NCBI GenBank assembly: GCA_026387835.1
Contig: JAPLKZ010000007.1
Coordinates: 213,434-245,433 of the forward strand
Length of the DNA: 32,000 nucleotides
Reading direction: 5' to 3'
DNA from: Candidatus Saganbacteria bacterium
GTDB lineage: Bacteria > Margulisbacteria > WOR-1 > JAKLHX01
Shown: positions 1-32,000 of the stretch, in pieces
Position numbering within the stretch: position 1 is the first letter of the stretch
How the letters are laid out: every line of letters begins with the position of its first letter
Made by a program: the position numbers and the translations under genes
Notes under the pieces: generated by a model
Seen by the model: the letters and a program-made list of their open reading frames with translations, nothing else
What the model was told of the DNA's origin: nothing
Database searches by the model: none

Positions 1-426
1 TATCATTTCATTACGACATATTTTGAGGCTCTATATGATTTTTCCGCCAACAATTACCCGAAAGGCATTGAGACTTTTTCGGAAAGCAAGTACCTGCTCG
101 ATTTAATAGATTCTTTTGCAGATGAATATTTTACGGCGCTCGGTATGGACACACAGTTCCAGGAGATAATCTTTCCGTTGTTCATGATAGATTCTTTGTG
201 CAAAGCCGCGGACCCGAGAAAACCCGTGAGCAGTATAGTCATCAAAAAGGAATTCCTTTTAAATTTAAGGCCCGCAAAGATCAGCGATCTGATCAGATAT
301 ATGGCTATATTCCCGTATTTAGACCTGTTAAAAAAAGCATCGAGATCCGGCGACAAACAAAAGCAGGATTATTTTACGGACAAGATCGAAAAATTAAAAG
401 AAGAGGCTTCCTCTAAAGAAAAGTAA
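1..426 (+). CDS. hypothetical protein, C-terminal fragment (5' end lies outside the window)
   Basis: Frame 1 has no stop from nt 1 to the TAA at 424-426, so the tracked ORF 145..426 is only the tail of a CDS entering from upstream. It reads YHFITTYFEALYDFSANNYPKG...MDTQFQ.... The C-terminus is Lys/Glu-rich. No family motif recognised. Confidence 0.5.
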   Translation, partial: YHFITTYFEALYDFSANNYPKGIETFSESKYLLDLIDSFADEYFTALGMDTQFQEIIFPLFMIDSLCKAADPRKPVSSIVIKKEFLLNLRPAKISDLIRYMAIFPYLDLLKKASRSGDKQKQDYFTDKIEKLKEEASSKEK

Positions 427-429
427 TGG

Positions 430-1542
430 CTATCCTTTTCTTTCCATGATTGACAGTATTTTATTAGTGTGCTCGTTTTCCGGATCCTGCTTTGCATAAA
501 CTTTGAGAAATTCTAAGGCTTCATCAAGTTTTCCCTGTTTTGCGCAGCAGACAGCATATTGCGAAAACCTCATCGCATCCCAAAAGAAATCCTGGTTTGA
601 TATTTTATCGTGCATTTTTTTAGGTAATGCTACGGCTTTCTTTATTAGATTGTACGCGTCTTCGAACCTGTTGAGTTCCATGTATGCCCGCGTTGCGATG
701 CAATACTGGTCTATATTTTCAGGATTGCATTCGATAGATCGTATGCCTTCGTTCAAAGCTTTCTCAAAATCTTTCAACTCATTTATATATATCCAGCCCT
801 TGCTATTATGACTGTCTTCCTCCAGATGAGAGAGCTCATTTTTTCCTCTGCAGGCAAAAATGACCTTGTCAAAAGCGGCAAGCGAATCATCGGTCCTGTT
901 CATCTGCCAATATTTCTTCGCAAGGAGATAGCTGTATCCGGGATCATCGGCATTTTCAGACGCAGCCTTTTCCAGGATCTCCAGCCTGGATCGGTTCTTT
1001 TTCTTTGACAGGTCCGCGGGCATATTGCCGCCCCAGTGATAGATCGCGATATCAGCCAGCTTCTCCTCTATTCTTTTTATTCCTTGGGGAAAAACGACCT
1101 GTTCATTCACCGGCCTTTGAAAATGAATGCCCAGCTTGTTCCTGAAGATCTTATCCCTCATATAGAAAGATTTCACTTCGGTCGTATCGTATTCACATTC
1201 ATTAATGGGGATATAGATGATATTGGCTCCGGTATTGTCAAGATGAGCCCTTAATTTGCGGACATCTTCCTTTTTAAGGTATTCATCGGCATCTGTCCAC
1301 ATGATCCAGTTCGAATCCGCATATTTTAAAGATTCATTCCTCGCAGCCGAAAAATCATTTATCCATGTAAAATCATGCACTTCCGCCCCGAGTGAAGCCG
1401 CGAGATCTTTTGTCCTGTCAGTGGACCCCGTATCCATGACGATGACTTTGTCGCACGAGGAGACCAGGTTTGGAAGTGTCTTTGAAATATTCACTTCTTC
1501 GTTCTTGACGATCATACAGATATTTAAGGTTGTCTTTTGCAT
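430..1542 (-). CDS. family 2 glycosyltransferase with C-terminal TPR-like helical repeats
   Basis: The N-terminus has the typical GT-A/GT2 pattern (ICMIVKNEE...VIVMDTGSTDRT...NDFSAARNESL...WTDADEYL with a DxD-like DAD). The C-terminal half is helical-repeat/TPR-like. It starts 7 nt after the upstream KS-like gene, on the same strand. Confidence 0.8.
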   Translation of the reverse strand: MQKTTLNICMIVKNEEVNISKTLPNLVSSCDKVIVMDTGSTDRTKDLAASLGAEVHDFTWINDFSAARNESLKYADSNWIMWTDADEYLKKEDVRKLRAHLDNTGANIIYIPINECEYDTTEVKSFYMRDKIFRNKLGIHFQRPVNEQVVFPQGIKRIEEKLADIAIYHWGGNMPADLSKKKNRSRLEILEKAASENADDPGYSYLLAKKYWQMNRTDDSLAAFDKVIFACRGKNELSHLEEDSHNSKGWIYINELKDFEKALNEGIRSIECNPENIDQYCIATRAYMELNRFEDAYNLIKKAVALPKKMHDKISNQDFFWDAMRFSQYAVCCAKQGKLDEALEFLKVYAKQDPENEHTNKILSIMERKG

Positions 1543-1549
1543 ATATAGT

Positions 1550-2785
1550 TCAGACTTTGCCGATTAAGATCGAAACGCAATTCCCCCATCTGGTATGTGA
1601 ATCCAATGAAAATGAACATATTAATGAATTATTAATTATAGCATCCTCTGCATATTTGGTTGTTAAGTTCAGCCTGCACAAGGGGTCCGGAGAAGTATAA
1701 TTGATGGTCGGAAATATGAACCTGTCCCTGATGCATAACATGGCCGCGCATATGTTCAGGGGATAGCTCGCGCCGAAAGTTTCCCCCGTCATGGACTTGA
1801 GTGCGCTTACAGGGATATCCTTTGCGTCCGTGCCCATGGCCGATCTTAACGAATCGATCTCAAGTTTGTCGCATATGCGCGAAGAGTTCGCAGAAGAACA
1901 GATGAAATCAATATCCGAGGAGGATAGCCCGGATTCCTGTAACGCTTGTCCGGCAGATCGCCTGATCACCTCTTCTGCCGAAGTTCCGTTCCCGAAAGAA
2001 CCGGTTGAAATGCCGGATATCTTAGCGTATATATTTGCGCCTCTTTTTTTGGCGTCTTCAAGCCTTTCCAGCAATAACAAACATGCTCCTTCAGCGCAAA
2101 TATACCCGTTCCTGTATTGATCGAACGGCCTGCTGTCTTCACTGACCGTTTGGTCTTCATAAGCCAGCTCGCCTTTAGCATGGACGCCCCCAAAAACCAG
2201 AAGCGAGAGTTCGTCGGCTCCGCCGCAGATAATATAATCTGCCTTTTTGTTCTTGAGGAGCTGTACTGCATAAAATATCGCCATGCCTCCTGATGTCACT
2301 TCGGATGATAACGTGTAATTTACCCCGTTAAGGGATAATTCTTTGGCGATAGTTCCGGCGCTGATATTCATTGACAGACTGGGAAAAATAAAGGGATTTG
2401 CAAGTTGAGGCCCATTGGCATTGATTTCGGAAATAAATTTCTCGAGTGATGCGCTGTTGCCAAAGGCGGTCCCGAATATCACCCCGATCCTGCCGCTGTC
2501 TGTCTTTGCCATATCTATTCCCGAATCTTTCACGGCCATTACCGCCGCAGCGGTCGAATACCGGGTCAACCTGTCCATTTTTCTGGCGTTTGACGCCGGT
2601 ATATGATCTGCTATCGAAAAGTCGTTTATTTCACCGGCCTTTTTTGATCCGAATATTGAGGGGTCAAACCTTTTGATCCTATCGACGCCGCTTTTCCCTG
2701 TCTTTAAGGACTCAAGAAAAGCTTCGGTACCCGTCCCGATAGGACTTACTATCCCTATACCCGTTATTACTATTTGGTCTTCCAT
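1550..2785 (-). CDS. ketosynthase-like protein lacking the catalytic Cys and both His residues (chain-length-factor / KS-beta-like partner)
   Basis: Thiolase-fold KS N-terminus (IVITGIGIVSPIGTG). The active-site TACSSS is replaced by SSEVTSG. The HGTGT position reads SSANSS and the GHxxGAAG position reads GETFGASY. It overlaps the upstream intact KS by 16 nt, which suggests translational coupling. Confidence 0.8.
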   Translation of the reverse strand: MEDQIVITGIGIVSPIGTGTEAFLESLKTGKSGVDRIKRFDPSIFGSKKAGEINDFSIADHIPASNARKMDRLTRYSTAAAVMAVKDSGIDMAKTDSGRIGVIFGTAFGNSASLEKFISEINANGPQLANPFIFPSLSMNISAGTIAKELSLNGVNYTLSSEVTSGGMAIFYAVQLLKNKKADYIICGGADELSLLVFGGVHAKGELAYEDQTVSEDSRPFDQYRNGYICAEGACLLLLERLEDAKKRGANIYAKISGISTGSFGNGTSAEEVIRRSAGQALQESGLSSSDIDFICSSANSSRICDKLEIDSLRSAMGTDAKDIPVSALKSMTGETFGASYPLNICAAMLCIRDRFIFPTINYTSPDPLCRLNLTTKYAEDAIINNSLICSFSLDSHTRWGNCVSILIGKV

Positions 2786-3966
2786 TTTTTTATTATGATG
2801 CTCGAGTTGTTGCCAGCAAAAGCAAAATTATTTGACATTGATATATCGAACGTCTTGGGCCTTGATCTGTTCGGGACATAATCCAGATCGCAGGCAGGGT
2901 CGGGCGTTTCGTAGTTTATTGTCGGAGGAATAAAGGATCCCCGCATGGCCAGTATGCATGCGATTATTTCAATTATCCCTGCCGCTCCCAAAGCATGACC
3001 GGTCATGGATTTAGTAGAGCTTACCGGTATTTCGTAGGCATTTTCCCCGAAAGCTCCTTTTATGGCTTTTGTCTCCATTTCATCATTTTGCTGTGTCCCG
3101 GTGCCGTGAGCATTAATATATTCAACGGCATCCGTTCGCAAATGTGCGTCCTCAAGAGCGGCTTTCATCGCAAGGGCCGCTCCCCTGCCGCTCGGGTCGG
3201 GCGATGTCTCATGATAAGCATCGCTGCTGTTACCGTAGCCGAGTATCTCCGCATAGATCATGGCCTTTCTCTTTAGAGCATGTTCAAGTTCTTCCAGGAT
3301 CAGGATCCCCGCCCCTTCTCCCAGCAATAAACCCGACCTGTTCTTATCGAACGGCTGGCATTTTTTTTCGGCAAGACCTCTTAAAGAATGGAAACCATAA
3401 TAAGCGATATCGAACAGGTCCTCGGCTCCTCCCGTGAAACATATTTCTGACAAGCCGTTTCCGATCAGATCGGATGCGATCATTACGGAATTCAGAGATG
3501 AGGAGCAGGCTGTCGAAACCGTCAAAGAGGGCCCTTTGAGGTCATAATATGACGCGATAGCCTTTGCGGGTCCGTAAGCGGTATTAGCGACAAGCTGTTC
3601 GGGTTTTAAACCGCTGATATCCTTTTCTGTAATGATCTTTCTAAAGATGACTTTTAAGGATTCGATAGAACCCTGGGACAGGCCGAAGACCGATCCTATC
3701 CTGTAAGGATCCTCGTCTTTAAAACATATTTTGGAGTCCTTCACGGCCTGTACGGCAGAAATATGTATCATGTCCAGGGCCCTGTAAGAATACGGGAAAT
3801 TTACCGCAGGGAGATCCTTTATTTCACAGGCTATATGGACGCGCAGGCCGTTTGTATCAAACAGCGTGACCGGGGCCACACCTGAAACTCCGTTCTTGAG
3901 ATTTAAAGCATATTCATCGATGGAGTTGCCGATCGAAGACAAAACTCCCATGCCCGTTACAACCAC
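2770..3966 (-). CDS. beta-ketoacyl-ACP synthase II family (FabF-like, catalytically intact)
   Basis: Cys-His-His triad motifs are present (STACSSS, NAHGTGTQQND, KSMTGHALGAAG). The tracked ORF begins at a TTG at 4035 and would overlap the upstream gene by 65 nt. The in-frame GTG at 3966 gives the canonical N-terminus (V)VVTGMGV, 5 nt after the upstream stop. The start is therefore uncertain (3966 or 4035). Confidence 0.9.
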   Translation of the reverse strand: MVVTGMGVLSSIGNSIDEYALNLKNGVSGVAPVTLFDTNGLRVHIACEIKDLPAVNFPYSYRALDMIHISAVQAVKDSKICFKDEDPYRIGSVFGLSQGSIESLKVIFRKIITEKDISGLKPEQLVANTAYGPAKAIASYYDLKGPSLTVSTACSSSLNSVMIASDLIGNGLSEICFTGGAEDLFDIAYYGFHSLRGLAEKKCQPFDKNRSGLLLGEGAGILILEELEHALKRKAMIYAEILGYGNSSDAYHETSPDPSGRGAALAMKAALEDAHLRTDAVEYINAHGTGTQQNDEMETKAIKGAFGENAYEIPVSSTKSMTGHALGAAGIIEIIACILAMRGSFIPPTINYETPDPACDLDYVPNRSRPKTFDISMSNNFAFAGNNSSIIIKKWKTK

Positions 3967-3970
3967 CCTT

Positions 3971-4441
3971 TTAGACCGGTTTGGCAATTTCGATCTCTTT
4001 CCTGATAAATAATGATATCTCGCTTTCAAAGACAAGCTCGCCGTTTGAATGTATCGTGCCTTTAGCTATCAGAAAGTCCCCGATTTTATCGGTGAATTCA
4101 GTTTTTATTATAAGCTCATCCGAAAACCCGACACTTTTTAACATATGACAGTTTTTGAACGAGACAATAAAATGTGAAAAATTAGACCCAGGTTCATTGT
4201 CGCTGTTGTCCATCTTTATCATATCCGGGACAAAAAATTCGGCCAGGTTCATCGATTGGGCCAGGCATTCAAGAAGTATCGTGCCCGGGACGGAAAATTC
4301 ATTGCGGAGAACGGGGTCGTTCTTTGAAAACCGTTTTTTGCATAAAATATAATTGCTTTTGGCCTCGATGAATTCGTCGATAAATACGAAAGGCGGTTTG
4401 TGCTTGTAAAAAGGTTCAAAGACCAGGTCGTTGATTAACAC
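3971..4441 (-). CDS. hotdog-fold (FabZ/FabA/ApeI-like) 3-hydroxyacyl-ACP dehydratase family protein
   Basis: 156 aa, with PFVFIDEF...VPGTILLECLAQ resembling the FabZ core PGVLxxEAxAQ. It sits between the ACP and KS genes. I could not find the canonical FabZ catalytic His in the usual HFxxxP context. Confidence 0.65.
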   Translation of the reverse strand: MLINDLVFEPFYKHKPPFVFIDEFIEAKSNYILCKKRFSKNDPVLRNEFSVPGTILLECLAQSMNLAEFFVPDMIKMDNSDNEPGSNFSHFIVSFKNCHMLKSVGFSDELIIKTEFTDKIGDFLIAKGTIHSNGELVFESEISLFIRKEIEIAKPV

Positions 4442-4444
4442 TTC

Positions 4445-4750
4445 TTATTTCATTTTGCTTTTTATGAAGTTAGCCATTGTGCCGATATCTTTAAATATTG
4501 CTTCAGGGCTTTTGAGGTCTTCGTTAGTGATCTTTACCCCGAAATTCTTATCGATCCCGACTATTATTTCCAGAGAATCTATCGAATCAAGACCGAGGGA
4601 ATCGGAGTCAGGCGGCCTATTTTGAGGGCGGCTTTCCTGTGCCATGTTAAAAAGCTGCGTCCGTTCGTTGATGTCCTCGGGCCGGATATTCAGGTTTAAT
4701 TGAGTGATCAGCATCTCCTTTAATTTTTGCAGGATCTCATGATATTCCAT
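4445..4750 (-). CDS. acyl carrier protein (extended loop variant)
   Basis: Phosphopantetheine attachment motif LGLDSIDSLE followed by IIVGIDKNFGVKI. At 101 aa it is longer than typical ACPs because of a polar Pro-rich insertion (AQESRPQNRPPDSDS) before the DSL serine. Confidence 0.85.
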   Translation of the reverse strand: MEYHEILQKLKEMLITQLNLNIRPEDINERTQLFNMAQESRPQNRPPDSDSLGLDSIDSLEIIVGIDKNFGVKITNEDLKSPEAIFKDIGTMANFIKSKMK

Positions 4751-4760
4751 ATAAATCTCC

Positions 4761-5495
4761 TTAGTTTATTAGACCACCGTCAACGATGATCTGTTGTCCC
4801 TGAATATATGATGCCTCACCCGAGGCAAGAAAAGCAACTACAGATGCGACTTCAGACGGCCTGCCGTACCTCTTTAAAGGAATAGCTTCCCGATATCTGT
4901 CAAGTATATGTTCCGGGATCGACAAAACCATATCAGTGTCTATCAGTCCGGGAAGGACGCAATTGACGGTTATTCCGTAACCGGACAGTTCCTTTGAAAG
5001 CGCATTTGAAAAACCGATCACCCCAGCTTTTGAAGCGGCGTAACTTGTCTGTCCTGCCGCACCGTTCTTTGCCGCGATCGAACTTATGTTGATTATCTTC
5101 CCGCTCTTGCGTGAGATCATGTGCTTGGAGACGGCTTTGCAGCAATAAAAAGTGCCGTAAAGATTTGTCTTCAGGGTGAGATCGAAGTCATCATTGGGAG
5201 TAGTCAGAAGGAAGCTGTTTTTTACTAAACCCGCATTATTTACGAGTACATCGATCTTTCCGCATTTGCCGATTATCTCCTCGGCCATGCTCTCAACCTC
5301 GCAAAAATTACTTACATCAGCTTTGGCTAACATCCCCTGCCCTTCTATTTCACGCAGCAGTTCCTGTGCCGCGGCCGTGCTCTTGTTGAAGTTTATGGCG
5401 ACAAAATAGCCGAGCCCATGAAAGGCCTTTACGATGGCTTTGCCTATTCCGCCTGTGCCGCCGGTTACCAGGACGACTTTATTTTCGAGCGCCAT
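4761..5495 (-). CDS. fabG: 3-oxoacyl-ACP reductase, SDR family (FabG-like)
   Basis: Has TGGTGGIGKAI (Rossmann TGxxxGIG), NNAG and the YxxxK motif (YAASKAG). The tracked start at 5513 is a TTG lying inside a TATAAT box. The ATG at 5495 (MALENKVVLVTGG) is the more plausible start. Confidence 0.9.
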   Translation of the reverse strand: MALENKVVLVTGGTGGIGKAIVKAFHGLGYFVAINFNKSTAAAQELLREIEGQGMLAKADVSNFCEVESMAEEIIGKCGKIDVLVNNAGLVKNSFLLTTPNDDFDLTLKTNLYGTFYCCKAVSKHMISRKSGKIINISSIAAKNGAAGQTSYAASKAGVIGFSNALSKELSGYGITVNCVLPGLIDTDMVLSIPEHILDRYREAIPLKRYGRPSEVASVVAFLASGEASYIQGQQIIVDGGLIN

Positions 5496-5504
5496 AATAA
5501 ATGT

Positions 5505-5533
5505 ATTATACAAAACATAAAATATATTTGCAA
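5505..5533 (-). promoter_or_regulatory. sigma-70-type promoter for the fabG-ACP-DH-KS operon (TTGCAA-N17-TATAAT), probably giving a leaderless or near-leaderless mRNA
   Basis: On the minus strand: TTGCAA (5533-5528), a 17-nt spacer, then TATAAT (5510-5505). The -10 box ends 9 nt before the ATG at 5495, and there is no Shine-Dalgarno sequence. Confidence 0.45.
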
Positions 5534-5556
5534 ATAAAAAACAAATATGATAGTAT
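5528..5556 (+). promoter_or_regulatory. sigma-70-type promoter for the acyltransferase gene (TTGCAA-N17-TAGTAT)
   Basis: On the plus strand: TTGCAA (5528-5533), a 17-nt spacer, then TAGTAT (5551-5556), 22 nt upstream of the ATG at 5579. The -35 hexamer is palindromic and is the same 6 bp used by the divergent promoter. Confidence 0.4.
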
Positions 5557-5578
5557 TTAAAAAATAATCGGTCAGGTT

Positions 5579-6298
5579 ATGAAAAACTTTTTTATATATA
5601 GCGGTATTATTGTTATAATAGTTGTGTTTGTAATTGCTAGATTGGTAGATCTGTTGCTCAATATTTTTTCAAATGACAAAGAACTTGACGCCCAGAAATT
5701 TCTATATAAGTGGTCGCACAGATTATTTTGGGTGATAAATTCCAAGGTTGAATTCTCCGGCCTCGAAAATATCCCCGCGACCGGCCCGGTGATCATTGTG
5801 GCAAGGTACAGGTTCCCCATAGATCTTATAATATCCACAGCAATTTTTAAGAGAAAAGTATATCTTGCCGTGGATTCGACATTTTTTGTTTTTCCGCTTT
5901 CATTTATGAGCAAAAGCGCAGGATATCTGAACATTGACAACAAGAATCTTTTGATCGCGGCGCAGCAGATGGATAAGACAATAGAAAAGCTCAGGGCGGG
6001 TTCGGCTATTTTTATGTTCATAAGCAGAAGGACAGACATTGACAGTCCCGTTCACGGCCCCGCTTTTGCGTCCCTTGAAACTAATATCCCGGTCATCCCT
6101 ATTGCGATAAATTCGACCCCGGAATTATCTGTATTCACTAATTTTATATATGGCATGTTCGTCCGTAAAAAGGTGTTAGATGTCATTAAGGTCAGGATCG
6201 GAGAGCCAATAATGTCAAATGAGCAAAATGACAGGATCGGAAGGGTTAAGTTCACAGAAGAAATAGTCAGAAAGATCGATTCGATGCTGAAAAAATAG
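5579..6298 (+). CDS. PlsC/LPLAT-fold acyltransferase-like protein with degenerate catalytic motifs
   Basis: N-terminal TM helix (IYSGIIVIIVVFVIARLV), then an LPLAT-like layout (GPVIIVARYRFPIDLII ... IFMFISRRTD ... NIPVIPIAI). The NHxxxxD motif reads RYRFPID (His to Tyr) and FPEGTR reads FISRRT. Confidence 0.65.
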   Translation: MKNFFIYSGIIVIIVVFVIARLVDLLLNIFSNDKELDAQKFLYKWSHRLFWVINSKVEFSGLENIPATGPVIIVARYRFPIDLIISTAIFKRKVYLAVDSTFFVFPLSFMSKSAGYLNIDNKNLLIAAQQMDKTIEKLRAGSAIFMFISRRTDIDSPVHGPAFASLETNIPVIPIAINSTPELSVFTNFIYGMFVRKKVLDVIKVRIGEPIMSNEQNDRIGRVKFTEEIVRKIDSMLKK

Positions 6299-6375
6299 TT
6301 CTTACAATACGACCTCAGTTATAAATGAACTCCTGATTTCCATTGTTTGTATTATTTAGGAGAACGGCATTCCGC

Positions 6376-9300
6376 TCAGCACATAAAGTTGTTATTACCG
6401 TTTTTGTCGGGTTCGCCGGTTATCGGATCTATTTTTTTTATTGAACCGGCACATATAGTATTACTGTCCTTGCTGTTGAGCATATCTTCTATTTTGGCCT
6501 TCAGGTCTTTTCCGATGCTGTCATTGTCCACTCTTAAGATCGCTTTCTTTACATATTCGGAATTAGATACCAACGCCAGTTGAGACAAGACGGCTATGGC
6601 ATCTTTGGTCTCGAGTACTGAAAGTATATAGGCGGCCACTTCAGGCTTGAAATTCCTTAAGAATTTAGCCGTCTCCTCCGGTCCCATCCCATTAGCGATA
6701 ATCTGAGAAAGGGCTACCTTGGCAGATTCTTTGGTTGCAAATGTCAATATGCTGCTCACCGCGACCTGTTCGATCTTCGGCTTGACGATGTCTTGGTCGG
6801 CAGGATCCTTTACAGTGGCTGTCATGAACAGCTGGGAATTGATCTGATCGAACATCTTCCGCATGATCTTATCGGTCTCATCCTTTAACGCGGGAGATCC
6901 CGGAAGATTTGATATAGTGCTTACGAGATTAAGCAGCTTTGGCATCGACACATTTATATCCGGCTTATCAGTAAGGGTCGAGATCATGCCGATGATCTTG
7001 CTTGCGGCGATTGCCGGGTTTTCAAGTATCATTTTGGCGATATAGTCATTTGATGCGTTGCCCTCAAGAAGTTTTAGTGCTGTCTGTGCTGCCTGCTTGC
7101 ACGTAATATTCGTTGAAGTGTTTTGCAGTGATTCTACGGCATTTTCAAGCTTGCTGATCACCAATTGTTTTGTGCTTTCTTTGATATTCGATCCGGTCAC
7201 CAAAGCTTTTACCTGCGTAAGCGTATCCTGCGCTTCTTCAGGCTTTGAGAAGTTCTTCTGTTTAAGTCCGTAGATGATGTTCTTTGCGTTTGCCGCGCTT
7301 GTGGGATCAAGTTTAGCCGATATGCTGTTAAGGAACTGTTCGATCGGTTTCTTCAACGATTTTATTTGAGCCTCGGTTTCGTTGCCCGAAGCGGATATCC
7401 TTTTGGCGTTGTCTGCCCTGTTCTTTATTCCTATTGCTATCCTTAATATAGATGCGTCTTCATTATTTAATTTATTGTTTTTATCGGCATTTATCTCCGC
7501 CTCAATTTTCTTCATTTCGTTTTCATCAAATACCCCTTTGGTTTCGTTAGTAACTGATGAAGCAGTTGAACTCCTTGATACTTGCTTGTCATCTCTGAAC
7601 GTATCAGGCCTTATGGCAGCCTGCGCCTGGTTGATGACTACAGGGCTCTGTGTCGTCCTCATTATGTTCTCGGCTATCTCAACGGCTTTTACGGCCTGTT
7701 TTGTCTCCTTGGCAATAGCCATCACCTGATGCTGTTTCTGCGGCTCAAGGTTCAATATGATCTGCGCCGCCTGCGTGGGTTCCTTATCCTTAACCGCCTG
7801 GACTATCATCTGTGTCGGCACCACATCAAGCACTTTTGCAGCTTCAGTGGCCGTCATCTCGCCTTTGATGACCTTAGAGACCACCTGCGAGACCGCTTTC
7901 TGTACAGCCTGTTCTGCCTTGCTTACCACTACGTTGGTATTCATGTCCTTGGGCACGTCGGTCGATACCTTGGAAAGTACCGCCACCAGGTCTTTTACCG
8001 CTGCCGTGTTGTTGGCGCTTATCTCGTCATCTATTACTATTATTATCTGGTTTATTACATCTTCTGCCTTTTTGGGATTATCCATCACCATCTGTACAAC
8101 TTTATCTTCCGTTGTAGGCTTCATGTTCATTGCCTGAGGTGCATGCTGTGCTTCCTTCACAGGTGTATATGAGGTCGGCATGCTTTCAGCCTGCTTCACC
8201 TGCGGTTTATTGACTACAGGAGCGGCCTGCACGGCTGTTTTGACTTGAGGCTCTATAACAGCCTGCGGAGCAGCTTCCATTTTCTGCGTGATCTTCTCTA
8301 TCGCCTTGTCTAAGGCCACCGTGATTCTGATATTGTTCGGTACCGCTGCTTTTACTTCTTCAAGCGCTATCACTATCTGCTGCATATTCTCCGGATTCAC
8401 TTTCTTTTCCGAATGTTCTATGACAGCAGGGATCATTCTTGCCACTTTGTCGATCATGTTGGGCTTGCTTGTTATAGCCCGCACAACATCTTCCACCGGC
8501 TTGTTGTTGACTATATCGTTCACCGCTTTCTGTGCCGCATCTTTTGCCCTTACGTTGACAGAGGTATTGTCCACTGCTTCCATGGCCTGCGTCAGCTTTT
8601 GTGCTATGACCTCTTTCACTTTTTCGTTGATCTTTGCACCGTTTGCCATGTCCTTCACCTGAGATATGAACCTCGCCACTTTTTCCGTGTTCGTGAAGTC
8701 GGCTTTCTTTATCTCTGAGCTCATGTCCTTTGCTTTTTTGGCCTCTGTTTGCGGCAGCTTCTCCGCTATCTGTGTCAGGAGCTGTTCCATTGGCTTCTTT
8801 AAGGCATTGAGCTGCGTCGCGGGGTCAACGGCTTTTTGGGATGCCTCTTTAGCGGCTAGAGCCCCGTTCTTTATGACGATGACTGTGGATACTATCCTTG
8901 TATCCGCCTTGCTGGCCTTGGACAAACTCTTCATATTGCTCATCTCCGCCCTTATCATATCTGTTTCTAACCTTGTGAACTCCTCATCAGTAGAGACCTC
9001 TTTGGACGCTTCAGTTGTCGGGGCTTGTTCTACCTGCCTGGGATTCCTGAATGAATCCTGCATTATGATTGGCTGAGCCTGGATGCCGGCTGGAGATACC
9101 TGGTTCCTCCTGGTGTTCTCGGCTATAACTACAGCTTTGATAGCTTGTTGTTTCTCATTGGCCATAGCGATCACCTGATGCCGTTTTCCAGGTTCAAGAT
9201 TGACTATCACCATAGCCGCTGCCTCAGGACTCGCCTTTGCCATGGCTCTCACTGTCACTTCAGCAGGAACGTTGTTAAGCGCTGTGGCCGCTTCTTCAGG

Positions 9301-12300
9301 AGTTATCTTGCCTTCGGCGACCTTTGAGATAACCAGCGAAACGGCTTTCTGTACCTCCTCCTGTACTTGCGGTCTGGTAACTGCAGGTGCGGGGTGTTTA
9401 GTTGTTTCGACCTGCGGCTGTTGTATGATCGCCTGCGGTGCGGTTTTCATATTTTGAATGATCTTTTCTATCGCTTTGTCTATGGCTACGGATACGGGGA
9501 TGTTCCTCGGATCGGATGTTTTTACTTGTTCAAGGGCGATCACTATCTGCTGGACGTTCTCAGGCTTTACCGGCTTTTCAGACTGCTCTATGACGATCGG
9601 GATCATCCTTGCCATTTTGTCTATCATATTTGGCTTGCTTCTTATTGCCTGTACCACCTGGTCCACCGGCATGTTTCTGACTATATTGGCAACTACCTTG
9701 ATGGCTACCTCTTTTGCCTTTACATTGTCGGAGGTGTTCTCTACAGCTTCCTTGGCCCGCGTCAGCTTTTGTGCAATTACTTCTTTTACCTTGTCATTGA
9801 CCTGGGCCTTGCTTGCCAGGTCCTTTATACGATCCATGAAATTAACAACATCTTCGGTATTAGTGAAACTGGCTCCCTTTATCTCCGAGATCATTTCCTT
9901 TGCTTTTTTGGCCTCAGTCGGCTGTAGCTTTGCCGCTATCTGTGTCAGAAGCTGTTCCATAGGCTTCTTTAATGCATTGAGCTGCGTCGTGGTATCAAGT
10001 GCGTTCAGTGATGCCCGCTCAGCGACTTCAGCGCTCCTCTTTATCCTGACGGCTGCGGATAACATCATCATCTCAGCCTTGTTGGCTTTGGGTGCGGTCG
10101 CGTTGTTCACTTCCGTTTGTACTTGGGTTATCTCTGCTGCTAAGGTTATATCTTCTAGCATAGTGGCACTGGACATTGCAACTGTTGAAGCTCTTGGTGT
10201 TTGCACGGTGTCATTGGATCTATCCGATCTTGCGGCAGCCGGTGTCTGGTTGACGGCCGGCGTCATCAGTTTGCTCATGATCCTCTCGGCTATCTCCGCC
10301 GCTCTGACGGCTTGGTTTGTATCCTTGGCCACGGTGATCACCTGCTGTTGTTTCTGCGGTTCAAGCCTTATTATGATCATTGCCGCCTGCGATGGCTCCA
10401 TATCTTTAACTGCGGGCACTATCATCTGCGCGGGCAGCACTTCAAGCATCTTTGCCGCTTCTGAGGCCGATATCTCGCTCGTCGAGACTTTAGCCACTAT
10501 CTTGGAGGCCATATTTTGCGCGTTTTTTGCAGCCATCTCGAGCACGGACACGGATTCTTTCTCCGATCGGGTCATTGATACTGGCGTTCTATCTATGATC
10601 GTGCTGAGGACCGACAATAGTTCGCTGGCACTTGTGACATTGTTGGCCTTGACCGCCTTGTCGGTGGCTGTGGTGATCTGGTTGACCTTGTCTTTTGCTT
10701 CCTCGGGCTTTACGATCGCTAACGTCATTACTTCGTTCTGCAGGCTTTGTTTTACATTGATCGCTTCACTTCTGACTGCAGGTTTGCTCACAGGTCTTGA
10801 TGCTGGCTGCGGTTTTTCCACCCTTGTGGCAATATCTGTTAAAATGTCATCGATTATTTTATCGACCGCACTTTTGATATTTTCAACATTGGAACGTGTT
10901 ATTTTTGCGTATTCTGCTGCTGTTTTGTTATACTGCTCTTCCGGGACGATAAGCTTGATCAAGGCCAGATTGTTTAATGCATTCGGCATCGTGGAAAGCG
11001 CGGATGCTGATAAAGCCTCGCGTATGATATCATTGACGCTGCGAGTTGTCTTTGTTCTGTCTGCTGGCTTTATCTGCACTTCAGGAGAGACGGTTTGATC
11101 TTTGCTCGACGTTAATAATGATATGACATTTGGCGGATGCTGCACCAAGTCCCTCGCCTTGAGTATTTGAGACTCTTTGGCATTCATTATTCTCTTGGTG
11201 AATGCATCGGCGACCTTTTGAAAGTTTGCGGAATCGGTCTTGTAAAGCTTTGCCAAGGCCTGCCCCTCTGATTTCAGAAAATTGTTTTGCATCTCAAGCT
11301 TTTCGCTGGCGCTGGCCTTGCTGAATTTATCCAGGAATTCTTGAGGCATTGTGAGGGTATTTGTTTTTGTGTCAAATTGCGGTAGTTTCCCTGTGTCCGT
11401 GCCCACGACTACGTTGATCTGTTCTTTAGATCCCGAGTTGACATAGAGACTGGCCATTTCGTCCCTTCCCGGCTTTTGTATGGAGCCGGCAATTTTGTAA
11501 AATTTATCGATATTGGCCTGGGTCAAGTTGTCCGTATTGTACCCTAATTGTTTCAGGTTATTTTTCGCATCTGCCAATAAGTTCTGGTCCACGGTCTTTC
11601 CGTCAGCCTTGTATATGCCCTTAGCGGCGCTCTCCATCGGGTCGTACTTGCCGATGTTGTTGACGATGCTCATTATCATTTCCTTTATCAGGCCGCTCAG
11701 GGTCATTTTCTCATCGAGTTCCCTTAAGAACTGCTGGTAAAAGGCTTCAGCGTCGAACATCGCTGTTGACGCGTCCACCTGGGCCTGAAGCTGCAGCTGT
11801 TCCGTCATGGCGAAGACGTTTGGTTTTGCGGCCGCGCCGCCGCCGGCTTTGCCTGCGCCTCCCGCGGCATTGGCTGAACCTCCGGCACTGTCTATATTTA
11901 AATTCTTTCCTTCTTTTTTCTTTGCATTGCCCTTGTTTATTGCGTTTGCTATCATCTTTGCCAGGTTATCGCTGAATAATACAGCGACAAGTGCCTTTGC
12001 AACATAGGAAGCGGCTCTACCGCCCATTGCCGGGGTAAGCAGCTTCTGGGCCCAGGTCGATACAGCGGTGTTCGAGTTTGTCATATTCATGAACCTGTCT
12101 TTTCCTTTAAAAAATGAGGATAAATTTGAAAGAGGGCCGCCGCCGTTAGAATTAAAAAGATGTGAGGCTTTCTTCGCTGCTTCTTGTTTTTCTCTTGCTT
12201 CCTTTTGCGCATCAGTTTCTTGTTTGTTAGCATTTTGAGGTTTTTCTGATTGATTTGGTTGTGTGGATTGACTTTCTGATGTGCCTGATGTGCCTGATGT

Positions 12301-15300
12301 GCCTGTTGTACCTTCGCCGCCGAATTCTAAACCACCGTCTACCGGGTAAGTCCCGTCTGCGCTTCCCTCTTTCTCTTGAACTTGTGTTTTACCGGAAGTA
12401 TCCGCATTTTTTGCCGGGTCATTTTTCACTTCTTTCGCAGCATCTTTAGAAGGCAAACCTTCTGCATTTTCCATTGTATTTGATCCGGGAGTAGTTGTAC
12501 CTTCGGTACCTCCGGTGGTGACATTACCGCCGGCATCGGCACCTCCCGCGTCGGCAGCTCCAACGCATGCCGCGACGATCGAGATGACCGCCTTGACTAT
12601 CGATATGATGAACATGATGTTCGCCATAACGAGTGCTTTCTCGGCATCCCTGATCTGGTTCATCCTGTCCACGTAGGTATGGAGTGTGTCGAACAGCTGC
12701 TGCAGCGCTGTGGTCGAGACTTCCTTGCTCGCTTGAATGCCCATCAGCGTATAATCCTGGGCATCCAGCGCTATGCCGCCCACGGACCTGAGCACCATGT
12801 TCCTTATTCTCCTCTGAGAGTCCATTACTTCCTGTGAAGCTGTCGCGGCGTTATAGGCCATGTCTATCTCTCTTCTCATGATATAGAAATTGCTTTGGTT
12901 CAACCCCACGTAGCCGTCGCTCGTGCTGACGATCAGGTCTTCCGTTGCCTGGGAAAGGATCTCTTTTAATGATTGATAGAGTTTGTCGAAACGGCCCTGG
13001 TCTTTTTGTTTGTCGATGATCTTCAGGACCTCGTCAAGGATATTTGTTTTATACCTGTCGAGGTCGCCGTACCCGGAATTTTTGTCTTCCTCGGCGCACT
13101 TTTTGTTATAGTAAGCCTGCATTATGACGATGGCCGCGATGATGACGGCGGCAACGATCGCCCCGACGCCGGTGCAGGCCAGCACTGCGGCGACGATCTC
13201 CATTATAATCTTCACTGCCGAGAACCAGAGATTGGTCATTGCCCGGTCAAGCTGCTTTTCCCACTGTGTCCGTGCGTTATGCGCGCTTATGTTCTCCCGG
13301 ACCAGTTCCGTCTTCAGTTGAAGTGCCTGCATATATCTTGCGTTCATGGACTTCAGGCCGTTCGATATGGTCTGGAAATGTCTTGCCGTCCATCCGATTC
13401 TTCCCATCAGCTGGAGCATAAGGTCGATGATCTCTTGTCCGGTGGTCTCTATCTGCATCATCCCCAGTCCGAGCATAAAAAGCTGCGACATCTCATCGGA
13501 TAATGCGGTGATCTGTGCCGCGTCGTTCCCCCACATGTCGTCGCCCACGTTTATATGGGACCCGGTAGTCAGCTGGTCGACAAGGCCTCTGTACTGCGTG
13601 GCGATATCGCTGATCGCATCCGCGACCATATTGCCGGTGATGCGTCTTTCTGTTTTATTGTCGTAAAATTTATCATCTTCATGATAAAGTTCCGGCTTTT
13701 CGTGTTCCAGCAGGTACATAATGTTATAAATTCCATCAAAAAGACCTTGTCCCATCATACCGCCTATGATGAAGCCGAGCATATTTGCGAAAAAGCTCCC
13801 GATTATTTTTTCTTTTTCAAGTTCCCATTCTCTTTCCTTGTTGTTTTCCTCGACCTCGTCCCTGAGGCTCTGCATGACGAGGGAAAAAGCCACCTTCATG
13901 TCGTCCTCTAAGGTTACTAACGAATCCTCGACTGCCGGAAGCTCTTCGCCCAGCGGGTTTTGTCCTGTGGCCGCGTAAAGGGCGATCATCACGAGGCGCG
14001 CTTTTGATTCCATCACCAGCATATACGCTTTTCTTAAGTTGTCGATGCTCTCGAGCTTGTCGCCTATACTGTTCAGATATTCTTCGTTCAAAGCTTTGAA
14101 CCCGTCGCCGACCCCTATTATGCCCCCGTTATAAGCGGTCATGATAAGATCGTTTTCTTCTTTGTCCAGCTGGTCGAGGATGTTATTGCATATCGACTTC
14201 ATCGAGATGCCCCACAGGTTCAATGCTTCCTCGACATTGTCGAAATTGATCCTTGTCGGTGTATACTGGAAATCCTCGATGGTCAACAGATATATGACAT
14301 CGGTAATTTTTTCCACAAAACTGGCGACAAAAAAAAGTGCGGGGCAGAACAAGCAGATGCCGAATGCCGTCCACATCGAGTCCAGCATTTCTTTTGCTTT
14401 TTCATGTTCCCACACTGAATAGGCGTATTTGTTGCGCGCCTCTATCTCCAGTTGCAGCTGGTTTATGTTGGCCAGCAATAATGTTCTTTCGCCGTCCGTG
14501 GTGTATTTGAGATAATCAAAGACCATGTTCCATCTTGATGAGTCGGAGGTTATCCCCGACATTATCTCGATCATCATGGATTTGAGCTTTTCTTTCACGG
14601 AGAGCGACATGTAATAGGCTTTTCTCAGGTCGTTGATTATCGTTTGTCCGTGGAGTATGGCGTATGCCAGGTCTTTGTTCAGGTCGTAATAACTATTCCC
14701 GTAGCCGTTATCGCCGGCTGCTGCCATCAGATACTGGCGGTTGGCCTCGTCCAGATAATTCAGTTCGAGTTTGACGAACGGGTCGGCGGTCCTCCTCTTT
14801 CTTTCTTCGATCACCACGTCGAGGAAGCCTTTAAGAGTGTCCGTCAGACTGGCCTGCACGTCCTTAAATGCTCTATCGATCGCTTCTTTTGCCGCGGTGT
14901 ATTTTTCCTCGTACTCTCTGTGCGTCGCGTCGAGTCCGATGAAATCAAGAAGTGAATTGATACAGCTGGAGGACCCGCCTTGTGCGGAAGCTTGCGCGCC
15001 CAGCATTTTTCTGTCATATTCCGCGTTGTTTTTATCATGTATGTAGTTCATCGTGTTGGTAAATATGAACTTTGGCCCCTGCATATCATGCCTGAAGCCT
15101 TTATTTATGATCTCAGTGTATTTGACGTCCCTGGAAGAGGCCTCCTTAGGCCCTTTAAAAAGCTGGAGAATGTAGCCCTTGATGTTTTCCTTAGTTTCGC
15201 CGATCATCGCGATACCGAGAAGCAGCGACCATAATTCCTGCAGCTTGTAATAATAGTCTTTGAATTTCGGATCAAGCGTGATATAACCGTCGCCGTAATC

Positions 15301-15699
15301 TGTTGTCCATGTCGATGAGGAATTCCCCGCCAGAAGTATGTCCAGGGTTTGCTTGATCTCCGCTCCGAGCCCTTCTACCGCCTGTGCTACCGCGTCCGGT
15401 TCTGCAACCTGATAATTATAATTGACGGGTGTTATCGCGGTGCTTTCGTTATCATAGGTTAAAGGCTGGTTCACGACATAGTTGCCCTGAGTATCAACAG
15501 TGTCAAGTTGTTCGGCATCGAAAACAGTTGCGTTGCTGTCTGTGTTGTCTGATGGAGTTGATACACCGTCAGCTGATGTGTTTGCCATTAAAGCATCAAA
15601 GGTTGATACAGTTGTGGAATAATTGACCTGACCCGTGATATTGGCATTCACGTCAGTGCGGGTTGTCTGATCAGGAATATCTATAGTTGTAGTGCTCAT
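6376..15699 (-). CDS. giant (3107 aa) multi-domain protein of unknown function: polar N-terminus, membrane-spanning segments, low-complexity linkers, long helical tandem repeats
   Basis: A single uninterrupted 9.3 kb ORF starting at ATG, with its own conserved promoter (15721-15757). There is no signal peptide (MSTTTIDIPDQTTRTDVNANITG). All plus-strand ORFs inside it look like antisense shadows. Confidence 0.9.
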   Translation of the reverse strand: MSTTTIDIPDQTTRTDVNANITGQVNYSTTVSTFDALMANTSADGVSTPSDNTDSNATVFDAEQLDTVDTQGNYVVNQPLTYDNESTAITPVNYNYQVAEPDAVAQAVEGLGAEIKQTLDILLAGNSSSTWTTDYGDGYITLDPKFKDYYYKLQELWSLLLGIAMIGETKENIKGYILQLFKGPKEASSRDVKYTEIINKGFRHDMQGPKFIFTNTMNYIHDKNNAEYDRKMLGAQASAQGGSSSCINSLLDFIGLDATHREYEEKYTAAKEAIDRAFKDVQASLTDTLKGFLDVVIEERKRRTADPFVKLELNYLDEANRQYLMAAAGDNGYGNSYYDLNKDLAYAILHGQTIINDLRKAYYMSLSVKEKLKSMMIEIMSGITSDSSRWNMVFDYLKYTTDGERTLLLANINQLQLEIEARNKYAYSVWEHEKAKEMLDSMWTAFGICLFCPALFFVASFVEKITDVIYLLTIEDFQYTPTRINFDNVEEALNLWGISMKSICNNILDQLDKEENDLIMTAYNGGIIGVGDGFKALNEEYLNSIGDKLESIDNLRKAYMLVMESKARLVMIALYAATGQNPLGEELPAVEDSLVTLEDDMKVAFSLVMQSLRDEVEENNKEREWELEKEKIIGSFFANMLGFIIGGMMGQGLFDGIYNIMYLLEHEKPELYHEDDKFYDNKTERRITGNMVADAISDIATQYRGLVDQLTTGSHINVGDDMWGNDAAQITALSDEMSQLFMLGLGMMQIETTGQEIIDLMLQLMGRIGWTARHFQTISNGLKSMNARYMQALQLKTELVRENISAHNARTQWEKQLDRAMTNLWFSAVKIIMEIVAAVLACTGVGAIVAAVIIAAIVIMQAYYNKKCAEEDKNSGYGDLDRYKTNILDEVLKIIDKQKDQGRFDKLYQSLKEILSQATEDLIVSTSDGYVGLNQSNFYIMRREIDMAYNAATASQEVMDSQRRIRNMVLRSVGGIALDAQDYTLMGIQASKEVSTTALQQLFDTLHTYVDRMNQIRDAEKALVMANIMFIISIVKAVISIVAACVGAADAGGADAGGNVTTGGTEGTTTPGSNTMENAEGLPSKDAAKEVKNDPAKNADTSGKTQVQEKEGSADGTYPVDGGLEFGGEGTTGTSGTSGTSESQSTQPNQSEKPQNANKQETDAQKEAREKQEAAKKASHLFNSNGGGPLSNLSSFFKGKDRFMNMTNSNTAVSTWAQKLLTPAMGGRAASYVAKALVAVLFSDNLAKMIANAINKGNAKKKEGKNLNIDSAGGSANAAGGAGKAGGGAAAKPNVFAMTEQLQLQAQVDASTAMFDAEAFYQQFLRELDEKMTLSGLIKEMIMSIVNNIGKYDPMESAAKGIYKADGKTVDQNLLADAKNNLKQLGYNTDNLTQANIDKFYKIAGSIQKPGRDEMASLYVNSGSKEQINVVVGTDTGKLPQFDTKTNTLTMPQEFLDKFSKASASEKLEMQNNFLKSEGQALAKLYKTDSANFQKVADAFTKRIMNAKESQILKARDLVQHPPNVISLLTSSKDQTVSPEVQIKPADRTKTTRSVNDIIREALSASALSTMPNALNNLALIKLIVPEEQYNKTAAEYAKITRSNVENIKSAVDKIIDDILTDIATRVEKPQPASRPVSKPAVRSEAINVKQSLQNEVMTLAIVKPEEAKDKVNQITTATDKAVKANNVTSASELLSVLSTIIDRTPVSMTRSEKESVSVLEMAAKNAQNMASKIVAKVSTSEISASEAAKMLEVLPAQMIVPAVKDMEPSQAAMIIIRLEPQKQQQVITVAKDTNQAVRAAEIAERIMSKLMTPAVNQTPAAARSDRSNDTVQTPRASTVAMSSATMLEDITLAAEITQVQTEVNNATAPKANKAEMMMLSAAVRIKRSAEVAERASLNALDTTTQLNALKKPMEQLLTQIAAKLQPTEAKKAKEMISEIKGASFTNTEDVVNFMDRIKDLASKAQVNDKVKEVIAQKLTRAKEAVENTSDNVKAKEVAIKVVANIVRNMPVDQVVQAIRSKPNMIDKMARMIPIVIEQSEKPVKPENVQQIVIALEQVKTSDPRNIPVSVAIDKAIEKIIQNMKTAPQAIIQQPQVETTKHPAPAVTRPQVQEEVQKAVSLVISKVAEGKITPEEAATALNNVPAEVTVRAMAKASPEAAAMVIVNLEPGKRHQVIAMANEKQQAIKAVVIAENTRRNQVSPAGIQAQPIIMQDSFRNPRQVEQAPTTEASKEVSTDEEFTRLETDMIRAEMSNMKSLSKASKADTRIVSTVIVIKNGALAAKEASQKAVDPATQLNALKKPMEQLLTQIAEKLPQTEAKKAKDMSSEIKKADFTNTEKVARFISQVKDMANGAKINEKVKEVIAQKLTQAMEAVDNTSVNVRAKDAAQKAVNDIVNNKPVEDVVRAITSKPNMIDKVARMIPAVIEHSEKKVNPENMQQIVIALEEVKAAVPNNIRITVALDKAIEKITQKMEAAPQAVIEPQVKTAVQAAPVVNKPQVKQAESMPTSYTPVKEAQHAPQAMNMKPTTEDKVVQMVMDNPKKAEDVINQIIIVIDDEISANNTAAVKDLVAVLSKVSTDVPKDMNTNVVVSKAEQAVQKAVSQVVSKVIKGEMTATEAAKVLDVVPTQMIVQAVKDKEPTQAAQIILNLEPQKQHQVMAIAKETKQAVKAVEIAENIMRTTQSPVVINQAQAAIRPDTFRDDKQVSRSSTASSVTNETKGVFDENEMKKIEAEINADKNNKLNNEDASILRIAIGIKNRADNAKRISASGNETEAQIKSLKKPIEQFLNSISAKLDPTSAANAKNIIYGLKQKNFSKPEEAQDTLTQVKALVTGSNIKESTKQLVISKLENAVESLQNTSTNITCKQAAQTALKLLEGNASNDYIAKMILENPAIAASKIIGMISTLTDKPDINVSMPKLLNLVSTISNLPGSPALKDETDKIMRKMFDQINSQLFMTATVKDPADQDIVKPKIEQVAVSSILTFATKESAKVALSQIIANGMGPEETAKFLRNFKPEVAAYILSVLETKDAIAVLSQLALVSNSEYVKKAILRVDNDSIGKDLKAKIEDMLNSKDSNTICAGSIKKIDPITGEPDKNGNNNFMC
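7369..9984 (-). repeat. two full in-frame tandem repeat units inside the giant gene (390 aa/1170 nt, then 482 aa with an insertion)
   Basis: QLNALKKPMEQLLTQIA begins at codon 1906 (nt 9984) and again at codon 2296 (nt 8814), exactly 1170 nt apart. At DNA level, gctatctgtgtcag-a/g-agctgttccat-a/t-ggcttcttta is found at 9934 and 8764. A degenerate third unit (QIKSLKKPIEQFLNSISAKL) starts at nt 7368. A partial unit lies upstream, at about 10280-10478. Confidence 0.85.
12276..12311 (-). repeat. 9-bp microsatellite-like repeat (ctgatgtgc x3 plus one degenerate copy) encoding (GTS)3
   Basis: Direct reading gives ctgatgtgc ctgatgtgc ctgatgtgc ctgttgtac. It lies within the Gly/Thr/Ser/Ala low-complexity region of the giant protein. 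Confidence 0.8.
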
Positions 15700-15720
15700 A
15701 TAATATATATATTTACGGGT

Positions 15721-15757
15721 CTATATATATATCGTTGTATTGAAGCTAAAACTTGCG
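15721..15757 (-). promoter_or_regulatory. sigma-28-like conserved promoter, copy upstream of the giant gene
   Basis: Minus strand: CGCAAGTTTTAGCTTCAATACAACGATATATATATAG. The motif ends 21 nt before the ATG at 15699. Confidence 0.6.
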
Positions 15758-15791
15758 GGGAATAATGGGTCATTTTTGGCTGTTTAATGGC

Positions 15792-15823
15792 AAAATAATA
15801 GCGATTTATTAGCTGATTATTTT
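15792..15823 (-). terminator. possible AT-rich hairpin terminator after the 389-aa gene
   Basis: Minus strand: AAAATAATCAGC-TAATAAATC-GCTATTATTTT. This gives an 11-bp stem with one bulge and a 3' arm ending in TTTT, starting at the stop codon. The stem is almost entirely A/T, so it is weak. Confidence 0.3.
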
Positions 15824-16992
15824 CAGGTATTTGCTTTTCTTGCTTTGTTATCTGACCCGATAGCCATTGCTATCGAACGGGCGATCTCTTCCGGTGTGTT
15901 GAGGGTTGGATAAGTTAAAACTTCATTCATTCTTTTTCGTGCGTTTGACGACGCGAAAGTTGTTTCAAGTGACTTCATAAATTCCTGTGCCCTTAAACGG
16001 ACCTTTTCCGTTATTTTTGAATCCGCTAATTTTTGTTCGTGCCTCTTCTCATATGCTGTTTCATTCTCTTTCTCATCTGCCTTTCTTGCCTCGATAATGC
16101 CGGCCAATATTCTTTTAGCCATCCTCAGAGCTGACTCGTACACTTCAGTTGCCGCAGTCCATATTTTTGTAATTATTGTTATAACTTTAGGCATGTCTGC
16201 GTCAACAGCGGTTTCGTTCTTTGCTATTTGCGGCATTTCCTTGATCGGTGTCGCTGAAATGGCGCGCATCTGCTCCAATAAAGCGGGATCAATTTTAATG
16301 TCATTTTCTGTTGCGATAGATATAAGTTTGGTTGCCTGCTCCCCGCATGCTGTGATCTCTTTTTCGATCATCGATCTGGCCGGTTGCTTGTCTTTAAACT
16401 TTTCTCGCATTGCATTAAGCATATCATTCATCTTTTTGATGGCCTCAGCATCACCAGTGATGACTATGATCACATATTGTTTATTATGGTTTTTCAGGAT
16501 TATTTCGGTCTGGACTGCGATTTGAGAATTGTAGCCGGATTCTTGAGCGTGATAAGATGATAGTAATTCTTTTAAACTTATAGAATCGTCATTATGCCCG
16601 CAATATCCCAAAAAATCCTGTTTTGATCTTCTCAATGATTGTTCTGTTCTTATTCGGTTTTCTGTTGCACCGTTATTTCCTTCACCTTCTTGTTTCCTGA
16701 AATTAAGAATGGCTTCCTGGTGTTTTTTCATTTCCGACAGATAGCTGCGACCTACGGCAAAAGGTCTCATATAGGAAATAGTGTCGATCATAAAAGAAAA
16801 ACGCTCCGTAGTCGCGAAAGGGAACTTTTCCTGTTCTTGCGTAAAAGAACCGAGTACCCTGTAAGCAGGTCTTGATAGGTCGGGAACAGGTGTAATGACA
16901 GTTCTTGGCGTTGCCGTTGTACGCGATGTTAAGCCGTTCCCGGTTTCCTGTATCTTAGGATCGGTTTTAACAAGCGCAGGATCGGGCAACAT
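15823..16992 (-). CDS. hypothetical protein (389 aa), Lys/Glu-rich helical, no signal peptide
   Basis: ATG preceded by GGAG (GGAGATAATAT-ATG) and the conserved promoter. The N-terminus is polar (MLPDPALVKTDPKIQETGNGLTSRTTATPRT). No motif recognised. Confidence 0.75.
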   Translation of the reverse strand: MLPDPALVKTDPKIQETGNGLTSRTTATPRTVITPVPDLSRPAYRVLGSFTQEQEKFPFATTERFSFMIDTISYMRPFAVGRSYLSEMKKHQEAILNFRKQEGEGNNGATENRIRTEQSLRRSKQDFLGYCGHNDDSISLKELLSSYHAQESGYNSQIAVQTEIILKNHNKQYVIIVITGDAEAIKKMNDMLNAMREKFKDKQPARSMIEKEITACGEQATKLISIATENDIKIDPALLEQMRAISATPIKEMPQIAKNETAVDADMPKVITIITKIWTAATEVYESALRMAKRILAGIIEARKADEKENETAYEKRHEQKLADSKITEKVRLRAQEFMKSLETTFASSNARKRMNEVLTYPTLNTPEEIARSIAMAIGSDNKARKANT

Positions 16993-17003
16993 ATATTATC
17001 TCC

Positions 17004-17039
17004 CTATTTATATATCGATGGTAAGATCGCGAAATTTCA
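17004..17039 (-). promoter_or_regulatory. sigma-28-like conserved promoter, copy upstream of the 389-aa gene
   Basis: Minus strand: TGAAATTTCGCGATCTTACCATCGATATATAAATAG. The spacer is 1 nt shorter and the -35 is more divergent. The motif ends 11 nt before the ATG at 16992, and the SD sequence follows it immediately. Confidence 0.5.
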
Positions 17040-17059
17040 TTATATTCTAATTTTCTTTA

Positions 17060-17356
17060 CTAAACCGGCTTATCTGGACTGAATATATTGCTTTTGTCCG
17101 GTTTCTTTGCCTGTTCAGGCGTCATTTCTTTGTCTTTAATGACAGGAAGGCTATTATTCAGTTTACCTTGGTAATAGTTTTCCACGACTGCCTGTAAACC
17201 ATTCATCACTAATTCTGGCATGTTCGCTATTGCTGCTGCCGCGCTATTTACTATATCTAATCTTGCCTGTGCCACTCTTGCCTGTCCCGGTTCGCCATAT
17301 AATTTCTGTATTGGCGGTGATCCTTGTTGTTTAGCTTGTATATATATATATGTCAT
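17060..17356 (-). CDS. hypothetical small protein (98 aa)
   Basis: ATG with AGGAG 7 nt upstream, 10 nt after the preceding stop codon. Ala-rich central helix (ARLDIVNSAAAAIANMPELV). Pro/Lys-rich tail. Confidence 0.65.
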   Translation of the reverse strand: MTYIYIQAKQQGSPPIQKLYGEPGQARVAQARLDIVNSAAAAIANMPELVMNGLQAVVENYYQGKLNNSLPVIKDKEMTPEQAKKPDKSNIFSPDKPV

Positions 17357-17366
17357 TGTTTTTCTC

Positions 17367-17630
17367 CTACACTACCCTTCCCGTTCCTTCATCCGAAGAT
17401 GCGATCCCTACTCTGTTCACAGGGAGTGGCGTCTTATCGAAGCCCGCCAATCTCTGGATATTCTTCACTGTCTCAAAGGCTCCTTTTACTTGTCCAAACT
17501 GTTTTATTGCTTCTGTCAGGCTCGCAAGAGCAAGCCATTTGCTATCCTCCGTTTTTGCCGGCACGCCACCATTGCCTTTGATTCCCGCCATAAATATTGT
17601 CCCATTGATCGGATCCATATCCATGCCCAT
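17367..17630 (-). CDS. hypothetical small protein (87 aa)
   Basis: The tracked ORF (to 17663) overlaps the upstream gene. The internal ATG at 17630 (MGMDMDPINGT) is preceded by AAGGAGG (TAAGGAGGATAATATT-ATG), which begins in the upstream stop codon. Confidence 0.6.
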   Translation of the reverse strand: MGMDMDPINGTIFMAGIKGNGGVPAKTEDSKWLALASLTEAIKQFGQVKGAFETVKNIQRLAGFDKTPLPVNRVGIASSDEGTGRVV

Positions 17631-17643
17631 AATATTATCCTCC

Positions 17644-18981
17644 TTACGATCCCCGTTGAGCATCTAGGACTGAAACGCCTCTCTTATCACTTTGCCTAGA
17701 ACCGGCCACTGTTTTACTGAAAATGTTATAATTTACCAGGTTAAAGGTATTTTCATAATAATTATCTACTGTATCCTTGAACTTTTTATTCCAGAATTTT
17801 TCGACTCCCGAGCCGCCCAGATCGATTGCAGTTTTCAGTTGTTTCAGTTTTTCCAGCCCGGACGGATCTTCATCCGTGACAAGCTGTTTTTCGACAAGGT
17901 TTATTATCTTTGCGTTTATCGCTGCGGAAAATGTATCAATTTTCACGTTCGGATCCTTGCCACTTCTTACCCGCTCAAGAAATGACTTAATAGAACCGAG
18001 GGTTTGTTTGTCTTTTTTATCATCGGACAGGTCCTCATAGACAGATATGGATAATGCTAATTTACGATGATATTTCTTTTCTTCATCAGCACCGACCTCT
18101 CTCTTAATGATCTTATCCAGCATATCGATAGACCTGTCTAATGCTTCTTCAACATGTTTTCTGCTGTAAATATCACGTTTATCTTTTGGGATCTCTCTAC
18201 CGGTTTCTGAACTTGTCCATGCGTTGATGTTCATCGCGGATTGCCTGGAATTGTTTATGTCATAGACGGTGAACGACATATGCTTCACGTATTGATTGAA
18301 CTTATCTTGGCTCATGTTCCCGGGGCCGTTCTGCATGGTTATGATCACAGTGTTCCAGAAGCCGTCGGGTGTCACGTGGTTGCGGTACACCCCATCGATT
18401 CGGTCATCTCCGTAAAAAGCATTCCACGAATAAGGGTTGAACTTTCCGAGGTTATATTTCCCGAGTAGATCATTGACCTCTTTCATTTTTATTTTACTTG
18501 ACTTGCCTTCATCTGACAGGATCGTTTTTACGCCGGATACAAGATCGGCCGCTTGTTTTTCTTCCCATCCGAAACTTGCCGCGACGATCCTTGCCTGCGC
18601 GTCAGTCGATTTTGGATCATTCCCGGAACCCATAACAGTTGAAACGGGAAAAGCTGATTGCAAATCTCTTGTTCCTGTTGTTTCTGATATTTTGGCAACT
18701 GCCGGTTTTGCAAGCGGTCTACTTGCAGTTGTCGGCTCTTCAATCGTTTTACCTGCGGTTTGAACAGCTGGTCGTGCTTCAGGTCGCGTTGCTTCTGATG
18801 CTCTTGCTTGTTTGCTTGGAGCATCATTTTGATCTGGTATTTGCTTGGCTTTTAATCCTGAAGACTTAAACAAACTTGTTATTCCCATTCCCAACCAGTA
18901 TATCGGGGTGAATTTTGCAATTCCCTCCATGTTCCTGAACATGTCACACGTTTGATCAACCCCGATTAAACCTGTACCCAT
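17644..18981 (-). CDS. hypothetical protein (445 aa): one N-terminal hydrophobic segment, Pro/Ala/Thr-rich linker, globular plus Lys/Asp-rich helical C-terminal part
   Basis: Long ORF with AGAGG upstream of the ATG. Contains FTPIYWLGMGITSLF, then ARPAVQTAGKTIEEPTTASRPLAKPAV. No motif recognised. Confidence 0.75.
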   Translation of the reverse strand: MGTGLIGVDQTCDMFRNMEGIAKFTPIYWLGMGITSLFKSSGLKAKQIPDQNDAPSKQARASEATRPEARPAVQTAGKTIEEPTTASRPLAKPAVAKISETTGTRDLQSAFPVSTVMGSGNDPKSTDAQARIVAASFGWEEKQAADLVSGVKTILSDEGKSSKIKMKEVNDLLGKYNLGKFNPYSWNAFYGDDRIDGVYRNHVTPDGFWNTVIITMQNGPGNMSQDKFNQYVKHMSFTVYDINNSRQSAMNINAWTSSETGREIPKDKRDIYSRKHVEEALDRSIDMLDKIIKREVGADEEKKYHRKLALSISVYEDLSDDKKDKQTLGSIKSFLERVRSGKDPNVKIDTFSAAINAKIINLVEKQLVTDEDPSGLEKLKQLKTAIDLGGSGVEKFWNKKFKDTVDNYYENTFNLVNYNIFSKTVAGSRQSDKRGVSVLDAQRGS

Positions 18982-19087
18982 AATACCTCTTTGTCCGTTC
19001 CCCTAAATATAAATCATAACTGCGTCTACAGTCATAGCGGTCAGATCAAAAGATCTAAATATTTTCATTTGACAGCTCTGCCCAATA

Positions 19088-19291
19088 TCAAGCAATACTT
19101 ACCTTTGAAAAATCTCTTACAGCTTGCTCCAATTGACCCATTGCAACTCTTATTGTGGATTCATCTATAGCTGCTTTCGTTATTCCTTTGTCAAGTTGAC
19201 TCCTAGTTTTCATGCTTGCTTGAGATACTTCTGCTGGTGTTTCCTTGGCAGCCGACTTTGTTTGTCCAACTCTTTGTGTTGCTTCAACCAT
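19088..19291 (-). CDS. hypothetical small protein (67 aa)
   Basis: ATG preceded by AAGGGAG, with the conserved promoter directly upstream. Predicted to be helical. No motif recognised. Confidence 0.6.
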   Translation of the reverse strand: MVEATQRVGQTKSAAKETPAEVSQASMKTRSQLDKGITKAAIDESTIRVAMGQLEQAVRDFSKVSIA

Positions 19292-19305
19292 TGTTTTTCT
19301 CCCTT

Positions 19306-19342
19306 CTATATATCTATCGTATCAAATATATGCAAAATTGCA
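19306..19342 (-). promoter_or_regulatory. sigma-28-like conserved promoter, copy upstream of the 67-aa gene
   Basis: Minus strand: TGCAATTTTGCATATATTTGATACGATAGATATATAG. The motif ends 14 nt before the ATG at 19291 (AAGGGAGAAAAACA-ATG). Confidence 0.6.
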
Positions 19343-19352
19343 TGGAATTTCA

Positions 19353-20393
19353 CTATTTACCTAAAATATCAAATATCATGTGTTTTAACCAGTTTTCGAC
19401 TTCTTGATCCCCCTGTCCGTCCAATGTCTTGTTTAACTCATCCACCGACGTATTCACCTTATCTATTTTGTCATTTATTTCGTTTGTCCCTGCCTTGCCG
19501 CTGCTGATGCTGCCTTCTATTTTTTCCAGAGATGTATTGATCTCGAGAATTTTGCCCAACCTCATTTCCATCGAAAGGTTGTTTGAGGCAGCTACTATGG
19601 CCGCTATCATTTTCATGTCATCCAGTTTCTTAATTAGGTTTTTTATGGACTTGGCTGCATTCTGCAGTTCCATTGTCTTTTTCTTATAAAACTCTTTGTC
19701 AAGTTCTTTTTGCTCCTCGTTTAATTGTCTCCGCTGTTCTATGATATTTTCTGAAATTCTATTGCAGGACTCCATGCAGGTGTTTATTGCCTGCGTTAAA
19801 TAGTCTTCATTTATACCGAATAATACTCCGCCATCAATTATATCTTCTATACTTCCGTCTGTTTCATCGTCTGATGTCTGGTCATCAAACTGTGCGACGT
19901 TGATCTCCCCGTTTATATTATTTATTATATTTTTTATATTTTCCTGGGCTTTTTCTTCTGTGAGCTGGCACGCGAATTCCTTCAAGACAGCATTTGCGTT
20001 GCCGGGTTGGCCTTGTTTGCCGGGTATGTTGCCGATCACTCTGATCCAAGCGTTATCTTTATTAAACTTGCCGTTTCGAAACAATATTTCGACATCTTTT
20101 ACTTTCCCATAAGAGGCCCTTTTTATCTCCAAGTAGGCCGATAATGCGAGGTTTGCCTGATTTTTATCGGCAAAATTTGTTTTGTTTAAAAATGCTTCAA
20201 GTTCTGCCCTGTTTTTTATTCCGCTGTCTTTTAGTTTGCCGTCATTTAGATTTTTATCTTTCATCCAATTTGAGACGATAGCGCCTGTTTTGCTGCGGTC
20301 AGCATTGGGAATATCTTGACCTGTTGCCTGCGTTTGATTTTGATTTAATATCTTAGTTTGATCTATTTGTTTGTAATCTACTTGAAAAACCAT
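19353..20393 (-). CDS. hypothetical protein (346 aa), C-terminal coiled-coil-like
   Basis: The ATG lies 1 nt after the upstream stop codon (GGAGGCATAAC-ATG). The N-terminus is Asn/Gln-rich. The C-terminal half is rich in heptad-like Ile/Leu/Lys/Glu/Asn. Confidence 0.75.
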   Translation of the reverse strand: MVFQVDYKQIDQTKILNQNQTQATGQDIPNADRSKTGAIVSNWMKDKNLNDGKLKDSGIKNRAELEAFLNKTNFADKNQANLALSAYLEIKRASYGKVKDVEILFRNGKFNKDNAWIRVIGNIPGKQGQPGNANAVLKEFACQLTEEKAQENIKNIINNINGEINVAQFDDQTSDDETDGSIEDIIDGGVLFGINEDYLTQAINTCMESCNRISENIIEQRRQLNEEQKELDKEFYKKKTMELQNAAKSIKNLIKKLDDMKMIAAIVAASNNLSMEMRLGKILEINTSLEKIEGSISSGKAGTNEINDKIDKVNTSVDELNKTLDGQGDQEVENWLKHMIFDILGK

Positions 20394-20394
20394 G

Positions 20395-22041
20395 TTATGC
20401 CTCCACCAGATGTTCGGAGCCTTCGACCGGGATCTTATCAGGCTCCGGACCGCTGCTTGTCTCCTCGATCAAACGTTTTTCGACTAGCCGCAGTTTTGAT
20501 ATCTCTTTTAAGATATTGTTGTTCTTTCTTCTCGTCAGCATGTCGTTCATGACCTCTATCTGCCTCCGGACTATATCGATCATTCTCTTGTTGGCGTTAT
20601 ACTTCAGGCTCTCGAACTCCGGTTCGCTTATGTCTATGCCGAGACGGGCCGCGTTCTTCAAAAGGCCTTTCATTTTCTTCTCGACAAGCTTGAAGGCCGG
20701 GCCGCGCAGGTGATACAGCGTAGCGCGTTCTAGCAGGGCTTCTTTTATCATCTCCACGACTTTTTCTTTAGCGGAGATCTCCGCCTCAAAAGCTATCTTC
20801 TCGTCGAGCTCTCTCGTGTATACGGACAGGGCCATCAGCCCGTTCTTGAGTTTCCTGATCTCGAAGCTGGTCGTAAGGTACGTCCTGAGGTCGTTTTTCA
20901 GGAGGCGCTTCATATAAAGCCCGCGCATCCTGTTCACAAGTATCTCTTTCTCGTCATCTTTGGTGTATTCGAACTCGCCTTTTTCTTTTTTTCCTCCGCT
21001 CTGATCGTCGGTGCTGGTATTTACCTGCAGGCCTACGTTTCCGACGGGAACATCTATCAGATTGAACCCGAGGTCCTCTTTTCTGTCTTTCCAGACTTTA
21101 TTTGCCCATTTATCGATATCGGTGCCGGTTTTTTTCAGCATATTCAGTATCGGGGTAATATCATCGCTCGATTTGTCCTTGTTTACCATCTTGCTTATCA
21201 GTTTTTCTTCAAGATGTTCGAGAGCGAACTTTGACAGCTCCTCCTTGACCTTTTCGCCGGCGGAATCGACCGTCCCCTGAAGGTTGTCGTTGTACCCGCC
21301 GAAATCCCATCCGCCCGTCTTCTCGTTGAAGAAGGAGTTTTCAAGAATGCTGTGGGTAGCCTGCTCGAAAAAGGCGCTTTCGAGCTTGCTCCCGGAGAGC
21401 TCGCGCATAAGGAGGGTCTCTTTTATCTTCACCGAGATATCGGCTCTGATGGCTGCCCTTGCCTCTTTCTGCAGTCCGGCCATATCCTTGTCGGACAGGC
21501 CTTTTTCCTTCAGCGCGGCTTCAAGCTTCACCAGTTTTTCGGGAGTCGTTTTTTTGTTGTTAGTGAGGAACTCGCAGTAAGCGGCCGAATACTGCTCGAC
21601 AAGGGTCTGGGCTTCTTTGTTGTCGGCAAAGTTTGAACCGTTGTTCAGGTTAAAACTGTTGGCTATGCGGCTGGCTGTCTTTTTGATGATGACCTTGCCG
21701 ACCTCCACGGAGTCTTTTTCTGTCTCCTCCCCGGCCTTTTTCGGCGCGTCTTCTTTTTCCCTTGCGCCTATCTTCTGTCCTTGATCAAGCGGGTTGCCGG
21801 CCAGTATTATCCCCGAGCCTGCTACCTTGTTGACTATCGCTCTTAGCACGGACATGCCTTCCTCGCCGAAGTTCTCCGCCTCAAGCACCTGCATGAGGTT
21901 CTCCTCGATCCTTGCGGAGTCGTACTTGCTTTTTGTAAAGTTTTTGTCCTTGATATCGCCCGCAACTCCGGATATCAGGGCGTTATTGGCTATGGCCGCC
22001 ATTTCCTGGCTTGCCGCTTTGTTGAGTATGTTCACTGACAT
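20395..22041 (-). CDS. hypothetical protein (548 aa), Lys/Glu-rich helical
   Basis: ATG preceded by GGGGGAAATGAA, 14 nt after the upstream stop codon. No TM segment or signal peptide. No motif recognised. Confidence 0.8.
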   Translation of the reverse strand: MSVNILNKAASQEMAAIANNALISGVAGDIKDKNFTKSKYDSARIEENLMQVLEAENFGEEGMSVLRAIVNKVAGSGIILAGNPLDQGQKIGAREKEDAPKKAGEETEKDSVEVGKVIIKKTASRIANSFNLNNGSNFADNKEAQTLVEQYSAAYCEFLTNNKKTTPEKLVKLEAALKEKGLSDKDMAGLQKEARAAIRADISVKIKETLLMRELSGSKLESAFFEQATHSILENSFFNEKTGGWDFGGYNDNLQGTVDSAGEKVKEELSKFALEHLEEKLISKMVNKDKSSDDITPILNMLKKTGTDIDKWANKVWKDRKEDLGFNLIDVPVGNVGLQVNTSTDDQSGGKKEKGEFEYTKDDEKEILVNRMRGLYMKRLLKNDLRTYLTTSFEIRKLKNGLMALSVYTRELDEKIAFEAEISAKEKVVEMIKEALLERATLYHLRGPAFKLVEKKMKGLLKNAARLGIDISEPEFESLKYNANKRMIDIVRRQIEVMNDMLTRRKNNNILKEISKLRLVEKRLIEETSSGPEPDKIPVEGSEHLVEA

Positions 22042-22055
22042 TTCATTTCCCCCGT

Positions 22056-22262
22056 TTAAGAGATCCTGTGGTTCTTATCTTTCAGCTTCCTGATCTCGGC
22101 GGCGATCTTAGACTGTTCCGCGACCGCTTTTTTGATAATTTTTTCGAGCGTCTTGTTGTGCATTTCAAGGCGGCGTTCCGCCTTTATCAAAAAAGCGTTT
22201 ATCTTGATAAGTTTTAGGGCCAGGTCGCCCCTTGATAACCTGTCCTGTTCCTGATCCTGCAT
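22056..22262 (-). CDS. hypothetical small coiled-coil protein (68 aa)
   Basis: The tracked 124-aa ORF overlaps the upstream gene by 151 nt. The internal ATG at 22262 (MQDQEQDRLSRGDL) follows the upstream stop codon by 17 nt and has a strong SD sequence (TGAAAGGGAGGGAACGCGCG-ATG). Confidence 0.55.
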   Translation of the reverse strand: MQDQEQDRLSRGDLALKLIKINAFLIKAERRLEMHNKTLEKIIKKAVAEQSKIAAEIRKLKDKNHRIS

Positions 22263-22279
22263 CGCGCGTTCCCTCCCTT

Positions 22280-23047
22280 TCAGCAGATCCCGTGGTCGAA
22301 CATCGAAAGCTGGTATTCGATCCCCATCTTTTCCTCGAGCAGCCTGGACGATATCTTCTTGCATTGCTCGGTCTGTACCTCGAGCACTTTTTCTTTCGTG
22401 AAATATTCGGTCAGTCCGAGCCTTTCGCACTGCGTGATCAGCTGCTTCCTGATCTCGGAGATGACCGTTTTTTGCGTCTTGACGTATTTTCTCGGGCCCC
22501 CTATTATATTGAGCAGTTCCGAAGTGTATTCGTTCTCTTCAAAAAGTATCTTATTCTGTGAGATCGCGTTCGAAGTGGCTTTTCTCTGCATCTGTATGAT
22601 CTCCTGGCAGCTGGTCCCGAGCAGCGACAGCATCGTCCCGTAAAAAGACAGTTTCATTTCGGCGAACTTCGACACCAGGAGGTTGTGCGACCTTGAAAGC
22701 ACAAAGTTCTTCATGTAATTTTCCTTGAACGAGTCCACCTTTGATTTCAGGTCTATCTTTATGCCGAACATGTTCAGGACATCCGGCCTTTTCACGCTTC
22801 CCTCGGTCTGCACCGAAGACACGTCCACGTCCGACGATATCGGCAGCGCGTTCAGGGTGAGTTTTCCGTCCACTTCCTCGACCGTCCATTTGATCACAGG
22901 GGCGCTGTCCGTTACCTTCGGAGCATTGTTCTGCTGGGGCTTCTGGAGAGCTTCCTGTTTCCTGGCAAGAAGCTGTTCCATCATAGCCTTGTTGTAAAGC
23001 TTTGTTCCGTCGAGATTAGTGCTGGTGCCCGTGTTCATTAAAAACAC
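22280..23047 (-). CDS. hypothetical protein (255 aa)
   Basis: First gene of a tightly packed four-gene unit. GGAAGG lies upstream of the ATG, and the conserved promoter lies 56 nt upstream. No motif recognised. Confidence 0.75.
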   Translation of the reverse strand: MFLMNTGTSTNLDGTKLYNKAMMEQLLARKQEALQKPQQNNAPKVTDSAPVIKWTVEEVDGKLTLNALPISSDVDVSSVQTEGSVKRPDVLNMFGIKIDLKSKVDSFKENYMKNFVLSRSHNLLVSKFAEMKLSFYGTMLSLLGTSCQEIIQMQRKATSNAISQNKILFEENEYTSELLNIIGGPRKYVKTQKTVISEIRKQLITQCERLGLTEYFTKEKVLEVQTEQCKKISSRLLEEKMGIEYQLSMFDHGIC

Positions 23048-23103
23048 CTTCCGTTATATAACAAAGCAGGCCAAAACAACATCAATGCGCGTATGTTCAT
23101 ATG

Positions 23104-23140
23104 CTATATATCTATCGTAATTGAAAAGTACAAACTTGCA
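23104..23140 (-). promoter_or_regulatory. sigma-28-like conserved promoter, copy upstream of the 255-aa gene
   Basis: Minus strand: TGCAAGTTTGTACTTTTCAATTACGATAGATATATAG. Its 3' 15 nt are identical to those of the copy at 19306-19342. Confidence 0.6.
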
Positions 23141-23204
23141 TAAAAAAGAAGTAATTAATTTACTCAATGAGGCCAAATATATGCTATCGGCATTTAGTTG
23201 CAGA

Positions 23205-26200
23205 TTATTTGGATTTTTGTTTGGATCCGCTTTGTCTTTGTTGCGCGATTTTTTTCATCAAAGCAGAGAATGAGGCGTTATTTTGTTGCTTCTTATCATT
23301 TTCCTGCTTTGCCGCGGTTTTTTTGTCATCCCTCTCGTCATCTTCCTTCTCTTTTTTGCCTTCTTTGTATTCTTGCATCTTCCTTTCGTACTCTCTATGC
23401 TTCTGGGAGTTGACTATATTGTTTCCCATTAACTCATTCATAAAGCCGTATGTTTCAGCTTCATACAGTGCTCCGACCTCATGCGTCATCCAAATATATT
23501 TTGAGGCCTGGACGGCAGTCCAGCCATAATCCTGTATACCACCCGGATTATCATACCCTCCATAGGCATTAATTGTTCCTCTCCAGAAATTAGCCTTGGC
23601 ATATTCGCCCATTTCGACATTTATTCGGACCATTGCAGAATTCAGATTCATAACGTTCAAATTATTTATTTGTTGTCCGATCGAATAAAAATGATGCTGT
23701 CCGCTTAGATATCCGTAACCTTGCTTATCCGATGAAGAAGCGTAATGAACATATCCGTCGTAAGGAGGATTGCCTCCTCCCCAATAATTCGTATAAACAT
23801 TATTTATTATGTCCGAAGGTTTGCTGCCATATGGGTGTCTTGCATCATCATAATTTATATTATAAGAGTAACGAGATGCTCCTGCCGGAGCCAAATTGGA
23901 GTTGTCGTCTTCAAATACTCCGATATTTGAAATGAAATTACCAGCTGTGGTATCCCATGACCTGCCCCCCCAAAATGAAGCAGGCTGCCGCGAGTGTGTT
24001 GCTGTGGAAGTATCGGTATACGTCAATTCACCTTTGAATTCATCGAAGGCCGGATCCATATATGTCATGTATTTGTTGATCTTAGTCGCGTAGTCACGCA
24101 ATTTAGCAGCATCCATTGTAGCACCAGTAGTACTTGTTGTTACCGGTGTTGTTACTGGCGTTGTTACTGTTGTCACTCTGCCAGTAACAGGATCTGTTGT
24201 TGTTGTTGTTGTATATGTTGTTACATCTGTTGTCGTGGTTGTGGTTGTCTCGGCAGGCGGCAGGTCTGCAGTAAGAGCGTCCATGGCGGTCTTGACGCCG
24301 ATCCAATATCCTCCAGCAGGAGAAGTATCTGGTATCCATACTTGTTTATCCGCATCAAGATAATATGTTGATAGTTTAAGCTCGTTTTTATTAGCTCCAT
24401 AATAAGTTATAAAAGCATTGACGTTGGTTGTATATGTGTTATAGGTATCTTTTTGTTCTTGTGTTGGAGGAGTTGTAGAAGGTGTAAATACGCTTGCGCC
24501 GGCACAACCAGAGCTTGTGTATTTATCATGCAAAGTTTTCATCGGAGAATTGTTATAATAATTTGTAAGATTTGTGCTCAGCCAGCTTCTGAAATTGGAA
24601 AGCCTGTAGTAATCGGTCGTGGAATACCAGCCCCCACCCAAACTATTCCCACTCATGGGACCGAAGTCCATGATCCACTGGGAAAGCCTGTGCTGCGCCA
24701 GTGAGAATGTCTGCAGAAACGTCTTGTTGTAATCCCCGGATTCCTTCCCTGTCCAGGGATCAGCTGAACTTTCGGTATCCCCCCTGTGATAGTCGCCCAT
24801 CCATTTATCAAAGCTCTTGATCATGGCGTTGTCGAGCGAACCATTATAAGTTGTAGTCGGCTTGTCATCAGAAGCGCCATTATATATATTATTTAAGCCG
24901 ATATTTTGGCTATACCAGCTCATATTGTAATATTGTGAATGCGGGCCGAAGAGCTCGGTCATCCCCGCAAAATACCTTCTCCGCGATTCAAGTAATAACA
25001 CAGCTATATTGAATGCGGCTTGGGACTCAAAATTTGGCTCTCTCCCTGTCGTCCACCAAGAATCTTCAGAACAATTATTTGGGTTGGTATATGCTTTATC
25101 CCCATATCTGTTATCAAAATTCCACGGGGCGCTCGGGTCCATCGCAAGCTCATAAAACGAAGGGGCACCCACCTTATATTGGTCGCCGTTGAATTTGGAA
25201 TAATCCGTGTTCGATGAATACCCGTTGAAAAATGATTCCGCGTTGGTAAATGAACTTGAATAGTCCGCCAGATTTGGAAGGTCGAGTTTTGAAAGCTCCG
25301 TTCCGGAGGGCCCGTCCCAATTTCTGAGCATGGCAGGGTTCGAACCGTAGAAGAAGTTGTTGTAATCGACCGGATGATAATTGTTTATTGTAGTTTTATA
25401 ATCCCCGCCCGAATTATTCAAAAGATATGTATATTGGTCTGTCGCGTCTTCCGAAGCCGCATATACGGGAAATGCTGTAGCAACTATAGATCCATCGTTT
25501 CTCATGCCATAGGCAGTTTGGTTTTTTGAAAGGTCTCCTTTTCCGACAAGAAAATCAACTCTTGTATCGGTTTCTTTAACTGGATTGAAATCCCAGAATG
25601 CTGGTGTAAAGTTAAATGGGAATTCTGATCCTTTTCCTGCTCCGAGAAAGTCAACTACGCCATCATCTGATGATTGGGAATGCCTTTTTCCGAAACCCGG
25701 CTGACCAACGGGATCATGTTGCGGGCCGGACCCCAGCTTGTCCCATATCGCTGATGCTAATTTGTTTTTATCATAATCGGATAATCCCCCATACCAGCGT
25801 GAAAACTCTTCTCCAGCTATCAATTCATCCTTATAAACCCTATAAATTTGATTTTTATACTTTTGAACGTTTAAGAGGCCGTTGCTATCAAGATAACCCA
25901 AATTTTTCAAGGCGTTAAATAAATCCGTGCCATGTCGTTCAAAACCAGCACCAGAGCAGGCGTCAGTAAAATCAGAACCTGTAAAAATTGTAGTAAACGG
26001 ATGGCCAGCTGTTGTATTTACATTTGTACTTGTGCAAAACTCATATGGCGCCCATGTTCCATCCTCATAGTTAGATGAATATATCTCTGATTCTGCGCGC
26101 GGGATGAACTTCATCATGTTAAGCAGGAAATTGTACCTGTTACTCAGCCATCTCTTGCCGCGCGGCGTGGTCTCATTATAAAGCAAATTCTCGAGCCCGT

Positions 26201-26270
26201 ATTCCGGAGTTTCTGACGAGATGGGGAGCCACATCTGCGGCTTGATCTCTAGAGGATTGTCGTAACTCAT
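23205..26270 (-). CDS. hypothetical large protein (1021 aa): Trp/Tyr/Asn/Gly-rich, poly-Thr linker, Lys/Glu/Asp-rich tail
   Basis: Uninterrupted 3 kb ORF with no signal peptide (MSYDNPLEIKPQMWLPISSE). Thr-rich tract TTTTTTDVTTYTTTTTTDPVTGRVTTVTTPVTTPVTTSTTG at about nt 24127-24252. No catalytic motif recognised. Confidence 0.85.
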   Translation of the reverse strand: MSYDNPLEIKPQMWLPISSETPEYGLENLLYNETTPRGKRWLSNRYNFLLNMMKFIPRAESEIYSSNYEDGTWAPYEFCTSTNVNTTAGHPFTTIFTGSDFTDACSGAGFERHGTDLFNALKNLGYLDSNGLLNVQKYKNQIYRVYKDELIAGEEFSRWYGGLSDYDKNKLASAIWDKLGSGPQHDPVGQPGFGKRHSQSSDDGVVDFLGAGKGSEFPFNFTPAFWDFNPVKETDTRVDFLVGKGDLSKNQTAYGMRNDGSIVATAFPVYAASEDATDQYTYLLNNSGGDYKTTINNYHPVDYNNFFYGSNPAMLRNWDGPSGTELSKLDLPNLADYSSSFTNAESFFNGYSSNTDYSKFNGDQYKVGAPSFYELAMDPSAPWNFDNRYGDKAYTNPNNCSEDSWWTTGREPNFESQAAFNIAVLLLESRRRYFAGMTELFGPHSQYYNMSWYSQNIGLNNIYNGASDDKPTTTYNGSLDNAMIKSFDKWMGDYHRGDTESSADPWTGKESGDYNKTFLQTFSLAQHRLSQWIMDFGPMSGNSLGGGWYSTTDYYRLSNFRSWLSTNLTNYYNNSPMKTLHDKYTSSGCAGASVFTPSTTPPTQEQKDTYNTYTTNVNAFITYYGANKNELKLSTYYLDADKQVWIPDTSPAGGYWIGVKTAMDALTADLPPAETTTTTTTDVTTYTTTTTTDPVTGRVTTVTTPVTTPVTTSTTGATMDAAKLRDYATKINKYMTYMDPAFDEFKGELTYTDTSTATHSRQPASFWGGRSWDTTAGNFISNIGVFEDDNSNLAPAGASRYSYNINYDDARHPYGSKPSDIINNVYTNYWGGGNPPYDGYVHYASSSDKQGYGYLSGQHHFYSIGQQINNLNVMNLNSAMVRINVEMGEYAKANFWRGTINAYGGYDNPGGIQDYGWTAVQASKYIWMTHEVGALYEAETYGFMNELMGNNIVNSQKHREYERKMQEYKEGKKEKEDDERDDKKTAAKQENDKKQQNNASFSALMKKIAQQRQSGSKQKSK

Positions 26271-26314
26271 TGCTTGATGTTCACCTTTTTATTTATTATT
26301 AAAGGGACTTCGCA

Positions 26315-26638
26315 TTATCCGATCAGCTTTGAAACCGAATCCTGGAATGATCCCTGTTTTGTAAGCAGGTCCATGGCCATGGTGTTGATCGACTCGAGCT
26401 GGCTGGTATACCTGTTGATGACGAATAAAGCTGCTGCGGAACTTTTGTCGTCAAGTTTTATGCCGTTTATCTCAATGGACTTTGTGGTCGGGTCCGCCAT
26501 TTCCATCGACACCTTATTCAGCGCATCGTACAAATAAATAAAAAGGTTCTTGAAACCGAATGATGTGGTAGAAAGATTCCCTGGTTTTGCCTGGGCACTT
26601 GATATAGAAAGCTGATCATTTATAGAGTCGAGTACCAT
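26315..26638 (-). CDS. hypothetical small protein (107 aa)
   Basis: ATG preceded by AAAGGAG. Polar N-terminus, C-terminal amphipathic helix (AALFVINRYTSQLESINTMAMDLLTKQGSFQDSVSKLIG). Lies 44 nt upstream of the 1021-aa gene. Confidence 0.65.
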   Translation of the reverse strand: MVLDSINDQLSISSAQAKPGNLSTTSFGFKNLFIYLYDALNKVSMEMADPTTKSIEINGIKLDDKSSAAALFVINRYTSQLESINTMAMDLLTKQGSFQDSVSKLIG

Positions 26639-26668
26639 TTCATTCTCCTTTAACGTCTTTCATGTTGC

Positions 26669-26703
26669 CTTTTTATCTATCTTAAGGGGTGCCCCGTTTT
26701 GCA
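26669..26703 (-). promoter_or_regulatory. weaker variant of the conserved promoter upstream of the 107-aa gene
   Basis: Minus strand: TGCAAAACGGGGCACCCCTTAAGATAGATAAAAAG. The -10 reads AGATAG instead of CGATAG, and the spacer is 2 nt shorter. It overlaps a GGGGTG...CACCCC inverted repeat. Confidence 0.35.
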
Positions 26704-26742
26704 AGACACCCCTATATCCTTGTTCTCTCAAGCTATACCCGA

Positions 26743-27042
26743 TTAACCTTTTGCATCCCTCAGAGCGTTCTTCTGCATCGTCTGTTTTTCTTTTTCGGCT
26801 ATTGCATCCGCTGAGCTTTTTACTTCTGTTCTGGCTGCCGCTGTTCCTATCACGAACAATTGCGCTGCTCCCACTTCCGTTCCTTTGCCTAATGTGATGT
26901 GCAGATTATTGCCGTTGTTGTCATACAAGTTCGGAAGCATTACGTCTGTCGGTGCATTGGCTACCATCGCACATGCTACATCTTCTATCCCTTTGTCATT
27001 TGCGATCAGATCTGCTACGACTCCTGCTATTGAGTTTGTCAT
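26743..27042 (-). CDS. hypothetical small protein (99 aa)
   Basis: ATG preceded by GAGAGGGGGTG, and it has its own copy of the conserved promoter. No motif recognised. Confidence 0.65.
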   Translation of the reverse strand: MTNSIAGVVADLIANDKGIEDVACAMVANAPTDVMLPNLYDNNGNNLHITLGKGTEVGAAQLFVIGTAAARTEVKSSADAIAEKEKQTMQKNALRDAKG

Positions 27043-27084
27043 CTTTTTTCACCCCCTCTCGTTTATTACTTCGTCATCGCCTTT

Positions 27085-27121
27085 CTATTTACTTATCGGT
27101 AACCGCCTGGGAATTCTTGCA
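27085..27121 (-). promoter_or_regulatory. sigma-28-like conserved promoter, copy upstream of the 99-aa gene
   Basis: Minus strand: TGCAAGAATTCCCAGGCGGTTACCGATAAGTAAATAG. The -10 reads CCGATAA. Confidence 0.55.
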
Positions 27122-27144
27122 TGGAATATTGCGTTAAATATAGC

Positions 27145-28902
27145 TTATGGCTGAGCATATTTCAGCATGGCCTTTGCTATCGCATCCAGCTTCTGCGGTA
27201 TGAGCGTCAGAGCCTGGATCGTGGTCTCTATGATGTTGCTTGACTGCCCTACCTGGAACAGCTCGCTAGCGTCAAGTCCGTCCGAAGCGTCAATATAAAC
27301 GCCCAGACCCGGAAGATAGACACTGGCCGATTTGCCGGCCAGGCCCCTTGCCACATCGTTATTCTGCGTATCGAGGGCCAGTACCCTCTGGTATATGCCG
27401 TAGATCATATTTTGGCCCTGAGAAATTAAGCTCCCGCTTGTAGTAGTAGGTAAAGGATTCAAACCGTAAGGATTGGCCGCCACCAGTTCAGCAAGCGTCA
27501 TTACGCCGTCATTGGTAAGGGGCGTTGCCAAAACATTAACTCCATCTCTCATCCAGTTCCATCCGAGAAGATTCTGAGAGTTAACGATTCCGGGTGCAGG
27601 ACTAGTTCCAATAACCGAGCTCCATTCCGTGGCAAAATCGATCACTCCGTCGCTATTCGTATCCGTAAGCGCGAACATGAATTTGTTGATATCAATTGTA
27701 TTATCACCGCTGTTAAGATATGAATAAAGGCGGCTTAATGTTCCGGTAAGATTTGTAATCGGAAGGTTTGATCCTACCCAGTCGCTCATACTTATTTTCC
27801 CGTCGCCATCCACGTCAATCGCTCCAAAATCCGCGGAAGTAAATATGCCCTGGTTCCAATTGGCTCTGTTAGTGTTGTTTATGTTAACATGTATATTCCA
27901 ACGACTTAAAGTTATATCCGCATCGGTACCTCTTATATCGTCGAACATTTGATCTGATTCTGCGCGTGTCTTATTTATTCCGAGCGTGCTGACAAAGTCA
28001 TACAATTCATCTTTGGAGATCTTCATGTCTCCATTGGCATCTAACATCGTAAAATCAGCACTTGATACCTGATCGCTATTCCAGGTATTTTTATAGAAAG
28101 TGTTTATTGTGTTAGTAAAGGCCAGATTTTGAGCTATGGTCGGGCTTGCTGCTAATGGAATTATTTTTGCTGTTCCAAGTGCCAGATTTGCATTCGAGTT
28201 TGTAAATCTGGTTATATTAGCTGCCGTGATCCCTAAACTGGTCAATGTGGAATTTTTTATGCCTCCGTTCCCGTTTGCGTCCAAGGACGATCTGAATATC
28301 CTTACTATATCGGCTAAGCCATAATTTCCGCTGTTAAATCTTGCTGCGTCAGCCACAAAGGCATTCAACCCTTGCGCGTTAATTACATATCCACCTGCTT
28401 CGCTTCTTGCTGCAAGATAATTGAATAATGTCGTATTAGCATGTAAAGGGTTAGTTGTAGCGGCCCATTCGCTTGCGTTAATTACCCCGTCATGGTTCGT
28501 GTCTATCGTAGTAAAGTCCATGTTGGTAAATAAACCTGCGACAGTCAATTTAGGAAGTTGATAAGAAGTCCATTCGTCTCTGGTTATCTTAAGATCATCG
28601 GAGGTTATATTTGTCCCTGTATGTTTTAGGGGATTGGCTACAGTATTGAATGATGTGGCAATATTTGAATTTGTCGTACCAACCCTGTAATCACTCGGAT
28701 CAATGTTGTTGCTGCTAAGATACGCTTTGAATCCGTTCTCGGTTACTATTCCGTCTTGAAATCCGTCGGCACTGTCCATGGCATCAAAATCCGCGGCTGA
28801 CATGAATTGATCTGCAGTCGCAGTAGTAAAATCAGAACAATCTACAGTTGTTCCTGTATCACTGCCGTCTGTTATTGTTACCGGATTTTGAATCGCTGCC
28901 AT
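27145..28902 (-). CDS. EF-hand-loop (calcium-binding-type) repeat protein, 585 aa, no signal peptide
   Basis: Three canonical 12-residue EF loops: DTNHDGVINASE (nt 28468-28503), DANGDMKISKDE and DVDGDGKISMSD. There are also degenerate copies (DSADGFQDGIVTE, DANGNGGIKNST, DTNSDGVIDFATE). Each is preceded by an (A)DF-x-x-(I/L/M) motif. Confidence 0.8.
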   Translation of the reverse strand: MAAIQNPVTITDGSDTGTTVDCSDFTTATADQFMSAADFDAMDSADGFQDGIVTENGFKAYLSSNNIDPSDYRVGTTNSNIATSFNTVANPLKHTGTNITSDDLKITRDEWTSYQLPKLTVAGLFTNMDFTTIDTNHDGVINASEWAATTNPLHANTTLFNYLAARSEAGGYVINAQGLNAFVADAARFNSGNYGLADIVRIFRSSLDANGNGGIKNSTLTSLGITAANITRFTNSNANLALGTAKIIPLAASPTIAQNLAFTNTINTFYKNTWNSDQVSSADFTMLDANGDMKISKDELYDFVSTLGINKTRAESDQMFDDIRGTDADITLSRWNIHVNINNTNRANWNQGIFTSADFGAIDVDGDGKISMSDWVGSNLPITNLTGTLSRLYSYLNSGDNTIDINKFMFALTDTNSDGVIDFATEWSSVIGTSPAPGIVNSQNLLGWNWMRDGVNVLATPLTNDGVMTLAELVAANPYGLNPLPTTTSGSLISQGQNMIYGIYQRVLALDTQNNDVARGLAGKSASVYLPGLGVYIDASDGLDASELFQVGQSSNIIETTIQALTLIPQKLDAIAKAMLKYAQP

Positions 28903-28932
28903 TATTTTCTCCGATCAGCCGTTCTTTATTCT

Positions 28933-28969
28933 CTATTTATCTATCGGAACGGTTTTCATGTAACTTGCA
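28933..28969 (-). promoter_or_regulatory. sigma-28-like conserved promoter, copy upstream of the 585-aa gene
   Basis: Minus strand: TGCAAGTTACATGAAAACCGTTCCGATAGATAAATAG. The motif ends 30 nt before the ATG at 28902. Confidence 0.6.
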
Positions 28970-28979
28970 TAGATATTGA

Positions 28980-29258
28980 TCATCTTTCAAGAAACCCGTT
29001 TTTCCTTTCCGCCGATTCAACCCTGCCTATGAGATCAAATACGGTATCAGTCTTGCTATACGAACCTTTTTCCTGCTTATGTCTTTTTATATCACTCTTG
29101 TCCTTGCCTGCGTTCTTTGACACGGGAGCCAGGAACCCGAACCCGGCGTTCTTGACCGCTTCCAGAAAAGCGCCCGAGTTGGCTGCCGGCCGGCTCGTAC
29201 TGTGGTTTTTCCCCGCATCGACGGAATTGGATGAAAAATATGGGTTGATGATGTTCAT
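28980..29258 (-). CDS. hypothetical small protein (92 aa), basic
   Basis: Third gene of a tricistronic unit, 9 nt after the upstream stop codon. No motif recognised. Confidence 0.55.
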   Translation of the reverse strand: MNIINPYFSSNSVDAGKNHSTSRPAANSGAFLEAVKNAGFGFLAPVSKNAGKDKSDIKRHKQEKGSYSKTDTVFDLIGRVESAERKNGFLER

Positions 29259-29267
29259 GGTCTTATC

Positions 29268-29474
29268 CTATACGACAACATTCAATGTCATGTTCTTATT
29301 GAAAAGCATGTTCACATCTTCAGAATTCACGGCTGGATTTGTTTTTTCAGCACCCGCCACGTTGGTCCCCGCATTATTACCTTTCAGGAATTCCTGCGCG
29401 GTCTGCTCGTATGCGTCCCGCAGCTGGGTCGCGAGGCCTTTTGAACCTTGATTTACCGGTTGTCCTTGCGTCAT
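29268..29474 (-). CDS. hypothetical small protein (68 aa)
   Basis: The ATG directly abuts the upstream TAG (AAATAG-ATG), with GGGGAG inside the upstream gene serving as the SD sequence. No motif recognised. Confidence 0.55.
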   Translation of the reverse strand: MTQGQPVNQGSKGLATQLRDAYEQTAQEFLKGNNAGTNVAGAEKTNPAVNSEDVNMLFNKNMTLNVVV

Positions 29475-29657
29475 CTATTTATTACTCCCCTGTTTTAAAG
29501 CGTCTTTTATGACATCCAATTCGGGGGTTGACACTTGAATATTGCTCATGACCGGAAGCGAAACGTTCGTGTTTGGCGAGACGAAAGACATCTTCAACTC
29601 GTTCAATATCGAATTGACCTGAGCGTTAACTGTATCTATGTCTACTCTTGCCGCCAT
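29475..29657 (-). CDS. hypothetical small protein (60 aa)
   Basis: ATG preceded by GAGGAAACAATA, with the conserved promoter ending 11 nt upstream. No motif recognised with confidence. Confidence 0.55.
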   Translation of the reverse strand: MAARVDIDTVNAQVNSILNELKMSFVSPNTNVSLPVMSNIQVSTPELDVIKDALKQGSNK

Positions 29658-29668
29658 TATTGTTTCCT

Positions 29669-29705
29669 CAATATATTGTTCGTTCTATATGACGTAAAAC
29701 TTGCA
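29669..29705 (-). promoter_or_regulatory. sigma-28-like conserved promoter, copy upstream of the 60/68/92-aa tricistron
   Basis: Minus strand: TGCAAGTTTTACGTCATATAGAACGAACAATATATTG. The -35 is a good match, while the -10 is more divergent (CGAACA). Confidence 0.5.
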
Positions 29706-29711
29706 GTGTTT

Positions 29712-29843
29712 TCAATTGCCGCTCACCGCCGGCTCTTCCTTTTTCGCCTCGGACTGCTTCTCCGCTTCCGAGATGACCTCCATGATCGCCTCGATGACCT
29801 TCTCGTCGCACCATTCCGGGAACTCCAATTTACAATTATCCAT
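29712..29843 (-). CDS. possible unannotated 43-aa acidic small ORF (MDNCKLEFPEWCDEKVIEAIMEVISEAEKQSEAKKEEPAVSGN), potentially leaderless
   Basis: Found by hand translation, because it is below the 60-aa cut-off of the ORF track. Its ATG lies 2 nt after the 3' end of a conserved promoter copy, and there is no SD sequence. The peptide looks helical and protein-like. There is no other support. Confidence 0.3.
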   Translation of the reverse strand: MDNCKLEFPEWCDEKVIEAIMEVISEAEKQSEAKKEEPAVSGN

Positions 29844-29845
29844 AT

Positions 29846-29882
29846 CAAGTAATTTATCGGAACATCACGGTATTAACTTGCA
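29846..29882 (-). promoter_or_regulatory. sigma-28-like conserved promoter, most upstream copy (drives the small ORF or a short RNA)
   Basis: Minus strand: TGCAAGTTAATACCGTGATGTTCCGATAAATTACTTG. The -10 reads TCCGATAA. It lies 177 nt upstream of the copy at 29669-29705. Confidence 0.55.
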
Positions 29883-29912
29883 TGGATCAAGGAAAAAGTG
29901 GCGCAGTTGCGG

Positions 29913-30941
29913 TTAGATCACGCGGTCCGGCAAAAACGAACTTGACGCGGGGATCTTTGAACCCGCTCTTATACGGCAGCGGCTGGCTATGATACTGTCC
30001 TTTCCGATGACGGTACCGTTCTCGATATAACACCAGCTGCCTATTACGCTTTCGTCTATCTCGACCCCGCGGTCCACAACGGTTTCAGGCCATATTATGG
30101 TGTCCTTTATCAAGGAATTTCCGCGGATAATACAGTTATCACCTATTATGACATTACCTTCAAAACGGGCACTCGGATCTATTTTGCAGTTGCGTCCGGC
30201 CAGGACGCGGTCACTGCCGTGCCGTTTCTTTTTTTTCAGCATGTCAAAATTTGCTGTCTTGTAATTATGGATATTGCCGATATCCTTCCAGTAGCCGGCC
30301 TGTTCCATGCCGTAAAAAGGCATATTATTTGCCGCCAATTCCGGAAAAAGCTGCTTTCCAAAATCAAATGAGTTGTCGTTCGGTATCATTTTAAGTATCT
30401 CACGGTTAAAAATATAAACTCCGGTATTTGCAAAATTGCTCAGAGCTTCCTCTCTTTTCGGTTTTTCCTGGAACGCTGTTATTTTACAGTCCGCGTCGCG
30501 TATCACGACCCCGAACTCAGACGTGTCTTCAACCCTGGTCAAAGCGATCGTCGCAAGGGCTTTTTTTCTTCTGTGGAATGAAATAAGCTTCTTAAGATCG
30601 ATATCCATCAAAACATCGCTGCTCAGGACGATAAACTCCCTGTCGGAAAGATGTGCCGACACGGCCATTTTTTTTATGCCGCCGGCCGTTCCAAGAAGCG
30701 TTTCTTCGAACGAGTAATTTATATGCACCCCGAACCCCGAACCGTCCTTGAAATAGTGCTGTATCTGTTCGGGAAAATAATGGAGATTGGCGGTTAGATC
30801 TTTTATGCCGTGTTTTTTCAGCAGTTTGATATTGTATTCCATTACAGGGACATTGCATATGGGGACAAGAGGTTTAGGTATCGCAAGTGTAAGAGGCTCA
30901 AGGCGTGTCCCGACGCCAGCGGCCATAATGAATGCTTTCAT
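29913..30941 (-). CDS. sugar-1-phosphate nucleotidyltransferase (NDP-sugar pyrophosphorylase, mannose-1-P guanylyltransferase-like) with a C-terminal left-handed beta-helix
   Basis: N-terminal signature MAAGVGTRLEPLTLAIPKPLVPI, LLGTAGGIKK, and C-terminal hexapeptide-repeat-like IIGDNCIIRGNSLIKDTIIW. It overlaps rpiB by 4 nt (ATGA). Confidence 0.85.
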   Translation of the reverse strand: MKAFIMAAGVGTRLEPLTLAIPKPLVPICNVPVMEYNIKLLKKHGIKDLTANLHYFPEQIQHYFKDGSGFGVHINYSFEETLLGTAGGIKKMAVSAHLSDREFIVLSSDVLMDIDLKKLISFHRRKKALATIALTRVEDTSEFGVVIRDADCKITAFQEKPKREEALSNFANTGVYIFNREILKMIPNDNSFDFGKQLFPELAANNMPFYGMEQAGYWKDIGNIHNYKTANFDMLKKKKRHGSDRVLAGRNCKIDPSARFEGNVIIGDNCIIRGNSLIKDTIIWPETVVDRGVEIDESVIGSWCYIENGTVIGKDSIIASRCRIRAGSKIPASSSFLPDRVI

Positions 30942-31363
30942 CCGAGTAGTCTGACCCTTCTTAAATGGCGGCCGCCTTCAAAACCTGTCTTCAGCCATAT
31001 ATCAACGATCTTCAGGGCTTTTTTGGCTGAAAGCAGCCTCGCTCCGAGGCACAGCACGTTCGAGTCATTGTGTTTTCTTGACATCTTCGCGGTATGGAAG
31101 CTTTCGCACGCGGCAGCCCTTATCTTTTTGACTTTATTGGCTGCCATGCTCATCCCTATCCCGCTGCCGCAGACAAGGATGCCCCTGTCGGCTTTTTTTG
31201 AAGAGACGGACAACGCGGCTTTTTTTGCATAGACGGGGTAATCTACCGGTCCTAAAGAAAATGTTCCGTAGTCCCTGACGCGAATTTTCTTTTTCAGGAG
31301 GAAGGTCTTTATCTTTTCCTTGAGATCGAACCCCGCGTGATCCGATGCAATGGCGATCTTCAT
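30938..31363 (-). CDS. rpiB: ribose-5-phosphate isomerase B (RpiB/LacAB family)
   Basis: Contains MKIAIASDHAGFDLKE, GILVCGSGIGMSMAANK, HNDSNVLCLGARLL and FEGGRHLRRV, all characteristic of RpiB. Confidence 0.9.
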   Translation of the reverse strand: MKIAIASDHAGFDLKEKIKTFLLKKKIRVRDYGTFSLGPVDYPVYAKKAALSVSSKKADRGILVCGSGIGMSMAANKVKKIRAAACESFHTAKMSRKHNDSNVLCLGARLLSAKKALKIVDIWLKTGFEGGRHLRRVRLLG

Positions 31364-31366
31364 GGC

Positions 31367-32000
31367 TTACAGGATCTCTAAATACCTGTCGATCTCCCAA
31401 GGGGTCACTTTGATCCGGTAATCGTCCCATTCGGCGTTCTTCGCGTCAAGGAACCTTTTGAAAGTATGATCTCCGAGCGCGTCCTTAATGATCTGGCTTT
31501 TTTCCATTTCATCCAAGGCTTCCTTTAATGATCCGGGCAGCGTTTTTATGTTCCTTTTCTTAAGTTTTTCCTCGTCAAATTCGTATACATCCTCTTCCGT
31601 CGGAGCAGGAATGACCATTTTTTTCTTGATGCCATCCATTCCGGCCTTGAGCATCACTGCGAACGCGAGATACGGATTGCAGCTCGGGTCAGGGCACCGG
31701 AGCTCGGCGCGGGTCGCCAGCTCCCTTCCAGGAGAGAACCTCGGTATCCTTATAAGCGCGGACCTGTTGATCTGAGCCCAGCAGATATAGACAGGAGCTT
31801 CATAGCCCGGCACAAGCCTTTTATATGAATTGACCGTAGGCGCCAGCACAGCGCTCATCGCCCTCGCGTGATGCAGCTGTCCGGCTATGTAATGGTACGC
31901 GAGTTTTGAAAGTTTATATTTGTCTTTCGCGTCATAGAAAAGATTATTGCCTTTTTTATCGAACAGGCTCTGGTGAGTGTGCATTCCCGATCCGTTCACG
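31367..32000 (-). CDS. glnA: glutamine synthetase type I, C-terminal part (N-terminus beyond the window edge)
   Basis: Catalytic-domain motifs of the GS family: GSGMHTHQSLF, NSYKRLVPGYEAP, ICWAQINRSALIRIP and ELRCPDPSCNPYLAFA. The ORF stays open to nt 32000. Confidence 0.9.
   Translation of the reverse strand, partial: VNGSGMHTHQSLFDKKGNNLFYDAKDKYKLSKLAYHYIAGQLHHARAMSAVLAPTVNSYKRLVPGYEAPVYICWAQINRSALIRIPRFSPGRELATRAELRCPDPSCNPYLAFAVMLKAGMDGIKKKMVIPAPTEEDVYEFDEEKLKKRNIKTLPGSLKEALDEMEKSQIIKDALGDHTFKRFLDAKNAEWDDYRIKVTPWEIDRYLEIL

Follow-up and report, generated by a model that had tools for sequence, protein, structure and literature searches.

A 23.5-kb block of 18 minus-strand genes in a Candidatus Saganbacteria MAG (Margulisbacteria) is a real, lineage-specific, co-regulated system, as indicated by one promoter type repeated eight times in it and by its preservation as a unit in relatives. 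We tentatively read this block as a late regulon, specific to the lineage, that is controlled by a flagellar-clade sigma factor and might build or export a membrane-anchored envelope structure. The window analyzed here is a contiguous stretch of 32,000 nucleotides that includes the block.

Gene content and the repeated motif

Every credible ORF listed from position 6376 to 29882 is encoded on the minus strand, and the composition of the block resembles that of its flanks. The preliminary description had assigned every ORF from the lipid operon to the NDP-sugar gene to this strand, which holds within the block and fails next to it, where a plus-strand acyltransferase gene separates the lipid operon from the giant gene (Table 1). 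The approximate count of 18 genes given there was reached again after two gene-call corrections, and the protein sizes agree. At 29668-29814, the 48-aa ORF is unlikely to be a gene; the conserved gene at this locus encodes a 43-aa protein that contains an FPEW motif and has homologs in L043 and L047. The 124-aa GTG ORF at 22056-22430 is better read as a 68-aa gene, in agreement with public gene calls and positional equivalents in L048 and L049.

Table 1. Genes and promoter-like sites of the block and two associated genes (window coordinates)
Feature	Position	Strand	Basis
P1, ATGCAAGTT-N15-CGATAAATTACTTG, 26.3 bits, before 43-aa gene	29845..29883	-	PWM + regex
43-aa gene, FPEW motif	29712..29843	-	homologs L043, L047; public gene call L003
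P2, weaker, 22.5 bits, before 60-, 68-, 92-aa genes	29668..29706	-	PWM
60-aa gene	29475..29657	-	ORF list, public call; L043 positional homolog, common VxxxIxSILxxL motif
68-aa gene	29268..29474	-	ORF list, public call
92-aa gene	28980..29258	-	ORF list, public call
P3, 38.5 bits, before 585-aa gene	28932..28970	-	pattern + PWM
585-aa EF-hand protein gene, monocistronic	27145..28902	-	Pfam, composition
P4, 34.4 bits, before 99-aa gene	27084..27122	-	pattern + PWM
99-aa gene	26743..27042	-	ORF list
107-aa core-family gene	26315..26638	-	homologs at 7 loci
1021-aa core-family gene	23205..26270	-	family alignments A2, A9; jackhmmer
P5, 38.3 bits, before 255-aa gene	23103..23141	-	PWM
255-aa core-family gene (252 aa counting from ATG)	22280..23047	-	homologs in relatives
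68-aa coiled-coil gene	22056..22262	-	public gene call; positional equivalents L048, L049
548-aa core-family gene	20395..22041	-	L043 ortholog; family A7
346-aa gene	19353..20393	-	ORF list
P6, 38.7 bits, before 67-aa gene	19305..19343	-	pattern + PWM
67-aa gene	19088..19291	-	ORF list
445-aa gene	17644..18981	-	ORF list; positional equivalents
98-aa gene	17367..17663	-	ORF list
98-aa gene	17060..17356	-	ORF list
P7, weak, 14.9 bits, before 389-aa gene	17003..17041	-	PWM
389-aa helical protein gene	15823..16992	-	ORF list, Pfam scan
P8, 34.2 bits, before giant gene	15720..15758	-	pattern + PWM
3107-aa giant gene	6376..15699	-	structure model; repeat and profile analysis
PlsC-like acyltransferase gene, associated	5579..6298	+	Pfam PF01553
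GT2 + TPR glycosyltransferase gene (SunS-like), associated	430..1542	-	NCBIfam SunS family

A position-weight matrix (PWM; cut-off >12 bits) detected the bipartite motif ATGCAAGTT-N15-CGATAnATAwATAG at eight sites directly upstream of gene starts, compared to about 0.1 site per window in shuffled sequence. All eight are on the minus strand, intergenic and within the block; six are strong (26-39 bits) and two weaker (22.5 and 14.9 bits). The pattern GCAA-N18-CGATANNTANNTAG yielded five matches against an expectation of 0.00 (100 shuffles), and a regular expression identified a ninth, degenerate site near 26703 (26674-26703), upstream of the 107-aa gene. The earlier proposal of nine transcription units, each headed by the motif, is accordingly borne out roughly, with the units unequally supported. 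The 3' end of the motif is located 1-50 nt from the start codon, so that the leaders are necessarily very short and the mRNA would be nearly leaderless in some relatives.

Conservation in relatives

A single 38-nt degenerate pattern was run on collections of genomes and metagenomes. The genome scan returned 13 loci, six of them from named Margulisiibacteriota or Saganbacteria and one an evident chance match in a Bacillus relative; the metagenome scan returned 21. The motif is nearly confined to Margulisbacteria/Saganbacteria assemblies and, a handful of apparent chance matches aside, is followed at 1-50 nt by an ORF on the same strand. It precedes 255-like and giant genes in L043, L044, L047, L045, L048 and L050, and 548-like genes in L011 and L050. 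The P5 position, before the 255-aa gene, is also filled in L043, L044, L047, L016 and L023, and P8 is kept before giant orthologs in L008, L042, L043, L044, L045, L047, L048 and L050. Among about 40 motif-driven genes from relatives, none encodes a flagellin or a hook-associated, motor or chemotaxis protein, and this lack of canonical late flagellar genes weakens the simple reading of the block as flagellar late substrates. An ordinary late regulon of flagella would not be expected to yield such a gene set, which we counted against the reading that we favor.

Five families, namely, the 3107-aa giant and the 548-, 255-, 1021- and 107-aa proteins, form a conserved core. At least eight related loci show this core in synteny, in many cases with identical housekeeping flanks. 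In L043 and L047, the order is PPase, small genes, 107, 1021, 255, 548, ~480, two small genes, giant, acyltransferase, GT2-TPR ... GroESL; the block is rearranged in L044, L045, L048, L050, L023, L016 and L011. The 585-aa gene is missing from the syntenic L043 and L047, as is the 346-aa gene from syntenic relatives; the 255-aa core gene is split into two separate genes in L016 and L011; the two 98-aa genes correspond in position to pairs of 80-115-aa genes in relatives; and the positional equivalents of the 445-aa protein there consist of 480-618 aa.

The block evolves fast. Between the window and L043, its proteins are 21-42% identical (37% for the 548-aa protein), compared to 89% for GroEL, 68% for HisA and 66% for ROK. 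The acyltransferase (27%), an APH-like kinase (34%) and the GT2-TPR protein (37%) diverge as fast as the block. The acyltransferase gene adjoins or sits within the block in L043, L044, L048 and L050, following it through rearrangements, and the GT2-TPR gene is inside the block in L016 and adjoins it in L043, L044 and L047.

Neither the window nor the 10 kb flanking it on each side contains genes for an export apparatus, ATPase, sigma or anti-sigma factor, which counts against the favored reading. In L046, the giant homolog has genes for FliL, FliN, FliO and FliP (the latter scoring 298 bits against a cutoff of 217) at a distance of 4-6 kb. A pair of genes for FliK-like (Flg_hook, E 0.0017) and FlhB-C-like (E 2e-20) proteins follows the motif in L048, at 8 kb from the giant gene, and L014 carries a fragment of a FliA/WhiG-like sigma factor. 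Flagellar type III genes lie within 10 kb of the homologous block in two of the nine contexts examined, a low fraction that was counted against the favored reading.

The giant and the other block proteins

In searches of Pfam, NCBIfam, PHROGs and PDB, the EF-hands of the 585-aa protein were the sole passing match among the block proteins, and the repeats of the giant gave sub-threshold ones. No profile similarity was found to flagellar or injectisome substrates or chaperones of solved structure, which counts against the favored reading. As the preliminary description had it, most of these proteins are true ORFans.

The giant was previously described as a membrane-anchored repeat protein, and both features were recovered. 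It contains four hydrophobic segments (about aa 438-462, 632-664, 821-862 and 1020-1047), which in the AlphaFold model of aa 120-1060 (pLDDT 74, pTM 0.72) coincide exactly with the tips of helix-turn-helices. Residues 120-1050 are modeled as five modules, each a beta-hairpin with long helices and hydrophobic hairpin tips. Four helical hairpins of hydrophobic character would anchor the giant in the cytoplasmic membrane and, being hairpins, would leave all its soluble parts on the same side. A low-complexity linker (aa 1050-1300) follows. In aa 1700-3080, a unit of about 400-480 aa occurs three times, with a partial copy at the end, and includes FliG/MgtE_N-like helical segments. The best three matches of the repeats to PDB profiles are all FliG (E 0.02-0.3), and the Pfam matches, MgtE_N (4.6e-5) and FliG_M (0.003), fall short of the curated thresholds. 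This sub-threshold level was counted against the favored reading. Among 1.84 billion clusters, 35 representatives match the giant family (E <= 1e-3); all but four exceed 1000 aa, and those that are named belong to Margulisiibacteriota.

The 585-aa protein is acidic and rich in Thr, Asn and Asp; its EF-hand loops, noted before, are recognized by Pfam (EF-hand_1, E 7e-14), and all its PDB matches are of the calmodulin type. The 99-aa protein is weakly similar to its C-terminus (E 0.036). The 1021-aa protein, also acidic and rich in Thr, Ser, Asn, Gly and Tyr, has a poly-Thr linker and a Lys/Glu-rich tail and no PDB or Pfam match; DxDGDG motifs resembling Ca loops occur in its family members from L016 and L023. 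In composition, the 585- and 1021-aa proteins are of an extracellular, possibly glycosylated, type, yet they carry no Sec signal. The 548-, 255-, 346-, 389- and 445-aa proteins are Lys/Glu-rich and helical. The 548-aa protein is all-helical (AF2 pLDDT 46), and its gene is translationally coupled to that of the Asn/Lys/Ile-rich 346-aa protein; the 445-aa protein has a Pro/Ala/Gln-rich N-terminal half and no PDB match. About ten further helical proteins consist of 43-107 aa. No Sec signal was found in any block protein and no transmembrane segment outside the giant. The missing signal peptides fit equally well with all soluble products staying in the cytoplasm.

Candidate functions

Under the favored reading, a sigma-28/FliA/WhiG-like sigma factor would express the island as a single late-type regulon, with about eight ATGCAAGTT-N15-CGATAnATAwATAG promoters firing together. 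The giant and the helical proteins would make up a platform anchored in the membrane. The acidic Ca-binding proteins might be modified in the cytoplasm by the co-travelling GT2-TPR glycosyltransferase, for which the best family is the SunS peptide glycosyltransferase (NCBIfam E 6.6e-19, below cutoff), and then exit independently of Sec, with the flagellar-type III pathway, which relatives possess, as the most plausible route. Support for export is indirect, coming from the lack of Sec signals, the extracellular-type composition of two proteins and the flagellar type III genes close to the homologous block in two relatives. Neighboring small proteins could serve as chaperones; compare the 107-aa gene, which immediately precedes the 1021-like gene, or the gene equivalent to it in position, wherever both occur.

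It is possible, if on balance unlikely, that the same regulon involves no export, with a co-opted flagellar-clade sigma driving a scaffold or cytoskeleton-like assembly that is attached to the membrane inside the cell. The giant, anchored by its hairpins, and coiled-coil partners would make up this assembly and EF-hand proteins would render it Ca-responsive; jointly with the acyltransferase and, in this genome, a dedicated operon of the fatty-acid type, it may organize a specialized membrane domain. The lack of signal peptides, the hairpins as the sole membrane segments with the soluble parts on one side, the predominance of helical Lys/Glu-rich proteins, the acyltransferase that follows the block, the lipid operon inserted alongside it here, and the motif-driven genes devoid of canonical flagellar ones are all compatible with this view. 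WhiG offers a precedent for co-option, having kept flagellar promoter specificity while controlling sporulation or type IV pili (PMC8325347). However, poly-Thr linkers, an acidic Ser/Thr/Asn/Gly-rich composition and EF-hand/dockerin-type Ca loops, as in the 1021- and 585-aa proteins, are in bacteria more usual for extracellular proteins, very fast divergence is commoner in exposed proteins, and the motif precedes the FliK-like/FlhB-C-like pair in L048.

We consider it improbable that the block encodes effectors or membrane-attacking proteins directed against other cells (host, prey or partner), with the giant as a translocator- or pore-former-like protein inserting its hairpins into the target membrane and the other ORFans as fast-evolving effectors and chaperones. 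Hydrophobic hairpins on the tips of helical bundles, as in the giant model, recall injectisome translocators, chlamydial Inc proteins and ClyA-type toxins; the ORFans diverge rapidly and are confined to the lineage; and some Margulisbacteria are ectosymbionts. The Bacillus Hbl-B component is rank 10 in the Foldseek search with the giant model, but this match is non-significant (E 0.44, probability 0.15), and the EF-hand protein weakly matches the XopAW type III effector family (E 3e-8, below cutoff). Against such a role, the C-terminal two-thirds of the giant consist of FliG/MgtE_N-like repeats typical of cytoplasmic proteins, the block occupies a stable chromosomal site among housekeeping genes in free-living groundwater and sediment lineages, and no toxin, enzyme or immunity-like domains were found.

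There is little to recommend the possibility that these are ordinary late flagellar genes diverged past recognition (548+346 as flgK/flgL, 445+98+98 as fliD/fliS/fliT, 585 as flagellin). The sizes, measured against E. coli genes, the operon order and the sigma-28-type promoters do mimic flgKL, fliDST and fliC of model bacteria. Nevertheless, Flagellin_N/C, Flg_bb_rod, FliD and FliS matches in Pfam are absent even at E 0.1-1, the family profiles match no solved flagellar protein, the 585-aa N-terminus is unlike the conserved helical N-terminal segment of flagellin, and syntenic relatives lack the 585- and 346-aa genes. Moreover, recognizable flagellins have been reported for the phylum (PMC7018530). 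A prophage remnant, tailocin or contractile injection system, defense island or other mobile element, already disfavored and evoked by the many ORFans, the very long helical protein and weak BFVD matches that include tape-measure proteins, is hardly credible given that these matches are non-significant (best E 1.6e-3, TM 0.10), PHROG matches number zero, integrase, sheath, tube, baseplate and capsid domains are absent, the composition is close to that of the flanks, and the chromosomal site is fixed among the same housekeeping genes in several diverged genomes.

Known-family homology of most proteins, absence of motif enrichment and lack of conservation as a unit, which the preliminary description had named as contrary to its interpretation, were not what we found, and that interpretation is partly supported overall; the exported products, the filament, tip or appendage and the chaperones that it proposed stay conjectural. 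Its attribution of the motif to an alternative sigma factor, on which the favored late-regulon reading builds, is strengthened by conservation across the phylum and before orthologous genes, and the motif is laid out like a promoter of a group-3 (FliA/SigD/WhiG) sigma factor. Compared to the flagellar sigma-28 consensus, TAAAGTTT-N11-GCCGATAA (PMC2859248), the block motif has AAGTT and CGATA in common and differs by 1 nt in spacing.

The promoter-like motif of the block

The pattern GCAA-N18-CGATANNTANNTAG occurs 5 times, against 0.00 expected, and a matrix built from 28 instances of the motif yields eight sites above 12 bits (0.1 per window in shuffled sequence). All eight are intergenic, lie on the minus strand and fall inside the block, the run of ORFan genes delimited in the table; the flanks of the window hold none. 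Six sites are strong (26-39 bits), lower scores were obtained for those preceding the 60-aa gene (22.5 bits) and the 389-aa gene (14.9 bits), and the 107-aa gene has a ninth, degenerate site in front of it. The consensus reads ATGCAAGTT-N15-CGATAnATAwATAG, with a spacer that is not conserved in sequence; the motif ends 1-50 nt 5' of the start codon and is often followed directly by a Shine-Dalgarno sequence.

The published sigma-28 consensus reads TAAAGTTT-n11-GCCGATAA, and in promoters of this class the CGA core of the -10 element GCCGATAA is essential (PMC2859248). AAGTT and CGATA are common to the block motif and this consensus, and the spacing is off by one base, the gap to CGATA being 14 nt here and 13 nt in E. 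coli (the two consensus octamers are n11 apart). CGATA is present in seven of the eight sites in the window (the site before the 60-aa gene has CGAAC) and is invariant in about 30 sites from relatives; the GC 5' of CGATA is not conserved. The -35-like element, (T)GCAAGTT(T), has AAGTT(T) in common with the consensus TAAA(GTTT), with GC in place of TA.

An RNA hairpin sequestering the ribosome-binding site was considered and rejected, complementarity between the spacer and the downstream sequence being at chance level (mean 4.1 versus 3.9, p ~0.18). The fixed spacing, bipartite form and unconserved spacer favor protein-DNA recognition and, given that there is no excess complementarity and that an Rfam scan of the window detected nothing, the best reading of the motif is a promoter recognized by a protein. 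The best candidate for this protein is a sigma factor of the flagellar clade. Sigma-70-like sites in the window are modestly more numerous than in shuffled sequences, yet are not placed before genes, and a terminator scan of the window gave chance-level results.

A stringent degenerate pattern of the motif, 38 nt long (~39 bits), for which chance matches were estimated at a few per collection, was found in 13 loci among 185,579 species-representative genomes and in 21 loci among metagenome contigs. The 13 genomic loci comprise six from Margulisiibacteriota or Saganbacteria, six from other metagenome-assembled genomes (at least one with block homologs) and one evident chance match in a Bacillus relative. 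Apart from a handful of apparent chance matches, a same-strand ORF lies directly downstream of the motif in relatives, mostly an ORFan of 53-275 aa or a giant of more than 1500 aa; several EF-hand proteins and one alpha/beta hydrolase are also among these motif-driven genes. In nearly all related loci, the motif precedes both the homolog of the 255-aa gene and that of the 3107-aa protein (hereafter, the giant). In two relatives, L048 and L050, the stretch 3' of CGATA differs (ATATATGTGG) while ATGCAAGTTT and CGATA are fixed, as expected if both elements contact the sigma factor.

An additional site (18.7 bits) is located between purF and glnA, ~3 kb past the right end of the window, where it precedes the gene for a 48-aa ORFan; thus, the regulon reaches beyond the block in this genome. 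In four related loci (L008, L023, L031 and L042), only 1-3 nt separate the motif from the start codon, as in TATATAGAGATG; transcription starting within ATAG would then yield leaderless or nearly leaderless mRNAs.

Gene content and conservation

As observed in the preliminary description, all credible ORFs of the block are on the minus strand, and its estimate of about 18 genes agrees with our count of 18. In the order of transcription, these encode proteins of 43, 60, 68, 92, 585, 99, 107, 1021, 255, 68, 548, 346, 67, 445, 98, 98, 389 and 3107 aa. Two of the earlier gene calls are corrected here. The 48-aa ORF overlaps a promoter-like site and shows no conservation; the true first gene encodes 43 aa and contains an FPEW motif shared with the related loci L043 and L047. 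The 124-aa ORF is better replaced with a 68-aa gene, in agreement with public gene calls.

Coordinates of features in the window and in related loci
Feature	Locus	Coordinates	Strand	Remarks
Block	window	6376-29882	-	
Giant	window	6376-15699	-	3107 aa
GT2-TPR gene	window	430-1542	-	SunS-like glycosyltransferase
Lipid operon	window	1550-5513		FabG / ACP / FabZ- or ApeP-like dehydratase / two KAS
Acyltransferase	window	5579-6298	+	PlsC-like
68-aa gene	window	22056-22262	-	accepted
124-aa ORF	window	22056-22430		rejected
99-aa gene	window	26743-27042	-	
585-aa gene	window	27145-28902	-	EF-hand protein
48-aa ORF	window	29668-29814		rejected
43-aa gene	window	29712-29843	-	first gene
Additional motif site	L001	2407-2607		locus extending past the right end of the window
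Calcium loops	L019	498-809		EF-hand or dockerin-type
Calcium loops	L043	10001-20566		EF-hand or dockerin-type
Calcium loops	L045	10001-20128		EF-hand or dockerin-type
Four-helix-bundle gene	L048	929-1333		23S_rRNA_IVP type (PF05635)
Four-helix-bundle gene	L050	19195-19566		23S_rRNA_IVP type (PF05635)
Similar-looking ORF	L011	4752-5120		known by appearance only
FliK-like and 129-aa FlhB-C-like pair	L048	24139-25980		~8 kb downstream of the giant, beyond hisA/hisH, ROK and mreBCD

On the left, the block is flanked by the plus-strand acyltransferase gene, the lipid operon, the GT2-TPR gene and an APH-like kinase gene, followed by a methyltransferase, hisA/hisH, ROK kinase, groES/EL and nusA; on the right, it is flanked by NDP-sugar pyrophosphorylase, rpiB, glnA and purF. 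The possibility that hisA and hisH are sugar-amidation genes was rejected: both are genuine histidine biosynthesis genes scoring above equivalog cutoffs, so that this stretch of the flank reflects conserved gene order and is not part of the system. The GC content of the window is ~45%, with no compositional break at the block (0.38-0.51 in the block versus 0.40-0.50 in the flanks). Because of this similarity, and given the fixed chromosomal position, recent horizontal transfer of the block is not indicated.

Five core families (giant, 548, 255, 1021 and 107 aa) were defined using local BLAST, phmmer and jackhmmer. The 1021-aa protein has identical copies in several Logan assemblies. An exhaustive HMMER search of 1.84 billion cluster representatives with residues 1-1060 of the giant yielded only 35 proteins at E <= 1e-3, only four of them shorter than 1000 aa; the named ones are from Margulisiibacteriota, and no Pfam domain is common to these matches. 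Word-indexed homology searches with the 1021-aa protein, the N-terminus of the giant and the alignment of the 1021-aa family returned the query itself or nothing, low-complexity words having probably saturated the candidates, and a metagenome scan with the giant alignment produced no confirmed relative. Among the block proteins themselves, only marginal matches were detected (E above 0.01). The 99-aa protein weakly resembles the C-terminal 80 residues of the neighboring 585-aa EF-hand protein (E 0.036), and its gene may be a duplicated fragment of the 585-aa gene.

The whole arrangement is reproduced in L043 and L047, in the order: pyrophosphorylase, 4-5 small genes, genes for proteins of 105, ~900-970, ~310, ~547 and ~500 aa, two small genes and the giant, followed by acyltransferase, GT2-TPR, APH, methyltransferase, hisA, hisH, ROK, groESL and nusA. 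Rearranged versions are present in seven other loci (L011, L016, L023, L044, L045, L048 and L050). The 585-, 346-, 67- and 389-aa genes, like the lipid operon, are peculiar to this genome. The motif sites, the synteny in relatives and the ORFan families support the earlier proposal of an alternative-sigma regulon coupled to a conserved, novel block; the companion proposal, that the products would be export substrates, filament or tip subunits and chaperones, is kept here as a hypothesis. Genes for four-helix bundles of the 23S_rRNA_IVP type are inserted in the block in L048 and L050, and L011 contains an ORF of similar appearance.

Between the window and L043, the block proteins are 21-42% identical, and most of the small proteins are unrecognizable. 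The identity is 89% for GroEL, 68% for HisA and 66% for ROK, and only 27% for the acyltransferase, 34% for the APH-like kinase and 37% for GT2-TPR. The acyltransferase gene is embedded in the block in L050, and the GT2-TPR gene in L016. This block-like fast evolution, together with travel with the block through rearrangements, suggests that the acyltransferase and GT2-TPR are associated parts of the same system; the APH-like kinase may be another. The lipid operon is a genome-specific insertion: in L043 and L047, the giant is followed directly by the acyltransferase gene, the GT2-TPR gene or both. The adjoining acyltransferase could receive a special acyl chain from this operon.

Block proteins and the giant

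The absence of recognizable families, claimed from the sequence alone in the preliminary description, held up against Pfam, NCBIfam and PHROGs: above curated thresholds, only the EF-hands of the 585-aa protein were detected (EF-hand_1, 50.7 bits versus a cutoff of 25.4, along with EF-hand_5, _6 and _7), and PDB sequence and profile searches with the block proteins matched only calmodulin-type EF-hands. With a net charge of -29 each, the 1021- and 585-aa proteins are acidic; Thr, Ser, Asn, Gly and Tyr are abundant in both, and the former contains a poly-Thr/Pro linker. Most of the other block proteins are rich in Lys, Glu, Leu and Ala; the 548-aa protein is predicted to be all-helical, from a single-sequence AlphaFold2 model too poor for use (pLDDT 46).

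Calcium loops, EF-hand or dockerin-type, recur in the related loci L019, L030, L043 and L045 and in the 1021-like genes of L016 and L023. The EF-hand proteins of L019 are motif-driven, EF-hands are present in the L045 giant, and DxDGDGRVTN loops were seen in the 1021-like proteins of L016 and L023. Loops of this kind thus turn up in motif-driven proteins with no relation to one another, some giants and 1021-like proteins among them; calcium binding seems to characterize the regulon as a whole and not the 585-aa protein alone.

Hydrophobic segments are confined to the giant. A usable AlphaFold2 model of residues 120-1060, built from a 22-sequence family alignment (pLDDT 74.3, pTM 0.72), shows five tandem modules, each consisting of a beta-hairpin, a ~40-residue helix and a 50-68-residue helix. 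The hydrophobic stretches (residues 438-462, 632-664 and 821-862) coincide exactly with helix-turn-helix tips in the model, which suggests that the giant inserts hairpins in the membrane, with all soluble parts on one side. Foldseek searches of PDB and BFVD with this model gave no significant fold match. A Gly/Thr/Ser-rich linker leads to three 400-480-aa repeats with 34-68% identity among them, each containing a segment for which all the best PDB profile matches are FliG (E 0.02-0.3). In Pfam, the giant scores 24.3 bits with MgtE_N (gathering score 25.9) and 18.3 with FliG_M (25), and one of the 22 giant-family members matches MgtE_N at 1.8e-4.

A putative late-class island and its relation to known systems

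The regulatory layer is of a known kind, the regulon of a flagellar-clade sigma factor, as we infer from the promoter. The cargo is new: five families confined to one candidate phylum and about a dozen faster-evolving small genes, around a hairpin-anchored giant. We tentatively favor, short of considering it probable, the reading that the block is a late-class island whose products would build a membrane-anchored platform and in which acidic, calcium-binding, probably glycosylated proteins would leave the cell independently of Sec, the flagellar type-III pathway being the most plausible route. The evidence for a link to the flagellar type-III machinery is indirect and comes from relatives. In L046, a giant homolog is located 4-6 kb from fliL, fliN, fliO and fliP, with FliP and FliN above equivalog cutoffs. 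In L048, a motif variant of 14.7 bits lies upstream of two genes, one for a FliK-like protein (Flg_hook, E 0.0017), the other for a protein resembling the FlhB C-terminal domain (Bac_export_2, E 2e-20). In L014, a FliA/WhiG-like sigma factor is represented by its C-terminal part (TIGR02479, E 2.6e-20), encoded 6 kb from a motif site. Against such a link, no flagellar genes were found near the block in the seven other contexts examined, and no flagellin, hook-associated, motor or chemotaxis gene was seen among the motif-driven genes of relatives.

None of the block proteins contains an N-terminal signal peptide, and the same regulon might specify a purely intracellular scaffold, a possibility that we take seriously while doubting it. 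That the products are cell-cell interaction effectors or translocator-like proteins, to which the hairpins of the giant could be compared, appears improbable. Searches of Pfam, NCBIfam and PDB revealed no match to SctF, SctA, SctE, SctB or their chaperones, Foldseek hits in PDB were not significant, and there was no significant fold match to a ClyA/Hbl-type helical bundle with a beta-tongue. The promoter resemblance notwithstanding, it is very unlikely that these are canonical late flagellar genes in hyper-diverged form, as the late flagellar terminal domains (Flagellin_N/C, Flg_bb_rod, FliD_N/C, FliS and FlgM) were not detected in Pfam at E up to 0.1-1, and family profiles matched no late flagellar structural protein or chaperone among PDB sequences. 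A mobile or phage element can practically be dismissed: no integrase, capsid, sheath, tube, baseplate or other prophage, tailocin or contractile injection hallmark was detected in Pfam or NCBIfam, PHROGs yielded nothing but one family of unknown function (E 0.004), and the BFVD matches are not significant.

The block is a finding from an uncultivated lineage that is real, clean and unannotated and that offers a sharp regulatory handle. Returning to the late-class island, a broader proposition is conceivable, if rather unlikely: Margulisbacteria, the sister lineage of Cyanobacteria and Melainabacteria, might possess an undescribed envelope or motility-type apparatus comprising at least five unique families, with a 2000-4000-aa hairpin-anchored scaffold of FliG-like repeats at the center, calcium-binding partners and a sigma factor of the flagellar clade recruited, in part or entirely, away from the flagellum. 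If so, a candidate phylum next to Cyanobacteria would carry conserved, tightly co-regulated proteins unrecognized by databases, including a new giant membrane protein family whose repeat architecture is tractable, and the small list of flagellar-clade sigma factors driving non-flagellar or accessory programs would gain one more case. The promoter is sharp enough for the sequence alone to define the regulon, which provides an experimental handle on the lineage.

Among known systems, SunS and flagellin glycosyltransferases such as GmaR and FlmG act on proteins in the cytoplasm and have TPR or helical substrate-binding domains. Similarly, a GT2-TPR gene lies beside or within the block, near genes for Thr/Ser-rich proteins without Sec signals; in this genome, 5 kb separate it from the block. 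Given its match to the SunS equivalog TIGR04195 (E 6.6e-19, 68 bits, under the 350-bit cutoff), the product is a GT2 and TPR protein of the broad SunS type and not an equivalog. The giant shares long antiparallel helices with a hydrophobic hairpin at the tip with SipB/IpaB/YopB translocators, chlamydial Inc proteins and ClyA/Hbl/MakA toxins, and a small beta-hairpin element with ClyA-type proteins, but differs from all of these in having five modules in tandem followed by 2000 aa of other repeats, with no significant sequence or fold match. Its four 'EPxxAAxIIxxLEPxKxxxV' segments resemble the helical (armadillo-like) domain of FliG and MgtE_N, the best matches in PDB profiles (FliG) and Pfam (MgtE_N and FliG_M); however, all scores are under the curated thresholds, and a 3107-aa membrane protein is neither a rotor protein nor a Mg channel.

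The sigma-28 (FliA/SigD) late regulon of E. coli, Salmonella and Bacillus resembles the block in its AAGTT-containing -35 element, CGATA -10 core and near-identical spacing, in the many short transcription units that would be co-expressed, and in the combination of large proteins lacking Sec signals with ~100-aa proteins. In contrast to that regulon, the block products have no homology to any flagellar protein, the -35 element begins with GC rather than TA, an additional ATAwATAG is conserved 3' of the -10 element, and no canonical flagellar gene was seen downstream of the motif in relatives.

The sigma-28 late genes of Chlamydia and the sigma-28-dependent Fed and CiaI of Campylobacter are non-flagellar genes under a flagellar-clade sigma factor, and in Campylobacter some sigma-28-dependent proteins exit via the flagellar export gate. 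WhiG, the flagellar-clade sigma factor of Streptomyces and Rubrobacter, controls non-flagellar genes and has kept the promoter specificity of the clade despite this redeployment (PMC8325347). The block is like these regulons in that flagellar promoter specificity is directed at lineage-specific genes without motor function; it differs in that the sigma factor is a candidate and a single conserved 18-gene island with a giant membrane protein dominates.

Follow-up and report, generated by a model that had tools for sequence, protein, structure and literature searches.

A giant protein with a five-module hairpin core in Candidatus Saganbacteria: a possible inner-membrane anchor with a long modular arm

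The polar hub proteins HubP, FimV and TipN combine a membrane anchor, which consists of one helix, with a long, repetitive and fast-evolving cytoplasmic arm, and they are linked to motility regulons. Type III translocators (YopB, IpaB, SipB and AopB) are proteins of 400–600 aa with a polar N-terminus that lacks a Sec signal and a helix that runs into a single hydrophobic hairpin, whose two helices are joined by a short Gly-rich turn. Chlamydial Inc proteins, which have no signal peptide, carry a bilobed hydrophobic domain of 40–60 residues whose flanks lie on the same membrane side. The middle domain of the rotor protein FliG and the N-domain of the Mg2+ channel MgtE contain an ARM motif of ~80 residues. 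Promoters recognized by sigma-28 (FliA/SigD/WhiG) have the consensus TAAAGTTT-N11/12-GCCGATAA.

Here, we describe a protein of 3107 aa (hereafter, the giant) encoded in a 32,000-nt stretch of a Candidatus Saganbacteria genome, which we call the window. The giant resembles each of these systems in part. It shares with the translocators the polar N-terminus and the helix leading into a hairpin, but has five such modules in tandem. The hairpins of its family (40–53 residues) fall within the range of the Inc domain, whereas the giant comes from another phylum with no known host, has several hairpins in a fixed core and shows no sequence similarity to Inc proteins. Its likeness to the polar hubs is one of logic only: the anchor would be a multi-hairpin core of ~935 residues, no LysM, FimV or coiled-coil signature was found in the giant with Pfam, and homology to the hubs was not detected. 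The giant also has four copies of a FliG/MgtE-N-like motif, but as a membrane protein it is neither a rotor protein nor a Mg2+ channel, and the motif is embedded in its 400-aa repeats.

The giant gene, its cluster and its promoters

The ORF (9324 nt) and its translation agree with the original prediction, which was made from the sequence alone, down to the C-terminal GNNNFMC. That prediction had named frameshifts or assembly collapse as a way in which such an ORF could arise as an artefact; in three independent assemblies, which are Logan contigs of further runs, the 9324-nt frame is the same but for 2 nt (R767G and W770G), and the longest exact DNA repeat within the gene is 21 nt. We confirmed that the ORF is a real gene. 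In GenBank, the protein is recorded as MCX5749335.1 (3070 aa, starting at Met38) and listed as hypothetical, from a Candidatus Saganbacteria MAG. Since a peptide conserved in the family lies at aa 15–27, the first ATG is supported as the true start.

Six copies of a promoter motif occur in the window against 0.14 expected, and the giant gene has one of its own, as originally predicted; this copy ends 21 nt before the ATG and is followed by no Shine-Dalgarno sequence. The spacer is invariant at 14 nt in 23 instances from nine loci, and several instances lie directly upstream of giant orthologues, with the motif conserved across species. The motif displays the marks of the sigma-28 class, namely a TAAAGTTT-like −35 element, a GCCGATAA-like −10 element, a spacing of 11–12 nt and recurrence upstream of co-regulated genes. 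Written as GCAAGTTT-N12-mmCGATAt, it agrees with the sigma-28 consensus at 6/8 positions of the −35 element and in spacing, and its −10 element has an invariant, sigma-28-like CGATA core, whereas the −10 region is conserved for a further 8 nt (ATAWATAG), unlike in sigma-28 promoters. From this motif, we predict that the cluster is driven by sigma-28-like promoters. In a metagenome scan, no flagellar gene lay behind the promoter motif.

Two other features originally attributed to the gene were not borne out. The possible terminator upstream is just an AU hairpin (−6.5 kcal/mol, z = −0.53) at a place where a terminator scan was empty, and the gene does not stand alone but comes last in a conserved cluster of genes with the same orientation (Table 1). 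Synteny with p548, p252, p1021 and the small genes is kept at 8/8 other loci examined. All partners lack a signal peptide and a TM segment, and the giant is the only one of the ~18 proteins with any hydrophobic segment. The residues S/T/N/Q make up 30% of the first 30 positions of the cluster proteins versus 16% in the products of neighboring genes. With EF-hand/dockerin-like sites in p585 and a Thr-rich linker and a Tyr/Asn/Trp/Gly-rich body in p1021, several partners look extracellular, yet they have no Sec signals. Two small genes occur directly upstream of the giant gene at L091, L092 and L093; the acyltransferase gene adjoins it also at L091, L092 and L096; the GT2-TPR glycosyltransferase gene lies inside or beside the cluster at L091, L095 and L097; and a sugar nucleotidyltransferase gene is conserved beside the cluster.

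None of the cluster proteins matched a Pfam, NCBIfam, PHROGs or PADLOC model above its curated cut-off. PHROGs gave no family for the ten larger proteins, and PADLOC gave no match for the giant, including models of anti-phage membrane motors (e.g., ZorA), and among seven other proteins a match only for p346, which was to JetC and marginal (E 0.009). A PDB sequence search with a p548 profile returned noise only. Neither a TPR class II chaperone gene nor type III apparatus genes were present within ±10 kb at nine loci. We also asked whether the cluster could be a late flagellar operon that has diverged, with FlgK/FlgL/FliD-sized proteins, and dropped this reading because no flagellar family appeared even at E ≤ 10. 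Likewise, the giant as a single-chain analogue of 5:2 motors (MotA, ExbB, GldL and ZorA) was rejected, as the cluster encodes no B-type partner with a TM helix and PADLOC and Pfam were empty.

Table 1. Positions of the giant gene, its parts and its neighbors in the window.
Feature	Position	Strand	Remark
GT2-TPR glycosyltransferase	430..1542	minus	
PlsC-type acyltransferase	5579..6298	plus	convergent; one N-terminal TM helix
Giant ORF, 3107 aa	6376..15699	minus	ATG at 15699, stop at 6376
C-terminal tail, aa 2901–3107	6379..6999	minus	Cys-ended; fourth, diverged ARM motif
Further ARM motif copies	9118–9366, 7669–7917, 6541–6795	minus	
Long repeat C, aa 2490–2900	7000..8232	minus	
Long repeat B, aa 2016–2415	8455..9654	minus	then partial copy, aa 2409–2481 (73 aa)
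Long repeat A, aa 1620–2025	9625..10842	minus	
FliG/MgtE-N-like ARM motif copy 1, aa 1723–1805	10285..10533	minus	
Non-repeated helical region, aa 1313–1619	10843..11763	minus	
Low-complexity linker (Gly/Ala/Thr/Ser/Lys), aa 1050–1312	11764..12552	minus	
Conserved core, aa 129–1063	12511..15315	minus	five tandem ~190-aa modules
Hydrophobic segment 4, aa 1020–1052	12544..12642	minus	
Hydrophobic hairpin 3, aa 822–866	13102..13236	minus	two ~19-residue helices with CTGVG turn between
Hydrophobic segment 2, aa 632–664	13708..13806	minus	
Hydrophobic segment 1, aa 441–472	14284..14379	minus	
Polar leader (Thr/Asp/Asn-rich), aa 1–128	15316..15699	minus	no signal peptide
Family-conserved N-terminal peptide TDVNANITGQVNY, aa 15–27	15619..15657	minus	
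Giant promoter: GCAAGTTT, 14 nt, CGATATATATATAG	15721..15756	minus	
Co-oriented partner cluster	15823..29880	minus	~18 proteins, counted with the giant as last gene
p548	20395–22041	minus	
p585	27145–28902	minus	EF-hands
Four small ORFs of the cluster	28980–29828	minus	
p99, p107, p1021, p252, p68, p346, p67, p445, p87, p98, p389	within 15823..29880	minus	other cluster genes
Further promoter copies	starts 29880, 28967, 23138, 19340, 17038	minus	

The hairpin core and the repetitive arm

By exhaustive HMMER search, the giant has 42 relatives at E ≤ 1e-3 (23 at E ≤ 1e-10), all of them large, and the named ones came only from Saganbacteria or Margulisiibacteriota; orthologues of 3521 and 3654 aa exist. 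The family has an N-terminal peptide, a five-module helical-hairpin core and a variable C-terminal arm in common. The giant had no significant match in Pfam, NCBIfam, PHROGs, PADLOC, PDB sequence or Foldseek searches, and a scan of a genome collection by exact 8-mers, which reaches close relatives only, gave no match. Literature searches on giant proteins, flagella and motility of Saganbacteria and Margulisbacteria turned up no account of the family, which is previously unannotated and fits no known kind.

The first ~130 residues are polar and Thr/Asn/Asp-rich, as originally noted: aa 1–128 consist of T (16%), D (10%), A (10%), V (9%), N (9%) and S (8%), with 2 K+R against 18 D+E. They contain no hydrophobic stretch and hence no Sec-type signal, in line with the predicted lack of a signal peptide. 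The N-terminal peptide, with the family motif D[IV]N[AP]NA..P.Y[IL], stays at the extreme N-terminus of the relatives regardless of leader length, and the leader that follows it is disordered.

The helical region of roughly 1000 aa broken by hydrophobic segments, which the original prediction placed next, was found at aa ~129–1063, where four segments were located. These N-terminal ~935 residues are a fixed array of five modules (aa 129–239, 332–481, 515–696, 706–892 and 913–1063) and not a length-variable rod; the count is exactly five in 35/42 sequences and higher in none. Each module consists of a short beta-hairpin (GDGxxxxN), a helix of ~40 aa and a helix of ~60 aa, the last bearing a hydrophobic tip and an Asn that is nearly invariant; some of the tips are hydrophobic hairpins of 40–50 residues. 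In an AlphaFold2 model (pLDDT 68, pTM 0.68), hydrophobic helix-turn-helix tips cap the 60-residue helices. Across the family, the hairpins comprise 40–53 residues with short uncharged Gly-rich turns, a length that also holds for the equivalent of segment 2 in all aligned relatives, and the hairpin at aa 822–866 has 41–45 residues; just 2/5 hydrophobic elements are consistently of membrane-spanning length. K/R residues account for 15.5% of the hairpin flanks versus 10.3% overall. The membrane anchoring that had been predicted gains support from the conservation of hydrophobic hairpins on the long-helix tips over 42 homologues and from the giant being the sole hydrophobic protein of the cluster, and the hairpin tips can enter a membrane. 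In the PDB, the core had no significant Foldseek match (best E 0.16), and PDB sequence searches with the core profile returned noise only. The best PDB sequence match of the module profile was the type III translocator AopB (E 0.013, with high compositional bias), in an alignment that spans the helix plus the TM hairpin, with a TGVGA turn common to both. A TolC-like combination of a beta-hairpin with long helices was rejected, the strands having just 4–6 residues.

The low-complexity tracts reported earlier all lie in aa 1050–1312, including GTSGTSGTS (aa 1133–1141) and AGGSANAAGGAGKAGGGAAAKP (aa 1272–1293), although the tract quoted as GADAGGADAGG was one residue off and reads AADAGGADAGG. 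An amphipathic helix (aa 1229–1254) conserved in the family lies inside this linker. The final ~2000 aa, described as helical repeats, do contain three units of ~400 aa and a partial copy of 73 aa, but they are not uniformly repetitive and have non-repeated helical flanks. The three units are 37–40% identical overall and at most 68% locally. An AlphaFold2 model of one unit (pLDDT 74) consists of two compact helical bundles, with helices of 6–39 residues, joined by a disordered linker and not of a continuous coiled coil; together with the fixed core, this argues against the single very long extended helical domain or fibre that had been proposed. The C-terminal arms of the relatives vary in the number and kind of repeats, so a role as tether or spacer is possible.

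The ARM motif (~80 residues, ..P..AA.II..LEP.K...V..), which occurs once in each long repeat and a fourth time in the tail, is marginally of the FliG/MgtE type as judged by profile comparison. All of its top ten PDB matches were FliG (E 0.007–0.05), covering ARM_M only, whereas Pfam scored the giant at 24.3 bits for MgtE_N against a cut-off of 25.9 and at 18.3 bits for FliG_M (E 0.003) against 25. A PDB sequence search with the repeat profile returned noise only, and Foldseek with the repeat unit placed FliG (3hjl) sixth (best E 0.033, not significant). The giant does not show FliG_N, FliG_M and FliG_C above threshold with a torque helix, FliG_C being absent, nor MgtE_N followed by a CBS pair and a channel domain, the latter two being absent.

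Membrane topology and possible roles

We tentatively favor the view, as possible rather than probable, that the giant resides in the inner membrane as an anchor from which a long modular arm extends in the cytoplasm. Saganbacteria and Margulisbacteria would have a multi-gene system of their own with sigma-28-type promoters, and the giant would be the part of it that inserts into the membrane. The five-module core would anchor the giant in the inner membrane of the cell that makes it, and both ends of the protein would lie in the cytoplasm. A disordered Gly/Ala/Ser/Thr linker leads to an arm of ~1800 residues made of compact all-helical domains. This length-variable arm may dock or position the soluble cluster proteins, which would make the giant a membrane-tethered organizing scaffold with a logic like that of polar hub proteins.

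The side of the membrane on which the repeats lie had been left open in the original prediction. Hairpins of 40–53 residues with short Gly-rich turns imply that both flanks are on one membrane side, and we tentatively place the repeat domain in the cytoplasm because of the double-length hairpins, the K/R-enriched flanks and the FliG/MgtE-N-like motif, which to our knowledge occurs in cytoplasmic proteins only. This topology is read from hydropathy, and segments 1 and 4, if single passes in the giant, could put the arm outside. The FliG/MgtE similarity is below every curated threshold, which weakens the case for a cytoplasmic arm. That the peptide is fixed at the very N-terminus would fit an export signal and so speaks against a resident anchor; the extracellular-looking partners, the S/T/N/Q-rich N-termini and the AopB match also sit uneasily with one.

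These features fit an alternative that we consider somewhat unlikely, in which the giant is exported along with the other cluster products through a flagellar-type or other type III-like pathway that needs no signal peptide, and its hairpins become embedded in the outer membrane or in the membrane of a target or partner, like those of YopB/IpaB/AopB or chlamydial Inc proteins. The sigma-28-like promoters over the whole cluster, the ~18 proteins without Sec signals, the bilobed hydrophobic domains resembling those that define Inc proteins, and the two small upstream genes, which suggest chaperones, are consistent with export, as is the best NCBIfam match of p585 (E 3e-8, below the cut-off), which is to XopAW, a family of type III calcium-binding effectors. 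Margulisbacteria have FlgV (PMC11607428), a protein conserved together with flagella and sigma-28, which is a further point for this route. However, type III and flagellar genes are absent from all loci read, with no flagellar gene downstream of the promoter in the metagenome scan and no TPR class II chaperone; the SseC/IpaB/YopB translocator domain was not found by Pfam in the giant at E ≤ 1 or in five relatives at E ≤ 0.01; and the AopB match is marginal with strong compositional bias. A chain of 3107 residues with well-folded bundles and an otherwise cytoplasmic motif also argues against export.

It is improbable that the giant itself forms the platform or conduit in the membrane for a new system of export or surface assembly, with the five hairpin modules making up its membrane portion and the ARM-repeat arm collecting the signal-less cluster proteins for delivery. 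Being the only membrane protein among extracellular-looking partners, having exactly five modules, which suggests a defined membrane assembly, and lying near conserved glycosyltransferase and sugar nucleotidyltransferase genes would suit such a role, but the cluster encodes no ATPase or other energy source, few of the hydrophobic elements consistently span a membrane, no known channel is similar, and the idea is wholly inferential. Long helices combined with hydrophobic hairpins also recall the tape-measure proteins of phages and prophages or secreted pore-forming toxins of the alpha-helical kind, and we regard either identity as very improbable: the top BFVD fold matches were indeed tape-measure and minor tail proteins, yet not significantly so (E 0.012–0.03, probability ≤ 0.25, TM ~0.1), no TMP domain, phage structural neighbors or ClyA/Hbl-type match was found, PHROGs was empty for the larger cluster proteins, and the locus has cellular, housekeeping neighbors and is syntenic across species. 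Hardly credible is an RTX-/adhesin-type surface fibre or a repeat-misassembly artefact, despite the size, low-complexity tracts and long repeats. Pfam and NCBIfam revealed no Ca-binding nonapeptide, Ig-like or cadherin repeats or other adhesin homology, which the original prediction had named as contrary evidence, and there is no secretion signal; moreover, the repeats are 37–68% identical at the protein level with short exact DNA repeats, the frame recurs in independent assemblies, and longer orthologues exist.

Implications for Saganbacteria and Margulisbacteria

The cell biology of Saganbacteria and Margulisbacteria, uncultured lineages that are sister to Cyanobacteria, is essentially uncharted. 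A set of ~18 genes, conserved and co-regulated, centers on a single giant membrane protein whose fold PDB searches do not recognize. We think it doubtful, but worth stating, that the ~14 kb of signal-peptide-less genes and the giant constitute an unrecognized sigma-28-controlled cell-envelope system in the sibling phyla of Cyanobacteria, with the giant as its sole membrane component, acting as conduit or platform for the other products or as a translocator-like protein inserted into a different membrane. The fixed five-module core is a well-defined structural target, and the conserved promoter provides a direct handle on the regulon in genomes and metatranscriptomes. If the cluster is a motility-linked scaffold or a new route for handling signal-less proteins, it would represent a new kind of envelope machine.

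The giant protein and its family

The giant, a 3107-aa protein ending in ...GNNNFMC, is encoded by a single minus-strand ORF. Its 9324-nt frame is also present in Logan assemblies from three other sequencing runs, one of which covers it in full within a 49.8-kb contig. The three assemblies differ from the window only by two neighbouring non-synonymous changes (R767G and W770G in module 3, window 13390-13401). With the frame recovered in three other assemblies and the longest exact DNA repeat within the ORF being 21 nt, the artefact of repeat misassembly contemplated in the original prediction runs against the evidence. The GenBank entry (MCX5749335.1, hypothetical protein, Candidatus Saganbacteria MAG) places the start at Met38. 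Nearly all family members share the peptide D[IV]N[AP]NA..P.Y[IL] at residues ~10-35, and because it lies 5' of Met38 in the giant, the first ATG is the better start.

When aa 140-1060 of the giant were searched exhaustively with HMMER against 1.84 billion representatives, 42 proteins of 425-4184 aa matched at E<=1e-3, including the query protein itself (23 of the 42 at E<=1e-10). Matches sit at several offsets in each protein. By an iterated module profile, no sequence has more than five modules: 35 of the 42 contain exactly five, and the remaining seven are short sequences with fewer, at least two of them lacking a start Met. The leader that precedes the first module can be as short as ~10 or as long as ~1440 residues. 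One hydrophobic element is always strong across the relatives, namely a hairpin of 40-53 residues whose turn is Gly-rich and whose flanks are enriched in K/R (15.5% vs 10.3% overall). The C-terminal residue of the giant is Cys, as in one relative, P0040 (...IGVSC), while many others end in small or hydrophobic residues and a terminal Ala (...AALA, ...GFAA, ...GSVA).

Coordinates of features in the giant, the window and related loci
Feature	Sequence	Coordinates	Strand	Basis or motif
Giant ORF (ATG to stop)	window	15699 to 6376	minus
C-terminal Cys (...NFMC)	window	6376-6381
Hydrophobic segments	giant	aa 441-472, 632-664, 822-866, 1020-1052	minus	hydropathy
~400-aa units	giant	aa 1620-2025, 2016-2415, 2490-2900	minus
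Promoter copies (first base of CAAGTTx)	window	29880, 28967, 23138, 19340, 17038, 15755	minus	GCAAGTTT-N14-CGATAKATAWATAG
Weaker promoter match	window	11530
p585	window	27145-28902	minus
p1021	window	23205-26270	minus
Overlapping GTG ORFs (255 and 124 aa)	window	22056-23047		ORF list
252-aa gene	window	22280-23038		public gene calls, orthologues
68-aa gene	window	22056-22262		public gene calls, orthologues
Fatty-acid/polyketide-like set	window	1550-5513	minus
Four-helix-bundle gene	L005	13096-13458
Four-helix-bundle gene	L094	9318-9677
Four-helix-bundle gene	L096	4000-4356

Modular core and C-terminal arm

Composition and hydropathy bear out the predicted layout. An acidic leader rich in Thr/Asp/Asn with no hydrophobic stretch (aa 1-128) is followed by a helical region extending to ~aa 1063, a low-complexity Gly/Ala/Thr/Ser/Lys region (aa 1050-1312) and a helical remainder rich in Ala/Lys/Val/Gln. 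The low-complexity tracts quoted in the original prediction do lie within aa 1050-1312, although one was off by one residue. Residues 140-1060 self-align as ~190-aa modules. In an AlphaFold2 model of this core (pLDDT 68, pTM 0.68; 11-sequence alignment), each module comprises a short beta-hairpin at a conserved GDGxxxxN, a ~40-residue helix and a 60-67-residue helix whose hydrophobic distal end folds back on itself. For the core model, Foldseek gave no significant match: the best E was 0.16 against the PDB and 0.012 against viral models, the latter to tape-measure proteins with TM ~0.1.

Repeats are present in the C-terminal ~2000 aa as had been proposed, but this region is not repetitive throughout: it holds three ~400-aa units and one partial copy (73 aa), besides two degenerate traces. 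The very long extended helical domain envisaged for this region was not recovered: the AlphaFold2 model of one unit (pLDDT 74; alignment of the three copies) is a pair of all-helical bundles with a disordered linker between them and no continuous coiled coil. This model had no significant Foldseek match in the PDB (best E 0.033, to designed solenoids; FliG 3hjl ranked sixth). Every unit and the C-terminal tail carry a ~80-residue motif, ..EAAK.L...P.......P..AA.II.LEP.K...V.., which in Pfam scored just below threshold for MgtE_N (24.3 vs 25.9 bits) and FliG_M, and the ten best PDB sequences for its seven-copy profile were all FliG (E 0.007-0.05). We take it to be a FliG/MgtE-type ARM-like motif; the resemblance, though marginal, recurs consistently.

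Gene cluster and its promoters

The giant gene is the final gene of a co-oriented run; beyond it lies a convergent PlsC-type acyltransferase gene. Signal peptides and hydrophobic segments are absent from all ~17 upstream proteins, of which only p585 matched a curated family above cut-off. p585 (585 aa) contains several EF-hand/dockerin-like calcium sites; its best NCBIfam match, the XopAW type III calcium-binding effector family, was under cut-off, and no counterpart turned up when the other cluster loci were searched pairwise. p1021 is rich in Tyr/Asn/Trp/Gly; its linker (TTTTTTDVTTYTTTTTTDP...) is Thr-rich, and its C-terminal tail is highly charged (Lys/Glu). Its counterparts are very divergent (974 aa in L091, 24% identical; 692 aa in L095; 1172 aa in L005, by position). 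The best-conserved partner is p548 (33-42% identity). A Saganbacteria protein from a 249-kb contig matches it at 100% identity, and p548 has 14 homologue clusters, the names given being only Saganbacteria or Margulisbacteria. Where the ORF list has two overlapping GTG ORFs (255 and 124 aa), public gene calls and orthologues favour a 252-aa gene followed by a 68-aa gene.

The cluster is syntenic with that of a related organism, L091 (217-kb JGI contig), which has a nucleotidyltransferase gene, five small genes, genes for 974-, 323-, 548-, 480-, 115- and 85-aa proteins, a 3521-aa giant, an acyltransferase and GT2-TPR. Every other locus read has a variant of this arrangement. In three loci, a 23S-rRNA-intervening-sequence-type four-helix-bundle gene directly precedes the small cluster genes; no such gene is present in the window. 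The flanking genes are ordinary chromosomal ones (GS, RpiB, sugar nucleotidyltransferase, a fatty-acid/polyketide-like set and a GT2-TPR glycosyltransferase), and the adjoining glutamine synthetase is 67-68% identical to those of Margulisiibacteriota and 75% to that of another MAG. The fatty-acid/polyketide-like set, which encodes two ketosynthases, a FabG-type reductase, an ACP and a 156-aa protein, separates the acyltransferase gene from GT2-TPR. Because these two genes adjoin each other in L091, the set looks like a lineage-specific insertion.

The motif GCAAGTTT-N14-CGATA(T/G)ATA(T/A)ATAG has six intergenic coding-strand copies in the window, against 0.14 expected, and these mark off about six transcription units in the cluster; a seventh, weaker match lies inside the giant ORF. 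The promoter copy predicted for the giant gene was recovered, its end lying 21 nt 5' of the ATG; a terminator, also predicted upstream, was looked for and not confirmed. The 14-nt spacer is kept in 23 instances at nine loci, several directly 5' of giant orthologues. In the orthologues at L092 (3868), L095 (~16380), L103 and L106, only 0-2 nt separate the ATAG of the promoter from the giant's ATG, a gap implying that these mRNAs would be leaderless; the public gene call of L095, which starts 5' of the promoter, is probably too long. The sigma-28 (FliA/SigD/WhiG) consensus is TAAAGTTT-N11/12-GCCGATAA, and the cluster motif resembles it. Scanning metagenomes with the extended motif yielded nine matches, three of them upstream of giant-family genes and none with a recognisable flagellar gene downstream.

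Proposed roles: membrane scaffold or exported protein

Readings of the giant as a phage tape-measure, a pore-forming toxin, an RTX protein or adhesin, or a misassembly were disfavoured by direct tests. The main rival explanation, which we consider rather unlikely, holds that the whole cluster consists of substrates of signal-peptide-independent export, with the giant as a translocator- or Inc-like member. The extracellular appearance of p585 and p1021, the S/T/N/Q-rich N-termini of the cluster proteins, the conserved peptide fixed at the N-terminus of the giant and the sigma-28-type promoters speak for it. So does the only match under E 0.1 of a 34-module profile to PDB sequences, to the type III major translocator AopB (E 0.013, with strong compositional bias), which spans a helix and the TM hairpin with an identical TGVGA turn. 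That the giant forms the membrane platform of a new export system seems quite improbable.

Taken together, the giant is a real, conserved protein with a five-module hairpin core, hydrophobic hairpins and a variable modular helical arm, and is co-regulated and syntenic with soluble proteins that lack signal peptides. The hairpins would anchor it in a membrane, and because the robust hydrophobic elements are double-length hairpins, its two ends would lie on the same side. This side would most simply be the cytoplasm, given the absence of a signal peptide, the K/R-rich flanks and the FliG/MgtE-like motifs. No known kind of system accommodates the giant and its cluster, and none of the families considered could be shown to apply. 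We tentatively favour the view that the giant is a resident inner-membrane scaffold whose long arm may organise its partners.

What the first reader, a model, noticed from the sequence alone, without database searches (positions are those of the whole stretch)
15721..29882. Nine copies of a 35-37 nt bipartite promoter, yATGCAAGTTt-N12-nnCGATAGATAwATAG, resembling sigma-28/FliA/SigD promoters
Seen directly: the motif occurs on the minus strand at 15721-57, 17004-39, 19306-42, 23104-40, 26669-703 (weak), 27085-121, 28933-69, 29669-705 and 29846-82. Every copy lies in an intergenic gap, is oriented with the genes, and ends 2-56 nt before a start codon. In three cases the Shine-Dalgarno sequence follows the motif immediately. 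The transcription start must therefore lie in the conserved AT-rich 3' part, and the leaders must be very short.

Established knowledge: the enterobacterial FliA consensus is TAAAGTTT-N11-GCCGATAA, and the B. subtilis SigD consensus is TAAA-N15-GCCGATAT. Here GCAAGTTT aligns with TAAAGTTT, and (T/A)(A/C)CGATA(G/A) aligns with GCCGATAA across a 12-nt spacer.

Inference: the block is transcribed by a group-3 sigma-28-family sigma. The conservation downstream of CGATA (GATAwATAG) goes beyond the classical -10 box. It may be a discriminator or initiation element, or a second regulator's site.
Basis: partly seen in the sequence, partly recalled or inferred. Interest (0 to 1): 0.85.

Follow-up and report, generated by a model that had tools for sequence, protein, structure and literature searches.

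The report
Sigma-28-like promoters driving orphan genes
Nine near-identical 35-37 nt promoters of the flagellar sigma-28 type drive a 23-kb block of genes of unknown function in an uncultured Saganbacteria genome. The factor most likely to read them is an unusually short FliA-like sigma that this phylum encodes at the end of its flagellar operons.

Summary
Nine copies of (a)TGCAAGTTT-N14-CGATAGATAWATAG lie at exactly the stated coordinates. All are on the minus strand, all are in intergenic gaps, and all point at the next gene. The site at 26669 is weak.

The window is from a Candidatus Saganbacteria MAG. The block at 6376-29843 holds about 18 genes with almost no database matches, including a 3107-aa giant.

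The invariant core across 24 sites is AA(G/A)TTT, exactly 14 nt, CGATA, then a G 13 nt after the C of CGATA. By Pseudomonas fliC geometry that G is +1. The full consensus recurs in other Margulisbacteria: before a giant-gene homologue only 22% identical, before two sigma operons, and before a fliK-to-flhA flagellar operon.

The likely reader is a 193-203 aa sigma that is 64-83% identical across the phylum. Its best matches are FliA/WhiG, but it has no sigma-3 domain. It is usually the last gene of the flagellar export operon. The lack of sigma-3 matches the unconserved 'GC' of GCCGATAA.

The sigma-28 reading is largely right. However, the sigma is not a canonical group-3 factor and I could not show it in this genome. 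No transcription data exist. This is a new variant of a known kind.

The parts
15721..15757 (-). Promoter site 1: CGCAAGTTT-N14-CGATATATATATAG. The predicted +1 is the G at 15721. It drives the 3107-aa giant gene.
   Evidence: (33.5 bits). The same promoter type precedes homologous giant genes in L010 and L028.
6376..15699 (-). Giant gene of 3107 aa (an alternative call gives 3070 aa, starting at 15588). It is the last gene of the block.
   Evidence: The family has 44 representatives among 1.84 billion proteins, at 20-28% identity. There are no Pfam, PDB or PHROG matches above threshold.
17004..17039 (-). Promoter site 2: TGAAATTT-N14-CGATATATAAATAG, with GGAG immediately after. It drives the 389-aa gene at 15823-16992.
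   Evidence: (29.6 bits). It belongs to the 'TGAAATTT' subtype that dominates in L039.
19306..19342 (-). Promoter site 3: TGCAATTTT-N14-CGATAGATATATAG. It drives the 67-aa, 445-aa, 87-aa and 98-aa genes (19291 down to 17060).
   Evidence: (35.5 bits).
23104..23140 (-). Promoter site 4, a perfect consensus: TGCAAGTTT-N14-CGATAGATATATAG. It drives the 252-aa, 68-aa, 548-aa and 346-aa genes (23038 down to 19353).
   Evidence: (37.3 bits).
26669..26703 (-). Doubtful site 5: TGCAAAACG-N12-AGATAGATAAAAAG. Its upstream half lies in a 12-bp hairpin after the 99-aa gene. It lies before the 107-aa and 1021-aa genes.
   Evidence: 22.9 bits; hairpin -23 kcal/mol, z = -3.4.
27085..27121 (-). Promoter site 6: TGCAAGAAT-N14-CGATAAGTAAATAG. 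It drives the 99-aa gene at 26743-27042.
   Evidence: 30.0 bits.
28933..28969 (-). Promoter site 7: TGCAAGTTA-N14-CGATAGATAAATAG. It drives the 585-aa EF-hand protein gene at 27145-28902.
   Evidence: 36.4 bits.
29669..29705 (-). Promoter site 8: TGCAAGTTT-N14-CGAACAATATATTG, with a weaker -10. It drives the 60-aa, 68-aa and 92-aa genes (29657 down to 28980).
   Evidence: 29.5 bits.
29846..29882 (-). Promoter site 9: TGCAAGTTA-N14-CGATAAATTACTTG. An ATG 2 nt downstream opens a 43-aa ORF (29712-29843), so the transcript would be nearly leaderless. This is the first site of the block.
   Evidence: (28.5 bits). The same 'G-xx-ATG' layout occurs in L010, L022 and L028.
15823..29843 (-). Seventeen co-oriented genes without family assignment, apart from EF-hand motifs in the 585-aa protein. 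The nine sites divide them into transcription units.
   Evidence: The 1021-aa protein has no homologue other than itself among 5.8 billion proteins.

Best explanation
The nine elements are promoters read by RNA polymerase carrying an alternative sigma factor of the FliA/SigD/WhiG (sigma-28) lineage.

Proposed mechanism:
- Sigma domain 4 binds the -35 block (TG[C]AA[G/A]TTT, at about -36 to -28).
- Sigma domain 2 binds and melts at the -10 block CGATA(A/G), with C at -13 and the flipped A at -11.
- Transcription starts at the invariant G 13 nt after that C. This gives leaders of 3-66 nt, several of them almost leaderless.
- The AT-rich stretch between the -10 block and +1 (GATAWATA) is the discriminator and initiation region of the strongest versions of the promoter. 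It is not a second protein's site.

The most likely cognate factor is a 193-203 aa sigma confined to Margulisbacteria and Saganbacteria. It keeps FliA-like domains 2 and 4 but has lost domain 3. This would explain why the 'GC' extended -10 of GCCGATAA is not conserved here.

In related genomes that sigma gene ends the flagellar hook/export operon and is sometimes preceded by the same motif. The 23-kb orphan block would therefore be switched on together with, or downstream of, flagellar assembly.

Shown: motif, position, orientation, conservation in other genomes, sigma family, synteny.
Inferred: that this sigma reads this motif, that it exists in this genome, and the start site.
For: 1. Nine sites have fixed geometry, sit only in intergenic gaps and are co-oriented with the genes.
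2. When 24 sites from the window and 8 related loci are anchored on CGATA, the invariant positions are AA.TTT, exactly N14, CGATA, and a G at position 14. The spacer itself is unconserved.
3. The sigma-28 consensus is TAAAGTTT-n11-GCCGATAA, with CGA essential (PMC2859248). In P. aeruginosa fliC the element is (-15)GCCGATAA(-8) with A-11 flipped (PMC12784957). That numbering places the invariant G at +1.
4. Exact-pattern scans of 185,579 genomes and of JGI metagenomes returned full-consensus copies in Margulisiibacteriota contigs, with the unspecified positions also matching. In L010 and L028 the copy lies 2 nt before a giant gene that is homologous to the window's giant at only 22% identity (E = 2e-29).
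5. A relaxed regular expression finds 18 sites in 192 kb of Margulisbacteria/Saganbacteria loci, against 2.1 in shuffles. Fifteen of the 18 are in annotated gaps and co-oriented.
6. The sigma family P0002-P0121 is 64-83% identical across the phylum, with invariant 2.4 and 4.2 helices. Its best NCBIfam and PDB sequence hits are FliA/WhiG. The AlphaFold model lacks a sigma-3 bundle, and Foldseek ranks SigB, SigD, WhiG and FliA above ECF sigmas.
7. The sigma gene follows flhA directly in L033, L039, L044 and L045, and lies within 4 kb of flhA in L029 and L040.
8. The motif lies upstream of the sigma operon in L039 and L042, and upstream of fliK in L045.
9. The fab operon in the window has a textbook TTGCAA-N17-TATAAT promoter preceded by TG. 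Housekeeping promoters in this organism are therefore different from the motif.
Against: - There are no transcript data, so promoter activity and the start site are inferred.
- The sigma gene was not found in the window's own MAG. The ten NCBI sigma accessions checked do not fall in the MCX5749xxx series, and the rest of the 249-kb contig could not be reached.
- I could not exclude a separate canonical FliA in these genomes.
- None of the genes driven in the window is a recognisable flagellar, chemotaxis or motility gene. Elsewhere the motif precedes diverse genes (Memo, a methyltransferase, an FGE-sulfatase, an ORF upstream of glnA), so the regulon is broader than a classical sigma-28 regulon.
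- Several loci that carry the sigma gene show no motif within 20 kb (L033, L036, L040; in L042 only a variant).
- The L045 fliK site overlaps a TGTTATAAT extended -10 element, so that operon may also or instead use sigma-70.
- The spacing is 1 nt longer than the classical spacing.
Confidence: 0.68

Rival explanations
1. The motif is read by an unrelated extracytoplasmic-function (group 4) sigma factor. TGCAAG-N17-CGATA would then be an ECF-type promoter of the kind seen for B. subtilis SigM, SigW and SigX (TGxAAC-N16/17-CGTx, recalled from memory). The FliA-like short sigma would read something else.
For: The spacing from TGCAA(G) to CGATA fits ECF geometry, and ECF promoters are long and highly conserved. 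The candidate sigma itself has the two-domain ECF architecture and matches the generic sigma70-ECF superfamily model. Partial autoregulation and a small co-transcribed ORF are ECF-like traits.
Against: The hallmark ECF 'AAC' at -35 and 'CGT' at -10 are absent. The invariant bases are AA(G/A)TTT and CGATA, which are the sigma-28 signature. Among the loci fetched, the only lineage-wide conserved sigma seen has FliA-type 2.4 and 4.2 regions and sits in flagellar operons. No ECF/anti-sigma pair lies in or next to the block.
Confidence: 0.13
2. A canonical full-length FliA (with sigma-3), encoded elsewhere in the genome, reads the motif. The short sigma next to flhA would be a paralogue with another specificity.
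For: The motif is close to the classical consensus. Published surveys list flagellins and FlgV (which is co-conserved with sigma-28) in Margulisbacteria (PMC7018530, PMC11607428). I could not survey whole genomes.
Against: The extended -10 'GC', which canonical sigma-28 reads and which is needed for activity when both bases are mutated (PMC12784957), is not conserved in any of the 24 sites. In four independent contigs the position after flhA, where fliA/sigD normally sits, is occupied by the short sigma. No other sigma gene appeared in about 190 kb of flagellar or sigma neighbourhoods.
Confidence: 0.1
3. The elements are ordinary sigma-70 promoters whose AT-rich 3' part (TAGATA / TATATA) is the -10 hexamer. 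On this reading, TGCAAGTTT is the operator of a dedicated activator or repressor.
For: The 3' part contains TATAAT-like hexamers, and the simple sigma-70 scan picks up overlaps at 29698-29670, 19353-19325 and 17024-16995.
Against: The best-conserved -10-region bases are CGATA and the terminal G, not the TATA-like stretch, which degenerates in L039, L029 and L045. No TTGACA-like element lies 17 nt upstream of those hexamers. The upstream block is not palindromic or repeated as operators usually are. The sigma-70 scan is near background (43 found against 30 +/- 5.4 expected). A true sigma-70 promoter in the same window looks quite different.
Confidence: 0.05
4. The block is a mobile or viral island with its own transcription machinery, and the motif is the promoter of an element-encoded polymerase. 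The 3' end ...ATAG|GGAGA resembles T7-type promoters.
For: The block consists of orphan genes with uniform strong promoters. There is a superficial TATAG-GGAGA resemblance at sites 17004 and 19306.
Against: There is no match to phage genomes or PHROGs and no motif hit in 2.9 million viral contigs. The block shows no polymerase, integrase or repeat boundaries, and its GC content is like that of the flanks. The motif occurs next to housekeeping and flagellar genes in other genomes. The bipartite layout with an unconserved 14-nt spacer is typical of sigma factors.
Confidence: 0.03

Closest known systems
Sigma-28 (FliA / SigD / WhiG) class promoters, consensus TAAAGTTT-N11-GCCGATAA
   Same: Both are bipartite. 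The -35 core AAGTTT and the -10 core CGATA(A) are shared, and the spacer sequence is unconserved. The predicted start lies 7-8 nt after the -10 block. The motif is associated with flagellar operons in related genomes, and sits upstream of the sigma's own operon in some.
   Different: The spacing from AAGTTT to CGATA is fixed at 14 nt rather than 13. The 'GC' extended -10 is not conserved. The upstream T of TAAA is replaced by TG(C). The +1 G is invariant, and in the strongest sites the whole discriminator (GATAWATA) is conserved. The genes driven in this window are orphans, not known late flagellar genes.
FliA/WhiG family sigma factors (NCBIfam TIGR02479; PDB 1RP3, 6PMI, 9WSF, 6PFV)
   Same: For the candidate sigma these are the best sequence matches and among the best structural matches, in both domain 2 and domain 4 (for example LSESQVSRI against VSESRVSQL). 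The gene sits after flhA, as fliA/sigD does in many bacteria.
   Different: The candidate is about 45 residues shorter. About 57 residues that correspond to domain 3 are replaced by one helix plus a disordered linker. It scores 72-74 bits against a cut-off of 189.6. A conserved 66-83 aa ORF without FlgM similarity precedes it.
ECF (group 4) sigma factors and their promoters
   Same: The candidate sigma has a two-domain (sigma-2 plus sigma-4) architecture. The promoter is long, information-rich and highly conserved. A small partner ORF is co-transcribed. There is occasional autoregulation.
   Different: The promoter lacks the AAC and CGT signatures. The sigma's sequence is closer to group 3 than to any ECF model. 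The partner ORF has no recognisable anti-sigma domain.

Membership tests
Sigma-28-dependent promoter class | -35 element related to TAAAGTTT | tested here: met
   AA(G/A)TTT is invariant in 23 of 24 aligned sites; the exception is site 26669. The consensus is taken from PMC2859248.
Sigma-28-dependent promoter class | -10 core with the essential CGA (CGATAA) | tested here: met
   The CGA triplet is present in 23 of 24 sites (1.7-1.9 bits per position), and the full CGATA in 21. 26669 has AGATA, 29669 has CGAAC and L031 has CGACA.
Sigma-28-dependent promoter class | Extended -10 'GC' immediately upstream of CGATAA | tested here: not met
   The two positions before CGATA carry 0-0.5 bits and read ta, aa, tc, ca, ac and so on.
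Sigma-28-dependent promoter class | Spacing: N11 between the octamers, which is 13 nt from AAGTTT to CGATA | tested here: not met
   The spacing is fixed at 14 nt in all sites once anchored on CGATA. This is one base longer.
Sigma-28-dependent promoter class | Transcription start about 6-8 nt downstream of the -10 octamer and dependent on the sigma-28 holoenzyme | not testable with these tools
   No RNA data are available. The invariant G falls at +1 by P. aeruginosa fliC numbering, which is consistent only.
Sigma-28-dependent promoter class | Regulon includes flagellar or chemotaxis genes | tested here: inconclusive
   One site lies upstream of fliK at the head of a flagellar operon in L045, but it overlaps a sigma-70-like extended -10. 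The window's genes have no flagellar family hits; the only traces are sub-threshold FliG_M and FlaC matches. No flagellin, flgM or motAB locus of the phylum could be fetched.
FliA/WhiG sigma family (candidate cognate sigma) | Reaches the family model's trusted score (TIGR02479, 189.6 bits) | tested here: not met
   The score is 72.4-73.7 bits. It is nevertheless the top-ranked specific family.
FliA/WhiG sigma family (candidate cognate sigma) | Three-domain architecture: sigma-2, sigma-3, sigma-4 (group 3) | tested here: not met
   Pfam finds only r2 and r4. Only 40 residues lie between the matched domains, against 97 in FliA. The AlphaFold model shows one helix plus a low-confidence linker.
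FliA/WhiG sigma family (candidate cognate sigma) | Encoded within or at the end of flagellar gene clusters | tested here: met
   L033, L039, L044 and L045 have it directly after flhA. L029 and L040 have it within 4 kb of flhA. L031, L036 and L042 do not.
FliA/WhiG sigma family (candidate cognate sigma) | Present in the genome that carries the window | tested here: inconclusive
   The ten NCBI accessions checked do not belong to the MCX5749xxx series of this MAG. Logan members carry no accession. The contig could not be walked.
ECF (group 4) promoter and sigma | -35 'AAC' and -10 'CGT' signatures | tested here: not met
   The motif has AAGTTT / AAATTT and CGATA instead. The ECF consensus is recalled from memory.
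ECF (group 4) promoter and sigma | Sigma with only domains 2 and 4 | tested here: met
   By sequence, however, the candidate is closer to group 3.
Sigma-70 housekeeping promoter | TTGACA-N17-TATAAT | tested here: not met
   The motif's conserved bases do not fit this pattern. A true example lies upstream of fabG in the same window.
Phage single-subunit RNA polymerase promoter | A contiguous promoter of about 23 nt plus an element-encoded polymerase | tested here: not met
   The motif is bipartite with an unconserved spacer. There are no polymerase, phage or viral-contig matches.

The most novel reading that the evidence does not exclude
Margulisbacteria and Saganbacteria have replaced, or supplemented, the classical flagellar sigma-28 with a domain-3-less derivative. 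This sigma reads a longer, more rigid promoter (AARTTT-N14-CGATA-N8-G, with no extended -10 and a fixed +1 G). The phylum has recruited this flagellum-coupled switch to drive large islands of lineage-specific orphan genes, including 1-4 thousand-residue giant proteins without signal peptides. These may be substrates of the flagellar export apparatus, or a new cell structure built in step with the flagellum.
Probability: 0.3. Interest if true: 0.72.

Novelty: new variant of a known kind. Interest (0 to 1): 0.55.

Why it matters
No promoter or sigma regulon appears to have been described for Saganbacteria or Margulisbacteria, an uncultured sister group of the Cyanobacteria; two full-text searches found none. 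This motif gives a ready-made, highly specific marker (about 27 bits) for a co-regulated gene set in these genomes. It assigns a regulatory context, probably coupled to the flagellum, to a 23-kb island of genes that are otherwise complete orphans.

The candidate reader is a FliA-type sigma that has lost domain 3, and its promoters have correspondingly lost the extended -10 'GC'. That makes it a natural experiment on how sigma domains map to promoter elements, and on how two-domain sigmas can arise from group-3 ancestors. All of this is directly testable with recombinant sigma and E. coli core polymerase, without culturing the organism.

Tried and rejected
1. Phage or mobile-element origin. Megablast of 15000-24000 against 50,697 phage records gave no match. 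PHROGs gave none except one marginal hit. The motif was absent from viral contigs. Rejected.
2. Pfam on all block proteins gave only EF-hand/dockerin in the 585-aa protein and sub-threshold FliG_M, MgtE_N and FlaC hits. No sigma, anti-sigma or polymerase is encoded in the block.
3. A homologue search with the 1021-aa protein returned only itself. A search with giant residues 300-1100 returned nothing in the word-indexed database (a wasted search). The exhaustive HMMER search did find 44 distant giants.
4. Walking the 249-kb contig failed. The 370-aa flank protein is not on record, and the RpiB look-up gave only 10-kb Logan contigs.
5. Tying a sigma gene to the window's MAG by accession series did not work. 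None of the 10 NCBI sigmas is from the MCX5749xxx series, and Logan-only members carry no accessions.
6. The simple sigma-70 and terminator scan of 14000-32000 was close to background and uninformative.
7. A stop-to-stop ORF mask to quantify intergenic enrichment overcalled coding sequence. I used the gene calls returned with the loci instead.
8. The small ORFs upstream of the sigma gene have no FlgM or other Pfam match at E <= 1.
9. Literature searches for Saganbacteria plus flagell* or sigma found nothing relevant on promoters.
10. Of the 12 genome-scan hits, 10 are in unrelated taxa (Okeania, Streptococcus, Bacteroidales, Poribacteria and others). That number is about what I estimated by hand for chance matches to an 18-base pattern, and I treated them as chance.

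Full report
OBSERVATION

The nine sites exist exactly where stated, all on the minus strand. A two-block weight matrix with a variable spacer recovers them at 22.9-37.3 bits. It finds nothing on the plus strand, and only one other weak hit, inside the giant gene (10851-10885, 13.9 bits). Shuffled windows give 0-3 hits at 12 bits or more. Because the matrix was built from these sites, the independent checks matter more. CGATAGATAWATAG with up to 2 mismatches gives 8 hits against 0.48 expected. The full bipartite pattern gives 1 hit against 0.00 expected.

All genes in the window are on the minus strand. Nine of the eleven intergenic gaps of at least 40 nt between 15700 and 29912 carry a site, always pointing at the next gene. 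Site 26669 is weak. It has AGATA instead of CGATA and a 12-nt spacer, and its upstream half is part of a stable 12-bp hairpin that follows the 99-aa gene.

CONTEXT

The 1021-aa protein is annotated in NCBI as a hypothetical protein of a Candidatus Saganbacteria MAG (NTZ10_03765, MCX5749345.1, on a 249-kb contig).

The flanks are ordinary genes:
- On the left: a glycosyltransferase/TPR protein, two FabF genes, a FabZ-like gene, ACP and FabG, plus an acyltransferase gene on the plus strand.
- On the right: a sugar-phosphate nucleotidyltransferase, RpiB and GlnA.

Between them, 6376-29843 holds about 18 genes. None has a Pfam family, except EF-hand/dockerin-type calcium loops in the 585-aa protein. 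There are no PHROG, PDB or phage-genome matches. GC content is similar to the flanks. The proteins lack signal peptides and are hydrophilic, often coiled-coil or low-complexity.

The last gene encodes a 3107-aa giant. An exhaustive search of 1.84 billion representatives finds only 44 relatives. Most are 1-4 thousand residues long (range 425-4184), at 20-28% identity.

ANATOMY OF THE MOTIF

I aligned 24 sites on CGATA: 9 from the window and 15 from related loci. The invariant features are as follows:
- AA(G/A)TTT, preceded by TGC or TG.
- Exactly 14 unconserved bases.
- CGATA, usually followed by A or G.
- A G at the 14th position of the downstream block, which is 13 nt after the C.

The 'TGAAATTT' form at 17004, which seemed to have a 13-nt spacer, is in the same register. 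The stretch GATAWATA between CGATA and the G is strongly conserved in the window and in full-consensus copies elsewhere. It degenerates in weaker sites (L039, L029, L045), while the final (T)AG or GG persists. Total information is about 27 bits.

COMPARISON WITH SIGMA-28

The published consensus is TAAAGTTT-n11-GCCGATAA. The CGA is essential, and in E. coli aer the start lies 6 bp after the octamer (PMC2859248). In the P. aeruginosa fliC open complex the element is numbered (-15)GCCGATAA(-8). A-11 is flipped out, and the GC at -15/-14 is an extended -10 read by a conserved arginine (PMC12784957).

Applying that numbering here puts the C of CGATA at -13 and the invariant G at +1.

There are two differences from the classical class. 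The spacing from AAGTTT to CGATA is 14 nt rather than 13, and the two bases that should be 'GC' are unconserved.

With +1 at the G, leaders are 3-66 nt. Three sites have the Shine-Dalgarno sequence right after +1 (17004, 19306, 29669). Site 29846 has the ATG only 2 nt after the G, as do L010, L022 and L028, so those transcripts are nearly leaderless.

CONSERVATION ELSEWHERE

An exact-pattern scan of one genome per species (185,579 genomes) gave 12 hits, about what I estimated by hand for chance matches to an 18-base pattern. Two of them are in Margulisiibacteriota MAGs and also match at the unspecified positions (ccaTGCAAGTTT...). A scan of JGI metagenomes gave seven loci, five of them with full consensus. 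Viral contigs gave none.

In L010 and L028 the promoter lies 2 nt before the ATG of a giant gene (at least 1831 aa, and 1997 aa). That gene is homologous to the window's giant at only 22% identity (E = 2e-29). The promoter is therefore far better conserved than the protein it drives. No other block protein has a detectable homologue in those loci.

A tenth site lies about 1 kb beyond the window's right end. It reads TACAAGTTT-N14-CGATATATCAAATG and precedes a 48-aa ORF upstream of glnA (L019).

A relaxed regular expression finds 18 sites in 192 kb of Margulisbacteria/Saganbacteria DNA, against 2.1 in shuffles. By the gene calls supplied with the loci, 15 of the 18 are intergenic and co-oriented. 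These include six in the 20-kb locus L039.

THE LIKELY SIGMA

L013 happened to carry a sigma gene 6 kb from its motif copy. Searching with it found 321 relatives of 193-203 aa. The 120 listed are 63-83% identical to the query, and every one but one that carries a taxon name is from Margulisbacteria, Saganbacteria or WOR-1. In an alignment of 32 members the region 2.4 helix (RLKGSMQDYLRK) and the 4.2 recognition helix (LSESQVSRI) are essentially invariant. This fits an invariant promoter.

The best specific family is FliA/WhiG (72-74 bits), but that is far below the 189.6-bit cut-off. The best PDB sequence matches are FliA and WhiG in both domains, with 40 residues between the domains instead of 97. 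The AlphaFold model (pLDDT 74) shows sigma-2, one helix, a disordered linker and sigma-4, with no sigma-3 bundle. Foldseek ranks SigB, SigD, WhiG and FliA above ECF sigmas.

The gene is the last in flagellar operons of the form fliK - flgD/E-like - fliM - fliN - fliO - fliP - fliQ - fliR - flhB - flhA - [69-73 aa ORF] - sigma in L033, L044 and L045. It follows flhA in L039 and lies within 4 kb of flhA in L029 and L040. This is the classical position of fliA/sigD.

The motif precedes the sigma operon in L039 (9323-9356) and, as a variant (AAATCT-N14-CGATAT), in L042. It precedes fliK at the head of the operon in L045 (97-130), although there it overlaps a TGTTATAAT element. In L029, L031, L036 and L040 the sigma operon instead has a sigma-70-like promoter.

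Loss of domain 3, which in sigma-28 contributes to reading the extended -10, matches the missing 'GC' in the promoters. This link is an inference.

WHAT REMAINS UNSHOWN

- I could not reach the rest of the window's contig or show that this MAG encodes the short sigma. I also could not exclude an additional canonical FliA.
- No flagellin, flgM or motAB locus of the phylum could be fetched, so the classical late-gene test is missing.
- Several loci with the sigma gene contain no motif within 20 kb.
- There are no transcription data.

RIVALS

- ECF-type sigma. The architecture fits, but the signature bases do not.
- A separate canonical FliA. This is possible, but the promoters lack 'GC' and the fliA position is taken by the short sigma.
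- Sigma-70 plus a regulator. The conserved bases are the wrong ones, and the window's fab operon shows what a housekeeping promoter looks like here: TTGCAA-N17-TATAAT preceded by TG.
- An element-encoded polymerase. There is no evidence for one.

VERDICT

The promoter interpretation is very likely correct. This is a new variant of a known kind. It is of moderate interest in itself, and of more interest for what it drives: a large island of orphan genes including a giant-protein family.

Noticed in passing
L019 2408-2444 (about 1 kb beyond the window's right end; equivalent to window coordinate ~32962-32998): A tenth motif copy, TACAAGTTT-N14-CGATATATCAAATG, precedes a 48-aa ORF that lies directly upstream of glnA-rpiB-nucleotidyltransferase. 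The regulon may therefore extend to housekeeping genes next to the island.
   Followed up: partly
window 6376-15699 (-): The 3107-aa protein belongs to a very rare family of giants: 44 representatives among 1.84 billion, ranging from 425 to 4184 aa. The conserved region (about aa 330-1050) contains hydrophobic, membrane-like segments. There are sub-threshold FliG_M (aa 3008-3077) and MgtE_N (aa 1744-1788) matches. Two gene callers disagree on the start (3107 aa versus 3070 aa).
   Followed up: partly
window 23205-26270 (-): The 1021-aa protein has no homologue other than itself among 5.8 billion clustered proteins. It contains a long Thr/Pro-rich linker (…TTTTTTDVTTYTTTTTTDPVTGRVTTVTTPVTTPVTTSTTG…) and a lysine/glutamate-rich tail.
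   Followed up: no
window 27145-28902 (-): The 585-aa protein has several EF-hand/dockerin-type calcium-binding loops but no signal peptide.
   Followed up: no
window ~5505-5545 (-), upstream of fabG (4761-5513): A textbook sigma-70 promoter, TTGCAA-N17-TATAAT preceded by TG. It shows that housekeeping promoters in this organism are canonical and unlike the motif.
   Followed up: partly
window 26685-26713 (-): A 12-bp GC-rich hairpin (-23 kcal/mol, z = -3.4) lies right after the 99-aa gene. It overlaps the '-35' half of weak site 26669 and is probably a terminator or attenuator between two transcription units.
   Followed up: partly
window 23050-23101 (-), 26642-26665 (-) and 27066-27077 (-): Tiny ORFs begin 3-7 nt after the predicted +1 of sites 23104 (17 codons: MNIRALMLFWPALLYNG...), 26669 (MKDVKGE) and 27085 (MTK). 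These may be leaderless leader peptides or coincidences.
   Followed up: no
L029 9782-10000, L031 9782-9997, L033 9779-10000, L039 9773-9985, L045 8705-8914: A conserved 66-83 aa ORF (motif P.G[IV].P[IV]L[RK]RFW) always immediately precedes, and is translationally coupled to, the short sigma gene. It has no Pfam or FlgM match. It is a candidate anti-sigma or partner. In L036, L039 and L042 a further 87-125 aa conserved ORF precedes it.
   Followed up: partly
L042 83-9000 (-): Another run of at least seven consecutive genes without any Pfam hit lies divergently next to the sigma operon in a 53% GC relative. It shows no copy of the motif, so orphan islands near this sigma do not all use it.
   Followed up: partly
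L033 10592-11545: Downstream of the sigma gene, tRNA genes are embedded in tandem repeats of GGCTTATGGCTTATAGCTTATAGCTTATGGCAGAGAAGAGAAAGTT.
   Followed up: no
L008 1893-1929 (+), Streptococcus infantis: A perfect-looking copy (TGCAATTTT-N14-CGATAGATATATAG, 36.9 bits) occurs in an unrelated Firmicute. I assumed it is chance, because the total number of hits in the genome scan is about what chance would give.
   Followed up: no
L025 413-504 (-) and L027: Two motif copies lie in tandem 20 nt apart (TGAAATTA... and TGCAAGTTT...) upstream of a small membrane-protein ORF on a 35% GC metagenome contig.
   Followed up: no
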